Program-made: the position numbers and the translations under genes | Part shown: positions 1 to 38,925 of the stretch, piece by piece | Layout: every line of letters starts with the position of its first letter | How positions within the stretch are numbered: position 1 is the stretch's first letter | From: a bacterium | Lineage (GTDB): Bacteria; Patescibacteriota; Microgenomatia; Levybacterales; UBA12049 | Direction of reading: 5' to 3' | Assembly: GCA_021824155.1 (NCBI GenBank) | Contig: JAKALN010000004.1 | Span: 1 to 38,925 of the forward strand | Length of the DNA: 38,925 bases | The notes under the pieces: model-generated | What the model was told of the DNA's origin: nothing | The model's input: the letters and a program-made list of their open reading frames with translations, nothing else | Database searches by the model: none

Positions 1-2
1 AA

Positions 3-1073
3 GCAGGCTATGTAGAAACCTCAACTCCAATAATGATAAACTCCGAACTTTTTGTTCAATCCGGACATTTTTCAAAGTTCGGAGAAAACAACATGTACAA
101 TCTGGATCTTTCAGATGATGAAAACGATAAACATCCTAAGACTTATTCCCTAAAACCTATGAATTGCCCCGAATCGACAATTATTTATAGATTCAGGCCC
201 AGAACTTACAAAGAGCTTCCTTTAAGAATTGCGGAAATTGGAAGGCTTCACAGAAAAGAGAAAAGCGGGGAAGTAAACGGACTTTTAAGGGTTAGGCAGC
301 TGACAATGGATGATGCGCATTTGTACGTAAGGGAAAGTCAGATTTTTGACGAGGTATCAAATGTTTTGGATATGATGACAGCCTTTTACAAAAACTTCGG
401 TTTTGAGTATGAGTTCCGCTTTGCTACAAGACCCGAAAAGCGGGCAGGAACCGACGAAATGTGGGACAAGGCGGAAAAAGATTTGGAGGAGGTTCTAAAG
501 AAAAAAAAGATTAGAGCAGGCGATAAAAAAGGGGACGGGGCATTTTACGGACCTAAAATTGACCTTCACATAAAAGATGCTTTGGGACGGGAATGGCAGC
601 TCGCAACAGTTCAAGTTGATTTCTGGATGCCTGAAGCTTTCGACCTTAAATACGTAAACGAAAAAGGGAACTTTGAAAAACCCGTAATGATACACAGGGC
701 AATTTTCGGAAGCTTCGAAAGATTTATAGGAATATTAACAGAGCATTTCCAAGGGTCATTTCCGTTATGGCTTTCTCCCGTACAAGTAGCGCTATTGCCA
801 ATCACCGACCAACAAATTCCATACGGAAAAAAATTATTGGAACAATTCACAGGACAAGGTATAAGAACCGAGCTTGACATAAGAGGTGAAAGGCTCCAGG
901 CAAAAATAAGAGACGCCACTTTACAAAAAGTCCCATTTTTGGGTATAATAGGCAAACAGGAAGTAGAAAAGAGTACTATTTCCGTAAGAACCAGGGAAGG
1001 AAAAGATTTAGGACAGCTTAAGATTTCCGAATTCTTAGATAAAGTAAAACAAGAAATTGATAAAAAGATTTAA
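3..1073 (+). CDS. thrS: Threonyl-tRNA synthetase (5'-truncated by window edge)
   Basis: LKPMNCP, HRKEKSGEVNGLLRVR, GAFYGPKID, IHRAIFGSFERF motifs and C-terminal anticodon-binding domain; frame is open from the window start. Confidence 0.98.
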   Translation, partial: AGYVETSTPIMINSELFVQSGHFSKFGENNMYNLDLSDDENDKHPKTYSLKPMNCPESTIIYRFRPRTYKELPLRIAEIGRLHRKEKSGEVNGLLRVRQLTMDDAHLYVRESQIFDEVSNVLDMMTAFYKNFGFEYEFRFATRPEKRAGTDEMWDKAEKDLEEVLKKKKIRAGDKKGDGAFYGPKIDLHIKDALGREWQLATVQVDFWMPEAFDLKYVNEKGNFEKPVMIHRAIFGSFERFIGILTEHFQGSFPLWLSPVQVALLPITDQQIPYGKKLLEQFTGQGIRTELDIRGERLQAKIRDATLQKVPFLGIIGKQEVEKSTISVRTREGKDLGQLKISEFLDKVKQEIDKKI

Positions 1074-1638
1074 GAAAAAACAAGACGACAGAAAATTTTA
1101 CAGGACTAACGAGCGAATTTTTGCTACAACGCTGCGTGTATTAGATACGGGCGGAAAGCAAATAGGGATATTAAGCAAATTTGAAGCATTAGACAAGGCA
1201 AGAAGCGAGGGATTGGACTTGGTAGAAATTGCTCCAATGGCAAAACCTCCGGTTGCAAAGATAATAGACTTCAAAAAGTTCCTTTATCAGGAAGAAAAAA
1301 AGAAAAGGGAAGAAAAGAGAAAGGCTAAAGTATCGGAAACCAAAGAAGTAAGACTCGGGCCTTTTATGAGTGACAATGATTTGGGAGTCATGACTAAAAG
1401 AGCTCGGGATTTTTTAGAAGATGGGGATAAAGTAAGACTGGTAGTAAATTTTTCCGGCAGACAAATAGCCCATCCGGAATTCGGACACAAAGTATTGGAC
1501 AAAGTACTTACAGATTTGGAAGACGTATCAAAAGTAGAAAGAGACAGACACTTGGAGGGTAAAAAATTAATATGTTTAATTTCACCCGAAAGGAAAAATA
1601 AAAATGCCAAAGAAGAAAATAAAGAAATCAGTATCTAA
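1057..1638 (+). CDS. infC: Translation initiation factor IF-3
   Basis: NERI...LRVLD..GKQIG, GLDLVEIAP..KPPVAKIID, KEVRL motifs; thrS-infC-rpmI-rplT synteny; no in-frame ATG near the 5' end (TTG 1057 or ATA 1060). Confidence 0.96.
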   Translation: MIKRFKKKQDDRKFYRTNERIFATTLRVLDTGGKQIGILSKFEALDKARSEGLDLVEIAPMAKPPVAKIIDFKKFLYQEEKKKREEKRKAKVSETKEVRLGPFMSDNDLGVMTKRARDFLEDGDKVRLVVNFSGRQIAHPEFGHKVLDKVLTDLEDVSKVERDRHLEGKKLICLISPERKNKNAKEENKEISI

Positions 1639-1801
1639 AAGATTCAAGGTTACAAAAACCGGTAAGGTTTTGTTTTCGCATCAGTATAAAAGCCACTTAA
1701 AAATGCATAAGTCAAAATCAAGGCTTAGAAGACAGAAAAAAACCGGAATACTTAAAGGCGAATTTGCTAAAAAAATAAAGAAAATGCTTGGAGAAGCATA
1801 A
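1604..1801 (+). CDS. rpmI: 50S ribosomal protein L35
   Basis: MPK.K..KS..KRFKVTKTGK, 65 aa, synteny. Confidence 0.96.
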   Translation: MPKKKIKKSVSKRFKVTKTGKVLFSHQYKSHLKMHKSKSRLRRQKKTGILKGEFAKKIKKMLGEA

Positions 1802-1802
1802 A

Positions 1803-1884
1803 CGAAATCCTAAGCACTAAACTCTAAATCCTAGAATATTTAGAAATTAGTATTTTAAATTTAGGATTTGCGACTAAAAGGAGA
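1803..1884. repeat. 7-nt-periodic imperfect inverted-repeat element ending in an SD-bearing tail
   Basis: Left arm aaatcct aagcact aaactct aaatcct; right arm ttagaaa ttagtat tttaaat ttaggat; tail ttaggatttgcgactaaaaggaga matches 28071-28094 at 23/24. Confidence 0.85.
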
Positions 1885-1887
1885 ATT

Positions 1888-2232
1888 ATGGCAAGAGTTA
1901 AACGAGGAGTAATATCCAAAAGCAAACATAAAAAACTTTTATCCCGAACAAAAGGGTTTAGGGGTACAAAATCAAAACTGATAAAAGTAGCAAAAGAAGC
2001 AGCGCTGCATGCCGATGCTTACTCTTTTCATGGAAGAAAACTAAGAAAAAGGGACATCAGGGGACTATGGATAATTAGGATTGGCGAGGCGTCAAAAAAA
2101 GAAGGCGTCTCTTACAGCAGGTTTATGAGCGGACTGAAAAAATCCAAAATAGAATTAGACAGAAAAATACTCGCAGATTTAGTAGTTAACGACCCTCAAA
2201 CCTTTCAGAAAATCGTAAAGACCGCAAAATAA
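1888..2232 (+). CDS. rplT: 50S ribosomal protein L20
   Basis: MARVKRG, KGFRG, RK.RKRD.R.LWI.RI, IELDRKILADL; SD AAGGAG upstream. Confidence 0.98.
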   Translation: MARVKRGVISKSKHKKLLSRTKGFRGTKSKLIKVAKEAALHADAYSFHGRKLRKRDIRGLWIIRIGEASKKEGVSYSRFMSGLKKSKIELDRKILADLVVNDPQTFQKIVKTAK

Positions 2233-2295
2233 CAATCCTCTTTTTATATTCATTGAATAGTGAAAAAAGCCTCGGGTTATGGTATTCTAAGACAT

Positions 2296-3354
2296 ATGGA
2301 AGAAGAACTAATAAGTATTAAAAATGCCGCTCTTTCTTTTATTTTAGAAGCCGAAGATTTAAAGTCACTGGAAGAAACCAAACTCCAATTCTTGGGTAAA
2401 AGCGGAAAATTAACTCAAACAATAAAAGATATAACAAAAATTCCTCCCGAAAAAAGAAAAGAATTCGGAATGCTGGCAAACGAAGTAAAACAGACTATAG
2501 AAGACGCAATTGCACAAAGACAGGAAAACTTAAAACAGAAATCTGAAAAAATCCTAAGACAAAAAATAGATGTTACAAACCCGGGAATTAAACCGCCCCT
2601 GGGCCACGAACATCTGGTAACGCAGGCTATTGAAGAAATCAGCGGTATTTTTGAAAAAATAGGTTTTACCAGGTTAAGGTACCCGGAAGTTGAATGGGAC
2701 TGGTATGCTTTTGAAGCCTTAAACTTTCCCCAAAACCATCCGGCAAGAGACGACTGGGAAACTTTTTTTATAAAAGCCGAAAAAGATGCAAAAAAAGGCC
2801 CAATGGTTTTAACCCCCCATACATCGTCGGGGCAGATAAGGGAAATTGAAAAGAATCTTGCAAAGGAAAATAAAGATAAAAACTTATCTATTAGAATGCT
2901 TAATGTTGCCAAATGCTACAGGAGACAATCCGACGTTTCCCATACCCCAATGTTTCATCAGTTTGAGACACTGGTAATCGATAAAGATATTTCAATTTCG
3001 CATTTAAAAGGGGTTTTGGATTACTTTGCAAAATCATATTTCGGTAAAAACAGAAAAACAAGGATAAGGCCTTACCATTTCCAGTTTACCGAACCGTCTT
3101 TTGAAGTTGACGTTACATGCGGAGTGTGCTTAGGCCGCGGCTGCAGACTCTGTAAGGAAGGATGGCTTGAAATGGGAGGAGCGGGAATGGTCCATCCTAA
3201 TGTTTTAAGAACGGGCGGGATAGACCCGGAAAAATATACCGGCTTTGCTTCCGGTTGGGGAGTGGAAAGAGTCCTTATGATGAGGGAAGGATTGGAGATA
3301 GACGACTTAAGGCTTTTGTATTCCAATAACCTTGATTTTTTAGAACAGTTCTGA
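2296..3354 (+). CDS. pheS: Phenylalanyl-tRNA synthetase alpha subunit (start moved to ATG 2296)
   Basis: FEALNFP..HPARD, HTSSGQIR, HTPMFHQFE, FQFTEPSFEVD, GC..CK..GWLE.GGAGMVHPNVL; extended -10 TGgTATTCT lies 7 nt before ATG 2296. Confidence 0.98.
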   Translation: MEEELISIKNAALSFILEAEDLKSLEETKLQFLGKSGKLTQTIKDITKIPPEKRKEFGMLANEVKQTIEDAIAQRQENLKQKSEKILRQKIDVTNPGIKPPLGHEHLVTQAIEEISGIFEKIGFTRLRYPEVEWDWYAFEALNFPQNHPARDDWETFFIKAEKDAKKGPMVLTPHTSSGQIREIEKNLAKENKDKNLSIRMLNVAKCYRRQSDVSHTPMFHQFETLVIDKDISISHLKGVLDYFAKSYFGKNRKTRIRPYHFQFTEPSFEVDVTCGVCLGRGCRLCKEGWLEMGGAGMVHPNVLRTGGIDPEKYTGFASGWGVERVLMMREGLEIDDLRLLYSNNLDFLEQF

Positions 3355-3360
3355 ACGGAT

Positions 3361-3395
3361 GACTTATGATTTACGATATAAGATTTATGAATAAC
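3361..3395. repeat. Degenerate heptamer tandem array (GATTTAT-type)
   Basis: gacttat gatttac gatataa gatttat gaataac. Confidence 0.75.
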
Positions 3396-3405
3396 GTTCT
3401 TTATC

Positions 3406-3489
3406 AAAATTCGAAGAATTTTGAAGAGGAGAAGCCGGCAAAAAGCCAAACTCCGAACGAAGAGAGGAGGAAGGCGCGAAGCCGAGCTT
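3406..3489. repeat. Cluster of cGAAg mini-hairpins (REP-like palindromic insert) between pheS and pheT
   Basis: aaaattc-GAA-gaatttt (3406-3422), ctcc-ga-ac-GAA-ga-ga-ggag (3451-3469), gc-GAA-gc (3476-3482); outer stem aagccggc/gccgagctt. Confidence 0.65.
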
Positions 3490-3495
3490 AGACGA

Positions 3496-5445
3496 ATGAA
3501 TATAAAAATAATTGACAGCTGGCTAAGAGATTATCTTAAAACAAATGCAACCGTGCAGAAGATAGAGCAAATTCTGTCCGAGACTAGCGTCTCGGTGGAA
3601 AGACTGGAAAAAATTAAAGACGATTATATATATGACATAGAAGTAACTACCAACAGGCCTGATTTGATGTCTGTAATAGGAATTGCAAGGGAAGCATCTA
3701 CCGTTTTAAAACATAATGGAATAGACGCAGAATTTATACCTTTAAAATTACAGGAACCGCAAGTCCCGAAAACAAACCTGATAGAAATACACAATGACCC
3801 AAAACTTGTCAACAGAATTTGTGCGGTTGTAATGGAAGTCAAAGCAAAAAACTCCCCGGAATATCTTAAAACACGTTTGGAAAATTCGGATATAAGAAGC
3901 CTTAATAATTTAATCGATATAACAAATTACGTAATGCGCACAACCGGGCACCCTGCCCATGTTTTTGATTTTGACAGGCTTAATACGAAAAGTCTGACAA
4001 TAAGAGAAGGGAAAGCAGGAGAAAAAATAAAAACGCTGGATAATAAAGAACATACCCTTTTAGGGGGAGAAATAGTCGCAGTAAACGATAAAAACAATAT
4101 CGTTGACCTTTTGGGAATAATGGGACTGGAAAACAGTGTCGTAACCGAAAACACCAAACGCATTCTTTTTTTCATAGACAACAACGAAAAAACACACATA
4201 AGAAAGGCTTCTATGTCCTTAGGCATAAGAACGGAAGCGGCTGTGTTAAACGAAAAAGGGCCCGACAGCGAACTGGCATATAAAGCGCTCTTATACGGAA
4301 TAAAATTGTACGGACAATTAGCCGAAGGGAAAATATTGTCCGGTATTATTGACATATATCCCAATAAACCAAGCGAAAAAACAATTACGGTACTGCAAAA
4401 TAAAATAAACAAAATAATAGGCGTGGAAATTCCGATAAAGACATCTTCGGATATACTTAAAGGCTTAGGTTTTGAAAATACAATAGACGGCAATTACCTT
4501 AAAATAAAAATACCTTCGTTTAGAAGAGAAGATGTTGAAATAGGGGAAGATATAGTAGAAGAAATCGCAAGAATTTACGGTTATGGAAACATTCCAAGCT
4601 TAATACCTCCTCTTTCTTCAAACCAAACGACCCAACCTTTTATAAATGAATTTTACTGGGAAAAACGGACGAAGGATGCCTTAAAGTACTGGGGGTTTAC
4701 AGAAATGTATACATACTCCATGGTGTCGGAAGACCTGCTTGAAGGCCCGGAAAACGAGTCGGTCGAAATCCAAAATCCGCTTTCCGAAGAATTTGTATAT
4801 ATGAGACTAACTCTTGTACCTAGTCTTCTAAAAGTGGTGTCCGAAAATAAAAAAAGGCAGGAAATAAAAATTTTCGAGCTGTCAAAAGTGTATTTTAAAA
4901 AAGAAAATGACCTGCCAAAAGAAAATTTAATGCTTGCGGGAATAATAAAAAAGCCCAATGCGTCTTTTTATGAAGCAAAGGGAATCATAGAACAATTATT
5001 AGCGGACTTAGGCATAAAAGACTTACACTTTAAGGAATCCCAAAAAGGGGGGTTGGGTGCATCCATATACCTGGATAAAGAATATCTTGGCGAGATAGAG
5101 GTATTAAATACAGACCTGGTTGATTTTGAAATAAGCTTTGAAACAATACTAAAACATGCAAGCCTAAAAAAAGAATATAAGAAATTAACTAAATATCCTC
5201 CTGTTATCGAAGATATATCTGTCATAACAGAAGAAGGAATTAAAACCGAAGACATAATCCGGGACATAAAAAACCAAAGCCCGCTTATTACCGATGTTTT
5301 TCTATTTGACAGATTCCAGAATTCAAGGTCTTTCCGCATTACATACCAAGACCCGGAAAAAAATCTAACAACGGAAGAAATCTCGTCGGTAAGGAAAAAA
5401 ATAATTTCCTCGTTGGAAAATAAATTCAAAGCCACAATAAAATAA
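3496..5445 (+). CDS. pheT: Phenylalanyl-tRNA synthetase beta subunit, lacking the B2 OB-fold insertion (start moved to ATG 3496)
   Basis: MNIKI..SWLRDY N-terminus, DIEVTTNRPDLMSVIGIARE, NNLIDITNYVM..G.P.H.FD, R.DV..EDIVEEIARIYGY, C-terminal FDX-ACB domain. Confidence 0.96.
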   Translation: MNIKIIDSWLRDYLKTNATVQKIEQILSETSVSVERLEKIKDDYIYDIEVTTNRPDLMSVIGIAREASTVLKHNGIDAEFIPLKLQEPQVPKTNLIEIHNDPKLVNRICAVVMEVKAKNSPEYLKTRLENSDIRSLNNLIDITNYVMRTTGHPAHVFDFDRLNTKSLTIREGKAGEKIKTLDNKEHTLLGGEIVAVNDKNNIVDLLGIMGLENSVVTENTKRILFFIDNNEKTHIRKASMSLGIRTEAAVLNEKGPDSELAYKALLYGIKLYGQLAEGKILSGIIDIYPNKPSEKTITVLQNKINKIIGVEIPIKTSSDILKGLGFENTIDGNYLKIKIPSFRREDVEIGEDIVEEIARIYGYGNIPSLIPPLSSNQTTQPFINEFYWEKRTKDALKYWGFTEMYTYSMVSEDLLEGPENESVEIQNPLSEEFVYMRLTLVPSLLKVVSENKKRQEIKIFELSKVYFKKENDLPKENLMLAGIIKKPNASFYEAKGIIEQLLADLGIKDLHFKESQKGGLGASIYLDKEYLGEIEVLNTDLVDFEISFETILKHASLKKEYKKLTKYPPVIEDISVITEEGIKTEDIIRDIKNQSPLITDVFLFDRFQNSRSFRITYQDPEKNLTTEEISSVRKKIISSLENKFKATIK

Positions 5446-5447
5446 CC

Positions 5448-7817
5448 CTACGGAGTAGGAATAACAGAAGGAAGAGGACTTAAGGTCGCGCTTGGTGTTT
5501 GCGTAGGCGCCGGAGTTGGCGTTGGGTTATTGTTTGAACCGCCGGAATACTGGTAATCGGAAGTATCTGTTGGCGGATAATATTCGGGATGGTCCGCCGC
5601 ATAAGTTTGTTTTATCCATGCATTTATACCGTCCTGCCACCTATTTTTGCCGTCTGTTGAAATAGGGTCGTTCATTTTAAATACAATGAAATCCTTAGTA
5701 TCATAATCTCCCGCATTTATTTCTGCCTGATTTGCAAGTTTTCCGCCCTGATGTTTGGATATCTTAAGTTTTTGGTAAATTGCCGAAGGTCCCGTAGGCT
5801 GAGTGCCCTGTATAAAATACTCACTTCTGGTAGGCTGTCCGGGTACCGGAAGACCTCCTCCAAATGCGTCTATCTGCATTGCCAAGACATCGTCCGGTTT
5901 TTGCGGCGGCTCGTCCGGTTTTCCCTTTAAAACCGAACTCATTATTTTATTCCATATAGGAGCGGCACCGGTTATACCGGATGAAACTTTGCTCATAGGA
6001 GAATTGTCGTTATTTCCAACCCATACGCCTACTACATACGAAGGAGTGTAACCCATTGTCCAGTTATCCCTTATATCATTTGTTGTTCCGGTTTTTACGG
6101 AAACACTGGGGTGCCCGGCAACAACAAGCTGTGAATAAGGCCCGAATTCCATTGTCCTTGCGTTGTTATCCAAAAGGATATGGGAAATTATAAAAGATAT
6201 TTCCTGGGACAATTCCCTCTGGGGCGAAGGGGGATTATATTTATACAAAACTTTCCCATGGGAATCGTCAACTTCGGAAATTGAATACAAAGGCTGTTTA
6301 AGCCCTCCATTTGCAAAAACGCTGTATGCCTGCATTTCGTCTATAAGCCTTACGTCCCTTCCTCCCAAAACAAGAGAGTATCCGACGTCATTCATATTTG
6401 CGTCGGTCGGCTGCCAATTTGAAATCCCCATGTCATATGCTTTTTGCATTACGTTTTTTATTCCTACCATAGCCAGCATTTCAACTGCCGGTACATTTAT
6501 TGAATTTGCCAAAGCAAACCTAACTTGTATTGGCCCCCTGTATTTTCCGTCATAGTTAACCGGTATATAATCTTTTTCGCTGTCTGTTGCTTTAAAATTT
6601 ATGGGCACATCCATTAACAAAGTCGAGGCAGTATATCCTCTTGAAAGCCCGACCGCGTATGTAATCGGCTTTAGGGAAGAACCGGGCTGCCTGGACGCTA
6701 AGGCAGCATTAAAATTACCGTCGTTTTTTGTGTCAAAATAGTCTTTGCTTCCGACCATTGCCAAAATTTCTCCTGTTTTAGGATTAGATACCATAGCAGC
6801 TCCATTTCCCACCTTCAGGGTCTTATCTTTATCTATCTCTGTTTTTACAATATCCTCGGCATTTTTTTCGATGTTGTAATCAAGAGTTGTTTTAACCTGA
6901 AGGCCCCCTCTTTCAACCATCTGTTCTCCAAATTGGTCAACAAGCTGCTGTTTAATATAAAAGACAAAATGGGGTGCCTTTATCCCTGCCGTATTTTGTG
7001 TAAACTGCATAAATTTAATTTCTTTAATAGCCGCGTCCGCCTGGGCCTGGGTTATATGATTGTCCCTGACCATAGCATCCAAAACTTCCTGTGAGCGCTC
7101 TATATAATATTTGTTGCCGCTAAAAGGCGAGTAGGCAGTAGGGCTTTGAGGCAATCCGGCGAGTAAAGCACTCTGGGCCAGATCCAAATCCTTAACATTT
7201 TTATTAAAAAAGGTTTCCGAAGCCGCTTCTACCCCGACGGCAGAACCCCCATAAGGCACGTCGTTTAGGTACATTTCCAGTATCTGGTCTTTTGAGTATT
7301 TTTTATCTACCTGTATTGAAAGCATCAATTCCTTTATTTTTCTGGGTATCGTCTGCTGGGAAGTCAAAAGAACATTTTTTACAAGCTGCTGGGTAAGAGT
7401 AGAACCCCCTGAGAGCTGGCGGTATAAAATTAGGTTTCTGACTGCCCTTAAATACCCTGTTATGGAAAAACCCTGGTTATTGTAAAAATTCCTATCCTCT
7501 ATAGATACTGTTGCCTGCTGCAGGTATTTGGGGATATTATTCAGGTTTTCGTAGATTCTATTCTGGTCCTGATAAACAGAGTAAAGTAAAACCCCGTTTC
7601 TGTCATAAATTCTTGTTGAATCCGACTGCTGAGCCTCTACAAGTTTTCCCGGAGCGGGTAAATCCCTGCCGTACCATATAAACAAAACAGTCATCAGGAT
7701 TATAAGACCAATCAGTCCGAAAAACCCGTATTTGGTAATTTTACTTATAAGAACCATCCTGGAGGCATTTAAGGAGTATCTTTGACGTCTGCTTCTTCTG
7801 TGTCCGTAATCCAGCAT
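5448..7817 (-). CDS. Class A bifunctional penicillin-binding protein (PBP1A family), Pro/Thr-rich tail (start probably ATG 7817)
   Basis: N-terminal TM; transglycosylase EDRNF, GGSTLTQQLVKN, RKIKE; transpeptidase SSLK, SIN, KTGT; TGaTATACT lies 7 nt before ATG 7817. Confidence 0.95.
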   Translation of the reverse strand: MLDYGHRRSRRQRYSLNASRMVLISKITKYGFFGLIGLIILMTVLFIWYGRDLPAPGKLVEAQQSDSTRIYDRNGVLLYSVYQDQNRIYENLNNIPKYLQQATVSIEDRNFYNNQGFSITGYLRAVRNLILYRQLSGGSTLTQQLVKNVLLTSQQTIPRKIKELMLSIQVDKKYSKDQILEMYLNDVPYGGSAVGVEAASETFFNKNVKDLDLAQSALLAGLPQSPTAYSPFSGNKYYIERSQEVLDAMVRDNHITQAQADAAIKEIKFMQFTQNTAGIKAPHFVFYIKQQLVDQFGEQMVERGGLQVKTTLDYNIEKNAEDIVKTEIDKDKTLKVGNGAAMVSNPKTGEILAMVGSKDYFDTKNDGNFNAALASRQPGSSLKPITYAVGLSRGYTASTLLMDVPINFKATDSEKDYIPVNYDGKYRGPIQVRFALANSINVPAVEMLAMVGIKNVMQKAYDMGISNWQPTDANMNDVGYSLVLGGRDVRLIDEMQAYSVFANGGLKQPLYSISEVDDSHGKVLYKYNPPSPQRELSQEISFIISHILLDNNARTMEFGPYSQLVVAGHPSVSVKTGTTNDIRDNWTMGYTPSYVVGVWVGNNDNSPMSKVSSGITGAAPIWNKIMSSVLKGKPDEPPQKPDDVLAMQIDAFGGGLPVPGQPTRSEYFIQGTQPTGPSAIYQKLKISKHQGGKLANQAEINAGDYDTKDFIVFKMNDPISTDGKNRWQDGINAWIKQTYAADHPEYYPPTDTSDYQYSGGSNNNPTPTPAPTQTPSATLSPLPSVIPTP

Positions 7818-7824
7818 AACCATT

Positions 7825-7887
7825 AGTATATCAAATTTACGCCTATTCACAAACATATAGCCTTGCCGCAGGCAGGTGTGCTATACT
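7825..7887. promoter_or_regulatory. Divergent extended -10 promoters (PBP minus, tyrS plus) with a small palindrome between them
   Basis: TATACT on minus at 7825-7830, TGcTATACT on plus at 7879-7887; tgcc-GCA-ggca hairpin at 7864-7874. Confidence 0.7.
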
Positions 7888-7894
7888 CGCCTTA

Positions 7895-9064
7895 ATGGAC
7901 AAGATTGATGAAATTCTGACCCGGGCAACAGCAAATATCATTCCCGGCAAATCCGAACTGGAAAAACTTCTTAACTCGGGAAAAAAATTAAATGTTTACT
8001 TAGGCATTGACCCGACTTCAACAAAAATACATTTGGGGCATACAGTCGGCCTTAGAAAACTACAGCAATTCGCGGCTCTTGGCCATAACGTTACTTTTGT
8101 AATAGGGGATTTTACCGCACTAATAGGGGATACCTCCGATAAAGATTCGGAAAGGCCAAGCCTCAGCAAGGAAGAAATTGAGGAAAATTTTAAAACATAT
8201 AAAAAACAGGCGGAAAAAGTACTGGATTTTTCAAAAGTAAAAATCAGATACAACAGTGAATGGCTTAAAAAACTTTCTTTTGAAGATATCGTTAAGCTTA
8301 CACAGCATTTTTCGGCAGGGGATTTTACCAGCAGGGAACTGGTTAGGAAAAGGCTGAATGAAGGAAAAAAAGTAGGATTACACGAGTTTTTATATCCCGT
8401 AATGCAGGGATATGACAGTTATTTTATGGATACCGATATCCAAGTAGGCGGAACAGACCAAACCTTTAATATGCAGGCCGGGAGGACTCTCCAAAATGAT
8501 TTAAGGCATAAAGAGTCGTTTGTACTGACAACACCCATCCTGGAGGGCCCTGACGGCCGTAAAATGAGTAAATCCTGGGGAAACGCTATATGGCTTGAAG
8601 ACAAACCAAACGACATCTACGCAAAGGTAATGGCCGTAGAAGACAATTTAATAATCACTTATTTTACGCTCGTTACAAATGTTTTGTCATCAGGCATAAA
8701 GGAATACGAAGAAAGGCTAAAAACCGAAAATCCCATTAATATAAAAAAAGAATTAGCCTTTGAAATAGTAAAAGAACTTCACGGACAAAAAGAGGCAGAA
8801 GAGGCCCAGAAAGAATTTGAGAGCAGAGTTCAAAATAAAGAAATGCCTGAAGAGAAAGAAAAGGTTGAGTTCGATAGGATTTTTACAACAGAAGAAGCAT
8901 TAGTAAAAGCAGGCTTAGTTAAAAGCAAATCGGAGGTAAAAAGACTTATCGAGCAAGGAGGAATTACTCTTAACAATAAGACAGTTAGCGATCCAGGTTC
9001 AAAAATTGAAAACGGAACGCTAAAAATAGGGAAAAGAAGATATATCGAAATTGTGATAAAATAA
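7895..9064 (+). CDS. tyrS: Tyrosyl-tRNA synthetase
   Basis: GIDPT..IHLGH, YPVMQGYD, GGTDQTFN, KMSKS, C-terminal S4-like domain. Confidence 0.98.
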   Translation: MDKIDEILTRATANIIPGKSELEKLLNSGKKLNVYLGIDPTSTKIHLGHTVGLRKLQQFAALGHNVTFVIGDFTALIGDTSDKDSERPSLSKEEIEENFKTYKKQAEKVLDFSKVKIRYNSEWLKKLSFEDIVKLTQHFSAGDFTSRELVRKRLNEGKKVGLHEFLYPVMQGYDSYFMDTDIQVGGTDQTFNMQAGRTLQNDLRHKESFVLTTPILEGPDGRKMSKSWGNAIWLEDKPNDIYAKVMAVEDNLIITYFTLVTNVLSSGIKEYEERLKTENPINIKKELAFEIVKELHGQKEAEEAQKEFESRVQNKEMPEEKEKVEFDRIFTTEEALVKAGLVKSKSEVKRLIEQGGITLNNKTVSDPGSKIENGTLKIGKRRYIEIVIK

Positions 9065-9068
9065 GTTT

Positions 9069-9176
9069 ATGGAAACGTTTAGAAAACATCAATGGATTTG
9101 GAAAGTAGTCGTAGCAGTGGCGTCAATAGCCTTAGTAGCATCTTCCGTATTAGCCTTCCTTCCCGCACCGCGATAA
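9069..9176 (+). CDS. Small 35-aa single-pass membrane protein (not in the ORF track)
   Basis: METFRKHQWIWKVVVAVASIALVASSVLAFLPAPR fills the tyrS-recG gap almost exactly; basic N-terminus plus hydrophobic helix. Confidence 0.7.
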   Translation: METFRKHQWIWKVVVAVASIALVASSVLAFLPAPR

Positions 9177-9182
9177 AATTAT

Positions 9183-11195
9183 ATGAACTTACAAACACCA
9201 ATCAGAGAGGCCTCCAGGCCTTACAAAATGTATGCAGGAAGACTTGAAAAACTTGGGATAACAACTGTAGGAGATTTTTTATACCATATCCCTTTTAGAT
9301 ATGACGACTATTCTTTAATTTCAAAAATAGGCCGGGTTCAGGCAGGGGAAAAAATTACGGTAAGGGGGGAAATTACCGATATAAAAAATGAATATACCAG
9401 AAACCGCAAAAGGCTCCAAAAAGCAAAGATAGCCGATGAAACGGGAGAAATAAACGTTATCTGGTTTAACCAACCCTTTATACTAAACACAATTAAAAAG
9501 GGGGACAATGTTTCCCTGTCGGGAAAAGCGGATTTTTTCGGAAATAAACTTACCCTTACATCCCCCGACTACGAAGTAATATTTGGAAACGAAACAATAC
9601 ATACGGGAAGGCTTGTCCCTGTTTACCCGGAAACAAGAGGCGTGTCTTCAAAATGGCTAAGGCGCCAGGTTTACAAAATATTAAACGAGGAAAAAGAAAA
9701 CTTGAAGGAATTCCTTCCCGAAGAAATCATTAAAAGGGAGGGGCTAATGGATTTTAAGAAAGCCCTGGCAGAGATTCATTTTCCGGACTCAATAGAGCTG
9801 GCTAAACAAGCAAGAGAAAGGCTGGCTTTTGACGAACTGTTTTTGCTTCAGCTCTCTACCCTTGAAAAAAGGAAAAAATGGGAGAGTGTGGGGCCCGGAA
9901 TTAAGTTTCGACTTGAAAAATTTAATAAAAATATACAGGACTTTTTAGATTCCCTTCCGTTTGAGCTCACCAACGCACAGAAAAGAGCTGTAAAAGAAAT
10001 TTTTGCGGATTTGGAGGGAGAAAAACCGATGAATAGATTATTGGAAGGAGAAGTGGGAAGCGGAAAAACGGTTGTATCCGCTATTGCTATGTATCTGGCG
10101 TTTTTAAACGGGTACCAGTCTGTACTTATGGCTCCTACCGAAATACTTGTGCAGCAGCACTACTCAACAATCTCAAACCTGTTATTGCCATTTGGACTCA
10201 AAGTCGGCTTAGTAACGGGCAATATTAAACAAAAAGAAGAGTTCGACATATTGGTCGGAACTCATGCTGTACTTTCGGAAAAAATTAAATTTAATAATCT
10301 TTCCCTGGTAATTATAGACGAACAGCAAAGGTTTGGCGTAGAACAAAGGACAGCTATACGAAACAAAGGAAAAAACCCTCACCTTTTAACTATGACCGCA
10401 ACCCCAATTCCCAGAACCGTTGCCCTTACGATTTACGGCGATTTGGACCTTTCGCTTTTGGATGAAATGCCGGTTGGAAGGAAAAAAGTCAAAACATGGC
10501 TTGTTCCGCCTGAAAAAAGAGACGGAGCATATGCTTGGATAGAAAAAGAAATAAACGAAAATAAAACCCAAGCGTTTATAATCTGCCCTTTTATAGAAGA
10601 GTCGGAAAGCATGGTTACCGTAAAAGCGGCAACCAAAGAATTTGAAAAACTTAAAAGCATTTTTCCAAAACTTAATATCGGAATGCTTCACGGAAAAATG
10701 AAAGCGCCGGAAAAGGACAAAATATTAAACTCTTTTAAAAATAAAAAAATGGATATTTTAGTGGCCACCCCCGTTGTAGAAGTAGGGATAGATATTCCAA
10801 ATGCTACTGTCATAATGATCGAGGCTTCCGACAGATTCGGCCTTGCCCAGCTTCATCAGCTAAGAGGAAGGGTAGGAAGAGGAGAAATGCAGTCTTACTG
10901 TCTCTTATTTACCGAAAGCAAAAACGAAAAGACGTTAATACGCCTAAAATCCATGGAGAATATATTCATCGGGGCAGAGCTTGCCGAACTTGACCTAAGG
11001 CTTAGGGGACCGGGGGAACTTGGCGGGACAATGCAGCATGGGAATGATTTATTAAAAATCGCGGATTTTTCCGACTTTACCTTAATTGAAAAAACTAAAA
11101 AAGAAGCGGAGAAAATATTTTACCGGCTGGATAAATACCCTGTGCTTACCCAAAAAATATCCGGGATAAACGTTAAAGAAGTGTCACCGGACTAA
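9183..11195 (+). CDS. recG: ATP-dependent DNA helicase RecG
   Basis: Wedge domain WFNQPF, RLAFDEL, LPFELTNAQ, GEVGSGKT, DEQQRFGV, MTATPIPRT, RFGLAQLHQLRGRVGRG, DLRLRGPGE. Confidence 0.97.
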   Translation: MNLQTPIREASRPYKMYAGRLEKLGITTVGDFLYHIPFRYDDYSLISKIGRVQAGEKITVRGEITDIKNEYTRNRKRLQKAKIADETGEINVIWFNQPFILNTIKKGDNVSLSGKADFFGNKLTLTSPDYEVIFGNETIHTGRLVPVYPETRGVSSKWLRRQVYKILNEEKENLKEFLPEEIIKREGLMDFKKALAEIHFPDSIELAKQARERLAFDELFLLQLSTLEKRKKWESVGPGIKFRLEKFNKNIQDFLDSLPFELTNAQKRAVKEIFADLEGEKPMNRLLEGEVGSGKTVVSAIAMYLAFLNGYQSVLMAPTEILVQQHYSTISNLLLPFGLKVGLVTGNIKQKEEFDILVGTHAVLSEKIKFNNLSLVIIDEQQRFGVEQRTAIRNKGKNPHLLTMTATPIPRTVALTIYGDLDLSLLDEMPVGRKKVKTWLVPPEKRDGAYAWIEKEINENKTQAFIICPFIEESESMVTVKAATKEFEKLKSIFPKLNIGMLHGKMKAPEKDKILNSFKNKKMDILVATPVVEVGIDIPNATVIMIEASDRFGLAQLHQLRGRVGRGEMQSYCLLFTESKNEKTLIRLKSMENIFIGAELAELDLRLRGPGELGGTMQHGNDLLKIADFSDFTLIEKTKKEAEKIFYRLDKYPVLTQKISGINVKEVSPD

Positions 11196-11201
11196 AAAGT
11201 A

Positions 11202-11230
11202 TTGCAAGCAAAGCCGAAATAAAGTAAAAT
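11202..11230 (+). promoter_or_regulatory. Sigma70-type promoter for leaderless rpmF
   Basis: TTGCAA-17 nt-TAAAAT, then 7 nt to ATG 11238. Confidence 0.75.
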
Positions 11231-11237
11231 AGTAGAC

Positions 11238-11474
11238 ATGCCACAAGAACCAAAGAAAAGACATTCCAGGGCAAGACAAGGAAAAAGAAGGGCTGCAATA
11301 AAACTAACCGTCAGAGAAACGGTATTGTGTTCAAATTGCCAAACTCCTGTTTTGCCTCATACAATTTGCAGAAACTGCGGATTTTATAAAGGGAAAGAGG
11401 TAATCAATATGGCTAAGAAGAAAAAACCGGGTGAAGAAAAATCCGCTTCCGGCGGAACAGAAAACACGGCATGA
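11238..11474 (+). CDS. rpmF: 50S ribosomal protein L32 (Zn-ribbon type)
   Basis: [16 protein letters not shown]...[14 protein letters not shown]. Confidence 0.96.
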
Positions 11475-11830
11475 AAAACCCTCTCGACCCGCGACATAAA
11501 AGGAGACAAAAATTAGTTGAGGACCTTTTTAAATTAGAGTTCCACAGGCAGAGAGTGTTGCCGGAAACCAAATTAATTATTTCGAATAAGGAATTAATAG
11601 ATAAAAATATTGAAAAATCTGCTCCCGAATTTCCTATAGACAAAATTAACAGAGTTGATCTTGCAATATTAAGACTGGCGGTATATGAGCTTTTAATAGA
11701 AAAAAAACAGCCGCCGAAAGTAATAGTTGACGAAGCGGTCGAACTGGCAAAAGAATATGGAGGGGATACAAGCCCCTCTTTTATAAATGGTGTTCTGGGT
11801 AACATTATTGTATATGATAAATCTTCCTAA
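11471..11830 (+). CDS. nusB: Transcription antitermination factor NusB (short form)
   Basis: IDK.I...[41 protein letters not shown]....FINGVLG. Confidence 0.94.
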
Positions 11831-12500
11831 ATTTAAAAATAAAGAGCTTTTTGAACAATCTTTTATACATAGGTCTTACTTAAACGAGACCAAAAAGAAA
11901 ATTTCATCCAATGAAAGGCTGGAATTCTTGGGAGACAGCGTTATTTCTTTTGTTGTATCCCAATATCTATATTCAAAATACCCTAATTTCAATGAAGGAA
12001 TACTGACTAACCTTAGATCCTTACTGGTAAATACCAAAAGCCTTGCCCAGGCAGCCAAAGATTTGGAGTTTGGAAACTTTCTTAAACTGTCCAAAGGCGA
12101 AGAAGAATCAAGGGGAAGACAAAATCAAAGCCTTTTGGCAGACAGTTTTGAAGCATTTGTCGGTGCTTTGTTTTTAGACAGCGGCATAGATGTAGTTAAG
12201 AAATTTCTCTCCGATGTTCTTCTGCCTAAGGCGGAACTCTACGTTAAAAACAAAACTTTTAAAGACCCTAAAAGTTTACTCCAGGAAAAAATCCAATCCC
12301 AGAAGCAAACTTCACCCGTTTATAAGGTAATAGGCGAACAGGGCCCCGCGCATGCAAAAGTCTTTACGGTAGGAGCTTATGTTAATAATGTTTTAATGGG
12401 GCAGGGAAACGGGAAGTCAAAACAGGAGGCGGAAGAAAGTGCCGCAAAAGAAGCACTAAACAACATTAAAGCAAAAACTCTTGAGAAGCAAACCAAATAA
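11814..12500 (+). CDS. rnc: Ribonuclease III (start probably ATG 11814)
   Basis: [32 protein letters not shown], ds[11 protein letters not shown]...GPAHAK.F...G.GKSKQEAE. Confidence 0.97.
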
Positions 12501-12572
12501 TGGTAGAATAGTAGGATAGTAAATCGTTCATAGTTATTTACCATGAACTCTGAACAAATAATAAACTAAATA
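12501..12572 (+). promoter_or_regulatory. rpsP promoter followed by a heptamer-periodic hairpin (GTTCAT/ATGAAC-type)
   Basis: TGgTAGAAT at 12501-12509; gtaaatc gttcata gttattt | accatga actctga acaaata ataaact. Confidence 0.55.
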
Positions 12573-12574
12573 AT

Positions 12575-12799
12575 ATGTCAGTAGTAATAAGACTATCAAG
12601 AACAGGAAAAAGAGGCGAAAGAAAATTCCGTATAGTTGTCAAAGAAAAAAGGTCCAAAAGAGACGGAGAGGCAATAGAAACCTTGGGCTTTTTCGAAAAA
12701 GGCAAAAACGGAAAAAAACAAATCAATAAGGAAAGATACAAGTATTGGCTTTCCGTGGGGGCCAAAACAAGTCCTACCGTTTCTAAAATACTGGAGTAA
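12575..12799 (+). CDS. rpsP: 30S ribosomal protein S16
   Basis: VVIRLSR.GK, RIVV...RSKRDG.AIE.LG, YWLSVGA..S.TV. Confidence 0.96.
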   Translation: MSVVIRLSRTGKRGERKFRIVVKEKRSKRDGEAIETLGFFEKGKNGKKQINKERYKYWLSVGAKTSPTVSKILE

Positions 12800-12803
12800 A
12801 AAT

Positions 12804-13046
12804 ATGAAAGACGCCTTATCTTATATAATTACCTCTATTGTCGATGACCCTAAGCAAGTTGAAATTTCCGAGGAAGAAACCGAAGGGGTCATAAACTTTA
12901 CAGTTACCGTTGCAAAAGAAGACATGGGAAAGATAATAGGCAAAAACGGTAAGGTTATTAAAGCTATAAGAAATGTAGTTAAGATCCCCGCGATAAAACA
13001 AGGAAAGAAAATATATATTTCCCTTGCAGAAAACCCGCAGCAGTAA
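12804..13046 (+). CDS. khpA: KH-domain RNA-binding protein KhpA
   Basis: IVDDP..V.I, EDMGKIIGKNGKVIKAIR (GxxG KH motif); follows rpsP. Confidence 0.92.
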   Translation: MKDALSYIITSIVDDPKQVEISEEETEGVINFTVTVAKEDMGKIIGKNGKVIKAIRNVVKIPAIKQGKKIYISLAENPQQ

Positions 13047-13072
13047 GCCTAATCTGTTTTAACCGAAAAAGT

Positions 13073-13762
13073 ATGAAGATTTCCATTCTTACACTTTTCC
13101 CCGAAATGTTTAAGGGCCCATTTGACCACTCCATTATAAATAGGGCAAAAGAAAATAAAATTGCCGAAATAAATTTTATAAATTTTAGGGACTTTGGAAT
13201 AGGCAGGCATAAGCTGGTTGACGACACCCCCTACGGCGGGGGAAAAGGAATGGTACTAAGGGTTGACGTTTTGGAAGAGGCAATTGAAAAAACCAGAGAC
13301 AAAAGACTTAAAAAAAACGGGGAAAAAGTAATACTTCTTGGAGCGCACGGTAAAACATTTAATCAAAAAAAGGCCAGAGAATTTTCAAAATTGAAACACC
13401 TGATAATTATCTGCGGACATTACGAAGGTTTTGACGAAAGGATAAAATCTTTTATAGACGAAGAAGTATCCATCGGCGATTTTATTCTAACCGGAGGAGA
13501 AATACCCGCTATGCTTATAACCGACAGCATCATAAGGCTTATAAAAGGCGCTATAAGCCAAGATTCTGCCAAATTCGAATCTTTCTCCCCATACCTTGAA
13601 TATCCCCAGTACACAAAGCCCCAGGAATATAAAAATTTGAAAGTTCCCGAAATTCTCCTTTCGGGAAACCATAAAAAAATAGACGAGTGGAGAAAAGAAG
13701 AATCATTGAAAATAACTAAAAAATTAAGGCCCGACCTTATTGAAAACCGCCGGAAGCGCTAG
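13073..13762 (+). CDS. trmD: tRNA (guanine37-N1)-methyltransferase
   Basis: ILTLFPEMF, VDDTPYGGG.GMV, CGHYEGFDER, SIGDFILTGGEIPA, LEYPQYT.P, VPEILLSGNH. Confidence 0.98.
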   Translation: MKISILTLFPEMFKGPFDHSIINRAKENKIAEINFINFRDFGIGRHKLVDDTPYGGGKGMVLRVDVLEEAIEKTRDKRLKKNGEKVILLGAHGKTFNQKKAREFSKLKHLIIICGHYEGFDERIKSFIDEEVSIGDFILTGGEIPAMLITDSIIRLIKGAISQDSAKFESFSPYLEYPQYTKPQEYKNLKVPEILLSGNHKKIDEWRKEESLKITKKLRPDLIENRRKR

Positions 13763-14507
13763 AAGTAGCGGCAGGAACCTGCGGCTGCGGAGCCGGAGTG
13801 GAAACCGGAGCTGCGGGAGCTATTGGAGCTTGGGCATTTCCTCCGGCATTATTCCACGAAGAAAGATTTGTAATCGTAGCAAGACCCTGGGGGGAAACTA
13901 TTGTTACGGGAACATTGTCATTAAAACCAAGCGGAGGAAAAGGCCTAAAATAGAAATAGGCCGTAACTTCGGACGTAGCACTGCTTACCCTAACACTTGT
14001 AACCTCCGATAAGGGAGCAGTCTTATAAAGCTCTGTTATAAATCCTGTTACACCGTTAATTCCTCCGTTTATCGTTAAAACAAGCTTAAGATAAGGGAAA
14101 GAAACCGCTCCCGGCTCTTGAGGCTTGGTAATATCTCCTACCTGAAACTGATAATCTCCTAAAGATACTCCGGACCTGTTTGCGGCAATAGAAACGGCAG
14201 TCAGTATCCCTGCAAAATCTTTTCCGGGAGGAAGAGCGGTGGAAACAATCTGAAGCTGTGTATTTAGCTGAGTTTCGTCAAGGTTTGATAATAAATTCAG
14301 GTTATTCCTTAAAATTGCAAGCTTATTTGCTTCAACCTTTGCCTGCTGCTGTGCACTTAGCAAATTTTGGAACTGGGGAATAATCACAAAAATAAATAAG
14401 AAAGCACAAACCGCGATTACTCCGGCCGGCAGCAAATACTGCTTATACTTTACGTATAAGAATTTCATCATTGCCGAATCTATGTTAACTTTTTTATTCG
14501 TGTTCAT
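13737..14507 (-). CDS. pilO: Type IV pilus assembly protein, PilO-like
   Basis: N-terminal TM, coiled coil, ALP motif, ferredoxin-like region, Pro/Ala tail; last gene of pilM-N-O. Confidence 0.75.
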   Translation of the reverse strand: MNTNKKVNIDSAMMKFLYVKYKQYLLPAGVIAVCAFLFIFVIIPQFQNLLSAQQQAKVEANKLAILRNNLNLLSNLDETQLNTQLQIVSTALPPGKDFAGILTAVSIAANRSGVSLGDYQFQVGDITKPQEPGAVSFPYLKLVLTINGGINGVTGFITELYKTAPLSEVTSVRVSSATSEVTAYFYFRPFPPLGFNDNVPVTIVSPQGLATITNLSSWNNAGGNAQAPIAPAAPVSTPAPQPQVPAATSSASGGFQ

Positions 14508-15040
14508 AATAATGTTGCGCTTAATGACAAAGAATAACTGCCGCTTTTTTCGTTAACGGTTAAACTTTCTATAAAAATTTTACTTACTACTTTTTGCTTT
14601 TGCGAAAGGGATATAACGTTATTAAGAAAAGTATCAATCGACTGAAGAGAATTTGAACTAACTATCAAAACCACATTATCTTTATTTATTTCAAGATCCG
14701 TAGTACTTACCCCCGCGGGCATTTGCTGCCTTATTGTAGCAATTGCATTTGTATAATTTTTCCTTTTTTGAAGAATATTTGTAATATCCGTTAATCTATT
14801 GTTAATAATGGCAAGTTCCGCAGATTTTTTATGGAGAAAGGAAATACTGTTAAGCGTTGAATCCTGGTCTTTCTTAATAGAAGAAAGTGAAAGGGAGCTA
14901 TAAAGAATAAAAATAAGAATCGAAGACAACGCAACAACCGTAAGGGAGACTACCGCAGTTACCCTTATCATTTTCAGTCTCTTTTTTTCATTTAAAGACG
15001 TTGATTCCTGACTTGATACAAGATTTATGTCATTATTCAT
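14504..15040 (-). CDS. pilN: Type IV pilus assembly protein, PilN-like
   Basis: INL motif at N-terminus (MNNDINLV), TM, coiled coil, MPAGV; follows pilM. Confidence 0.78.
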   Translation of the reverse strand: MNNDINLVSSQESTSLNEKKRLKMIRVTAVVSLTVVALSSILIFILYSSLSLSSIKKDQDSTLNSISFLHKKSAELAIINNRLTDITNILQKRKNYTNAIATIRQQMPAGVSTTDLEINKDNVVLIVSSNSLQSIDTFLNNVISLSQKQKVVSKIFIESLTVNEKSGSYSLSLSATLL

Positions 15041-16067
15041 AATCTCTCATTGCCAAACCTACCGCTATTGTATAATCGGACGCGTTGTCTAAAACTTCTT
15101 TAGGAATAGTTTGCGAGGCAAGCACTTTCCAGGGGTTTGCAATTGCAGTTTCTATCCCCGCATTATTTGCAAAATAAATATCAATCCCCGGAAGCTTAGC
15201 TGTCCCTCCGGACAAAAGGATCTGCCTGACAGGGCCTTCGTCTTTATATTTTTGTGCATAAAAAGCCAGAGATTTCTTAGCTTCGATTAAAATTGAATTG
15301 AGTATTGGTTCTGTTGCCTGGCCTATTTTCCCTCCTAAGCTTTTTCCCGAAACACCGTAAACCTTTTTATATTCTTCCGCCTGCTGCGGGGTTAGGCCAA
15401 AATCGGTTGCTATTGCCCGGTTTACAGCGGCTCCTCCTACGGACATAGAATATGTAAATACCATTATCCCGTTTCTGACAATCGCAAACGAAGTGCTTAT
15501 TGCACCGATATTTATTATAAGAGTCGGGGGAAAATTTTCACCCAATATTAAAGGCCGGATAGTCGATAATATTTCCGTTTCCATGGAATTAATTGTAAAA
15601 CCGGCCATAGATATTATTTTCTGGTATTTTCTTATAAGCATTGTTGGGGCGCCGACCATTAAAATTTGCATCTTATCCTGCGCGGTAGGATGTTCGGGCC
15701 TTTTTAAAACATTCCAGGTAAGGGTAATATTTGTAAGCGGAACGGGAATGTATTGTTCTGCTTCCCAGTAGATAGCGGAAGCAAGCTCCCTGTCGGACAA
15801 AACAGGCATTTCCAAAACCTTTGTATAGACCTGGTTTTCTGCCAAAGCAACATTAACATACTTGGTATTAATATTTGCATCCGTTACCGCTTTTTTTATA
15901 GACTGGGCCATTTCTTCTTCGTCAAGGGGAGATTCCGACAGCATACCCTTAGGCGGAGCAGGCGCTATAATAGCCGATTTAAAGATATAGCTTCCTTTTT
16001 GCCCCTCCAAAAACACAATTTTTATCGTCGTGGCACCGATATCCAGGCCAAAGGGTTTTTTATTCAT
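15033..16067 (-). CDS. pilM: Type IV pilus assembly protein PilM
   Basis: FGLDIG...IK, WEAEQYIP, INIGA.ST, ILLSGGTAKLPG, YTIAVGLAMR (actin-like fold). Confidence 0.95.
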   Translation of the reverse strand: MNKKPFGLDIGATTIKIVFLEGQKGSYIFKSAIIAPAPPKGMLSESPLDEEEMAQSIKKAVTDANINTKYVNVALAENQVYTKVLEMPVLSDRELASAIYWEAEQYIPVPLTNITLTWNVLKRPEHPTAQDKMQILMVGAPTMLIRKYQKIISMAGFTINSMETEILSTIRPLILGENFPPTLIINIGAISTSFAIVRNGIMVFTYSMSVGGAAVNRAIATDFGLTPQQAEEYKKVYGVSGKSLGGKIGQATEPILNSILIEAKKSLAFYAQKYKDEGPVRQILLSGGTAKLPGIDIYFANNAGIETAIANPWKVLASQTIPKEVLDNASDYTIAVGLAMRDYE

Positions 16068-16073
16068 TTTTAA

Positions 16074-16886
16074 CTAGGGTGAAAAAAGATTGTAAAGAAA
16101 ATATTCGGAGGGCACTTCCGGATATCCCTGGAAGACATTAACCTTACGCGCCGTGGACCCGGCAGTTCCTACAGATGTTATTACCGACCCCTGGGAAGGA
16201 AAAGCGGCAGTTCCTATTAATGCCGCAGGCGTATTTGCATAAACAGGAATTATCCTTGCAATCAATCCGTTGGTTACGGGAATTGTCTGGCTTTGATAAT
16301 AAAATGTCTTTCCCGCCACTGTTGATTGCCCGGGACTAATGTACGTAAAATGATTTCCCGTACTTCTTGTCTGGCAGGGGTCAAACGCGTATCTTTGGAT
16401 AGACGGAGCTGTTCTGGTTCCGGAAATAAGCACAACTTCCAGCGCGGCATTGTTGCAGGCTCCCGAAGCATCTCCCCAATAAACGGTAAAAGTGCCATTC
16501 CACGGATTTTGGTAAAGCGAGGCAGAATCGCTTGAATAGGGAGTAAGCCACAAATCAATTCCGTCATCCTGTGAAATAGGGTTTCCTCCGTTAAGAATAA
16601 ATGTCGTTCCCGAGATTTGGGTTAAAGTGGTAGTAAAACCAGAGTCTTGGGAAAAATTGGAATTTGCAATGGATGCATTGGATTTTATTGCCTGTTCTAC
16701 TCCGGCTTCTGCAGCGGAGAGGGCTTTTTGTGAATTTACCTGGTCTGTGGAATTTTTAAAACTGGTAATACTTCTCGAAGCTATTGATAAACCTACGGTA
16801 AGTGCTATAACCATTACCAAAACTACAATTAGTAAAGATTGACCTTTTTGTGATTTTAGCTTGTTTAAAAAGCTATTTTTTATCAT
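16074..16886 (-). CDS. PilX-like minor pilin
   Basis: KG|QSLLIVVLVM without E5; ALSAAEAGVEQA PilX N-terminal motif. Confidence 0.82.
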   Translation of the reverse strand: MIKNSFLNKLKSQKGQSLLIVVLVMVIALTVGLSIASRSITSFKNSTDQVNSQKALSAAEAGVEQAIKSNASIANSNFSQDSGFTTTLTQISGTTFILNGGNPISQDDGIDLWLTPYSSDSASLYQNPWNGTFTVYWGDASGACNNAALEVVLISGTRTAPSIQRYAFDPCQTRSTGNHFTYISPGQSTVAGKTFYYQSQTIPVTNGLIARIIPVYANTPAALIGTAAFPSQGSVITSVGTAGSTARKVNVFQGYPEVPSEYFLYNLFSP

Positions 16887-16904
16887 ATTTAAGGTATCAA
16901 ATAT

Positions 16905-16933
16905 AGAGTAGCAATCATTTATACCTCTGTCAA
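16905..16933 (-). promoter_or_regulatory. Internal sigma70 promoter for pilX-like-pilM-pilN-pilO
   Basis: TTGACA-17 nt-TACTCT with extended TG on the minus strand. Confidence 0.75.
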
Positions 16934-16973
16934 GCTGTCGGATTATAATTTAGCCGGCGGGCTTAAAATTTTA

Positions 16974-17606
16974 TTAGAATCCGTTGTTTCTTATTGTAAC
17001 CGACGTTGAAAAAGGTATAGTCGCATTTTTTTCGCTGATAAAAGTGCTTGACGAGGATGAAATTTGGGATAAGGTAAAGTTTATGCCTATTGTAGGCGGT
17101 TCGGTAAGGGTGTGACCAGTACAGGTAAAATAACATTTTGTAGGATCAACGGAAACCGTTGAAGTGTCTATCAGGGAAGAAGAATTTGAAGCAATTGTGT
17201 ACGGGTTTCCCGAACATGAAAACACAGTTTGCCCTCCGTCAAATGAAGTTATTTTAACGTAATAAAACTGTTGCGGGGTAGGGGTAGGTAAGGGGGAAGG
17301 AGAACCCGATGGCAGGGGAGTAGGAGCAGGAACACAGACAGTGGTATAAGTAACACCGTCCGTACTTACACCGTTAAAAGCTTGGGCAAAGGTTAACATT
17401 TTTGAAATTTGGATAATCGCGTAGTTTCCATTTTCCCTTACGTTATTCAAAACAGTTGACTTATTCGAACCCCTTAACGAGGACACGATAATCCCCGTAA
17501 CGATCATGCCTACGACGACCATAATAACTATAACCGTTAAAAGCTCTACTAACGTATAGCCTTTTTGCGGATTCTTAATCCTTAATCCTAAATTCTTAAT
17601 TTTCAT
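16974..17606 (-). CDS. Minor prepilin (PilW/GspJ-like)
   Basis: KG|YTLVELLTVIVIM class III signal; VRENGNYA; PTP-rich loop. Confidence 0.87.
   Translation of the reverse strand: MKIKNLGLRIKNPQKGYTLVELLTVIVIMVVVGMIVTGIIVSSLRGSNKSTVLNNVRENGNYAIIQISKMLTFAQAFNGVSTDGVTYTTVCVPAPTPLPSGSPSPLPTPTPQQFYYVKITSFDGGQTVFSCSGNPYTIASNSSSLIDTSTVSVDPTKCYFTCTGHTLTEPPTIGINFTLSQISSSSSTFISEKNATIPFSTSVTIRNNGF
17573..17600 (-). repeat. Heptamer array in a pilin leader peptide
   Basis: Sense strand attaaga atttagg attaagg attaaga, encoding IKNLGLRIK. Confidence 0.8.
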
Positions 17607-18103
17607 TATGGTGTATTAAAAATAGTACCGTTAAGATTTGCAAAACAGGATTTTAAGCCGACATTATGGCAAAATTGGTTATTTTTATCCGTACATTTGC
17701 TGTCCGACCAGGAGACAGTTACGACCGTTAAAGCGCTTCCGCTGCAGGAAGGGGAATTCTGTGTTATATCTACTTCTCTTACAAATATCCCGTAATTTTG
17801 GCCGCAGGAATTAGAAACAGGGTCAACGGTTCTTAAAAGAGTCGTGCCCCCGTCCATACAATACCGCCCTGCAGTATAGGAGGAAAATAAATTCCAGTTG
17901 GATAAACTGGTCTGGCGCATTACCTCCATTGCTTCCTGGGCATACTGGCTGGCAATGTTTTGGTTTTTGGTGTATTGGACGTTGTTTAAGGCGGAAATAA
18001 CAGTTATCGTTATTGCAGATACGACCAAAACGGCCGCACCCAAGGCAACAAGTGCTTCAAGTAAACTTTGTCCCTTTTCTTTATTTTTATCTAATATTTC
18101 CAT
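17606..18103 (-). CDS. Minor prepilin (PilV/GspI-like)
   Basis: KG|QSLLEALVALG; A.QYAQEAME.MR; FVREVDI, VTVSW. Confidence 0.85.
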   Translation of the reverse strand: MEILDKNKEKGQSLLEALVALGAAVLVVSAITITVISALNNVQYTKNQNIASQYAQEAMEVMRQTSLSNWNLFSSYTAGRYCMDGGTTLLRTVDPVSNSCGQNYGIFVREVDITQNSPSCSGSALTVVTVSWSDSKCTDKNNQFCHNVGLKSCFANLNGTIFNTP

Positions 18104-18596
18104 TATTATCTATTGTTATTGTAAGTGTTTTACTATAGCCGGTAAGCACAATTTTTGTGTTTCCGCCCGTAGCTCCGCTTGAGATTACAGGGTAGAAAAT
18201 ACTGCTTGCTGTGGTCTGTGAACTGAAAGTAATATTAGCCGGCAGCGTTGTTGTCTGGATACTGTGGGTGCCAAGACAGATAACGCTTAGAGTATAGGAA
18301 TTATTAAGGGTATTTATATCTACCTGATAGCCGTTTAGCACCTGTCCCGAGCACACGGCAGGCACAACCTGCGAAAGAGCGCGTGACCTTGCCAGCGTTA
18401 TTGTATTTTCCAGATCAGACCCTGCCTGCACCAAAGTTTGATTCCTGCTGTAGCTAACAAACGATGCTATCCCCATTGTCGAAAGGATGGCGATAACCGT
18501 AAAAACTACAATTAATTCCAAAAGAGTGAAGCCATCGGAAGATTTACGTTTTATGATTGATAATTCATGAATTTTATTATGTAGGCAGTCAACCAT
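18087..18596 (-). CDS. Minor prepilin (FimT/GspH-like)
   Basis: G|FTLLELIVV; L...ITLARSRALS; C-terminal TITIDNNGNI. Confidence 0.85.
   Translation of the reverse strand: MVDCLHNKIHELSIIKRKSSDGFTLLELIVVFTVIAILSTMGIASFVSYSRNQTLVQAGSDLENTITLARSRALSQVVPAVCSGQVLNGYQVDINTLNNSYTLSVICLGTHSIQTTTLPANITFSSQTTASSIFYPVISSGATGGNTKIVLTGYSKTLTITIDNNGNIR
18541..18575 (-). repeat. Degenerate heptamer array in a pilin leader peptide
   Basis: Plus strand gatttac gttttat gattgat aattcat gaatttt, same flavour as 3361-3395. Confidence 0.6.
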
Positions 18597-18609
18597 AAAT
18601 ATTATTTTA

Positions 18610-19062
18610 TTAAGGGTTTTTTACCGTGTAAGACCAGTTTGTGGTTCCGGTGCATGGGGCTATGTTTGAAGTATCTTTTTGGTTATCGTTAAGGTTTTCA
18701 AGACAGGCTATTATTGAATAGGTTGTGCCGTCCGAAGAAAATGTGTAACTTCCGCCCAAGGGGTCGCACGGGATTGTCTGCATATACGTTGTGCCGTTTA
18801 AGGCCAAGGATGTCGTATTGCAAGCGGGAAGGGAAGTAGGATAACTTCCCTGGTCGGACCTGTAAAGCTCCATTGCCGACTGAATCTGGCGTAAATCCGA
18901 TTTTCTCTGTGCGTCCCTTGCCCTTTGCCTTACGCCTACAAAATTGACCATAAGAAGCGTAGCCAAAACACCTATAATCGCAATTACAATTAAAAGTTCT
19001 ATTAAAGTAAAACCCTTACCCGAATTTTTAACTTTAAATTTTAAATTTTTAATTTGCTTCAT
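18610..19062 (-). CDS. Prepilin, GspG-like
   Basis: KG|FTLIELLIVIAIIGVLA; RARDAQRKSDLRQIQSAMELY..D.G.YP; IPCDP. Confidence 0.92.
   Translation of the reverse strand: MKQIKNLKFKVKNSGKGFTLIELLIVIAIIGVLATLLMVNFVGVRQRARDAQRKSDLRQIQSAMELYRSDQGSYPTSLPACNTTSLALNGTTYMQTIPCDPLGGSYTFSSDGTTYSIIACLENLNDNQKDTSNIAPCTGTTNWSYTVKNP
19023..19055 (-). repeat. Heptamer array in a pilin leader peptide
   Basis: Sense strand aattaaa aatttaa aatttaa agttaaa aatt, encoding IKNLKFKVKN. Confidence 0.7.
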
Positions 19063-19604
19063 GGTGTCACATTAGGACTTGTTACTGCAAAATTGCAGGG
19101 CCCGCCGCAGGAATTTGCAGTTATCCCGTTTGCTGCGATGCTCGGACACTCGTTGTTAACCAGATTCTTACAAATCTGCGGGTCGGACGTACCTCTATCA
19201 AGCGTAGCATAAAGATAATAAGATTGTCCAGTTGAATAGTAAACATAATTGTCGGAAGAAACAGGGTCTTTAGGAAGTAAATTCATATATGGCTGCCATT
19301 GGGTTCCCCAATCCGCAGTTGTCAAATCAAGCCTTACAATTCTGTAAAGAGGGGGGGTAACCGCAGAGTAAGACGGATATTTTCCGTTGTCCTGATAATA
19401 GGTTTCAAGGGCCCTTTGGATTTGGGCCAAATCCGATTTTCTTCTTGAATCGTTTGCTTTTTGAAACTGGGCAAAGGGATTAAGCGCAACTATAGATCCT
19501 ACAGCAAGAACAGAAAGAATCCCTATAACAACAATAAGCTCCACAAGCGTAAAACCTTTTTCTTTATTTGAAATTTGAAATTTGAAATTTGAAATTTTAT
19601 TCAT
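19059..19604 (-). CDS. Prepilin, GspG-like (start moved to ATG 19604, TAATG overlap with upstream stop)
   Basis: [17 protein letters not shown]|FTLVELIVVIGIL; KANDSRRKSDLAQIQRALETYYQDNGKYP; LPKDP. Confidence 0.9.
   Translation of the reverse strand: MNKISNFKFQISNKEKGFTLVELIVVIGILSVLAVGSIVALNPFAQFQKANDSRRKSDLAQIQRALETYYQDNGKYPSYSAVTPPLYRIVRLDLTTADWGTQWQPYMNLLPKDPVSSDNYVYYSTGQSYYLYATLDRGTSDPQICKNLVNNECPSIAANGITANSCGGPCNFAVTSPNVTP
19566..19593 (-). repeat. Perfect (ATTTGAA)x4 tandem repeat inside a pilin leader
   Basis: Four exact 7-nt units at 19566-19593. Confidence 0.92.
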
Positions 19605-20512
19605 TATTGTGTACATAAACTGCCGCTGCAGGTTGTTGTTCCGGGCCCAGAGTAACAAGTTAAAGTACCGCCATATATCGTACACTGGCTTTGAACTACA
19701 CTGTTACAGTGCCCGCTTGATACTGCATAATAATTAGGATTGCAGTTAAAAGGCGCAGGTGTGGGCGTAGGGGTAGGAGTCGGAGTCGGAACGGGCGTAG
19801 GAGTAGGGCTTGACGTAGGCGAGGGCGTAGGAGTAGGGCTTGACGTAGGCGAAGATGACGGAGTAGAAGAACCGGTAGGCAAAGGAGTAGAAGAACCGAT
19901 AACGGGGTTTGGTAGAGGATTTGCAGCTATATAAGAACAATTTACGTTTCCCGATACAACGCAATAGTTGTAGCCCAAAGCCTGGTAATTTGTAGGTAAG
20001 CAATTTGAAAGCTGGGACAAAGCGCAGGAAGTCTGGAGGCTTGCGGTAGAGGACATTTTTGCAAAAAGGACGTTCCACTGCGGACAGCTGCTGCCGTCTG
20101 TTTCATATAAATAAGAAACCGCCCCCGAAGCAGGGTAATCCGGGTCCTGCGGAACCGTCTGGAGATAAACAGAAGAACCTTTGGTAAACGAACCTCCCAT
20201 GGAAACAGAAGCCGGATAGCAGTTTACGTCGGAGAGGTAAGAATCCAAAGCACTTCTTATCTGCGTTAAATCATGCTGTCTTCTTGCGTCTTTTGCCTTA
20301 TCGAGCTGTTTTATGGGGTTTAAAGTGACTATAGCCATGGTAATAAGGGTAGAAAGAATTACTACAACCACAAGAAGTTCTACTAGAGTAAACCCAAAAA
20401 TACCATTATGCGGGTAACTATTAAATCCCCTAAAAAAAGGCTTATAATGCTTCCTGTTACTAAAAAGGGTCCAAAAGGAATTGTATCTTTTATGGATGCC
20501 TTTTTTCTCCAT
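19604..20512 (-). CDS. Prepilin with Ser/Thr/Pro linker and C-terminal 6-Cys domain; start uncertain
   Basis: G|[13 protein letters not shown]; [21 protein letters not shown]; [10 protein letters not shown] linker; only in-frame ATG lies 130 nt inside pilD. Confidence 0.85.
19793..19852. repeat. 30-bp exact tandem duplication in the Pro/Thr/Ser linker
   Basis: gggcgtaggagtagggcttgacgtaggcga x2. Confidence 0.9.
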
Positions 20513-21198
20513 AGAATTAGTATGAGACCAATAAATGCTCCTGTCAAGAAAGCTAAATATAAAGAAATGATTATTTTAGGAAAGCCCAAAACCAACCCCA
20601 AAAGAAAAGCAAGTTTTACGTCTCCGAAGCCCATTCCTTTTCCTCCTGTAAAAAGAAACAGAATAAAGAAAAATAAAAATGAGCCGGCAGCGGAAATTAA
20701 ATTCAAAATAAAAAACTGAGGATTAATGGCAAGGTATATAAAACTTATAAGAATTGCGGGAAGAACTATCTTATCGGATATTATCCCGTATTTTAAATCT
20801 TCCAAAAAAACAATTATAAAAGACCCTGTAATAAATAAATAATAGAGCAACGATATAATCTTAAGGTAAGGAGGATTTAAAAAAGACGTCTGAATCCCCG
20901 GATAAAAAATAAATATAAAAACCGCGGAAAATAAAATTCCGGTGATAATCTCCGACAAGGGATAATAATAGTTTATTCTTTTATGGCAGTACCTGCATTT
21001 TCCCCGCAGTATTAAAAAAGATAGAAGGGGAACAAGGTCTTCCCATTCCAGGTTTTTTTTGCAGAATTCACAATGCGACCTTCCTTTAACTATAGCTTCG
21101 CCGCTTTTCAGCCTGTCAGCTACAACATTAAAAAACGATCCGAAGAAAGTACCTATAAAAAACAGGAAAAGTACCGAAAGGTAGATTAAATTACTCAT
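20383..21198 (-). CDS. pilD: Prepilin peptidase / N-methyltransferase (A24)
   Basis: [16 protein letters not shown]...L...[33 protein letters not shown]. Confidence 0.96.
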
Positions 21199-23201
21199 CC
21201 TTCTATATTCTTAATCGTCTTTGTTAAATCGTCAAGAAAATTAGATTTAAAAACTTTATTGTATTCATTTATGATAGTTTTTGCTTTTTTTTCATTCTTA
21301 AAACAGCTGATATAATTATAATACTGGAAAAAATAGGGGACCGGATTATATCTGTCCAGCTCTATGGCGGCATTCAGGTTCATCTGAGCCAACCCGCAAT
21401 TATTCTCTTTTAGATAGTAATTTCCTATCGACTGAAAGGCTGCCGGATTACTGCCGTCCGCTTCCAGCGCTTTTTGGTAATATTCCGAAGCGGATACTTT
21501 GTCGCCATAGTGGTTAAGAAAATAATTCCCTGTTCTTACCAATGCATTAGAGTAAAACAGGGGAATGTCCGCAATCGTTAAGTTACCCATTACCAAAGTA
21601 TCCGTTTTGGGAATATGAAAACTTTTCCATAATTTCCCCATTTGTTTTTTATACTCGGCGTTTGAGGGAAGGTCTCCTATAAAAAGCTTATTTGACAGCC
21701 CGTAAGGAACCCAATTTAACTGTTTTCCTTTTGTAGGTTCGATATCCGCTATGGAGAAAACCGGTGTTGTTTTTGCTATTTCCAAAGTAACATTAACGTT
21801 GGAATTTATTTTATTTTTCTCATTGGGATATTTTTTTAAGTAACTTTCCTGTTTGTCTTTGAAATATTTATTTTCCGTTACTCCGTTTATGTTTACCACC
21901 TGCACGTCAGGCCTGAAATTTTTACCGAAATGGACATACCACGTATTAAATAAAACAGTGTCTCCATTTAAAAATATCATAGAATTTTTCGGAAGGGGGC
22001 TAAGCAAATCGTAAGCTACATCATCTCCCGCTGTTAAACCGCTTAAATCCGTTTTTACGTAATTAAACCTGAAAAGCATCAGGGGAATTAAAATAAAAAC
22101 ACAGATTATAAGTGATGACAATATCTTTTTGGACAAAAATTTATCTAAAATAGTTTTTAAAAGTAGGAGTCCAAACGGAAAAAGCATTAAATAAACGATA
22201 AAGGAGAGAGTAATAAACCTTTCATAAACCCCTAAATTAAATGAATTTACAAACGGAAAACCGGAATAATAAACAAAAAACGGGCCCGATAATATAAAAG
22301 CCAAAAAAAGGGACAGGAGGAGTTTCCTATTATTTTTAAGAAGATGAATAAGTCCCAGGAAGATAACAAATGATGCCGGAATAGTTGCCTGGGTAATTAT
22401 ATTAAAAAAATAAATTTTAACGTCTATAATTCTTTGCTCAACTGAAGAACTTGCAAACGAGCCGATACTGAATGTACCGTAATCTTTTCTTAACACCAGG
22501 TGTAAAAATGAATCTAAATTATGTACGTGGTCCCAATTTATCGGTGGGTTATGAAAAGATGCTATCGGGATATAAATATAAGGAATTAGTCCTAAAGCTC
22601 CAAACAGAAAACTCAAGACGATATTTTTGGGCTTTTTGAAATCTTTTATAAGCCGGGGAAAAACCAGAACCAAAAGCGAAGGGAATATAAGAATAATCGT
22701 TTGGTGGTTAGTTAAAGAAAGCCCTGCTATAAAGGCAAGCAAAAAAAGATATTTTATATTTTTGCTTGAGGAATATACAACCGCTGTTAAAAAAAGCAAA
22801 AGTGCAAAAAAATTATTCAGGGCAAATACTTCCCCTATTTCATTGTAAAACCAGAAATAGTATGTAAAAGCCAAAAGAAGGGCCGATATTACACTTATGA
22901 GCCTGCTCTTTGTAAATTTTAGGGATAGGTAATAAAAAATTAATACCCCAAACGCTCCGGAGAAAGCGGAAATTAAGCCTATCATAAAAGCAGGGGATAT
23001 AAAGTTTATCCTGGAAAGTAAAAATCCCAAAAAAGTAAAAAGAGGATAACCGGGAGCATGTGCGACACCCATTGTAGCCGCGGCATTTAGTAAATCTCCT
23101 ACATCTCCTCCATAAGTTGCCCTTGAAAGGTTGTGTATATAAATTGCCAGAACGCCGATAAAAATAGTCAGAGGCAGAAGATTCTTTCTAATAAAAACCA
23201 T
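21195..23201 (-). CDS. DUF2723 / TMEM260-like GT-C glycosyltransferase with C-terminal TPR-like helices
   Basis: GD.GDL..AA.TMGVAHAPGYPLFT, EVFALN, GLSLTNHQT, YIYIPI....PPINW, R.DYG; many TM helices; A..YYQKALE.D TPR-like segment. Confidence 0.85.
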   Translation of the reverse strand: MVFIRKNLLPLTIFIGVLAIYIHNLSRATYGGDVGDLLNAAATMGVAHAPGYPLFTFLGFLLSRINFISPAFMIGLISAFSGAFGVLIFYYLSLKFTKSRLISVISALLLAFTYYFWFYNEIGEVFALNNFFALLLFLTAVVYSSSKNIKYLFLLAFIAGLSLTNHQTIILIFPSLLVLVFPRLIKDFKKPKNIVLSFLFGALGLIPYIYIPIASFHNPPINWDHVHNLDSFLHLVLRKDYGTFSIGSFASSSVEQRIIDVKIYFFNIITQATIPASFVIFLGLIHLLKNNRKLLLSLFLAFILSGPFFVYYSGFPFVNSFNLGVYERFITLSFIVYLMLFPFGLLLLKTILDKFLSKKILSSLIICVFILIPLMLFRFNYVKTDLSGLTAGDDVAYDLLSPLPKNSMIFLNGDTVLFNTWYVHFGKNFRPDVQVVNINGVTENKYFKDKQESYLKKYPNEKNKINSNVNVTLEIAKTTPVFSIADIEPTKGKQLNWVPYGLSNKLFIGDLPSNAEYKKQMGKLWKSFHIPKTDTLVMGNLTIADIPLFYSNALVRTGNYFLNHYGDKVSASEYYQKALEADGSNPAAFQSIGNYYLKENNCGLAQMNLNAAIELDRYNPVPYFFQYYNYISCFKNEKKAKTIINEYNKVFKSNFLDDLTKTIKNIEG

Positions 23202-23209
23202 TGGAGTGA

Positions 23210-23779
23210 TTACTCAGAGCACCAATAGCATGTACCCGAAGTTGGATTTGGACACAGGGTTGTAGACAGTGCTGTAGCAAGGCTATTGTTTGTCGTATCG
23301 GATGCGTTCCTCTGAGACCTGGATTTAGGAGCATAACAGGCAGTCAAGTTTGTCGAAGTGCCTTTAACATATATCTGGTTAAGTATATTGGTAACCGATG
23401 TAAAGCTGGATTTAAGTTCTCCGTCGGTTATAAGAGCCTGGATACATCCGTTAGCCCCGAGAAGGTTGCTTAAATTTTCGCCTCCCGCGGTAACTGTTGC
23501 GGCAGATAGCACACAACTTGTTGCACTTGCATTCGCAGTATCATTCCAAGGCATTGCACTGTGAGTTGTATAATACCTTACATTTGCGTCTATATATTCA
23601 ATTAAAGTATTTTTGGTATTTGCATCCTGGGCTTTATTCAGCTGTTCGAAAGGATCGATGGTTGCGATTAACGCTGCTGCCAAAACTCCTAAAATTCCGA
23701 TGACGACCAAAAGTTCGATAAGGGTAAATCCTGAGGATTTTTTGAATAATTTCTTTAGCGCTTCAATGAGCTTTTTCAT
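23210..23779 (-). CDS. pilA: Probable major type IV pilin (start moved to ATG 23779)
   Basis: MKKLIEALKKLFKKSSG|FTLIELLVVIGILGVLAA, IDPFEQLNKAQD; has its own TTGACA promoter; Ser/Thr/Ala-rich with Cys pairs. Confidence 0.8.
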   Translation of the reverse strand: MKKLIEALKKLFKKSSGFTLIELLVVIGILGVLAAALIATIDPFEQLNKAQDANTKNTLIEYIDANVRYYTTHSAMPWNDTANASATSCVLSAATVTAGGENLSNLLGANGCIQALITDGELKSSFTSVTNILNQIYVKGTSTNLTACYAPKSRSQRNASDTTNNSLATALSTTLCPNPTSGTCYWCSE

Positions 23780-23790
23780 TGTATATATCA

Positions 23791-23820
23791 ATATTAAACA
23801 TATACCAAATACCTTGTCAA
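23791..23820 (-). promoter_or_regulatory. Sigma70-type promoter upstream of the pilin gene
   Basis: TTGACA (23820-23815) then 18 nt to TAATAT on the minus strand. Confidence 0.6.
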
Positions 23821-23834
23821 TAGGCATTTTAGCC

Positions 23835-25040
23835 TTATTGTATGCTCGATATTAAACTGTAAATAGGCGTTATAACAGATATAATTAAAAACGCTACGCC
23901 GACACCCAAAACTACCATAATAAAAGGTTCCATAGCTGTTGTAAGGGCCTTAACCGTTCCATCTACTTCTCTTTCAAAATATTCCGACGCCCTTGTCAGT
24001 GAATCGTCAACTTTTCCCGTTTGCTCTCCTACTTTTACCAGCTGTATAAGAATCGGAGGAAACAGGGGATAAACAGACATCGCATCTCCTATGGTTACAC
24101 CTTTTTCAACCTGTTTGGAAACATCTTTAATGGCGTTTCTGTAATGCACATTATTAGCCGTATCTGCGGTCTCTATAAGTGCATCAACAACCAGAGTCCC
24201 AGTACCAACTAAAAGTCCGAAAGTCCTTGCGAATTCGGCAAGTATTGTCTGCTGTATCAGTTTACCGAAAATCGGAAGCTTTAACATTATACTGTCTATA
24301 ATAAGCTCGCCCTCTACGGTTTTCTTCCAGCGCCTGAAAAAGTAAAATCCGCCCACAACGGCCAATATTACAATAAACCAGAAGGAACTTATAAAATTAG
24401 AAATTCCAATTACTATTTGAGTAGGAAGAGGAAGCGGAACGTTAAGGTTTTGGTATAAAAGAGTAAGCTGCGGTATTACGAAAATCATCATAATAAACAT
24501 AACTACAACCATCAAAATAATAACTATTACCGGATACATCAGGGCAGACCTTATAGTACCCCTTAGTTTTGTCTGTTTTTCCAGGTTGTCCGCAAGCCTC
24601 AAAAGCACTTTATCTAAAAGTCCGGAGGCTTCTCCCGCCTTTATTAAAGAAATATAAATAGGGGAAAATACATTTGGATATTTTGATATGGAAGAAGAAA
24701 GTGTTTTCCCCTCTTCAACGTCATTGATAATACTGTTTACTATTTCCACCATTGCAGGATTTTGCACCTGGTCTTTTAAAATTCCCAAGGCCTTCATAAG
24801 GGTTAATCCAGAAGCAAGCATCGAGGAAAGCTGTCTTGTAAAAAGAACCAAATCCGAGCTTTTTACCCTTTTAAGCATCGGAAAAGCTCTGGCAATAGGA
24901 TTATCCTCTTCCTTGATTATGTGGATAGGGGTTAGTTCTTTGCTTCTTAAATACTGGGCCGCCTCGTTTATGTCACCGGCATCAATTACTCCCTGTTCCA
25001 GTTTTCCGTCTTTTGTCGCAGCTTTATAATGAAGTTTCAT
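23835..25040 (-). CDS. pilC: Type IV pilus platform protein PilC (GspF family)
   Basis: FTRQLSSML.SGL, VEEGK.LS, GEASGLLD, SALMYP, VGEQTG.VD, AMEP; three TMs. Confidence 0.96.
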   Translation of the reverse strand: MKLHYKAATKDGKLEQGVIDAGDINEAAQYLRSKELTPIHIIKEEDNPIARAFPMLKRVKSSDLVLFTRQLSSMLASGLTLMKALGILKDQVQNPAMVEIVNSIINDVEEGKTLSSSISKYPNVFSPIYISLIKAGEASGLLDKVLLRLADNLEKQTKLRGTIRSALMYPVIVIILMVVVMFIMMIFVIPQLTLLYQNLNVPLPLPTQIVIGISNFISSFWFIVILAVVGGFYFFRRWKKTVEGELIIDSIMLKLPIFGKLIQQTILAEFARTFGLLVGTGTLVVDALIETADTANNVHYRNAIKDVSKQVEKGVTIGDAMSVYPLFPPILIQLVKVGEQTGKVDDSLTRASEYFEREVDGTVKALTTAMEPFIMVVLGVGVAFLIISVITPIYSLISSIQ

Positions 25041-25043
25041 AAA

Positions 25044-26111
25044 TTATCCTACAAGTCTAAGAAGATCATCGGGACGCAAAGCGTAACTCTTAGCCATCTC
25101 AAGACTTATGTTCCCCGACAAAACAAGAGACGCAAGAGAAGATTCAAGGGTTATCATTCCGCTGTCCTGGGAAGTTTGTATAATAGAATCAATAAGATGT
25201 GTTTTTCCCTCCCTTATTGTACTCGCGATTGCGGAAGTGCCCATTAAAACTTCTACCGCAGGCATTCTTCCCCCGTTAATTTCGGGCAGAAGCCTTTGGG
25301 AAACAACCCCTTTAAGCGTGGAGGCAAGCTGGACCCTTATTTGGCTTTGCTGGCTGGGAGGAAATGAATCTATAATCCTGTCTATTGTCTGGGCCGCGGA
25401 ATTTGTATGAAGGGTGGAAAAAACCAAATGGCCGGTTTCGGCAATGGTAATTGCGGCGCTTATGGTTTCGGGGTCCCTCATTTCTCCGACCAGTACTACA
25501 TCGGGGTCCTCCCGCAGGGCCGACCTTAAAGCCATCGACCATGAATGGCTGTCTATGTCCATTTCCCTTTGGGAAATAATACTTTTTCCCGCCGGATATA
25601 CGTATTCAATAGGGTCTTCTATTGTCAATATATGCGTGGCCCGTTTTAAATTTATTTCATTTATTATCGAGGCAATTGTTGTTGATTTCCCGTGGCCGGT
25701 TGGGCCGGTAACCAATACAAAACCCTGTTTCATGTCCGCAAAATTATGAAGGACTTTGGGAAGATTAAGCTCTTCAAGAGTGCGGATGTTGGGCAGTAAA
25801 AACCTGAAAGCAGCGCTTAAAAAACCTCTCTGGTAATAAATGTTTGCCCTAAACCTTCCTAAATTTCCGTAATCTCCGCCTCCAAACCCGAATGAAAAAT
25901 CCAATTCCTTATTGTTTATTACGTATTCTTTTTGCTGCGGGGTAAGAAGGGAAAATACAAGATTTTCAACCATTTCATGGGACAGGGCGGAATAACTTGT
26001 AAGATATCTAAGAGACCCGTCAATCCTAATAACGGGAGGGATTCCCGCCAAAAGATGTAAATCCGAAGCGTTGTTTTTTACAGTTAAATTTAACAGTTCA
26101 TGTATATCCAT
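25044..26111 (-). CDS. pilT: Type IV pilus retraction ATPase PilT (ATG 26111; TTG 26117 also possible)
   Basis: ASDLHL, GPTGHGKSTT, TIEDPIEY, ALRSALREDPDVVLVGEMRD, AETGHLVFSTLHT, IREGK. Confidence 0.96.
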   Translation of the reverse strand: MDIHELLNLTVKNNASDLHLLAGIPPVIRIDGSLRYLTSYSALSHEMVENLVFSLLTPQQKEYVINNKELDFSFGFGGGDYGNLGRFRANIYYQRGFLSAAFRFLLPNIRTLEELNLPKVLHNFADMKQGFVLVTGPTGHGKSTTIASIINEINLKRATHILTIEDPIEYVYPAGKSIISQREMDIDSHSWSMALRSALREDPDVVLVGEMRDPETISAAITIAETGHLVFSTLHTNSAAQTIDRIIDSFPPSQQSQIRVQLASTLKGVVSQRLLPEINGGRMPAVEVLMGTSAIASTIREGKTHLIDSIIQTSQDSGMITLESSLASLVLSGNISLEMAKSYALRPDDLLRLVG

Positions 26112-26210
26112 ATCCAAAAAATTTCTAATTTCTAATTTCTAATTTCTAATTTTATTTTAATACCTATATCCATATTAGAACATTAGTGCAATTAGAGCAA
26201 TTAGATTAAT
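26103..26210. repeat. (TTTCTAA)x4 array between 11-bp direct repeats, with an opposing ATTAG 8-9-mer arm
   Basis: tatatccatat at 26103-26113 and 26165-26175; tttctaa x4 at 26122-26149; attagaac attagtgca attagagca attagatta from 26174. Confidence 0.88.
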
Positions 26211-26215
26211 TTTCA

Positions 26216-27943
26216 TTATTCCTGTGCAACCCTAAGCACTTCTTCTACCGTTGTTATTCCCTGTAAAACTTTTAAATATCCGTCCTGTTTCATCGTAATC
26301 ATTCCTTCGGAAGTAGCCTCTTTTTCGATTGTACTGCTGTCGGGATTTGATAATACCAGCTTTGTAATTTTATCCGTAATAGGAAGACACTCGAATATTC
26401 CTATTCTTCCCAAATATCCCGACAGACCGCACTGGTCACACCCTTTTCCTTTATATAGTTTGAGTTCGCCGTTTGCGGGCGGAAAAAGAGTCCCCAAGAC
26501 ATTTTTCATTTCGGTAACAATCTGGGGAAGGGGAGTATATGAAACTTTGCAGTTATTGCATATGGTCCTTACAATCCTTTGCCCTAAAATTGCAGTCATT
26601 GTTGAAGCAAGTAAAAATCTTTCCGCGCCCAAATCTACAAGACGGGGCAGAGCCCCTGCGGCATTGGAAGTATGAAGCGTGGAAAAAACCAAATGGCCGG
26701 TTAATGCGGCCTGGATCGCGAGCTCGGTTGTTTCGTTATCGCGGATTTCTCCAACCAGTATAATATTGGGATCCTGCCTTAAAAAGGCCCTAAGTCCGGT
26801 TGCAAAAGTAAGCCCGACCGCCGGGTTTATCTGCACCTGGTTTATTCCCGACATTTGGTACTCGACGGGGTCTTCCAGAGTCATAATATTTACCCTTGTA
26901 GTATTAAGCTTTTCCAAGACCGAATATAAGGTTGTAGTTTTACCCGAACCGGTAGGCCCGACTACTATAATAATACCGTGGGGTCTTAACATTGCCGTTT
27001 CCAGGTTTTTTAAGGAAGTGCCGGAAAGCCCCAGCTCCTGCAGGGTCGGAACCCCGCCGGATTTCCGAAGCAGCCTCATAACAATTTTCTCCCCGTAAAC
27101 TGTGGGTAAGTCCGAAATACGAAGGTCAACCTCTTTATCCTCTACCCTAAAGTTAAAACGTCCGTCCTGGGGAGTCCTGTGTTCGTCTATTTTCATATCG
27201 GAAAGTATTTTAATCCTTGAAATTAAGGCTTCCTGCACGCTTTTAGGAAGGCTTAACCTGTCGTATAAAATTCCGTCAATCCTGTACCTTACCCTTACCC
27301 TGTCTTCCTGGGGTTCGATATGGACATCGGAAGACCTGCTGTTTACGGCATATTCCAGAATTGTCGAAACTATTTTGGCAACAGGCGCCTCTTTAATAAT
27401 CTGGGCTATATCTTTGCTGTCAACCGTTTTTGTTTTGTTGAATTCTTCCGTTTCTTTTACGGCCTGTCCTACTTCTCCGATTATTTCCTGCCTGTATTGT
27501 TCGGATATTGCCCTGCTCACTTCGCTCGGGGCGGCCGCAAAAGTTTTAATTGTAAGACCTGTTTTTTGCTGTATAAAAGAAAGGGCGTCAAGGTCAACGG
27601 GGTTACTCATTGCAACCGAAAGTAACTTCATTTTATCGTCGTACATAAAAGGAATTAAAGAAAACCTTTCGGCAACCGCCCTTGATATATACTCCAAAGC
27701 CTGCGGGGAAAAAGAGGTATCCTCAAGGGAAATATACGGAATATTCAAGAGCTTTGCCTTTGCCTCGGCAAGTTTGGCTTCGGGAATAATGTTAAGGGAC
27801 GTAATAAGAGAATCCTCCGAAATATTCTGGGTGGCACTTTTTACTTTTATGTCGTTGAATTGTTCCTGGGTAAGTAACTTCTCCGCGAGTAAAATATCGC
27901 TTAAAGTCTGATTCTTTATAGGAGTTTGAAAATCGCTGGGCAT
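26216..27943 (-). CDS. pilB: Type IV pilus extension ATPase PilB (GspE family)
   Basis: SDVHIEP, RYRIDG, PQDGR, GPTGSGKTTT, TLEDPVEY, RQDPNIILVGEIRD, TGHLVFSTLHT, CxxC...CxxC. Confidence 0.96.
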   Translation of the reverse strand: MPSDFQTPIKNQTLSDILLAEKLLTQEQFNDIKVKSATQNISEDSLITSLNIIPEAKLAEAKAKLLNIPYISLEDTSFSPQALEYISRAVAERFSLIPFMYDDKMKLLSVAMSNPVDLDALSFIQQKTGLTIKTFAAAPSEVSRAISEQYRQEIIGEVGQAVKETEEFNKTKTVDSKDIAQIIKEAPVAKIVSTILEYAVNSRSSDVHIEPQEDRVRVRYRIDGILYDRLSLPKSVQEALISRIKILSDMKIDEHRTPQDGRFNFRVEDKEVDLRISDLPTVYGEKIVMRLLRKSGGVPTLQELGLSGTSLKNLETAMLRPHGIIIVVGPTGSGKTTTLYSVLEKLNTTRVNIMTLEDPVEYQMSGINQVQINPAVGLTFATGLRAFLRQDPNIILVGEIRDNETTELAIQAALTGHLVFSTLHTSNAAGALPRLVDLGAERFLLASTMTAILGQRIVRTICNNCKVSYTPLPQIVTEMKNVLGTLFPPANGELKLYKGKGCDQCGLSGYLGRIGIFECLPITDKITKLVLSNPDSSTIEKEATSEGMITMKQDGYLKVLQGITTVEEVLRVAQE

Positions 27944-27950
27944 TACTATT

Positions 27951-27980
27951 ATAGTAGGCTAAAATATGATATAAAGTCAA
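27951..27980 (-). promoter_or_regulatory. Promoter for leaderless pilB
   Basis: TTGACT-18 nt-TACTAT, then 7 nt to ATG 27943. Confidence 0.65.
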
Positions 27981-27983
27981 TAC

Positions 27984-28094
27984 AAAACTAAATTCTAAAT
28001 ACTAATATCTAAATCCTAAATAATGTTCAAAATTAAAAATTCAAAACGTTTAGGGTTTAGAATTTAAAAATTAGGATTTGCGACTGAAAGGAGA
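27984..28094. repeat. 7-nt-periodic inverted-repeat element with SD-bearing tail (homologue of 1803-1884)
   Basis: aaattct aaatact aatatct aaatcct ... tttaggg tttagaa tttaaaa attagga tttgcgactgaaaggaga. Confidence 0.87.
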
Positions 28095-28095
28095 T

Positions 28096-28728
28096 ATGGA
28101 CAGTTTTTTAATAACAGGGCCAATCCGGCAAACAAAAGACTACGCATTTGATTTTTTAAAAAAAGAAAAAATAGACAAAATAGATATAACCGTTGTCGAA
28201 TCGGAAAAAGCAGTGGGAATTGCCCAGGTCAAAGAATTCCGGAAAAAAATTTATTTAAAGCCTTATAAAAGCGATAAAAAAGCGGTAATACTTAAGGCTG
28301 ATACGGGGCTGACAACCGAAGCCCAAAATGCGCTTCTCAAAGTTTTGGAAGAACCGCCAGGCAATACGGTTATTGCAATTCTTATTGAATCTTTGGAAAA
28401 TGTCCTTCCTACAATTATTTCAAGATGCAAAATAATATCTTTGGAAAAAGAAAAGGGAGAAAAAGATCTAAAGGAATTTGAAAATATTTTAACGTCTTTA
28501 AAAAACAGGGGAGTGGGGGAAAGGTTAAAACTGGCCCAGGATTATTCCAAAGACAGGGAAACTGCATTGGAATTTTTAAAAAATCTAATATTTGCATCGG
28601 AAAACTTACTAAAAAATGACAGCGGGCTTTCCCCGACGGTAAAATTACTCCAGGAAACTTATAAGGAAATTAAAAATACAAATACAAACCTGCGTCTTGT
28701 AATGGAACACCTGTTCCTTTCGATTTAG
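28096..28728 (+). CDS. holB: DNA polymerase III delta' subunit-like protein, short form (start moved to ATG 28096)
   Basis: GIAQVK, KP..S..K.VI, LTTEAQNALLKVLEEPP, LPTIISRC, N.NLRL.ME.L. Confidence 0.88.
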   Translation: MDSFLITGPIRQTKDYAFDFLKKEKIDKIDITVVESEKAVGIAQVKEFRKKIYLKPYKSDKKAVILKADTGLTTEAQNALLKVLEEPPGNTVIAILIESLENVLPTIISRCKIISLEKEKGEKDLKEFENILTSLKNRGVGERLKLAQDYSKDRETALEFLKNLIFASENLLKNDSGLSPTVKLLQETYKEIKNTNTNLRLVMEHLFLSI

Positions 28729-29198
28729 TGGGGAAGGCGGGGCAATTGGTCTGTTATAGCAAAGTTTGCTTTCGGGTCCTGGGCAAGCCTTGAAACAAGC
28801 CTTAGTTCTTCCAACCCTACCTTTATGGCAGGTTTTATAAGCTCGTCTTCTGCGGGTTCTTTTTTCTCGTCGGTATAGTGGATTGCCGCATAAGGGGCTG
28901 CTTCCTGGTCCATTGCAACAAAACCCCCTTTCTTAACAAGGGAAGTGCCGTTTACAAAATAACTTACCCTTTCGGAAATATCCCTGTCCAAATACCAGAC
29001 ACTAAACCTTACAAGATTTTGCCCGGGAGAAAAACCTTCTACAACCATGCGCTTGTCCCGGGAAAAGCTGTCCGTAATAAATCCCGTATCTCCAACGGGT
29101 AAATGCGAAAGCCTTTGGCGTACTGCTGTTGAAATTTTTCCCGCCAATTCGGCATATTCATGATTTTTTGTGTCTTTGGAGCGCGCTTTTTCCGTCAT
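28725..29198 (-). CDS. Hypothetical protein
   Basis: 157-aa ORF; TATAAT 9 nt before the ATG. Confidence 0.75.
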   Translation of the reverse strand: MTEKARSKDTKNHEYAELAGKISTAVRQRLSHLPVGDTGFITDSFSRDKRMVVEGFSPGQNLVRFSVWYLDRDISERVSYFVNGTSLVKKGGFVAMDQEAAPYAAIHYTDEKKEPAEDELIKPAIKVGLEELRLVSRLAQDPKANFAITDQLPRLPH

Positions 29199-29246
29199 AG
29201 TCCGAGAATTATATACTGACAGGAGAGAATTTTCAAATACCGGAAG

Positions 29247-29903
29247 TTACTGCTTCTGTATGCTCTGGACCATCTGGTCCATTTGGGAAAGAATCTGCTG
29301 GTCGGGGTTAGTAGGCGCCATGTAAAGTATAGAGCCAAACGTTGTTACAAAAGAATACGAATTGGAGGCGTTTTTCTGGCAAATCGCATACTGGTCTTCG
29401 CCGTTTGGATAGGGGATTTTACTTTTGCTTCTTCTGTAAAAGTTAACGTCACCGCTATAAGACAGCGGAACAAAAGACGTATATTCCTGCGACATCGGTT
29501 CGGGACTTGGGCCCGGATAAGAACATCCTCCGTTTCCCATATTTGTCTGGTTTATCTGCAGTTGGTACTGTCCGTTTGTAATAGTTAATAAATCCTGATA
29601 ATTGTTTGTCGTTTTTTCCTGCTGCCAGCCCAAAGGAATGCTGATTGTATATTTTGGAAAACTTCCGAAGCCTCCGGCTGTTACGGTCTGAGATGCCGCA
29701 CCGGAAGGTACAGGTGTTGCGGGATTTAAACTTTGGACGGGAGAGTTTTGGACAGGAGCTGTACTTGCCTGGGTTTGGCCGGTTGTTGTCTGTCCCTGGG
29801 GTTTATTCAGTCTTATGCCAATATAAATTCCGCCTCCGACTAAAATGGCGAAGATTATTACTCCTAAGACTGCTTTTCCAAATACGGAAAAGAACCTTTC
29901 CAT
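29247..29903 (-). CDS. Membrane-anchored extracellular protein with Gln/Thr/Pro linker
   Basis: N-terminal TM, low-complexity linker, globular domain with YTISIP.GW, two Cys, MDQMVQSI end. Confidence 0.85.
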   Translation of the reverse strand: MERFFSVFGKAVLGVIIFAILVGGGIYIGIRLNKPQGQTTTGQTQASTAPVQNSPVQSLNPATPVPSGAASQTVTAGGFGSFPKYTISIPLGWQQEKTTNNYQDLLTITNGQYQLQINQTNMGNGGCSYPGPSPEPMSQEYTSFVPLSYSGDVNFYRRSKSKIPYPNGEDQYAICQKNASNSYSFVTTFGSILYMAPTNPDQQILSQMDQMVQSIQKQ

Positions 29904-29987
29904 AAGCGGATTAAAGCAGAATGCGCGTCAAAAATCAATATAGTAATTTAGCAGAAGAAAAAATATTTTTTTTGTTATAATATCCCG

Positions 29988-30182
29988 ATGGTAGAAAAAA
30001 CAGCGGGGCAAAGGACAGCGGCCGAACATATAGAAAGGGCAAGAAAAATAGGCGAAAAAACTGCCGGAACGGCAGCTTCTCCCGATGAAAGGCCAATGTC
30101 TTTGTGGGAAGAAGCAAGAATGAAAGCCATTAACTCCGGGCGCCCGGCCCACACAAACGTCTTCGGATTTAAAATTTTTTAG
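29988..30182 (+). CDS. Small hypothetical protein, probably leaderless
   Basis: 64 aa; TGtTATAAT 6 nt before the ATG. Confidence 0.65.
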   Translation: MVEKTAGQRTAAEHIERARKIGEKTAGTAASPDERPMSLWEEARMKAINSGRPAHTNVFGFKIF

Positions 30183-30250
30183 CCCCTTAATTTGACAGAC
30201 AATATTTTTGGTGGAATACTCTAAATAGATACAAAAAGGAGGTGATAACA

Positions 30251-30418
30251 TTGAACAAAAAAATGCAGGAGTGTTTTACTCCTCATGCTTTGATGCACAG
30301 CCTTTTCGGACTGGGGCTCGGAATGCTTTTGGTAAGCCTGGTACCAAGTCTTTCAGTCTGGTGGTACGGAGTAGCGGTACTGGTTGTCGCAGTGGTTCTT
30401 GATTTTTTCAGGAAATAA
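30251..30418 (+). CDS. Small 55-aa two-helix membrane protein (not in the ORF track)
   Basis: TTG start after strong SD AAAGGAGGTGA and TTGACA at 30192; MNKKMQECFTPHALMHSLFGLGLGMLLVSLVPSLSVWWYGVAVLVVAVVLDFFRK. Confidence 0.85.
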   Translation: MNKKMQECFTPHALMHSLFGLGLGMLLVSLVPSLSVWWYGVAVLVVAVVLDFFRK

Positions 30419-30424
30419 TTTAAT

Positions 30425-30994
30425 TTATTTTTTGTAACGTAAGAATTTTTGCCTGGCATGTCCATGCCGGATGTTGAATTTATCTTTCCAGCGCAAAGTC
30501 CAGGCTTCAAGCAAATCATCGGCAATATCAATTTCCGTACGGGGATTATGCTCGTCTTCAACATAGACGCTCCCTCTTGCAATTAAATCATTTGCCGCCA
30601 ATTCCAAATTTCTGACTCTTAATTTATCTTTCCCGCCGGTATAAAAATGGGCAACTTCCTCTCTTCCAAGGGCAAGCCTTGTCAAAGATGTTTCCAGATT
30701 AATTCTTTTAAGGTCGTCTTTTAGCACCTGTTTTTTTGTGGACGTAAATTCGGGGGAATGGGTTATCCACTCCAAATCATAAAGCCTTGTCCTGACTACT
30801 CTTTCCGCTATAAAAGAATGGAGTAAGATGGAGTCGGAATTGTTAAGGCCCAAAATATATACCAGTTGGCAGTCTTGCATAATATTGCGTGCCTCGGAAA
30901 GGCTTTCCAGCATTTCCCTTGTCGGATTCTGGGCATGCCTTCTTATTACGTCTTCCAGTGTGTATATGGGCGCCGGTCCTATTGTCTCTCTCAT
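30425..30994 (-). CDS. Hypothetical protein
   Basis: 189-aa ORF with protein-like composition, no recognised motif. Confidence 0.75.
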   Translation of the reverse strand: MRETIGPAPIYTLEDVIRRHAQNPTREMLESLSEARNIMQDCQLVYILGLNNSDSILLHSFIAERVVRTRLYDLEWITHSPEFTSTKKQVLKDDLKRINLETSLTRLALGREEVAHFYTGGKDKLRVRNLELAANDLIARGSVYVEDEHNPRTEIDIADDLLEAWTLRWKDKFNIRHGHARQKFLRYKK

Positions 30995-31089
30995 TATGAA
31001 GTGTTAAATATAGCATAAATTTAAAAAAATGGGAACTCATAGTTTATCCTATAGTTGAATTTAGCCTCGGTTTAAAGTATAATTTAGAT

Positions 31090-31368
31090 ATGAAAAGAGG
31101 AAGAGAATCAGAACCATTCCAAAAACAGGAATATCTGCATTTTAAACATAAAGTGGTAAAAGACCGGATAAGGCAGGCGTTGTATAGACCGGAAGGACTG
31201 ACTTCCGAAGAGGAGAGGGAGTTATTCACACACGCAAATTTTGTGGAAATTTTGGTTTATTTTGGAGCTCCTTTACCTTTTGCGCTTAAAGCTCTTGGGG
31301 AATTTATACAATATTCCGATTCTATAATAAATAAAGCTCAAGATTTATCCAGGCCCGAAGGGTTTTGA
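31090..31368 (+). CDS. Small hypothetical protein, probably leaderless
   Basis: 92 aa; TATAAT 6 nt before the ATG. Confidence 0.65.
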   Translation: MKRGRESEPFQKQEYLHFKHKVVKDRIRQALYRPEGLTSEEERELFTHANFVEILVYFGAPLPFALKALGEFIQYSDSIINKAQDLSRPEGF

Positions 31369-31589
31369 TGGCGGTTGTTCCGTTGATTAACACCCTCTAC
31401 CAGCATATCGTGGACGTCCCCGAGCCTAAGCCTTCCCGCCCTTACCAATTCTTCCAATGCTCTTTGTTTATCTATCTCGGATTGTTCTTCTAGCCTTGCT
31501 TTTTGCGCCTTATTTCCGGGAGTTGGATATCCAATCAAGGCAGGATGTTCTTCGGGTTTAATAAATGTAGGCCGTTCTTTACCGCCCAT
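31338..31589 (-). CDS. Small hypothetical protein (start moved to ATG 31589)
   Basis: MGGKERPT...; TATAAT 10 nt before the ATG; short convergent overlap with neighbour. Confidence 0.6.
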   Translation of the reverse strand: MGGKERPTFIKPEEHPALIGYPTPGNKAQKARLEEQSEIDKQRALEELVRAGRLRLGDVHDMLVEGVNQRNNRHQNPSGLDKS

Positions 31590-31640
31590 AGTTGGGAATA
31601 TTATACCCAATTCAAAAGAATAAATCGAGGAAAATTTGGT

Positions 31641-32087
31641 TTAAAGCCACCTTCGGACTTTAGATTTATAATCTTTATAGCTTTGTCCGAATTTTTTTTC
31701 CAGAATTTTTTCCTCGGGGGGTATCAAATATTTATCAAAAACTAAAAATTCAATTATTACTACTATAAAAGGGGAGAAATCCCGAAAATATACGGCAACA
31801 CCTAAGGCAATTAAGTTAAGGCTTATATAAAAAGCATTCCTTGTATATTTAAATGGCCCTTCTGTTATTAAAATTTTTGGGTTGGAACCATAGGGGATAG
31901 GAGTTTTATGATGCATAGTAACAAATTGCCAGAATGAAAGCAGAAAACTAAAAATAATCAAAACCCAACCTAAATTCCTAAACTCCAAAGGGATTATTTT
32001 TGCAACGGGAAAGAAAAAATGGAGAAACACTTCCAAAATAACGCTTATTGTAAAAACAGTGGGCGGATGAATAATCTTTTCCTTCAC
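31641..32087 (-). CDS. Isoprenylcysteine carboxyl methyltransferase / PEMT family membrane protein
   Basis: IHPPT.F, LITEGPFKYTRNAFY, IPPEEK.LEKKFG..Y.DYK..VRRWL; TGtTATAAT 6 nt before GTG. Confidence 0.9.
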   Translation of the reverse strand: MKEKIIHPPTVFTISVILEVFLHFFFPVAKIIPLEFRNLGWVLIIFSFLLSFWQFVTMHHKTPIPYGSNPKILITEGPFKYTRNAFYISLNLIALGVAVYFRDFSPFIVVIIEFLVFDKYLIPPEEKILEKKFGQSYKDYKSKVRRWL

Positions 32088-32125
32088 AAGAAAATTATAA
32101 CATTGTTGTTTATTTGGGAGCGGCC

Positions 32126-32617
32126 TTAGCTAGGACCTCCGGGATAAAATGGATTATCTAAAAGTGGCCCATCTTCACTCCTAGTCATCTTAGTGGCAGG
32201 AGATTTGTAAGCTTTTTCAAAAGCTCTATCAACTTTTTCAGGATCCTGTGCGTCCTTTGCGCTTAGGATAGTATGTCCTACCCTAACCCGACCATCTTCC
32301 ATACCTCCAAACACAATTACCTTCTCTGTTGTTTCATGCTCTCGCCAACCTACGCTCCTAGTTTTAGTGTCCAAAATGATTTGATTACCCCAAATAGGCT
32401 TATTTATTACCCCTGCTAAGTTTCGTGCAATTTCCGGAACCACACTGTTTTCTAAAGCATGCCTTCTCAAAGCTTCTCTTCTGTCATCCTCTGCTCGAAT
32501 TAACCTTAACCTTTCTTCTTCTATTCGTTGCAGTTCCGCGCGGCGAAGATCTGCTCGTCTTGATTGTTCTTCTGCCCTTGCTCTTTCAGCTCTAAGTCTT
32601 TCAACAAATCCACTCAT
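32126..32617 (-). CDS. Hypothetical protein with N-terminal charged (E/R) helix
   Basis: 163 aa; TGaTATAAT 6 nt before the ATG. Confidence 0.75.
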   Translation of the reverse strand: MSGFVERLRAERARAEEQSRRADLRRAELQRIEEERLRLIRAEDDRREALRRHALENSVVPEIARNLAGVINKPIWGNQIILDTKTRSVGWREHETTEKVIVFGGMEDGRVRVGHTILSAKDAQDPEKVDRAFEKAYKSPATKMTRSEDGPLLDNPFYPGGPS

Positions 32618-32712
32618 ACAGTTATTATATCACTATTAGTCAAACTATAAGTTTAATTTAACGAACAGCCGGCTTTTAAACCAATCGTGGTAAAATTTAT
32701 AAAACTCTAGCG

Positions 32713-32729
32713 TCAACCCCTGGGGTTGA
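32713..32729. repeat. Perfect 17-bp palindrome
   Basis: tcaacccc-t-ggggttga just upstream of the first cassette-junction motif. Confidence 0.8.
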
Positions 32730-32735
32730 GCGGAC

Positions 32736-32771
32736 AAAATTTGGTTTTGGAGCCTCACAGTAGTATAATCC
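32736..32771 (+). repeat. Junction/promoter repeat, copy 1
   Basis: AAAATTTGGTTTTGGAGCCTCACAGTAGTATAATCC, 35/36 identical to 33581-33616. Confidence 0.9.
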
Positions 32772-32779
32772 CTTTTTAT

Positions 32780-33049
32780 ATGAATAATATGGTTGAAAAT
32801 CCACAGATAAATGAGCTTAAGGGCAGATTGAATGGGGAAACTTTCCGCTCTGCAATTTCCGGATTAGGAATGTCCGGAGGAATTATCGGGGGCTTAGACC
32901 TTATCGTCAAAGGCGTAGAACAACACGACGCGTTATCTGCTGCTATAGGAGTTTTTGGAGTTGCATTCGGAGTGACTAATTTAAAAAACTTCTTTTTTAG
33001 TATGAGACTCCTCAATAGAACAATAACCGAAATAGAAAAAATAAAATAA
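32780..33049 (+). CDS. Small glycine-rich two-TM hypothetical protein (start ATG 32780 or 32789)
   Basis: GLGMSGGIIGGL and AAIGVFGVAFGV helices; TATAAT at 32764. Confidence 0.7.
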   Translation: MNNMVENPQINELKGRLNGETFRSAISGLGMSGGIIGGLDLIVKGVEQHDALSAAIGVFGVAFGVTNLKNFFFSMRLLNRTITEIEKIK

Positions 33050-33058
33050 CCCCCCCGG

Positions 33059-33096
33059 AAAATTTGGGTTTTGGAGACCGGTTTGTGTGCTACAAT
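33059..33096 (+). repeat. Junction/promoter repeat, copy 2
   Basis: AAAATTTGGGTTTTGGAGACC followed by TGcTACAAT. Confidence 0.8.
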
Positions 33097-33103
33097 TGCT
33101 TAA

Positions 33104-33349
33104 ATGGCCGAAAGACTAAATCCGGGACCCGAACATTTAGGACTCGATCAATTACCGACTGACATACAAAACGCAAGTTGGGGAATTGTAAGATTTGCAT
33201 CCAGGATTCTTCCCGCACAAGGACAAACTCCGGAAGATACCAGAGAAGAACGTATGGCATTATTGGTTTCTCATTACACCGGAGAATTAGGAAAGCTTAT
33301 CCAAAGACTTGGAACCCCCGAAGAAATTACCGCGCTGTCTAAAATTTAA
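33104..33349 (+). CDS. Small hypothetical protein, leaderless
   Basis: 81 aa MAERL...; TGcTACAAT 7 nt before the ATG. Confidence 0.7.
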   Translation: MAERLNPGPEHLGLDQLPTDIQNASWGIVRFASRILPAQGQTPEDTREERMALLVSHYTGELGKLIQRLGTPEEITALSKI

Positions 33350-33352
33350 CAG

Positions 33353-33367
33353 AAAATTTGGATTTGA
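33353..33367 (+). repeat. Junction repeat, degenerate copy 3
   Basis: AAAATTTGGATTTGA, 3 nt after the stop codon. Confidence 0.6.
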
Positions 33368-33370
33368 AAA

Positions 33371-33580
33371 ACTTTTCTTCTCTTGTGCCGACAAGAAGAA
33401 GCAGAAACTCTCGTCTAGCCTTGTCTCCAGCTTTCAAGCTTTCGCTCGTTTATCGGGTGATTTCACCCCCTCCTCAACAAGTTTGTGAGGAATCCCCCTG
33501 ATGCACTCTCTCAAGCTTTCATGCAGTTGACAGCGGACAGACGAACAAACCGAAGAAACAGGAAAACAAATTTGGAAGGG
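33371..33580. other. Candidate structured non-coding element (ncRNA or folded ssDNA)
   Basis: Several hairpins (tcttgt/acaaga, gggtga/tcaccc, tcctca/tgagga, outer tcgtct/agacga); TCAAGCTTTC occurs twice; no convincing ORF. Confidence 0.45.
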
Positions 33581-33616
33581 AAAATTTGGTTTTGGAGCCG
33601 CACAGTAGTATAATCC
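33581..33616 (+). repeat. Junction/promoter repeat, copy 4
   Basis: AAAATTTGGTTTTGGAGCCGCACAGTAGTATAATCC. Confidence 0.9.
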
Positions 33617-33620
33617 GGCC

Positions 33621-33869
33621 ATGAGCAGAGAAGTTGATTCATCTAAGTGCACCGCAATTATGGAAGTAGGTCCAAGAGATAAGAGCGGACCCTATATCGG
33701 AATTTGTAAATATTTTGGCACAGGACATTGCTTGATGGACGAATATAAAGAAGGCCCACTTCCGCAAGACGCCAGGATAATCAGGGGCGAATGCAGAGCA
33801 GACTGGGAAGCGTTGAGTAAATTGGGAAAAATTCGCAAAGCCCTTTCAGATTTGGCAAAAAAGGGGTAA
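33621..33869 (+). CDS. Small 4-Cys hypothetical protein, leaderless
   Basis: 82 aa with C..C..HC..C, possible Zn-binding; TATAAT 6 nt before the ATG. Confidence 0.7.
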   Translation: MSREVDSSKCTAIMEVGPRDKSGPYIGICKYFGTGHCLMDEYKEGPLPQDARIIRGECRADWEALSKLGKIRKALSDLAKKG

Positions 33870-33925
33870 GATTGTCTCCTCCCAGAATTTAAAAAGCCGA
33901 TAGTGATATAATAAAAGCAATATTT

Positions 33926-34894
33926 GTGACTAATAACATAAGCGATCAGACCGAAGAATTTGTAAAAAACTTTAGAAACTTAGATGAGGAAATCATACCC
34001 TGGATCGATGATGACGCTGTAGGATTAAGCATAATCAAAAATTATCCTGAAAACTCTTTATTCGTTCCTGCAAGAAATCTCAACGGAGAACCAGATTCTG
34101 TAGCACTTATAAAAATTGGTTATACTAATAGTAAAAATATAGAAAAAGAAGAAAATAATGTAAATTTATTTATTTCTATTAGTAAAGTTAGCCGATATTT
34201 ACTTAACAATCACTGGAATTACGATTTCAAAGATCCTAAATCCCCAACAGAAGAATCTCTTAAAAAAAGTAAAGAATCAAAACAACCAATTGATTTAGAA
34301 GATGCCCAGTACCAATATAACTTACCCACAAAAAGATTTTATAACTCTGAAAAGAAAAAATACGTTGAAGCAGGAGAAATTGTTGAGGAGATATATAAAT
34401 TACATTTAAAAACACTTAGGGCTGTTGGTTTTAGGGCTAAAATTAAACTACAAAAACAAATAATCGAATATTCCTATCCAATTAATAAATTATTAATAAG
34501 GACTAATTTCATTTTATTTGGAAGAAAAATTAAAGAATCAAAAAACTTTTCAACAGGAATATTTGAAACATATTCCCACAATGACCTTATCGATTTAACA
34601 ACAGAAAAAACAAAAATTTTAGGTTCAGATTTTCCAATAACAAATCAAACGGCTAGGACGTTTGTAGCTTTTATTACAGTTTTATTTTTATTTAAAATTT
34701 ATAGTGGACGAGATATATTAGGTATTATGTATTTAGTTCAAAAAAGTAGTGAGAATAATCTATTATTGGCCTCTTTTACGGCCACTTTATTATTTATATT
34801 TGACAGAGTCATTCCTCATTTAATACTTTTATTAGTAAATGTACTTATTAGATTGAGACTCTGGTTTATGTTTTGGAAAATAAAATTATCCTAA
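33926..34894 (+). CDS. Low-GC hypothetical protein with C-terminal TM helices
   Basis: 322-aa ORF; TGaTATAAT upstream; hydrophobic segments FVAFITVLFLF and LLLASFTATLLFIF..VIPHLILLLV. Confidence 0.85.
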   Translation: MTNNISDQTEEFVKNFRNLDEEIIPWIDDDAVGLSIIKNYPENSLFVPARNLNGEPDSVALIKIGYTNSKNIEKEENNVNLFISISKVSRYLLNNHWNYDFKDPKSPTEESLKKSKESKQPIDLEDAQYQYNLPTKRFYNSEKKKYVEAGEIVEEIYKLHLKTLRAVGFRAKIKLQKQIIEYSYPINKLLIRTNFILFGRKIKESKNFSTGIFETYSHNDLIDLTTEKTKILGSDFPITNQTARTFVAFITVLFLFKIYSGRDILGIMYLVQKSSENNLLLASFTATLLFIFDRVIPHLILLLVNVLIRLRLWFMFWKIKLS

Positions 34895-34904
34895 AATATA
34901 ATTT

Positions 34905-35372
34905 ATGACTACAAAAAAAATCATTATCGATTCTACGGAAATGTCCAATACGCTTTCTTCATACGCAAAAAAACTAAAGGAATCTGGAGTATTAAGAGAA
35001 CAATTAGCATCAGCGTTAATCTATGCTGGATTAGCAGAATATTTTTGCGATGAATTTATTAAGGCTTTAATTGATCAATTAAATTTAAAAAACCAAAAAG
35101 GCTCTGTTAATCTAAAATCAAAAATAGTTTATAAAAACGAAAACACCAATTTAGAATATGCTTTAATCAAACTAAAATATATAGAGTATCCTGATAAAAA
35201 CGAAATAGAAGAAATAATAAAGATTATTAAAGATGCACGAAATAATTTATTTCATAATCTTATAAGGGCTGGAGAGAAAAAAATAAACTTAAGTATAGAA
35301 ATAATAAAAATTCAAGATTATACTCCACTTCTAAGAGATAGATTAGCTCAATCTCTCATAAAAACACTTTAA
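34905..35372 (+). CDS. Low-GC helical protein with HEPN-like RxxxxH motif
   Basis: ARNNLFHN near the C-terminus; N-terminal helix ALIYAGLAEY. Confidence 0.65.
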   Translation: MTTKKIIIDSTEMSNTLSSYAKKLKESGVLREQLASALIYAGLAEYFCDEFIKALIDQLNLKNQKGSVNLKSKIVYKNENTNLEYALIKLKYIEYPDKNEIEEIIKIIKDARNNLFHNLIRAGEKKINLSIEIIKIQDYTPLLRDRLAQSLIKTL

Positions 35373-35417
35373 AGGCACTAGAATTACTTCATTTTTTCTG
35401 CTAAAATGGTTATATAA

Positions 35418-37373
<1,956 letters not shown>

Positions 37374-37383
37374 CTTTTGATTC

Positions 37384-37496
37384 TAGACAATAGATGCTGG
37401 ATGCTGGATTTTGAAGTTAGAAGATAGATGTTAGATATCCATCCTCTATTATCTAACCTCAAATTCTAATTTCCAGTTTCCACTGTCCATCCTCAA
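37384..37496. repeat. 7-nt-periodic inverted-repeat element (TAGATGT/CTAACTT-type), copy upstream of alkA
   Basis: tagacaa tagatgc tggatgc tggattt .. tagaaga tagatgt tagatat | ccatcct ctattat ctaacct .. ctaattt ccagttt ccactgt ccatcct. Confidence 0.88.
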
Positions 37497-37523
37497 CTTT
37501 CTATATGGTAAAATTTATGAACG

Positions 37524-38111
37524 ATGAGCAAGATAACTTTTACCGACGGGAAACTTAATGAGCTTGTAAAAAGGTACGGGCCGCCCACTTTTTTGGATAG
37601 AGAAGAACCACTTTTTGAAGGACTTATCGGTTCCATTATTTCCCAGCAGCTTTCTACAAAAGCAGCGGATACTATATATAAGAGGTTTTTGGCATTATTC
37701 AACAACAGATTTCCCACTCCAAAACAGATAATAAAAATAGACAAAGAAAAAGTTAGAGGAGCGGGAATTTCTTATATGAAGATTTCCTACATGAAAGACA
37801 TAGCAAAAGCCTTTGACGAAAAATTAATAGATGAAGAAAAAATAAAAAAAATGGATGACGAAGAAGTAATGGTGGAATTAATAAAATTAAGGGGGGTAGG
37901 GAAGTGGACCGCGGAAATGATTTTAATCTTTAATTTAAAAAGGCCCGATATTTTTTCTTTGGGGGATTTCGGACTAAGGCGGGCAATAAGAATTTTATAC
38001 GGGATAACCGATGAAAAAGAAATTCTTAAACTTTCCGAAAACTGGAAACCAAACAGAAGCATTGCGTGCTGGTACCTGTGGCAGTCTTTGGACAACAGTC
38101 CAAAGATTTGA
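37524..38111 (+). CDS. alkA: DNA-3-methyladenine glycosylase, AlkA / HhH-GPD family
   Basis: L..SIISQQLS.KAA..I..R, HhH LRGVGKWTAEM.LIF.L.RPD.F...D.GLR, W.P.RS.A.WYLW. Confidence 0.9.
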   Translation: MSKITFTDGKLNELVKRYGPPTFLDREEPLFEGLIGSIISQQLSTKAADTIYKRFLALFNNRFPTPKQIIKIDKEKVRGAGISYMKISYMKDIAKAFDEKLIDEEKIKKMDDEEVMVELIKLRGVGKWTAEMILIFNLKRPDIFSLGDFGLRRAIRILYGITDEKEILKLSENWKPNRSIACWYLWQSLDNSPKI

Positions 38112-38114
38112 TGA

Positions 38115-38266
38115 TAGACGATAGACGCTTGAAGCTGCCCGCCTGCAACGCTTAATGAGTAGCATCTGCGGGCAGGGATCTTGATACTAGAAGATAGAGG
38201 TTAGATTTCTAACTTCCAGCTTCCAACTTCAATTTCTAATTTCCAGCCTCCACTGTCTATTCTCAA
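38115..38266. repeat. Second copy of the heptamer hairpin element, with a GC-rich palindrome inserted
   Basis: 38188-38266 aligns ungapped to 37418-37496 (63/79 by hand count); ctgcccgc...gcgggcag stem at 38135-38175. Confidence 0.88.
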
Positions 38267-38293
38267 ATGGTTTTGTGTTATACTCTCCACCTA

Positions 38294-38734
38294 ATGGAAA
38301 ACGAACCCCGACAAAGGATGCTTACCGAACGGGAATACACATTATATCTGGCCGCAAAAGATGCAAAAAGGGACAAAATTTTTAAAACTATGTCTATGGT
38401 AAGCAAAACTCTGACCCAAGAGGGAATAACAGCGGGAGCGGAAGTTTTCCCCGGATGGAAAGATGTTAATTGTTATTTTCCATACCACACAAATCCCGGC
38501 AATACGGTTTTGCATGTCCGGTTAAGTCCGGTAGAAGATGACAAGAGAAAACTAACCGTAACAATGAGGGAATTAAACAGCGAAATAATGCTTGACGAAA
38601 GAAAAAGGGTTTCCATTGGAGCCGAAACCCAGTCACAGGTAAGAATAGTTTTAGAACCAACGTTAATCCCCAACAGGTCTTCCTCTTTAATTAAATTATT
38701 AAAAAAAGAGCTTTCAAAGCCTAAGCATTCATGA
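38294..38734 (+). CDS. Hypothetical protein (start moved to ATG 38294)
   Basis: MENEPRQR...; TGtTATACT 9 nt before the ATG. Confidence 0.75.
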   Translation: MENEPRQRMLTEREYTLYLAAKDAKRDKIFKTMSMVSKTLTQEGITAGAEVFPGWKDVNCYFPYHTNPGNTVLHVRLSPVEDDKRKLTVTMRELNSEIMLDERKRVSIGAETQSQVRIVLEPTLIPNRSSSLIKLLKKELSKPKHS

Positions 38735-38762
38735 TTAAGAATTTATGAAAACGAAACATTTA

Positions 38763-38792
38763 TTGAAAATTGAAAACTAAAAATTTAAAATT
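38763..38792. repeat. Heptamer array (TTGAAAA-type) before the HAD gene
   Basis: ttgaaaa ttgaaaa ctaaaaa tttaaaa. Confidence 0.65.
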
Positions 38793-38798
38793 ATAATT

Positions 38799-38925
38799 AT
38801 GATAAAGGTTGTTGCTTTCGATTATGCCGGGGTTGTCGCCGAAGGGCCGATGACCAAATGGATAAGGGAAAATGTTACGCCAACAGGGGAAAAATATTTA
38901 TATTACAAACAAAACGCGCATAAAT
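38799..38925 (+). CDS. HAD-superfamily hydrolase, N-terminal fragment (runs off the window)
   Basis: MIKVVAFDYAGVVAEG resembles HAD motif I (hhhFDxxGV). Confidence 0.8.
   Translation, partial: MIKVVAFDYAGVVAEGPMTKWIRENVTPTGEKYLYYKQNAHK

Follow-up and report, generated by a model that had tools for sequence, protein, structure and literature searches.

Heptamer arrays dispersed in a Levybacteria genome as probable arms of selfish elements resembling rRNA intervening sequences

Results

The window, by which we mean the whole stretch of 38,925 nucleotides analysed here, belongs to a Levybacteria/CPR MAG that is rated 99.5% complete. It carries, among other genes, rpmI and rplT, pheS, gyrB, pilB and pilT, six pilin-like genes and, at 11787..12500 on the forward strand, the gene for RNase III (PF14622 at C3:11838-12227, E value of 7.3e-36), and no match to rRNA or any other Rfam family was found in it. 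Twelve arrays with a 7-nt period had been described in the window by the initial annotation. Nine of these were detected by TRF or by an autocorrelation scan (those beginning at 3361, 17573, 19023, 19566, 26122, 27984, 37384, 38115 and 38763), while the other three had no match with either method: at 1803-1884 a period can be made out by eye alone, at 18541-18575 the signal is weak, and there is no support for 12519-12572. Homologous loci elsewhere in the genome, from 1 to 15 per site, were found for 8 of the 12 sites, and there is no ORF in any of the window's copies.

Two complementary arms, which the initial annotation had reported as frequent in the intergenic arrays, are present at five sites (fold z from -1.7 to -4.4). 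The hairpin at 1803..1884 (forward strand), between rpmI and rplT, is of a type that we call subfamily B and consists of a CTAAnnn arm, a TTTAGnn arm and the tail TTTGCGACTAAAAGGAGA, with the rplT ATG following at 1888. Its fold has -15.9 kcal/mol (z -1.66), 11 further genomic loci have a match to it at an E value of ≤0.01, and its tail is seen again before ssb, rpsR, rplA and holB. The last of these is the subfamily B hairpin at 27984..28094 (forward strand; TRF 27988-28021; z -3.14), with the tail TTTGCGACTGAAAGGAGA before holB, in a spacer that also serves the divergently transcribed pilB and is only 23 nt long in the closest relative, L008. It has 14 other matching loci, 2 of them beside genes of the 23S_rRNA_IVP family (PF05635; here, IVP genes), and the best IVP-adjacent match is 94% over 34 nt, beside the IVP gene on contig C8. 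The reverse-strand hairpin that separates the stop codon of pilB from the start of pilT (26115..26210; TRF; z -2.23) has one arm that is a perfect AATTTCT array of 4.7 copies and a second arm (26174-26205) with a period of 9, not 7, and positions 26192-26210 are identical to 19 nt located 28 nt from an IVP pseudogene on contig C28. Subfamily A is represented on the forward strand by 37384..37496, after the gyrB stop, with T[AG]GAnnn arms and the conserved end TCCACTGTCCATCCTCAA (scan 37391-37438 and 37461-37489; -35.1 kcal/mol, z -4.39; 15 other matching loci), and by 38108..38266, which was found by the scan, encloses a nested G+C-rich hairpin (38135-38180) and runs up to the ATG, at 38267, of the gene that follows (z -3.07; 6 other matching loci).

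Single-arm arrays lie on the forward strand at 38761..38793, preceding the window's last gene, with ATTGAAA-like units (TRF 38762-38792, 4.4 copies; also in the scan), and at 3359..3395, after the pheS stop, with TTATGAn-like units (scan 3359-3387). The latter, which has the likely start of pheT (3497) about 100 nt downstream, forms no hairpin (z -0.60) and has no matching locus elsewhere in the genome. Three arrays on the reverse strand are read as prepilin leaders: 17569..17605 encodes MKIKNLGLRIKNPQKG before YTLVELL (TRF 17571-17601, 4.4 copies; N_methyl motif at residues 12-36), 19021..19058 encodes MKQIKNLKFKVKNSGKG before FTLIELL (TRF 19023-19055, 4.7 copies; Pfam N_methyl and T2SSG), and 19557..19608 is a perfect ATTTGAA array of 4.6 copies (TRF 19566-19597, 100% matches) with identical 25-28-nt copies at C9:91352 and C10:2732. 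A further leader, at 18541..18575 on the same strand and ending in HELSIIKRKSSDG before FTLLELIV, is weakly periodic by eye and also belongs to a gene with an N_methyl motif. The array claimed before rpsP (12519..12572, forward strand) was rejected as a period-7 array, having no TRF period-7 row, no scan match, a fold z of +0.58 and no homologous locus.

The 7-nt period is real and lies far above chance, as had been suspected from the window. The genome-wide scan, with a threshold of at least 16 matches in 21, returned 108 period-7 arrays, 10 of them in the window, compared to 26, 17 and 38 for periods 6, 8 and 9 and to 6, 5 and 1 period-7 arrays in three local shuffles. With TRF, the whole genome had 79 arrays of at least four copies with period 7 and only 10, 6 and 3 with periods 6, 8 and 9. 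The commonest array length is 4-5 units, and numbers drop steeply above 5. The observation that the unit sequence drifts was confirmed, with about 60 distinct consensus units among the 108 arrays and adjacent units differing by 1-2 nt, yet the units share a loose T3-purine4 profile with the consensus TTTAGAA and can be grouped into subfamilies that are dispersed and have conserved ends. Subfamily A has the ends TTGAGGATAGACAGTGGA and TCCACTGTCTATCCTCAA in at least 7 copies, subfamily B has the tail GCGACUGAAAGGAG, which is present before rplT in another genus too, and arrays of the TAGATACTAGTTA type occur in 34 of 194 genomes of the family.

The claim that each array sits at a gene start, immediately ahead of it or immediately within the gene, describes the window well, apart from 3361-3395 upstream of pheT, but does not extend to the genome. 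The data give no support to a preference for gene 5' ends in themselves: array density is highest in co-directional spacers (1.38/kb), followed by convergent (0.67/kb) and divergent ones (0.53/kb), and 37 arrays are found in crude ORFs at a depth of more than 60 nt. In-frame arrays are found within enzyme loops (TrpRS, Fmt, RecJ, AlaRS and others) as well as within pilin leader peptides. All copies are located between or inside protein-coding genes and none in a 23S or 16S rRNA helix. At the same junctions, arrays have been gained and lost between genera. One orthologous hairpin, at the hppA-gyrA junction, is strongly conserved: 45 nt of its arm are identical in three genomes in which the loop diverges and synonymous third positions of gyrA are only about 49% identical.

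Among the ideas in the initial annotation, a link between the arrays and IVP genes explains the most. It had stated that similar arrays flank four-helix-bundle genes of the 23S rRNA intervening sequence family and had seen no such gene in the window; the six PF05635 matches of the genome indeed all lie elsewhere, on contigs C5, C9, C19, C8 and C28, and the statement is borne out at 26 of 35 IVP loci. In this sample from 30 genera (6 own loci and 29 from other genera, with flanks of 230 nt), a lag-7 array was present upstream in 17, downstream in 22, on either side in 26 and on both sides in 13. The either-side counts for lags 5, 6, 8 and 9 were 0, 0, 3 and 2, and an array was scored in 13 of 192 control windows located 600-1300 nt away. 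By eye, inverted heptamer arms flank all six own IVP genes on both sides, the C9 copy lying inside subfamily A arms and the C8 copy inside subfamily B arms. As points against the link, the strict array list has an array within 100 nt of only 2 of these 6 genes, compared to 72 of all 896 genes, and of the 57 loci homologous to arrays of the window only 3 have an IVP gene within 300 nt. Pairing of cognate IVP flanks had -53.9 kcal/mol, compared to -38.9 (SD, 9.6) for non-cognate flanks, the cognate flank being the best partner of 33 in 10 cases and among the top 3 in 21, and in both MFE and centroid folds the arms pair across the whole IVP ORF. An IVP protein of this genome matched the solved S23p-type protein 2GSC with an E value of 8e-21. 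In our literature search we found no paper tying heptamer arrays to IVP genes.

The search for a co-occurring protein family that the initial annotation had proposed gave a strongly positive result for PF05635. Counts of phased arrays and of IVP matches had a Spearman correlation of 0.74 across 194 related genomes of the family, which are not independent and for which the numbers were transcribed manually from two tables, and of 0.76 across the means of 89 genera. Array-rich genomes (at least 15) were IVP positive in 109 cases and negative in 6, while array-poor genomes (at most 4) were positive in 11 and negative in 42, and in all 18 genera with both kinds, the IVP-positive genomes carried more arrays. 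In a phylum-wide sample of 221 genomes, an IVP gene was present in 25 of 25 genomes with at least 20 array matches (hand count). There are exceptions in both directions, with 58 arrays in an IVP-negative genome (G015) and an IVP match in about 40 of the 112 array-free genomes of the phylum sample, and the co-occurrence could reflect a common load of mobile or junk DNA.

Discussion

We consider it probable that the heptamer arrays are the arms of IVS-like selfish elements that are widespread in Patescibacteria, and the hairpins of the window are best read as ORF-less copies of IVP elements. The earlier suggestion of recombination or insertion sites comes close to this, the favoured reading being one of selfish insertion elements together with their ORF-less remnants. 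A complete element would consist of a small PF05635 (23S_rRNA_IVP/S23p four-helix-bundle) gene between two inverted heptamer arrays, each arm having about 4-5 degenerate 7-nt units, and in the transcript, base pairing between the arms would give a long stem with imperfections. The majority of copies, among them every one in the window, have no ORF and would be two-arm hairpins or single arms. The elements may settle wherever extra sequence is tolerated, mainly in transcribed spacers between co-directional genes and, where there is no spacer, in disposable coding sequence such as the cleaved-off leaders of prepilins and loops at the surface of enzymes, in which only versions that keep the frame and contain no stop would persist. 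Growth of the arrays would be by 7-nt slippage, the IVP protein may act on or bind the arms, and the elements are presumably mobile; no transposase, reverse transcriptase or RAYT able to move them was found in this genome, in which PF01797 (RAYT/Y1) and PF07282 (TnpB) had no match. As in rRNA IVS, the stems might be substrates of RNase III, the putative processing enzyme, and might separate adjacent cistrons by cleavage or insulate them; this role of the enzyme is drawn by analogy from the available text of Warrier et al. 2016 (PMC4990558). The comparison of sense and antisense folds gave 10 against 4, and 40% of the 1x1 mismatches were C.A or A.C, which is the pattern expected of decaying repeats and not of maintained stems.

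In a more far-reaching version, the IVP/S23p protein itself would be the period-reading protein suggested by the initial annotation, with one 7-nt unit per subunit, and would together with the arms constitute a new type of autonomous mobile element. Family members of solved structure are homopentameric rings built from four-helix bundles, and the family has a homolog in Avd, a protein of diversity-generating retroelements. The peak in array length at 4-5 units and the steep drop beyond 5 would follow if each ring subunit binds one unit. Such an element would lack a conventional transposase and might spread through the Patescibacteria as RNA or as a single-strand hairpin, and the ORF-less hairpins left behind would reshape operon transcripts. 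If this were true, the STRR and TAACTGA heptamers of Cyanobacteria, Bacteroidetes and Beggiatoaceae might be the same system, but we regard this version as doubtful.

It is unlikely that the arrays are ordinary long simple-sequence repeats that arise by 7-nt slippage in unconstrained sequence and then decay, with only an indirect link to IVP through lax purging. Heptanucleotides are the commonest class of long repeats in many prokaryotes, with slippage as the proposed cause (Mrazek 2007, as cited in the available text of PMC4679880), and the small differences between neighbouring units, the predominance of C.A and A.C mismatches, the absence of MutS from this genome and the TrpRS array, which fits a local 21-nt (3-unit) duplication with a net gain of 18 nt relative to 9 of 9 orthologs, are all in line with it. 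However, the units converge towards a small number of subfamilies that have conserved ends and occur at many loci in several genera, as for the TAGATACTAGTTA type, and arrays lie directly beside IVP genes in most loci but in only 7% of control windows. Array load, which varies more than 50-fold within a genus, follows IVP and not MutS: MutS is missing in 14 of 14 genomes of genus g60, whatever their array load, and among the genomes searched in genus g25 it was found in 3 of 4 array-rich and 5 of 6 array-poor ones. The 45 nt of conserved arm at hppA-gyrA, where synonymous sites are saturated, likewise argue against this reading.

Another alternative is that the arrays are cis-acting sites at which a periodic reader of RNA or DNA, distinct from IVP, tunes downstream translation initiation; it corresponds to the main idea of the initial annotation and has also been proposed for the TAACTGA repeats of Beggiatoaceae. 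Among arrays located in the 30 nt upstream of a start, those that can be clearly oriented are sense in 17 cases and antisense in 2, start-proximal arrays alone are nearly unstructured (mean MFE of about -2.8 kcal/mol), and arrays precede the highly expressed genes for L1, L20, L27, S18, SSB, DnaK, GrpE and GyrA. The preferred array length and the subfamily B tail before rplT in another genus would also fit. We nevertheless find this decidedly unlikely, as density in convergent spacers is not below that in divergent ones, arrays occur in the loops of enzymes, and the closest relatives are without arrays at the same junctions. Array-bearing genes lack a Shine-Dalgarno sequence in 79% of cases and the remaining genes in 67%, showing no difference in use, and HutP, CsrA, cold-shock domain, Hfq and LSm proteins were not found in this nearly complete genome.

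Phase variation usually targets surface structures, and the pilin-leader arrays could be contingency loci in which one 7-nt unit gained or lost shifts the frame and switches pilins on or off: the unit is indivisible by 3, 19566-19597 is a perfect 4.6-copy repeat in the 5' coding end, 4 of the 6 pilin-like genes of the window have period-7 arrays, and so do 7 of 73 pilin N-termini in relatives, compared to 0 for periods 6, 8 and 9. This is very improbable, since 3 of the 4 pilin arrays are imperfect and therefore poor substrates for slippage, all pilin-array frames are open, and arrays of the same kind occur in housekeeping enzymes. Some arrays could nevertheless take on a contingency role in pilins in addition, which is compatible with their being selfish elements.

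To our knowledge, no function is known for the large PF05635 family since its discovery in rRNA intervening sequences, the only studied relative being Avd of diversity-generating retroelements, and no partner is known for the heptanucleotide repeat families STRR, TAACTGA and GGGNATC. The association between arrays and IVP genes, which is reproducible both physically and at the genome level, provides a first handle and a testable hypothesis for both, and raises the questions of whether IVP binds the arrays and whether the arms direct RNase III cuts. If the selfish-element reading is true, many CPR operons are interrupted by selfish hairpins, with consequences for inferences of operon structure and for gene calling, in which starts, leader peptides and in-frame insertions would have to be read in another way, and the elements mark a fast-evolving layer in otherwise minimal genomes.

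Small palindromes dispersed in transcribed spacers are known as REP/BIME, Correia/NEMIS MITEs and Rickettsia palindromic elements (RPE); Correia elements are cut by RNase III, and RPE are inserted in frame in protein-coding genes. In contrast to these, no RAYT/Y1 or TnpB gene accompanies the elements in this genome, the coding insertions are short arrays (about 18-40 nt) and not whole palindromes, and there is an internal 7-nt periodicity that is not a feature of those families. Among heptamers, the STRR of heterocystous cyanobacteria and GGGNATC of Xanthomonas and Nostoc are, according to the available text of Rehm 2015 (PMC4692102), likewise over-represented in non-coding DNA, preferred between co-oriented ORFs, under-represented between divergent ones and of a preferred copy number, but their units are G-rich, quadruplex-forming and near-identical, whereas those found here are A+T-rich, of the T3-purine4 type, and form hairpins through inverted arms. 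The TAACTGA repeats of marine Beggiatoaceae, some Cyanobacteria and Bacteroidetes (MacGregor 2015, PMC4679880, available text) are similar in being short, mostly intergenic 7-nt tandem arrays in forward orientation just upstream of start codons, including those of ribosomal protein genes, in occurring occasionally within ORFs and in their patchy distribution among related genomes. However, their unit is a single exact sequence and is repeated almost always directly (169 direct sets and one indirect), while here there are many degenerate units, common inverted arms and a linked protein family, a link not mentioned in that text. Specificity for starts of the TAACTGA type is absent here, as arrays occupy any spacer class, co-directional spacers most, and the one or few exact genome-wide units of STRR1-3, TAACTGA and GGGNATC are replaced by about 60 consensus units.

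A close likeness exists to rRNA IVS with an S23p/23S_rRNA_IVP ORF, which are described in Leptospira, Coxiella and Brucella and as CPR rRNA insertions, with RNase III as the excising enzyme in the studied cases (PMC4990558 and PMC11270868, available text). According to the same sources, ORF-less versions, sporadic distribution and a description as parasitic or selfish are part of that system, too. Complementary borders form a stem enclosing the insert in both, the arms here pairing across the ORF as well, and a PF05635 ORF lies inside six elements elsewhere in this genome and 29 loci in relatives, although in no copy of the window. Unlike rRNA IVS, the elements described here lie between or inside protein-coding genes and not in rRNA helices, have degenerate 7-nt arrays as arms and reach dozens to hundreds of mostly ORF-less copies per genome.

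Results

An excess of period 7 over its neighbours, as the initial annotation had proposed, was found across the whole genome (G000; 814 kb in 32 contigs, 37.9% G+C, rated 99.5% complete; the window is contig C3), with 79 TRF arrays of at least four copies versus 10, 6 and 3 for periods 6, 8 and 9. An autocorrelation scan requiring at least 16 of 21 self-matches gave 108 arrays at lag 7 versus 26, 17 and 38 at lags 6, 8 and 9, and local shuffles (n = 3) gave 6, 5 and 1. Nine of the 12 sites claimed in the window were detected by TRF or the scan (TRF period-7 rows at 17571, 19023, 19566, 26120, 27988, 37393, 37413, 38113, 38207 and 38762), while 1803-1884 and 18541-18575 are periodic by eye only and 12519-12572 is unsupported. 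The complementary arms described for many of the intergenic sites were recovered as two-arm hairpin folds at five sites. GyrB-derived relatives are Candidatus Levybacteria/Levyibacteriota, Microgenomates or Patescibacteria, and 72 Patescibacteria-type loci around gyrB held 118 period-7 arrays, spread across 37 loci, versus 19, 14 and 28 of periods 6, 8 and 9 (summed by hand); eight outgroup loci held one.

The window contains an infC-rpmI-rplT-pheS-pheT cluster, an RNase III gene, a type IV pilus operon (pilB, pilT, pilC, prepilin peptidase and six pilin-like genes), holB and gyrB, by crude gene calls (longest ORFs, picked greedily); no tRNA was found in it, and no Rfam family matched at gathering score. 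The stretch occurs in four DNA sequencing runs, all from one study, and no RNA run is listed with it. The genome belongs to a mine-drainage community.

Units drift among arrays, as had been noted, yet follow a common T3-purine4 profile, TTTAGAA. Array length has its mode at four to five units (57 of 174 merged TRF arrays), with few longer than five. A long hairpin of at least 19 pairs forms in 18 of 43 folded array-bearing spacers; hairpin interior loops are nearly all symmetric (45 of 1x1, 10 of 2x2 and 10 of 3x3), most commonly spaced 7 nt from loop to loop. The arrays group into dispersed subfamilies. Subfamily A, bounded by TTGAGGATAGACAGTGGA and TCCACTGTCTATCCTCAA, occurs at 37384 and 38108 in the window and at no fewer than five other loci. 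Subfamily B, AATCCTAAGCAC…TTAGGATTTGCGACTGAAAGGAGA and then ATG, precedes rplT, holB, ssb, rpsR and rplA, and further subfamilies consist of GAATTCA-unit or CTTAAAA-unit arrays. Homologous loci elsewhere in the genome, 1 to 15 each, exist for 8 of the 12 window sites. In solo hairpins (copies without an ORF), a chimeric arm test ranked the cognate arm first in only 5 of 18 cases because subfamily members are interchangeable. In a test for strand-specific RNA structure, 10 of 14 co-directional hairpins folded more stably in the sense orientation, with 49 versus 31 G.U pairs. Units built on 6-bp palindromes were rejected, as 21 of 108 fitted versus 16.6 expected (reached by 46 of 500 shuffles) and, in relatives, 17 of 118 versus 20.5 expected.

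One operon holds two near-identical subfamily-B hairpins of 60 nt at a distance of 600 nt (G000 C15:17663-17743 and 18260-18343), before ssb and rpsR. A G+C-rich hairpin of the CTGCCCGCC…GGCGGGCAG type is nested in heptamer-arm elements (window 38135-38180), with further copies at C5:25127, C5:25226, C23:13097 and C24:44410 and in relatives (L008, the closest, L079 and L088); it may represent another small element, with the heptamer element as its insertion site.

Gene-start specificity, also proposed initially, did not hold: array density was 1.38 per kb between co-directional genes, 0.67 per kb in convergent spacers and 0.53 per kb in divergent spacers. The arrays mark tolerated sequence and not gene starts. 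Arrays immediately upstream of a start were oriented 17 sense versus 2 antisense, and those more than 30 nt upstream leaned the opposite way (5 versus 10), which is consistent with their being distal hairpin arms. Inside crude ORFs there are 44 arrays, and all 10 array-bearing ORFs tested encode ordinary enzymes (TrpRS, Fmt, RecJ, AlaRS, a GT4 glycosyltransferase, RsmH, a ComF-like protein, NAD(P)HX dehydratase, a pseudouridine synthase and FolD). These arrays are read in all three frames, giving 7-residue-periodic peptides such as FRIQNSE, and the one in TrpRS is a net +18-nt insertion relative to 9 of 9 close orthologs and to a solved structure. TrpRS itself (G000 C4:3630-4625) comes in two types in the family, with orthologs 56 to 75% identical to this one in nine genomes and about 31 to 44% identical in most others (33% in the single same-genus genome), a distribution that suggests gene replacement.

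In the window, arrays encode four prepilin leaders, and in relatives, 7 of 73 pilin N-termini had a period-7 array within the leader and none had one of period 6, 8 or 9; leaders are cleaved off and therefore tolerate array inserts. The six pilin-like N-termini are all that the genome has and belong to one operon (window 16974-20512), in which leader peptides are unusually long (16 to 22 residues where the start is clear). A 30-nt tandem repeat (2.0 to 2.3 copies, up to 100% identical) at 19793-19866 lies within a 302-aa pilin-like ORF (19604-20512).

As replacements for Shine-Dalgarno (SD) sequences, the use of which is rare genome-wide, arrays made no real difference: SD was absent in 79% of 34 array-proximal genes versus 67% of 852 others. 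Between an array and the likely pheT start (ATG 3497) there is a leader-like element (window 3396-3496) with the order hairpin AAAATTCGAAGAATTTT, GAAGAGGAG, GCCGGCAAAAAGCC and the end …GACGA before the ATG; the region 3340-3520 gave no Rfam match at E<=1. Similar leaders precede gyrA in the relatives' loci L003, L006 and L015 and holB in L023 and L030. For pheT, the start given by the longest ORF (3421) is probably incorrect.

A tie between such arrays and four-helix-bundle genes, mentioned in the initial annotation, was confirmed by a search with PF05635 (23S_rRNA_IVP/S23p, here IVP), which found six copies in this genome, all with inverted heptamer arms by eye. One IVP gene lies within subfamily-A arms and another within subfamily-B arms, and the sixth copy, a pseudogene, has beside it 19 nt that agree exactly with the window arm 26192-26210. 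The IVP protein of this genome has a match in 2GSC, an S23p-type protein of solved structure; a single-sequence query of viral contigs gave no relative of it. In 26 of 35 loci (30 genera), a lag-7 array was found within 230 nt of the IVP gene; other lags scored in 0 to 3 loci, and lag 7 scored in 13 of 192 control windows. In the 35 loci, the sequences on either side of the gene complement one another, and in predicted folds the arms pair across the whole IVP ORF.

Array load, counted as TAG every 7 nt four times, ranged from 0 to 222 matches per genome among 194 genomes of the family, with >50-fold contrasts inside single genera. The co-occurring protein family that had been suggested as a check was found in IVP, whose matches correlate with array counts (rho = 0.74 over the 194 genomes, with related genomes being non-independent data points, and 0.76 for genus means). 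Genomes with IVP were richer in arrays in 18 of 18 genera holding both kinds. In a phylum-wide sample, at least one motif match was found in 109 of 221 genomes, and IVP was present in 25 of 25 genomes with at least 20 matches (hand count); the 2x2 table was summed by hand, and the sample includes the unpublished genome G342 (0 arrays, 1 IVP match), on which no conclusion depends by itself.

Turnover was evident at several junctions. Between pilB and holB lie 134 nt in this genome but 23 nt in the closest relative. At the rpmI-rplT junction, 6 of 30 genera have an array, made of other units in each case, and the single same-genus genome has none there. Upstream of gyrA, a hairpin was seen by eye in about 15 of 64 loci, with at least four unit types. 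In L018, L013 and L079, one arm there is identical over 45 nt with a divergent loop, and between L018 and L079 only 49% of gyrA third positions agree where the residue is the same. This arm type is a multi-copy family found in 34 of 194 genomes and 21 of 89 genera. Junction turnover and the 45-nt identity therefore show that copies are replaced in episodes with the sequence of each family held.

In 8 of 30 genera (L083, L086, L087, L090, L091, L092, L104 and L110), the spacer between rpmI and rplT, the site of a heptamer hairpin here, is filled by a conserved small ORF (starting MKQRNFNFR…, about 45 codons). Directly after the gyrB stop, L013, L016, L018, L023, L044, L059 and L062 have a structured insert of ~80 to 130 nt, absent from the window, at whose end the final ~14 nt of gyrB, stop codon included, are repeated. 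The insert resembles an insertion that duplicated its target.

Discussion

The heptamer-arm elements with an IVP ORF share the architecture of the intervening sequences (IVS) of rRNA genes, which one paper describes as parasitic inserts with complementary borders, sometimes with an S23p ORF, that are excised by RNase III (PMC4990558). IVP ORFs are also already known within CPR rRNA insertions (PMC11270868) and between cas operon genes (PMC3936711). This architecture and these settings lead us to read the window arrays as putative ORF-less copies and half-copies of IVS-like elements living in mRNA spacers. Counted against such a reading are the mismatch spectrum of the hairpins, which is that of decaying repeats, the failure to find a mobilising enzyme in this genome, the existence of both array-rich genomes without IVP and array-free genomes with it, the low share of IVP-adjacent loci among homologs of the window arrays (3 of 57), the lack of a clear strand bias in fold stability (10 of 14) and the non-independence of related genomes.

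Other causes were also considered. Templated addition or transposition was set aside, as RVT_1, Y1 transposase and TnpB were not found in this genome; its one tyrosine recombinase is probably Xer. The known periodic RNA readers HutP (UAG-N4 repeats), CsrA, cold-shock domain, Hfq and LSm were likewise not found in it. Loss of mismatch repair was rejected since MutS, although absent here, does not follow array load across 39 genomes that are rich or poor in arrays. MutS (PF00488) was also not found in 14 of 14 genomes of genus g60 and is present in most genomes of genera g25, g52 and g15.

In the literature covered (open-access main texts), no link between PF05635/IVP and heptamers was found, including in passages of PMC11270868, PMC10053308, PMC3936711 and PMC8700078. 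Within the same coverage, we found no report of heptamer repeats in Patescibacteria, Microgenomates or Levybacteria. REP, Correia and RPE palindromes are among the closest known systems. The others are rRNA IVS, the Beggiatoaceae TAACTGA repeats (PMC4679880) and the STRR and GGGNATC repeats (PMC4692102), as far as the accessible portions of these papers describe them. Within those portions, none of rRNA IVS, TAACTGA, STRR/GGGNATC or REP/Correia/RPE elements combines what the elements described here bring together: degenerate 7-nt arms, an IVP ORF and spread through protein-coding operons.

Follow-up and report, generated by a model that had tools for sequence, protein, structure and literature searches.

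A TMEM260-family glycosyltransferase gene inside a patescibacterial type IV pilus operon points to pilus glycosylation by an enzyme family not previously linked to pili

The closest analogue of the locus presented here is TfpW from Pseudomonas, which shares its gene position and its build (a GT-C module followed by TPR repeats) while belonging to another sequence family. This protein is a D-arabinofuranosyltransferase that acts on Ser/Thr residues of group IV pilins. It consists of ~640 aa, in which 11 transmembrane (TM) helices are combined with a TPR tail outside the cytoplasm; it uses decaprenyl-phosphate-arabinose as donor and builds oligomers. The gene is an accessory one located directly after pilA, and inspection of the P. 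paraeruginosa genome showed the order pilA, a 641-aa ORF, a 245-aa ORF and then tRNA-Thr. Glycosylation of Pseudomonas pilins is reported to be protective against pilus-specific phages.

Pilins are also glycosylated by PglL and TfpO (PilO), and tfpO likewise follows pilA, but these proteins represent a different enzyme class, which transfers preassembled undecaprenyl-diphosphate glycans. The PMT/POMT (GT39) and TMTC enzymes resemble the protein studied here in their GT-C fold and, if the role proposed below is correct, in the use of a lipid-phosphate-mannose donor and Ser/Thr acceptors.

The enzyme's characterised relative in sequence is human TMEM260 (PDB 9RQL/9RQM/9RQN; PF11028, or DUF2723), identified as an O-mannosyltransferase in 2023 in a paper which notes only "distant homologs in bacteria". 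[quoted passage not shown] In the literature searched, a single paper mentions DUF2723, and neither this name nor TMEM260 was found linked with pilins.

Family, fold and active site of the enzyme

The window (the whole stretch of 38,925 nucleotides that was analysed) encodes on its minus strand, at 21195..23201, a protein of 668 aa which is a member of the TMEM260/DUF2723 family with a GT-C fold and conserved catalytic residues. This assignment combines the ORF, Pfam and TMEM260 profile matches, a predicted model and Foldseek searches. The family had been proposed in the sequence-only reading, and PF11028 indeed matches residues 33-183 with 87.8 bits, against a curated cut-off of 24.2. Human TMEM260 (9rql_A, chain positions 32-478) matches a profile built from 21 members of the bacterial family over profile positions 14-452, with an E-value of 2.2e-64 (221 bits). 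The Pfam scan at E <= 0.01 returned, apart from PF11028, only a weak PMT_2 match (19.3 bits, below the cut-off of 26.1), which leaves the enzyme outside the PMT (GT39) group; in that scan no Wzy_C-type domain was present and no MIR domain was reported, and NCBIfam assigned no family. All 25 Foldseek matches of the model at E <= 0.001 were GT-C enzymes or GT-C-containing complexes, among them ArnT, Emb/Aft, Pmt4 and Pmt1-Pmt2 (best TM-score 0.46), placing the protein in the GT-C fold superfamily of PglB, STT3, ArnT, ALG, DPY19, PMT and Emb.

The model (pLDDT 85.3, pTM 0.83) shows the same three parts as the published cryo-EM description of TMEM260, and it bears out the polytopic membrane protein with a TPR-like tail that had been read from the sequence. 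A transmembrane GT-C module (~residues 1-390; 22032..23201, minus strand), with stacked helices across residues 2-384, holds the donor-site residues D33, H48, R238, Y241 and R328. It is followed by an extracytoplasmic alpha/beta (Rossmann-like) domain (~residues 391-540; 21582..22031, minus strand), with five strands at residues 408-507 and containing G413-D414, and by the TPR tail (~residues 541-668; 21198..21581, minus strand), in which helical repeats occupy residues 545-667 and profile positions ~558-632 match consensus TPR proteins. The GD.G.L motif noted earlier is also present, although its spacing had been miswritten, since GGDVGDLLNAAATMGVAHAPGYPLF holds three residues between AA and GVAH instead of two. 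No other stretch of the family is as well conserved as the one containing this motif, in which all 21 sequences share D33, D36, H48, G51, Y52 and P53.

All six residues critical for the activity of TMEM260 are found in the enzyme. Human D52, H67, R264, Y267, R355 and D441 align with D33, H48, R238, Y241, R328 and D414, respectively, the last one within a G440-D441 pair that is aligned with G413-D414. These six positions are invariant in the 21-sequence family alignment, and among 79 relatives they are kept in 78 (D33), 78 (H48), 79 (R238), 78 (Y241), 73 (R328, with Lys in five more) and 79 (D414) sequences. Their conservation at identities down to 28% argues for retained catalysis. In contrast to the human enzyme, the protein is bacterial and encoded in a pilus operon, its function is read from sequence and model, and in place of dolichol its donor lipid must be a polyprenol of bacterial type.

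Like TfpW, the enzyme combines a GT-C module with a TPR tail, and its gene immediately follows that of the major pilin. TfpW was considered as a hidden member of the TMEM260 family. This relationship was rejected on several grounds. No Pfam domain was detected in TfpW at E <= 1, PF11028 was found in none of 120 TfpW homologues, and a search of the P. paraeruginosa genome with the 21-member enzyme profile gave no match at E <= 1. Alignment of the same profile with TfpW by hhalign gave a probability of 0.2% for the single sequence and of 29% for the TfpW family, the latter over TM4-TM10 only. Moreover, in the model of TfpW (pLDDT 90.7) the membrane helices lead straight into the TPR helices without an alpha/beta domain, unlike in the enzyme, and a WDD motif takes the place of GGD. 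The pathway had been presented as possibly undescribed; the proposed link between this family and pilins was not found in the literature searched, while a GT-C protein with TPR repeats encoded after pilA was already represented by TfpW.

A variable slot between the pilin and prepilin peptidase genes

The gene is embedded in a type IV pilus operon encoded on the minus strand. Upstream are the genes for a PilB-type extension ATPase (26216..27943; PF00437 and MshEN), a PilT-type retraction ATPase of 357 aa (25044..26117; PF00437, T2SSE), the platform protein PilC (23835..25040; PF00482, T2SSF, 205.6 bits) and the major pilin, a PilA-like prepilin (23210..23827) with an N_methyl motif at residues 29-53, whose real start is likely the internal Met17 near 23779. 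This pilin belongs to a conserved family of which 49 members were aligned, each encoded directly upstream of the enzyme. Both junctions are as had been reported: the TAA of the pilin gene is separated by 8 nt (TCACTCCA) from the ATG of the glycosyltransferase gene, whose TGA shares an ATGA, and hence a 4-nt overlap, with the start of the gene for the prepilin peptidase PilD (20383..21198; PF06750 and PF01478).

Downstream lie seven pilin-like ORFs (16074..20512). N_methyl and/or T2SSG matches occur in five of them (19604..20512, 19059..19685, 18610..19062, 18087..18596 and 16974..17606) and neither in the other two (17606..18103 and 16074..16886). These are followed by pilM (15033..16067; PilM_2, 160 bits) and by two ORFs within 13737..16067 without a Pfam match, named PilN and PilO by position only, the protein at the PilO position being encoded at 13737..14507.

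The survey of gene neighbourhoods that had been proposed as a check showed that the linkage to pil genes is conserved, with the order PilB-PilT-PilC-pilin-GT-PilD recurring widely. Related loci were taken from the best 80 matches to the enzyme, so that the counts include kin that are not independent. Of 79 such loci, 71 have enough flank to be assessed, and in 52 of these the enzyme gene is immediately preceded by a prepilin gene. PilD is encoded downstream in 40 of 51; where both flanks could be read, 38 of 50 loci have both genes and 11 of 50 have neither nearby. In the enzyme tree, the clade of the window (26 rows) is pil-linked throughout, and so is a distant Gottesman-type clade at 28-33% identity, while in a Roizman-type clade of close relatives 13 of the 15 rows do not adjoin pil genes. 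The order is also kept in four of five strong full-length matches from other classes of the phylum. In a sample of the class, a strong match to the enzyme was present in 30 further genomes, and in 21 of them the pilin profile also matched immediately upstream, in the same orientation, in six cases through the conserved pilin N-terminus only.

The slot is not always occupied by this gene. Seven genomes of relatives carry the same operon with pilA abutting pilD, indicating that the position is fixed and the enzyme gene an accessory insertion in it, and the enzyme was not found in any of the five other genomes of the same family as the source. At 13 loci of relatives, the slot houses a PMT_2/PIG-V-like GT-C family of 385 aa (PMT_2 in nine and PIG-V in three of the 13), and YfhO-like GT-C genes share it in the three cases tested. 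The genome also encodes a second TMEM260-like protein (contigs C32/C19), which is 24% identical and located away from pil genes, and is thus uninformative on the link to pili.

Proposed acceptor, donor and role

The conserved place inside a pilus operon provides the first concrete, testable substrate hypothesis for bacterial TMEM260 homologues. On balance, we favour an active TMEM260-family GT-C enzyme that is encoded in the type IV pilus operon as an accessory component and most likely glycosylates the major pilin. The earlier proposal of pilin O-glycosylation finds backing in the GT-C family and in the linkage to pil genes, gene position being the one line of evidence from which the pilin is taken to be the acceptor. 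Structure prediction for the enzyme paired with the mature pilin, run without controls, scored 0.00, which counts neither for nor against an interaction.

No feature of the pilin sequences was found to track with the presence of the enzyme, among Ser/Thr content, invariant serines and linkers rich in Ser, Thr and Pro (S/T/P). The Ser/Thr content of pilins is similar in the presence of the enzyme (19.8%) and in enzyme-free genomes (14-22%). S169, in the pilin motif C-x-x-P-x-S, is the only invariant serine outside the leader region, and was dropped as the acceptor site for being also present in all seven pilins from enzyme-free genomes. The S/T/P-rich stretches to which the sequence-only reading had drawn attention do exist in the pilins, the protein at the PilO position and the class A PBP, but lend no support to pilin glycosylation. 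The best stretch of 15 residues is 15/15 S/T/P in the pilin at 19604..20512, and the fraction reaches 0.80 in the pilin at 16974..17606, 0.73 in the class A PBP (5448..7856) and 0.60 in the protein at the PilO position. Across the genome, such linkers occur in 11 proteins, of which one or two are pilins, so they are not pilus-specific. Of 23 minor-pilin homologues encoded next to the enzyme, only three retain the linker, which appears also in one enzyme-free genome. Being neither specific nor conserved, these linkers were rejected as a substrate mark.

The acceptors of the human enzyme were rejected as well. Neither a TIG/IPT domain (PF01833) nor a match, full or core, to the human sequon P-x5-P-x3-G-P-x2-[GA]-G-G-x2-[TS] was found in the genome, which is 99.5% complete. 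Acceptor recognition is hence not transferable from TMEM260; IPT-domain acceptors and the long sequon characterise the human enzyme and not the family at large.

These observations bear on a rather unlikely alternative, in which the enzyme would O-glycosylate a broad range of exported proteins, such as those with S/T/P linkers, and would sit in the pilus operon for co-expression only, with pilins as at most a few of its many substrates. It would agree with the 11 linker proteins, which include the class A PBP and pilins of the window, with the failure to find a pilin-specific acceptor signature and with the clade of relatives located away from pil genes. Nevertheless, the gene occupies the exact pilA-pilD slot in different classes and alongside different pilin families, a constancy not easily reconciled with a housekeeping enzyme; it was not found in the five other genomes of the same family, and the linkers do not track with it. 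In addition, the genome has other GT-C candidates for such a task: a PMT_2 protein next to a synthase similar to dolichol-phosphate mannose synthase (DPMS), two GT2-PMT_2 fusions and the second TMEM260-like paralogue.

It is improbable that the target is a component tied to the pilus other than a pilin, either a cell-wall or membrane glycopolymer (as for ArnT) or a machinery protein. GT-C enzymes do include lipid and polymer glycosyltransferases, ArnT and Emb/Aft appear among the fold matches, and YfhO-like genes occupy the same slot in relatives; yet the Rossmann-like and TPR domains match those that hold the peptide acceptor in TMEM260, and D414, equivalent to the base that activates the protein hydroxyl in the human enzyme, is present in all 79 relatives. 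Least probable by far is a non-catalytic TPR scaffold for pilus assembly, a role common among TPR proteins of type IV pili, considering that all six functionally tested positions are kept even in the most divergent relatives and that seven relatives have operons devoid of the gene, which is thus no core component of assembly.

Returning to pilin glycosylation, a polyprenyl-phosphate mannose synthase had been suggested as something to look for, and a candidate is present. A GT2 protein with a GtrA/DPMS_TM region (contig C7) has as its best solved relative the dolichol-phosphate mannose synthase of P. furiosus (E 3.8e-35), and behind it there is a GDP-mannose route, with Gmd above its cut-off and a ManC-like protein. 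The genome may therefore encode a lipid-phosphate-mannose donor pathway for the enzyme. The synthase is encoded outside the pilus operon, within an Arn-like cluster where its gene adjoins that of the PMT_2 GT-C enzyme, and may therefore serve the latter instead.

What follows on the identity of sugar and acceptor is inference, as is any biological effect, and the mechanism can be envisaged in this way. On the outer side of the membrane, the eleven-helix module would bind a polyprenyl-phosphate hexose, most likely mannose derived from GDP-mannose via the DPMS-like synthase. The TPR tail, together with the Rossmann-like domain, would grip an extended stretch of an exported, still membrane-anchored protein, where D414 would activate a Ser/Thr hydroxyl to receive a single sugar. 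The acceptor would most likely be the major pilin, whose gene ends 8 nt before that of the enzyme, perhaps along with other pilins of the operon, and modification would precede entry into the fibre.

Type IV pili are central to attachment in Patescibacteria. A paper on a pilus of Saccharibacteria reports pilin O-glycosylation sites predicted by software only, and names the confirmation of pilin glycosylation as future work. The present locus offers a candidate pilin-glycosylation enzyme for lineages of Patescibacteria other than Saccharibacteria.

A broader and speculative reading, which we regard as doubtful when taken as a whole, is that TMEM260-type enzymes began as bacterial pilin-specific O-mannosyltransferases, the metazoan enzyme descending from such an ancestor, and that the TPR "fingers" would grip an extended segment of the membrane-anchored prepilin or pilin before assembly. 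In the same reading, the pilA-pilD slot of Patescibacteria would be a swappable glycosylation islet that varies the pilus surface as a defence against phages or to recognise hosts, with four states: none, TMEM260-like alone, with a PIG-V-like gene added, or with a YfhO-like gene added. The presence or absence of the enzyme among close relatives and the other GT-C genes found in the slot are reminiscent of the pilin accessory genes of Pseudomonas.

The pilus operon and the family of the enzyme

The 668-aa TMEM260-like enzyme is encoded within a type IV pilus operon, which ORF calls and Pfam matches place on the minus strand of the window. The operon runs from PilB (26216..27943, with T2SSE and MshEN matches) through PilT (25044..26117, T2SSE) and PilC (23835..25040, T2SSF) to a prepilin gene directly 3' of PilC (23210..23827), the enzyme gene (21195..23201) and, directly 3' of it, PilD (20383..21198). 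Seven pilin-like ORFs follow on the same strand downstream of PilD, five of them with prepilin or T2SSG matches, and PilM with two further ORFs forms the end of the operon. The position between pilin and pilD described in the sequence-only reading is confirmed: the pilin stop TAA is followed by 8 nt (TCACTCCA) and then by the enzyme ATG, and the enzyme TGA overlaps the pilD ATG as ATGA. The motif described there is also present, being one residue longer than it had been written.

Two pilin ORFs are probably overextended at their 5' ends: in 23210..23827, a start at Met17 would give a normal 16-residue leader, and in 19604..20512, whose overlap with pilD is 130 nt long, about 40 residues precede the cleavage motif. 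The public runs containing the stretch 20300-24000 (four, from one study) are labelled as mine drainage metagenomes, and the assembly may derive from them.

Membership of the TMEM260/DUF2723 family and a GT-C fold, both proposed earlier, are upheld by several lines of evidence. The Pfam model PF11028 (TMEM260-like) scores 87.8 bits (cut-off 24.2), the PMT_2 match stays below threshold, and NCBIfam gives no match. A protein search in which 8000 candidates were scored returned 316 relatives at E ≤ 0.001, those named by their source being DUF2723 proteins from Levybacteria or Patescibacteria. A profile of 21 relatives (A1) matched the human TMEM260 chain 9rql_A with an E-value of 2.2e-64 over profile positions 14-452.

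A 2026 cryo-EM preprint divides human TMEM260 into a GT-C membrane module at residues 24-415, followed by a Rossmann-like domain at 416-564 and then a TPR domain at 565-706. The same source reports mannose contacts at D52, H67, Y267 and R355, a phosphate contact at R264 and D441 as the catalytic base, and mutation at any of the six positions left the enzyme inactive or with about 20% of its activity. In the HMMER alignment, the counterparts of human D52, H67, R264, Y267, R355 and D441 in the window protein are D33, H48, R238, Y241, R328 and D414, all invariant in the 21 sequences of A1. Among 79 full-length relatives, R238 and D414 are kept in 79, D33, H48 and Y241 in 78 each, and R328 in 73, with Lys in five more. 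An AlphaFold2 model built from A1 (pLDDT 85.3, pTM 0.83) is helical at 2-384, has five strands within 408-507 and closes with helical repeats at 545-667, the same three-part order as in TMEM260. When the model was compared with the PDB using Foldseek, all 25 matches at E ≤ 0.001 were GT-C enzymes or complexes containing one, with PglB, ArnT, STT3, AglB, ALG12, ALG9, DPY19 and Emb among them. That the protein belongs to the TMEM260 family and retains the active site can thus be taken as shown, and the gene very probably encodes an active glycosyltransferase of this family.

Linkage to pilus genes and the pilA-pilD slot

The best 80 of 524 confirmed relatives in species-representative genomes were kept, giving 79 distinct loci whose ORFs were called and compared with the pilus proteins of the window. 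A prepilin was scored as upstream when a gene with a cleavage motif on the same strand ended between -150 and +300 nt from the enzyme start. In this set, the enzyme is preceded by a prepilin gene in 52 of 71 loci (those whose upstream sequence reaches at least 700 nt) and followed by a PilD homologue in 40 of 51 (those with at least 4.5 kb of flank). Of the 50 with both flanks present, 38 show both neighbours and 11 neither. Because the loci are the best matches to the query and are kin, these counts amount to a pattern rather than a test. L002 and L004 were scored as misses, yet PilC and PilD adjoin the enzyme in both. In a maximum-likelihood tree built quickly from 74 full-length enzymes, the clade of the window (26 rows, support 99) is linked to pilus genes in every row, and the distant Gottesman-type clade (28-33% identity) in 18 of 20, the flank being shorter than 500 nt in the two exceptions. 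Of the 17 rows without linkage, 13 belong to a single 15-row clade (support 98).

The gene order PilB-PilT-PilC-pilin-GT-PilD is found in other classes at four of the five strong full-length matches, and was not seen at the five shorter, weaker PF11028 matches examined; in this phylum sample, PF11028 exceeds its cut-off in 36 of 301 genomes. In the class sample, A1 matches at E ≤ 1e-20 in 48 of 151 genomes and in none of the five further genomes from the family to which the window belongs. Among 30 other genomes with an A1 match at E ≤ 1e-70, the pilin profile matches immediately upstream, on the strand of the enzyme, in at least 21; in six of these the match is limited to the conserved pilin N-terminus, which points to a neighbouring pilin of a different globular family. 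One genome marked as unpublished (G354) is counted in both the enzyme and the pilin tallies. Conserved linkage to pil genes, on which the earlier proposal depended, is therefore found.

Six genomes have a close orthologue of the pilin without the enzyme. In these and one more examined, the operon is the same (7/7), with pilA abutting PilD, indicating that the enzyme gene is accessory and that its slot is fixed. Thirteen related loci carry, between the TMEM260-like gene and pilD, a conserved polytopic protein of 382-399 aa (L001:7979-9133, L003:7952-9127, L028:8038-9201 and ten more) that is absent from the window. It matches PMT_2 in nine of the 13 and the PIG-V mannosyltransferase model in three, all weakly (E ≤ 0.1), and a profile of the 13 has no match in the PDB. 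In Gottesman-type loci the slot holds a YfhO-like GT-C protein of 715-760 aa on the opposite strand (L052:7874-10120, L065:7700-9886 and L061:9314-11458, all minus), with a YfhO match in the three scanned. L061 has an additional 439-aa membrane protein without a Pfam match.

TfpW and the published record

TfpW, the Pseudomonas pilin D-arabinofuranosyltransferase, is described in its preprint as a 646-aa GT-C protein that combines 11 TM helices with a TPR domain in the periplasm. Its gene directly follows pilA, and the protein is required for D-arabinofuranose on pilin Ser/Thr. In a P. paraeruginosa genome picked via a 16S primer scan, the locus beside pilBCD contains pilA, a 641-aa ORF (TfpW), a 245-aa ORF and tRNA-Thr. 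Membership of TfpW in the TMEM260 family can be ruled out: the 641-aa ORF has no Pfam match at E ≤ 1 and was not recovered by the A1 profile, and PF11028 is found in none of the 120 homologues listed for it, among them the proteins from Azotobacter and Acinetobacter that the preprint names. Profile-profile comparison gave 29% probability over TM4-TM10, with E-R-F common to one helix, and in the TfpW model (pLDDT 90.7) the membrane helices run directly into the TPR helices without an alpha/beta domain. TfpW and the window enzyme therefore share genomic place and broad design; they belong to different GT-C families, the window enzyme having an extra catalytic domain. The gene adds a new form to a known type, the pilin-linked accessory GT-C glycosyltransferase.

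In the literature searched, no paper joins DUF2723 and pilin; DUF2723 occurs in a single paper, that of 2023 on TMEM260, where "distant homologs in bacteria" are noted. TMEM260 and pilus or Patescibacteria terms have no joint mention among the matches listed. The portion consulted of a paper on a Saccharibacteria pilus gives pilin glycosylation sites as predictions only, and for a different CPR pilus, additional density on one serine is reported in the text consulted. With the pilus locus, the bacterial homologues of TMEM260 acquire a first functional context.

Candidate acceptor, donor sugar and other glycosyltransferases

The 49 pilin sequences adjoining the enzyme are well conserved as a family, in which S169 is the sole invariant serine outside the leader region; it is also present in all seven pilins of the enzyme-less genomes, and S/T content does not differ between pilins of genomes with and without the enzyme (seven without). 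Only three of 23 enzyme-adjoining homologues of the minor pilin 19604..20512 have its S/T/P-rich linker at a level of 0.8, and the linker is also present in one genome without the enzyme; eleven proteins genome-wide have such linkers. The window's own genome, 99.5% complete with 814 kb in 32 contigs, contains no TIG/IPT domain, the human acceptor class, and no match to the human TMEM260 sequon. Given activity, the best reading from position and precedent is that the enzyme would probably modify pilins, with mannose as the favoured candidate for the sugar transferred.

A candidate was found for the polyprenyl-phosphate mannose synthase sought as donor supply. Of the 15 GT2 matches above cut-off in the genome, one is a fusion of GT2 with GtrA/DPMS_TM (C7:19309-20442), whose best solved relative is the Pyrococcus furiosus dolichol-phosphate mannose synthase (E 3.8e-35, full length), with ArnC (1.5e-13) and GtrB (1.3e-9) far behind. 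Its sugar may be mannose. The gene lies in an Arn-like cluster (C7:17700-24700) with a UDP-glucose/GDP-mannose dehydrogenase, three SDR enzymes and a 528-aa PMT_2 GT-C protein, which it overlaps by 4 nt and which it may mainly serve. One of the SDR enzymes is a GDP-mannose 4,6-dehydratase (439.6 against an equivalog cut-off of 415), and a 361-aa protein on C31 has mannose-1-phosphate guanylyltransferase as its best match; together with the DPMS-like protein, these indicate that GDP-mannose and a lipid-phosphate-sugar synthase are encoded.

A second TMEM260-like gene (C32:1969-2755, plus strand, continued on C19:1-1437; PF11028 88.7 bits) shares 24% identity with that of the window, has N at the H48 position and lies away from the pil genes, adjoining an ORF named by eye as a LysM/M23-like peptidase. 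Two fusions of an N-terminal GT2 with a PMT_2-type GT-C (C24:9603-12173 and C24:17217-19418; 856 and 733 aa) point to many membrane glycosyltransferases in this small 814-kb genome.

Follow-up and report, generated by a model that had tools for sequence, protein, structure and literature searches.

A direct-repeat motif with a candidate promoter role in a strain-variable islet of a Levybacteria genome

Described cassette systems and the present locus

Integrons and CALINs carry unrelated small genes between short repeats that share one orientation, with a content that varies among relatives. Their attC sites are imperfect inverted repeats (R''-L''...L'-R') with a GTTRRRY core, and integron cassettes are mostly promoterless and driven from Pc. 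In the Xer-dependent pdif modules of Acinetobacter plasmids, short sites bound gene modules and the recombinase is encoded elsewhere; these sites are 28-bp dyads of the form 11-6-11 and alternate in orientation. The PeSL regulatory cassettes of T4-type phages were reportedly treated by Comeau et al. in 2014. Arbiol et al. (2010, PMC2839356) describe these promoter-early stem-loop cassettes of T4-type phages as sigma-70-like promoters that recur in hyperplastic regions, with AT-rich sequence upstream. Each sits between the stop codon of one gene and a following ORFan, and the cassettes mediate modular shuffling and mini-circles.

The window, by which we mean the whole analyzed stretch of 38,925 nucleotides, is a contig of an 814-kb Levybacteria (Patescibacteria) genome. 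Between a PEMT-like gene and gyrB it holds a strain-variable islet in which a short motif recurs. Like integrons and CALINs, this array has short same-orientation repeats with unrelated small genes between them and a content that varies among relatives. Unlike them, it has no attC inverted repeats and no GTTRRRY core; there is no IntI nearby (the sole PF00589 match lies on contig C14, the array on C3), and three of the four units have their own −10 box 6–10 nt before the ATG, the repeat being part of the promoter. Gene modules bounded by short sites are shared with the pdif system, but the present motif recurs as direct repeats and lacks a dyad.

With PeSLs the array has several features in common: copies 1, 2, and 4 place an AT-rich sigma-70-like promoter between a stop codon and a small ORF, the small genes are ORFans in a hyperplastic region, and recombination between such repeats needs no dedicated recombinase. 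The array differs in lying on a bacterial chromosome rather than in a phage, in having three full and two to three partial copies instead of about 50 per phage, in the lack of a hairpin in its 36-nt block (only copy 1 has a separate palindrome, 6 nt upstream), and in the lack of a Shine-Dalgarno sequence, with a predicted leaderless layout.

Motif copies and what lies between them

The islet and its anchors comprise the following features.

31631..31648, plus strand: motif copy 0, partial (9-mer + TTT, then ..AGCC), profile E = 9.5e-4
31641..32087, minus strand: PEMT-like membrane methyltransferase gene, conserved left anchor (Pfam PF04191, E = 6.8e-7)
32126..32617, minus strand: 163-aa gene of no family, coding score 0.42, with its own TATAAT + 6 nt + ATG promoter
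32713..32729, no strand: 17-bp palindrome with a C4-T-G4 core, an independent dispersed element
32736..32771, plus strand: module copy 1, with A-tract, TTGGTT (−35), 17-nt spacer, and TATAAT (32764–32769), nearly identical to copy 4 and in the register of the genome's promoter logo
32780..33049, plus strand: ORF1, 89 aa, small two-helix membrane-type protein, coding score 0.56, other five frames negative
33059..33096, plus strand: motif copy 2, with one extra G, C->A, and its own extended −10 TGcTACAAT at 33088–33096
33104..33349, plus strand: ORF2, 81 aa, orphan, coding score 0.72, ATG 7 nt past the −10
33353..33369, plus strand: motif copy 3, degenerate, without a −10 behind it, profile E = 0.028
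33371..33543, plus strand: structured RNA element of about 170 nt, with a 5' hairpin, a long closing stem, and a conserved core with an unpaired C-rich loop
33569..33576, plus strand: extra AAATTTGG half-copy, 5 nt upstream of copy 4
33581..33616, plus strand: module copy 4, the same 36-nt promoter block, TATAAT at 33609–33614
33621..33869, plus strand: ORF4, 82 aa, four Cys, orphan, coding score 0.28, the best of six frames but marginal, ATG 6 nt past the −10
33926..35372, plus strand: two-gene insert between ORF4 and gyrB, encoding a 322-aa membrane-type protein and a 155-aa HEPN-like protein
35418..37373, plus strand: gyrB, conserved right anchor, 85% identical to gyrB of the sister species G001

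The exact 9-mer AAAATTTGG occurs at 31631, 32736, 33059, 33353, and 33581, always on the plus strand and inside 2 kb, which confirms the four copies and the partial one at 31631 listed in an earlier note on this DNA. Both strands of the whole genome contain 32 exact 9-mers, the five local ones and 27 in the remaining 1.6 Mb. With up to three mismatches to the 17-mer allowed, the window yields eight matches, compared with a mean of 1.96 in shuffled sequence, where none of 100 shuffles reached eight. A profile built from the five copies and run against the genome recovers, among the matches listed, only those five (E from 3e-4 to 0.03), the next-best one having E = 1. Further degenerate copies spotted by eye near 32108 and 33886 were dropped; they are absent among the profile matches listed.

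Alignment of the 36-nt block in copy 1 (32736–32771) with that in copy 4 (33581–33616) gives 35/36 identical positions, TATAAT included, and copies 2 and 3 begin 9 nt past the stop of ORF1 (33049) and 3 nt past that of ORF2 (33349), respectively; the earlier note was correct on these points. Copy 2 retains 16–17 of the 18 motif nucleotides despite its different spacer and −10. Copy 3 shares its first 13 nt (13/13) with the sole motif copy of G001. Copy 0 is flanked by two minus-strand genes and comes within 1 nt of the PEMT-like stop codon; it points toward a minus-strand gene's 3' end and has no plus-strand ORF downstream. Read by eye, none of the five copies shows dyad symmetry or paired arms. 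They form a direct A-tract/TTTGG motif without attC architecture, as the earlier note had it in stating that the motif is not an attC. Leader reuse of a similar kind occurs elsewhere in the genome, where the 55-nt leader at 28043–28097 is about 91% identical to two on contig C15, and other short intergenic repeat families are present.

A perfect 17-bp palindrome does precede the array, as claimed, ending 6 nt before copy 1, but it is a dispersed element and not part of the array. Exact copies number 26, spread over 16 of the 245 order genomes (reversed control, 0), including a second one in this genome (C23:16395), and in genomes G020 and G009 it lies in frame within FolD-like and CCA-enzyme-like ORFs. 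One idea is that it may be a CsoR operator; two PF02583 genes were found, but the element also occurs inside ORFs.

In-frame dicodon usage, with reference scores of 0.69 ± 0.26 for pieces of real genes and −0.17 ± 0.52 for spurious ORFs, marks ORF1, ORF2, and ORF4 as real and native genes, ORF4 marginally. They are unrelated to one another and orphans or nearly so, and the view of the array as unrelated units parted by one motif in a single orientation is supported. ORF1 has four close variants, 95–97% identical, that differ only by the conservative changes N/K, A/T, V/I, and R/K, and weak relatives of it turn up in 5 of the other 244 genomes. At none of four loci with ORF1 relatives was the motif found upstream or on the ORF strand; one of them (L095) has a single 8-mer of the motif about 1.4 kb downstream. 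A search of 5.8 billion protein clusters returned no relative of ORF2 except itself. For ORF4, the 244 genomes of the order gave no relative and the protein collection only ORF4 itself.

Unit 3 contains no gene: a −10 box is lacking, and none of its ORFs shows a coding signal (an antisense 72-aa ORF scores −0.20). The motif-promoter-ORF layout, with a promoter for each unit, stands for three of the four units only. The unit belongs to a structured RNA family spread across the order, whose members usually trail the 3' end of a gene; this one probably forms the end of the ORF2 transcript on its 3' side. Of the 245 order genomes, 80 contain the element, with several copies per genome. It is intergenic, takes the form of a long imperfect hairpin with a core about 95% identical across genera, and in most cases lies right behind a co-directional gene. 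Of its 34 pairs, 25 show compensatory changes; 92.8% of the alignment cells are paired, compared with 37–48% on sliding, and in 500 shuffles the observed figure was never attained.

This RNA family is well supported and undescribed. Rfam gave no gathering-level match in the window, none on the element at E <= 10, and none at E <= 0.1 for 12 related loci; its core has no match in viral contigs. No published description of the element or of such arrays turned up in the literature searched. ERIC/IRU, Correia, and REP-type repeats are likewise multi-copy intergenic hairpins behind co-directional genes. The element differs from them in its strong covariation, in a core conserved across genera, and in the lack of a target-site duplication signal. 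Such duplication at the ends, by which a MITE or Correia element is recognized, is not seen: in 35 copies the longest flank repeats are distributed as in 300 mismatched flank pairs, and no terminal inverted repeats were defined. The AAATTTGG repeats that flank the element in the window had suggested target-site duplication, which was rejected, as they are not general to the element.

Promoter context of the motif

A promoter logo was compiled from 230 genome sites with TAnnnT, 6–9 nt, an ATG, and an ORF of at least 80 aa. It shows TTG at −23 to −21 from the −10 and TG at −3/−2. Leaderless genes predominate in this genome: among 402 genes with an upstream gap of at least 50 nt, a −10 ends 6–9 nt ahead of the ATG in 82, whereas an SD-like word is present in only 50. 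Copies 1 and 4 read TTGGTT-17-TATAAT with the ATG 10 nt (ORF1) and 6 nt past the −10, respectively, and the TTG of the motif falls exactly in the −35 register of the logo. Rather than marking a bare junction, the motif in these two copies carries the −35 of a sigma-70-type leaderless promoter.

The modules resemble leaderless sigma-70 promoters, with a −35 TTG, TAnnnT at 16–18 nt (a 17-nt spacer, then TATAAT or TGnTACAAT), and a start near +1, the ATG lying 6–10 nt past the −10. A sigma-70 scan under a 4-of-6 rule does not list the module promoters, because TTGGTT fits TTGACA at only 3/6 positions. What sets the array apart from plain leaderless promoters is a block of 17–36 nt common to unrelated genes, far beyond what a promoter needs. 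Copy 2 (TGn + TACAAT, ATG 7 nt past the −10) has 4 nt more between motif and −10 than copies 1 and 4 have, and to equate the motif with "the −35" would therefore be too simple. Conservation of 17–18 nt, where a −35 needs far less, points to another role in binding or recombination. A promoter element used throughout the genome was rejected: the profile gives only the five local copies among the matches listed, and ATTTGG is not enriched, with an intergenic to coding ratio of 0.82. Copies 0 and 3 have no −10 or ORF after them on their own strand.

Another reading is that the motif is an operator or activator site, bound by one transcription factor that co-regulates a few lineage-specific genes; selection for co-regulation would then account for its repetition, and the breakpoints discussed below would be mere gene boundaries. 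Repressors and class II activators bind at or beside the −35, which the motif overlaps or abuts. The near-intact motif of copy 2, in the face of a different spacer and −10 and the 4-nt shift, would fit such a site, as would the tandem half-site ahead of copy 4, at 33569, and the position of copy 0, on the minus strand about 29 nt upstream of the −10 of a 90-aa gene. We nevertheless consider this reading unlikely. The neighbors include no identified DNA-binding protein, the only candidate being the 90-aa protein with its weak EutK_C-like match (E = 0.018); the 90-aa and 163-aa genes are missing in minor strains that retain the module; copy 3 has no promoter; a regulon limited to 2 kb would be unusual; and the 36-nt identity that runs through the −10 is left unexplained.

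We lean, somewhat on the side of probable, toward a reading in which a sigma-70-type promoter module, specific to the lineage and with the motif as its upstream half, has been reused before three unrelated orphans, and its repeats act as recombination breakpoints. The module would consist of the A-tract, the TTG at −35, and the −10 box, with the ATG 6–10 nt farther on, giving a leaderless mRNA. It would fire as a promoter, perhaps with a bound protein, since 17–18 nt are kept where a −35 needs only about 3.

Strain joints and recombination

The conserved anchors place the islet in a syntenic context. The PEMT-like gene has 66% DNA identity to its counterpart in G001 at the same place, and between the anchors G001 has two different ORFs in 1.4 kb, compared with 3.3 kb here, and one motif copy about 190 nt before gyrB. 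No motif was found near gyrB in four other genera within the flanks examined. The two-gene insert is missing from G001 and from a low-depth variant. Its 155-aa protein matches PADLOC CARF_HEPN (E = 4.9e-4), a weak HEPN hit and the only PADLOC match among ten islet proteins, none of which matches PHROGs. A phage or defense origin of these proteins was rejected on these results.

We compared strains using contigs from the runs X1–X4 of one study, possibly that of the source sample, with matched sides of 24–47 nt and a likeness threshold of 85%. The joint 32099->32736, seen in X2 and X3, lands exactly on the first base of copy 1, and 32099->33576, seen in X4, continues into copy 4. Both have identical junction letters and then split into copy 1 or copy 4, as expected from deletion between two 36-nt repeats. 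In these co-occurring relatives, the flanking gene thus runs straight into the module, with the joint on the module's first base or 5 nt ahead of it. X2 also contains the joints 33600->35454 (weak, side 24) and 33912->35397 (depth 3.9). A minor strain has the segment 31333–31639 swapped for 36 other letters, and a foreign contig in X1–X3 is similar to 33557–33593 only. Depth over 32723–33064 is 85–95, compared with about 50, in X2 and X3, and the excess ends near copy 2. The 163-aa gene is missing from a minor strain, and both it and the 90-aa gene are lost in minor strains retaining the module.

The predicted gain and loss of units with breakpoints in the motif is borne out in part: the locus varies, and 4/7 strain joints have one end at a motif boundary or no more than 5 nt from it, in a comparison limited to the contigs and short matched sides of a single study. 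In PeSLs, differences between close relatives map to the repeats, and the joints here may be of that kind.

These joints also bear on the proposal of the earlier note that the array is a site-specific capture system with a recombinase acting in trans. The motif would then be the crossover site, the recombinase would be encoded elsewhere, and units would have entered as one-site circles, in an integron- or pdif-like manner native to Patescibacteria. Same-orientation repeats that flank every unit, the non-coding RNA unit included, would suit this proposal, as would the joints that fall at a motif edge or at most 5 nt away (4/7), a sister species that keeps one motif copy at the locus amid different neighbors, and three mutually unrelated orphan ORFs; the one tyrosine recombinase (PF00589, C14:8247-8774) and the one large serine recombinase (C11) in the genome could act in trans. 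Pfam scans for recombinase families found no recombinase gene on the 38.9-kb contig, however, and copies sought throughout the genome amount to the five local ones among the profile matches listed. The motif gave 46 matches in 40 relatives, compared with 26 for a reversed control, which we do not count as beyond control level; 14 exact matches in 185,579 species genomes and 16 in metagenome contigs, all in unrelated taxa and contexts; and no match in viral contigs. The cargo has native dicodon usage, the 36 nt including the −10 that copies 1 and 4 have in common are more than a core site needs, and back-joining (circular) joints number 0 among those listed, although contigs could hardly reveal them. 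Together with the missing inverted-repeat architecture, these findings leave the capture system very unlikely.

Equally improbable in our view is that the copies are neutral scars, remains of a few local duplications in a rapidly changing region, without present function, next to promoters that work without the shared part. Copies 0 and 3 do look decayed by profile score, and short intergenic repeats of other families occur in the genome. The module, however, appears unchanged over 35–47 nt in relatives that are about 12% divergent in neighboring genes (e.g., 34–50 letters per ~320 nt), G001 retains the 13/13 nt, and three copies stand in exact promoter context. The suggestion that the repeats are left-behind ends of a target gene ("spare gene end") was also rejected: similarity past a 12-mer is only about 20/30, and, while copy 0 abuts the PEMT stop, the other copies are on the wrong (5') side of that gene.

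The promoter module with recombining repeats accounts for the same facts by PeSL-type homologous recombination, so a new recombinase is not needed. Ordinary homologous recombination, or slippage, would use the 17–36-nt direct repeats as crossover points and would delete, duplicate, or swap promoter-plus-gene units, much like PeSL cassettes in T4-type phages; copies 0 and 3 would be decayed remnants. Homologous recombination covers loss and swapping, not the first arrival of unrelated genes between copies. A bolder version, which we regard as quite unlikely, is that the promoter-bearing repeat is the crossover site of a cassette exchange native to Patescibacteria, by a trans recombinase or PeSL-like mini-circles, in which tiny genomes bearing competence pili swap single expressed genes at fixed hotspots.

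The structured RNA family, with about 170 nt, 25 covarying pairs, and a presence in a third of the order genomes searched, offers a concrete target for the RNA biology of uncultured bacteria. The tiny genomes of Patescibacteria, in which few mobile elements are known, raise the question of how these bacteria gain and test genes. If the favored reading is true, a reused leaderless promoter that doubles as a breakpoint would give them a "plug-and-express" device at very low cost: an ORF 6–10 nt past the module, whatever its nature, would be expressed, and units would be lost or swapped among strains. Such cassettes have so far been documented in T4-type phages, and a case on a cellular chromosome would extend the principle.

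Motif repeats and their putative promoters

The array lies in an islet of an 814-kb genome (38% GC, 32 contigs), on contig C3, which in its entirety (38,925 bp) forms the window. The islet is anchored by a PEMT-like gene and gyrB; type IV pilus ATPase genes and holB are found farther out on its left.

Features of the islet, with positions in the window
31641–32087, minus strand: PEMT-like gene (PF04191), one anchor
32713–32729: palindrome, 17 nt
32780–33049, plus strand: ORF1
33104–33349, plus strand: ORF2
33371–33543, plus strand: structured RNA of about 170 nt, following ORF2
33621–33869, plus strand: ORF4
33926–35372: two-gene insert ahead of gyrB
35418–37373: gyrB, the other anchor

The motif AAAATTTGG occurs 32 times genome-wide on both strands, and five of these occurrences (copies 0 to 4) cluster on the plus strand at 31631–33589. 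With up to three mismatches allowed in the 17-mer, the window contains 8 matches against 1.96 expected, a number reached in 0 of 100 shuffles, and an nhmmer profile built from the five copies recovered only the same five in the genome (E 3e-4 to 0.03; among the matches listed, the next has E = 1). In modules 1 and 4 a 36-nt block is identical at 35 of 36 positions, and copies 2 and 3 start 9 and 3 nt past the preceding stop codons. The repeats are thus real, and an earlier note was correct on the repetition, the 35/36 match and both distances. Two extra copies spotted by eye, at ~32108 and ~33886, were dropped, being without profile support among the matches listed.

A promoter logo was built from 230 sites of the genome in which TAnnnT is followed after 6–9 nt by ATG and an ORF of at least 80 aa. 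It displays TTG 23–21 nt upstream of the −10 box and TG at −3/−2, as is usual for sigma-70. Leaderless starts prevail in this genome: among 402 genes preceded by a gap of at least 50 nt, 82 have a −10 box ending 6–9 nt ahead of the ATG, and only 50 have a Shine–Dalgarno (SD)-like word.

Putative promoter elements of the motif copies
Copy 1: −35 TTGGTT in register with the logo, spacer 17 nt, −10 TATAAT, ATG 10 nt after the −10
Copy 4: −35 TTGGTT in register with the logo, spacer 17 nt, −10 TATAAT, ATG 6 nt after the −10
Copy 2: motif 4 nt farther upstream, own extended −10 TGcTACAAT, ATG 7 nt after the −10
Copies 0 and 3: neither a usable −10 nor an ORF on the strand of the motif

The motif–promoter–ORF layout proposed earlier therefore stands for copies 1, 2 and 4, in which a −10 box is followed by ATG at 6–10 nt, and fails for unit 3, which is an RNA. 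A stricter sigma-70 consensus scan did not list the putative module promoters, because TTGGTT agrees with TTGACA at only three of six positions; this omission weakens the promoter reading. Binding of a regulator at the motif would be compatible with a promoter module, and we consider it unlikely. Elsewhere, a 55-nt leader upstream of holB (28043–28097), with TTTAG-type phased repeats and the SD-like GAAAGGAGAT, is ~91% identical to C15:17689–17743 and C15:18289–18343 on another contig, where it precedes two unrelated genes; it is a second example of upstream-module reuse in this genome.

In-frame dicodon scores are 0.56 for ORF1, 0.72 for ORF2 and 0.28 for ORF4, all other frames being negative; the reference values are 0.69 ± 0.26 for in-frame segments of long genes and −0.17 ± 0.52 for spurious ORFs. 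ORF1 has four near-identical variants (95–97%, with conservative substitutions only) and weak relatives in 5 of 244 genomes; at the four of these loci that were read, the motif is missing upstream. No relatives of ORF4 were found in the 244 other genomes of the order, and none of ORF2 or ORF4 in a protein collection of 5.8 billion clusters. Judged by these scores and searches, the three look like real, lineage-specific genes of native composition, unlike freshly imported foreign DNA.

Breakpoints and the question of gene capture

The sister species G001 retains the order of the pilus genes–holB block, PEMT-like gene and gyrB, with two different ORFs in a 1.4-kb PEMT-to-gyrB interval. Its single motif copy, ~8 nt past the second ORF's stop and ~190 nt upstream of gyrB, is identical to window copy 3 at 13 of 13 nt. 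Its holB-to-PEMT interval is much longer and forms another variable stretch, with three paralogous, winged-helix-like ORFs of ~100–110 aa and a PadR-like gene (L018; G001:C4, reverse complement, ~6500–10900).

Strain variation was read in four runs (X1–X4) of one mine-drainage study, which may be the source sample. Major contigs of these runs agree with the reference over every motif copy. Minor contigs, ~12% diverged in neighbouring genes, yield seven joints.

Joints in minor contigs
32099 to 32736 (X2, X3): 9 letters added; enters module 1 at its first base
32099 to 33576 (X4): junction letters as in the preceding joint; goes on as module 4
33600 to 35454 (X2): end of the module 4 19-mer into gyrB; side of 24, weak
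31332 to 31640 (X2, X3, X4): 90-aa gene and copy 0 replaced
33912 to 35397 (X2): depth 3.9; 322-aa and HEPN-like genes removed
Two others: farther left, away from motif copies

Two joints with one left side (32099) and two right sides are the expected product of deletion between two 36-nt repeats, and depth is raised over 32723–33064, ending near copy 2. Four of the seven joints touch a motif edge and three do not; since these are contig-level data from one study with short flanks, breakpoints at motif edges are only suggestive.

The earlier note had proposed that the motif is the junction of an undescribed site-specific capture system with a recombinase acting in trans, which was not borne out. 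All five copies are on C3, where no recombinase was found over 38,925 bp; those of the genome, one tyrosine and one large serine recombinase, are on contigs C14 and C11. None of the copies displays dyad symmetry. The 19-mer with up to three mismatches gave 46 matches in 40 relatives, where its reversed control gave 26, and exact matches (14 in 185,579 species genomes, 16 in metagenome contigs, 0 in viral contigs) all fall in unrelated taxa and contexts, such as a single Pelagibacter coding site matched repeatedly. A dedicated capture system is thus improbable. We lean toward a leaderless promoter module that would be reused ahead of unrelated small genes in a variable islet, its repeats doubling as breakpoints for homologous recombination.

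The PeSLs of T4-type phages are promoters of sigma-70-like type that occur repeatedly and are AT-rich in their upstream part (Arbiol et al. 2010, PMC2839356). They start at the previous stop codon and precede ORFans in hyperplastic regions; recombination between them results in module shuffling and mini-circles. The present array shares promoter, position and ORFan cargo with them, and tentatively the breakpoints, but has no stem-loop, no SD and few copies, and is on a bacterial chromosome.

Other elements of the islet

Of the two proteins encoded by the insert ahead of gyrB, one (322 aa) is of membrane type, and the other (155 aa) contains an R-x4-H motif and matches CARF_HEPN weakly (E = 4.9e-4). 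The insert, possibly a small module for defence or a toxin, is missing in G001 and in one low-depth strain variant. Islet proteins gave 0 matches to phage families and one, weak, to defence models.

The palindrome recurs at C23:16395–16411 and at three loci in relatives (L064, L065, L066). Exact copies number 26 and are spread over 16 of 245 genomes, all of one family; in some copies identity spans 22–27 nt. In two genomes of the order (G020 and G009) it lies in frame, in different reading frames, within variable loops of a FolD-like and a CCA-adding-enzyme-like protein. Its C4-N-G4 form presumably resembles CsoR/RcnR-type operators. The 814-kb genome, probably from mine drainage, has two CsoR/RcnR-family (PF02583) metal-sensor genes (C18:3542–3778, C4:31153–31389). 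Short intergenic (GAAATTT)n tandem runs occur at 19566–19596 and at C9:91349–91379.

A structured RNA family

Unit 3 (33371–33543) is the sole part of the region conserved beyond the genus. Within the order, matches to it occur in 80 of 245 genomes, frequently at several sites in one genome (related copies include L002–L008 and L068–L092), with one copy in its own; exact matches are mainly to Levybacteria or 'Patescibacteria group' records. RNAalifold on 36 aligned copies gave 34 pairs, 25 with compensatory changes. In this fold 92.8% of cells pair, against 37–48% with partners slid by 1–3 columns, and the covariation score is 0.435 against 0.05–0.09 in the slid controls; 0 of 500 shuffles reach either value. 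The 34 G-U cells favour the plus strand. Two hairpins, one 5' and one apical, make up the predicted fold together with a long closing stem, an inner CGGG/CCCG stem and a C-rich loop that is unpaired and invariant. This loop resembles the anti-Shine-Dalgarno tail of 16S rRNA, and the 5' hairpin module is also found by itself or as tandem copies.

Neither the window nor 12 related loci matched Rfam 15, and no signal of target-site duplication was seen. In crude ORF calls, 32 copies have an upstream ORF, and the nearest one runs in the direction of the element in 25 of them; it ends within 60 nt of the element in 14 of 36. The preceding genes are unrelated and of housekeeping type, ftsA, rho, topA and clp-type genes among them. 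Among the new findings of the analysis, this undescribed RNA family is the most solid. We infer that it is a 3'-end element, co-transcribed with the preceding gene, that may have a role in RNA stability, termination or protein binding.
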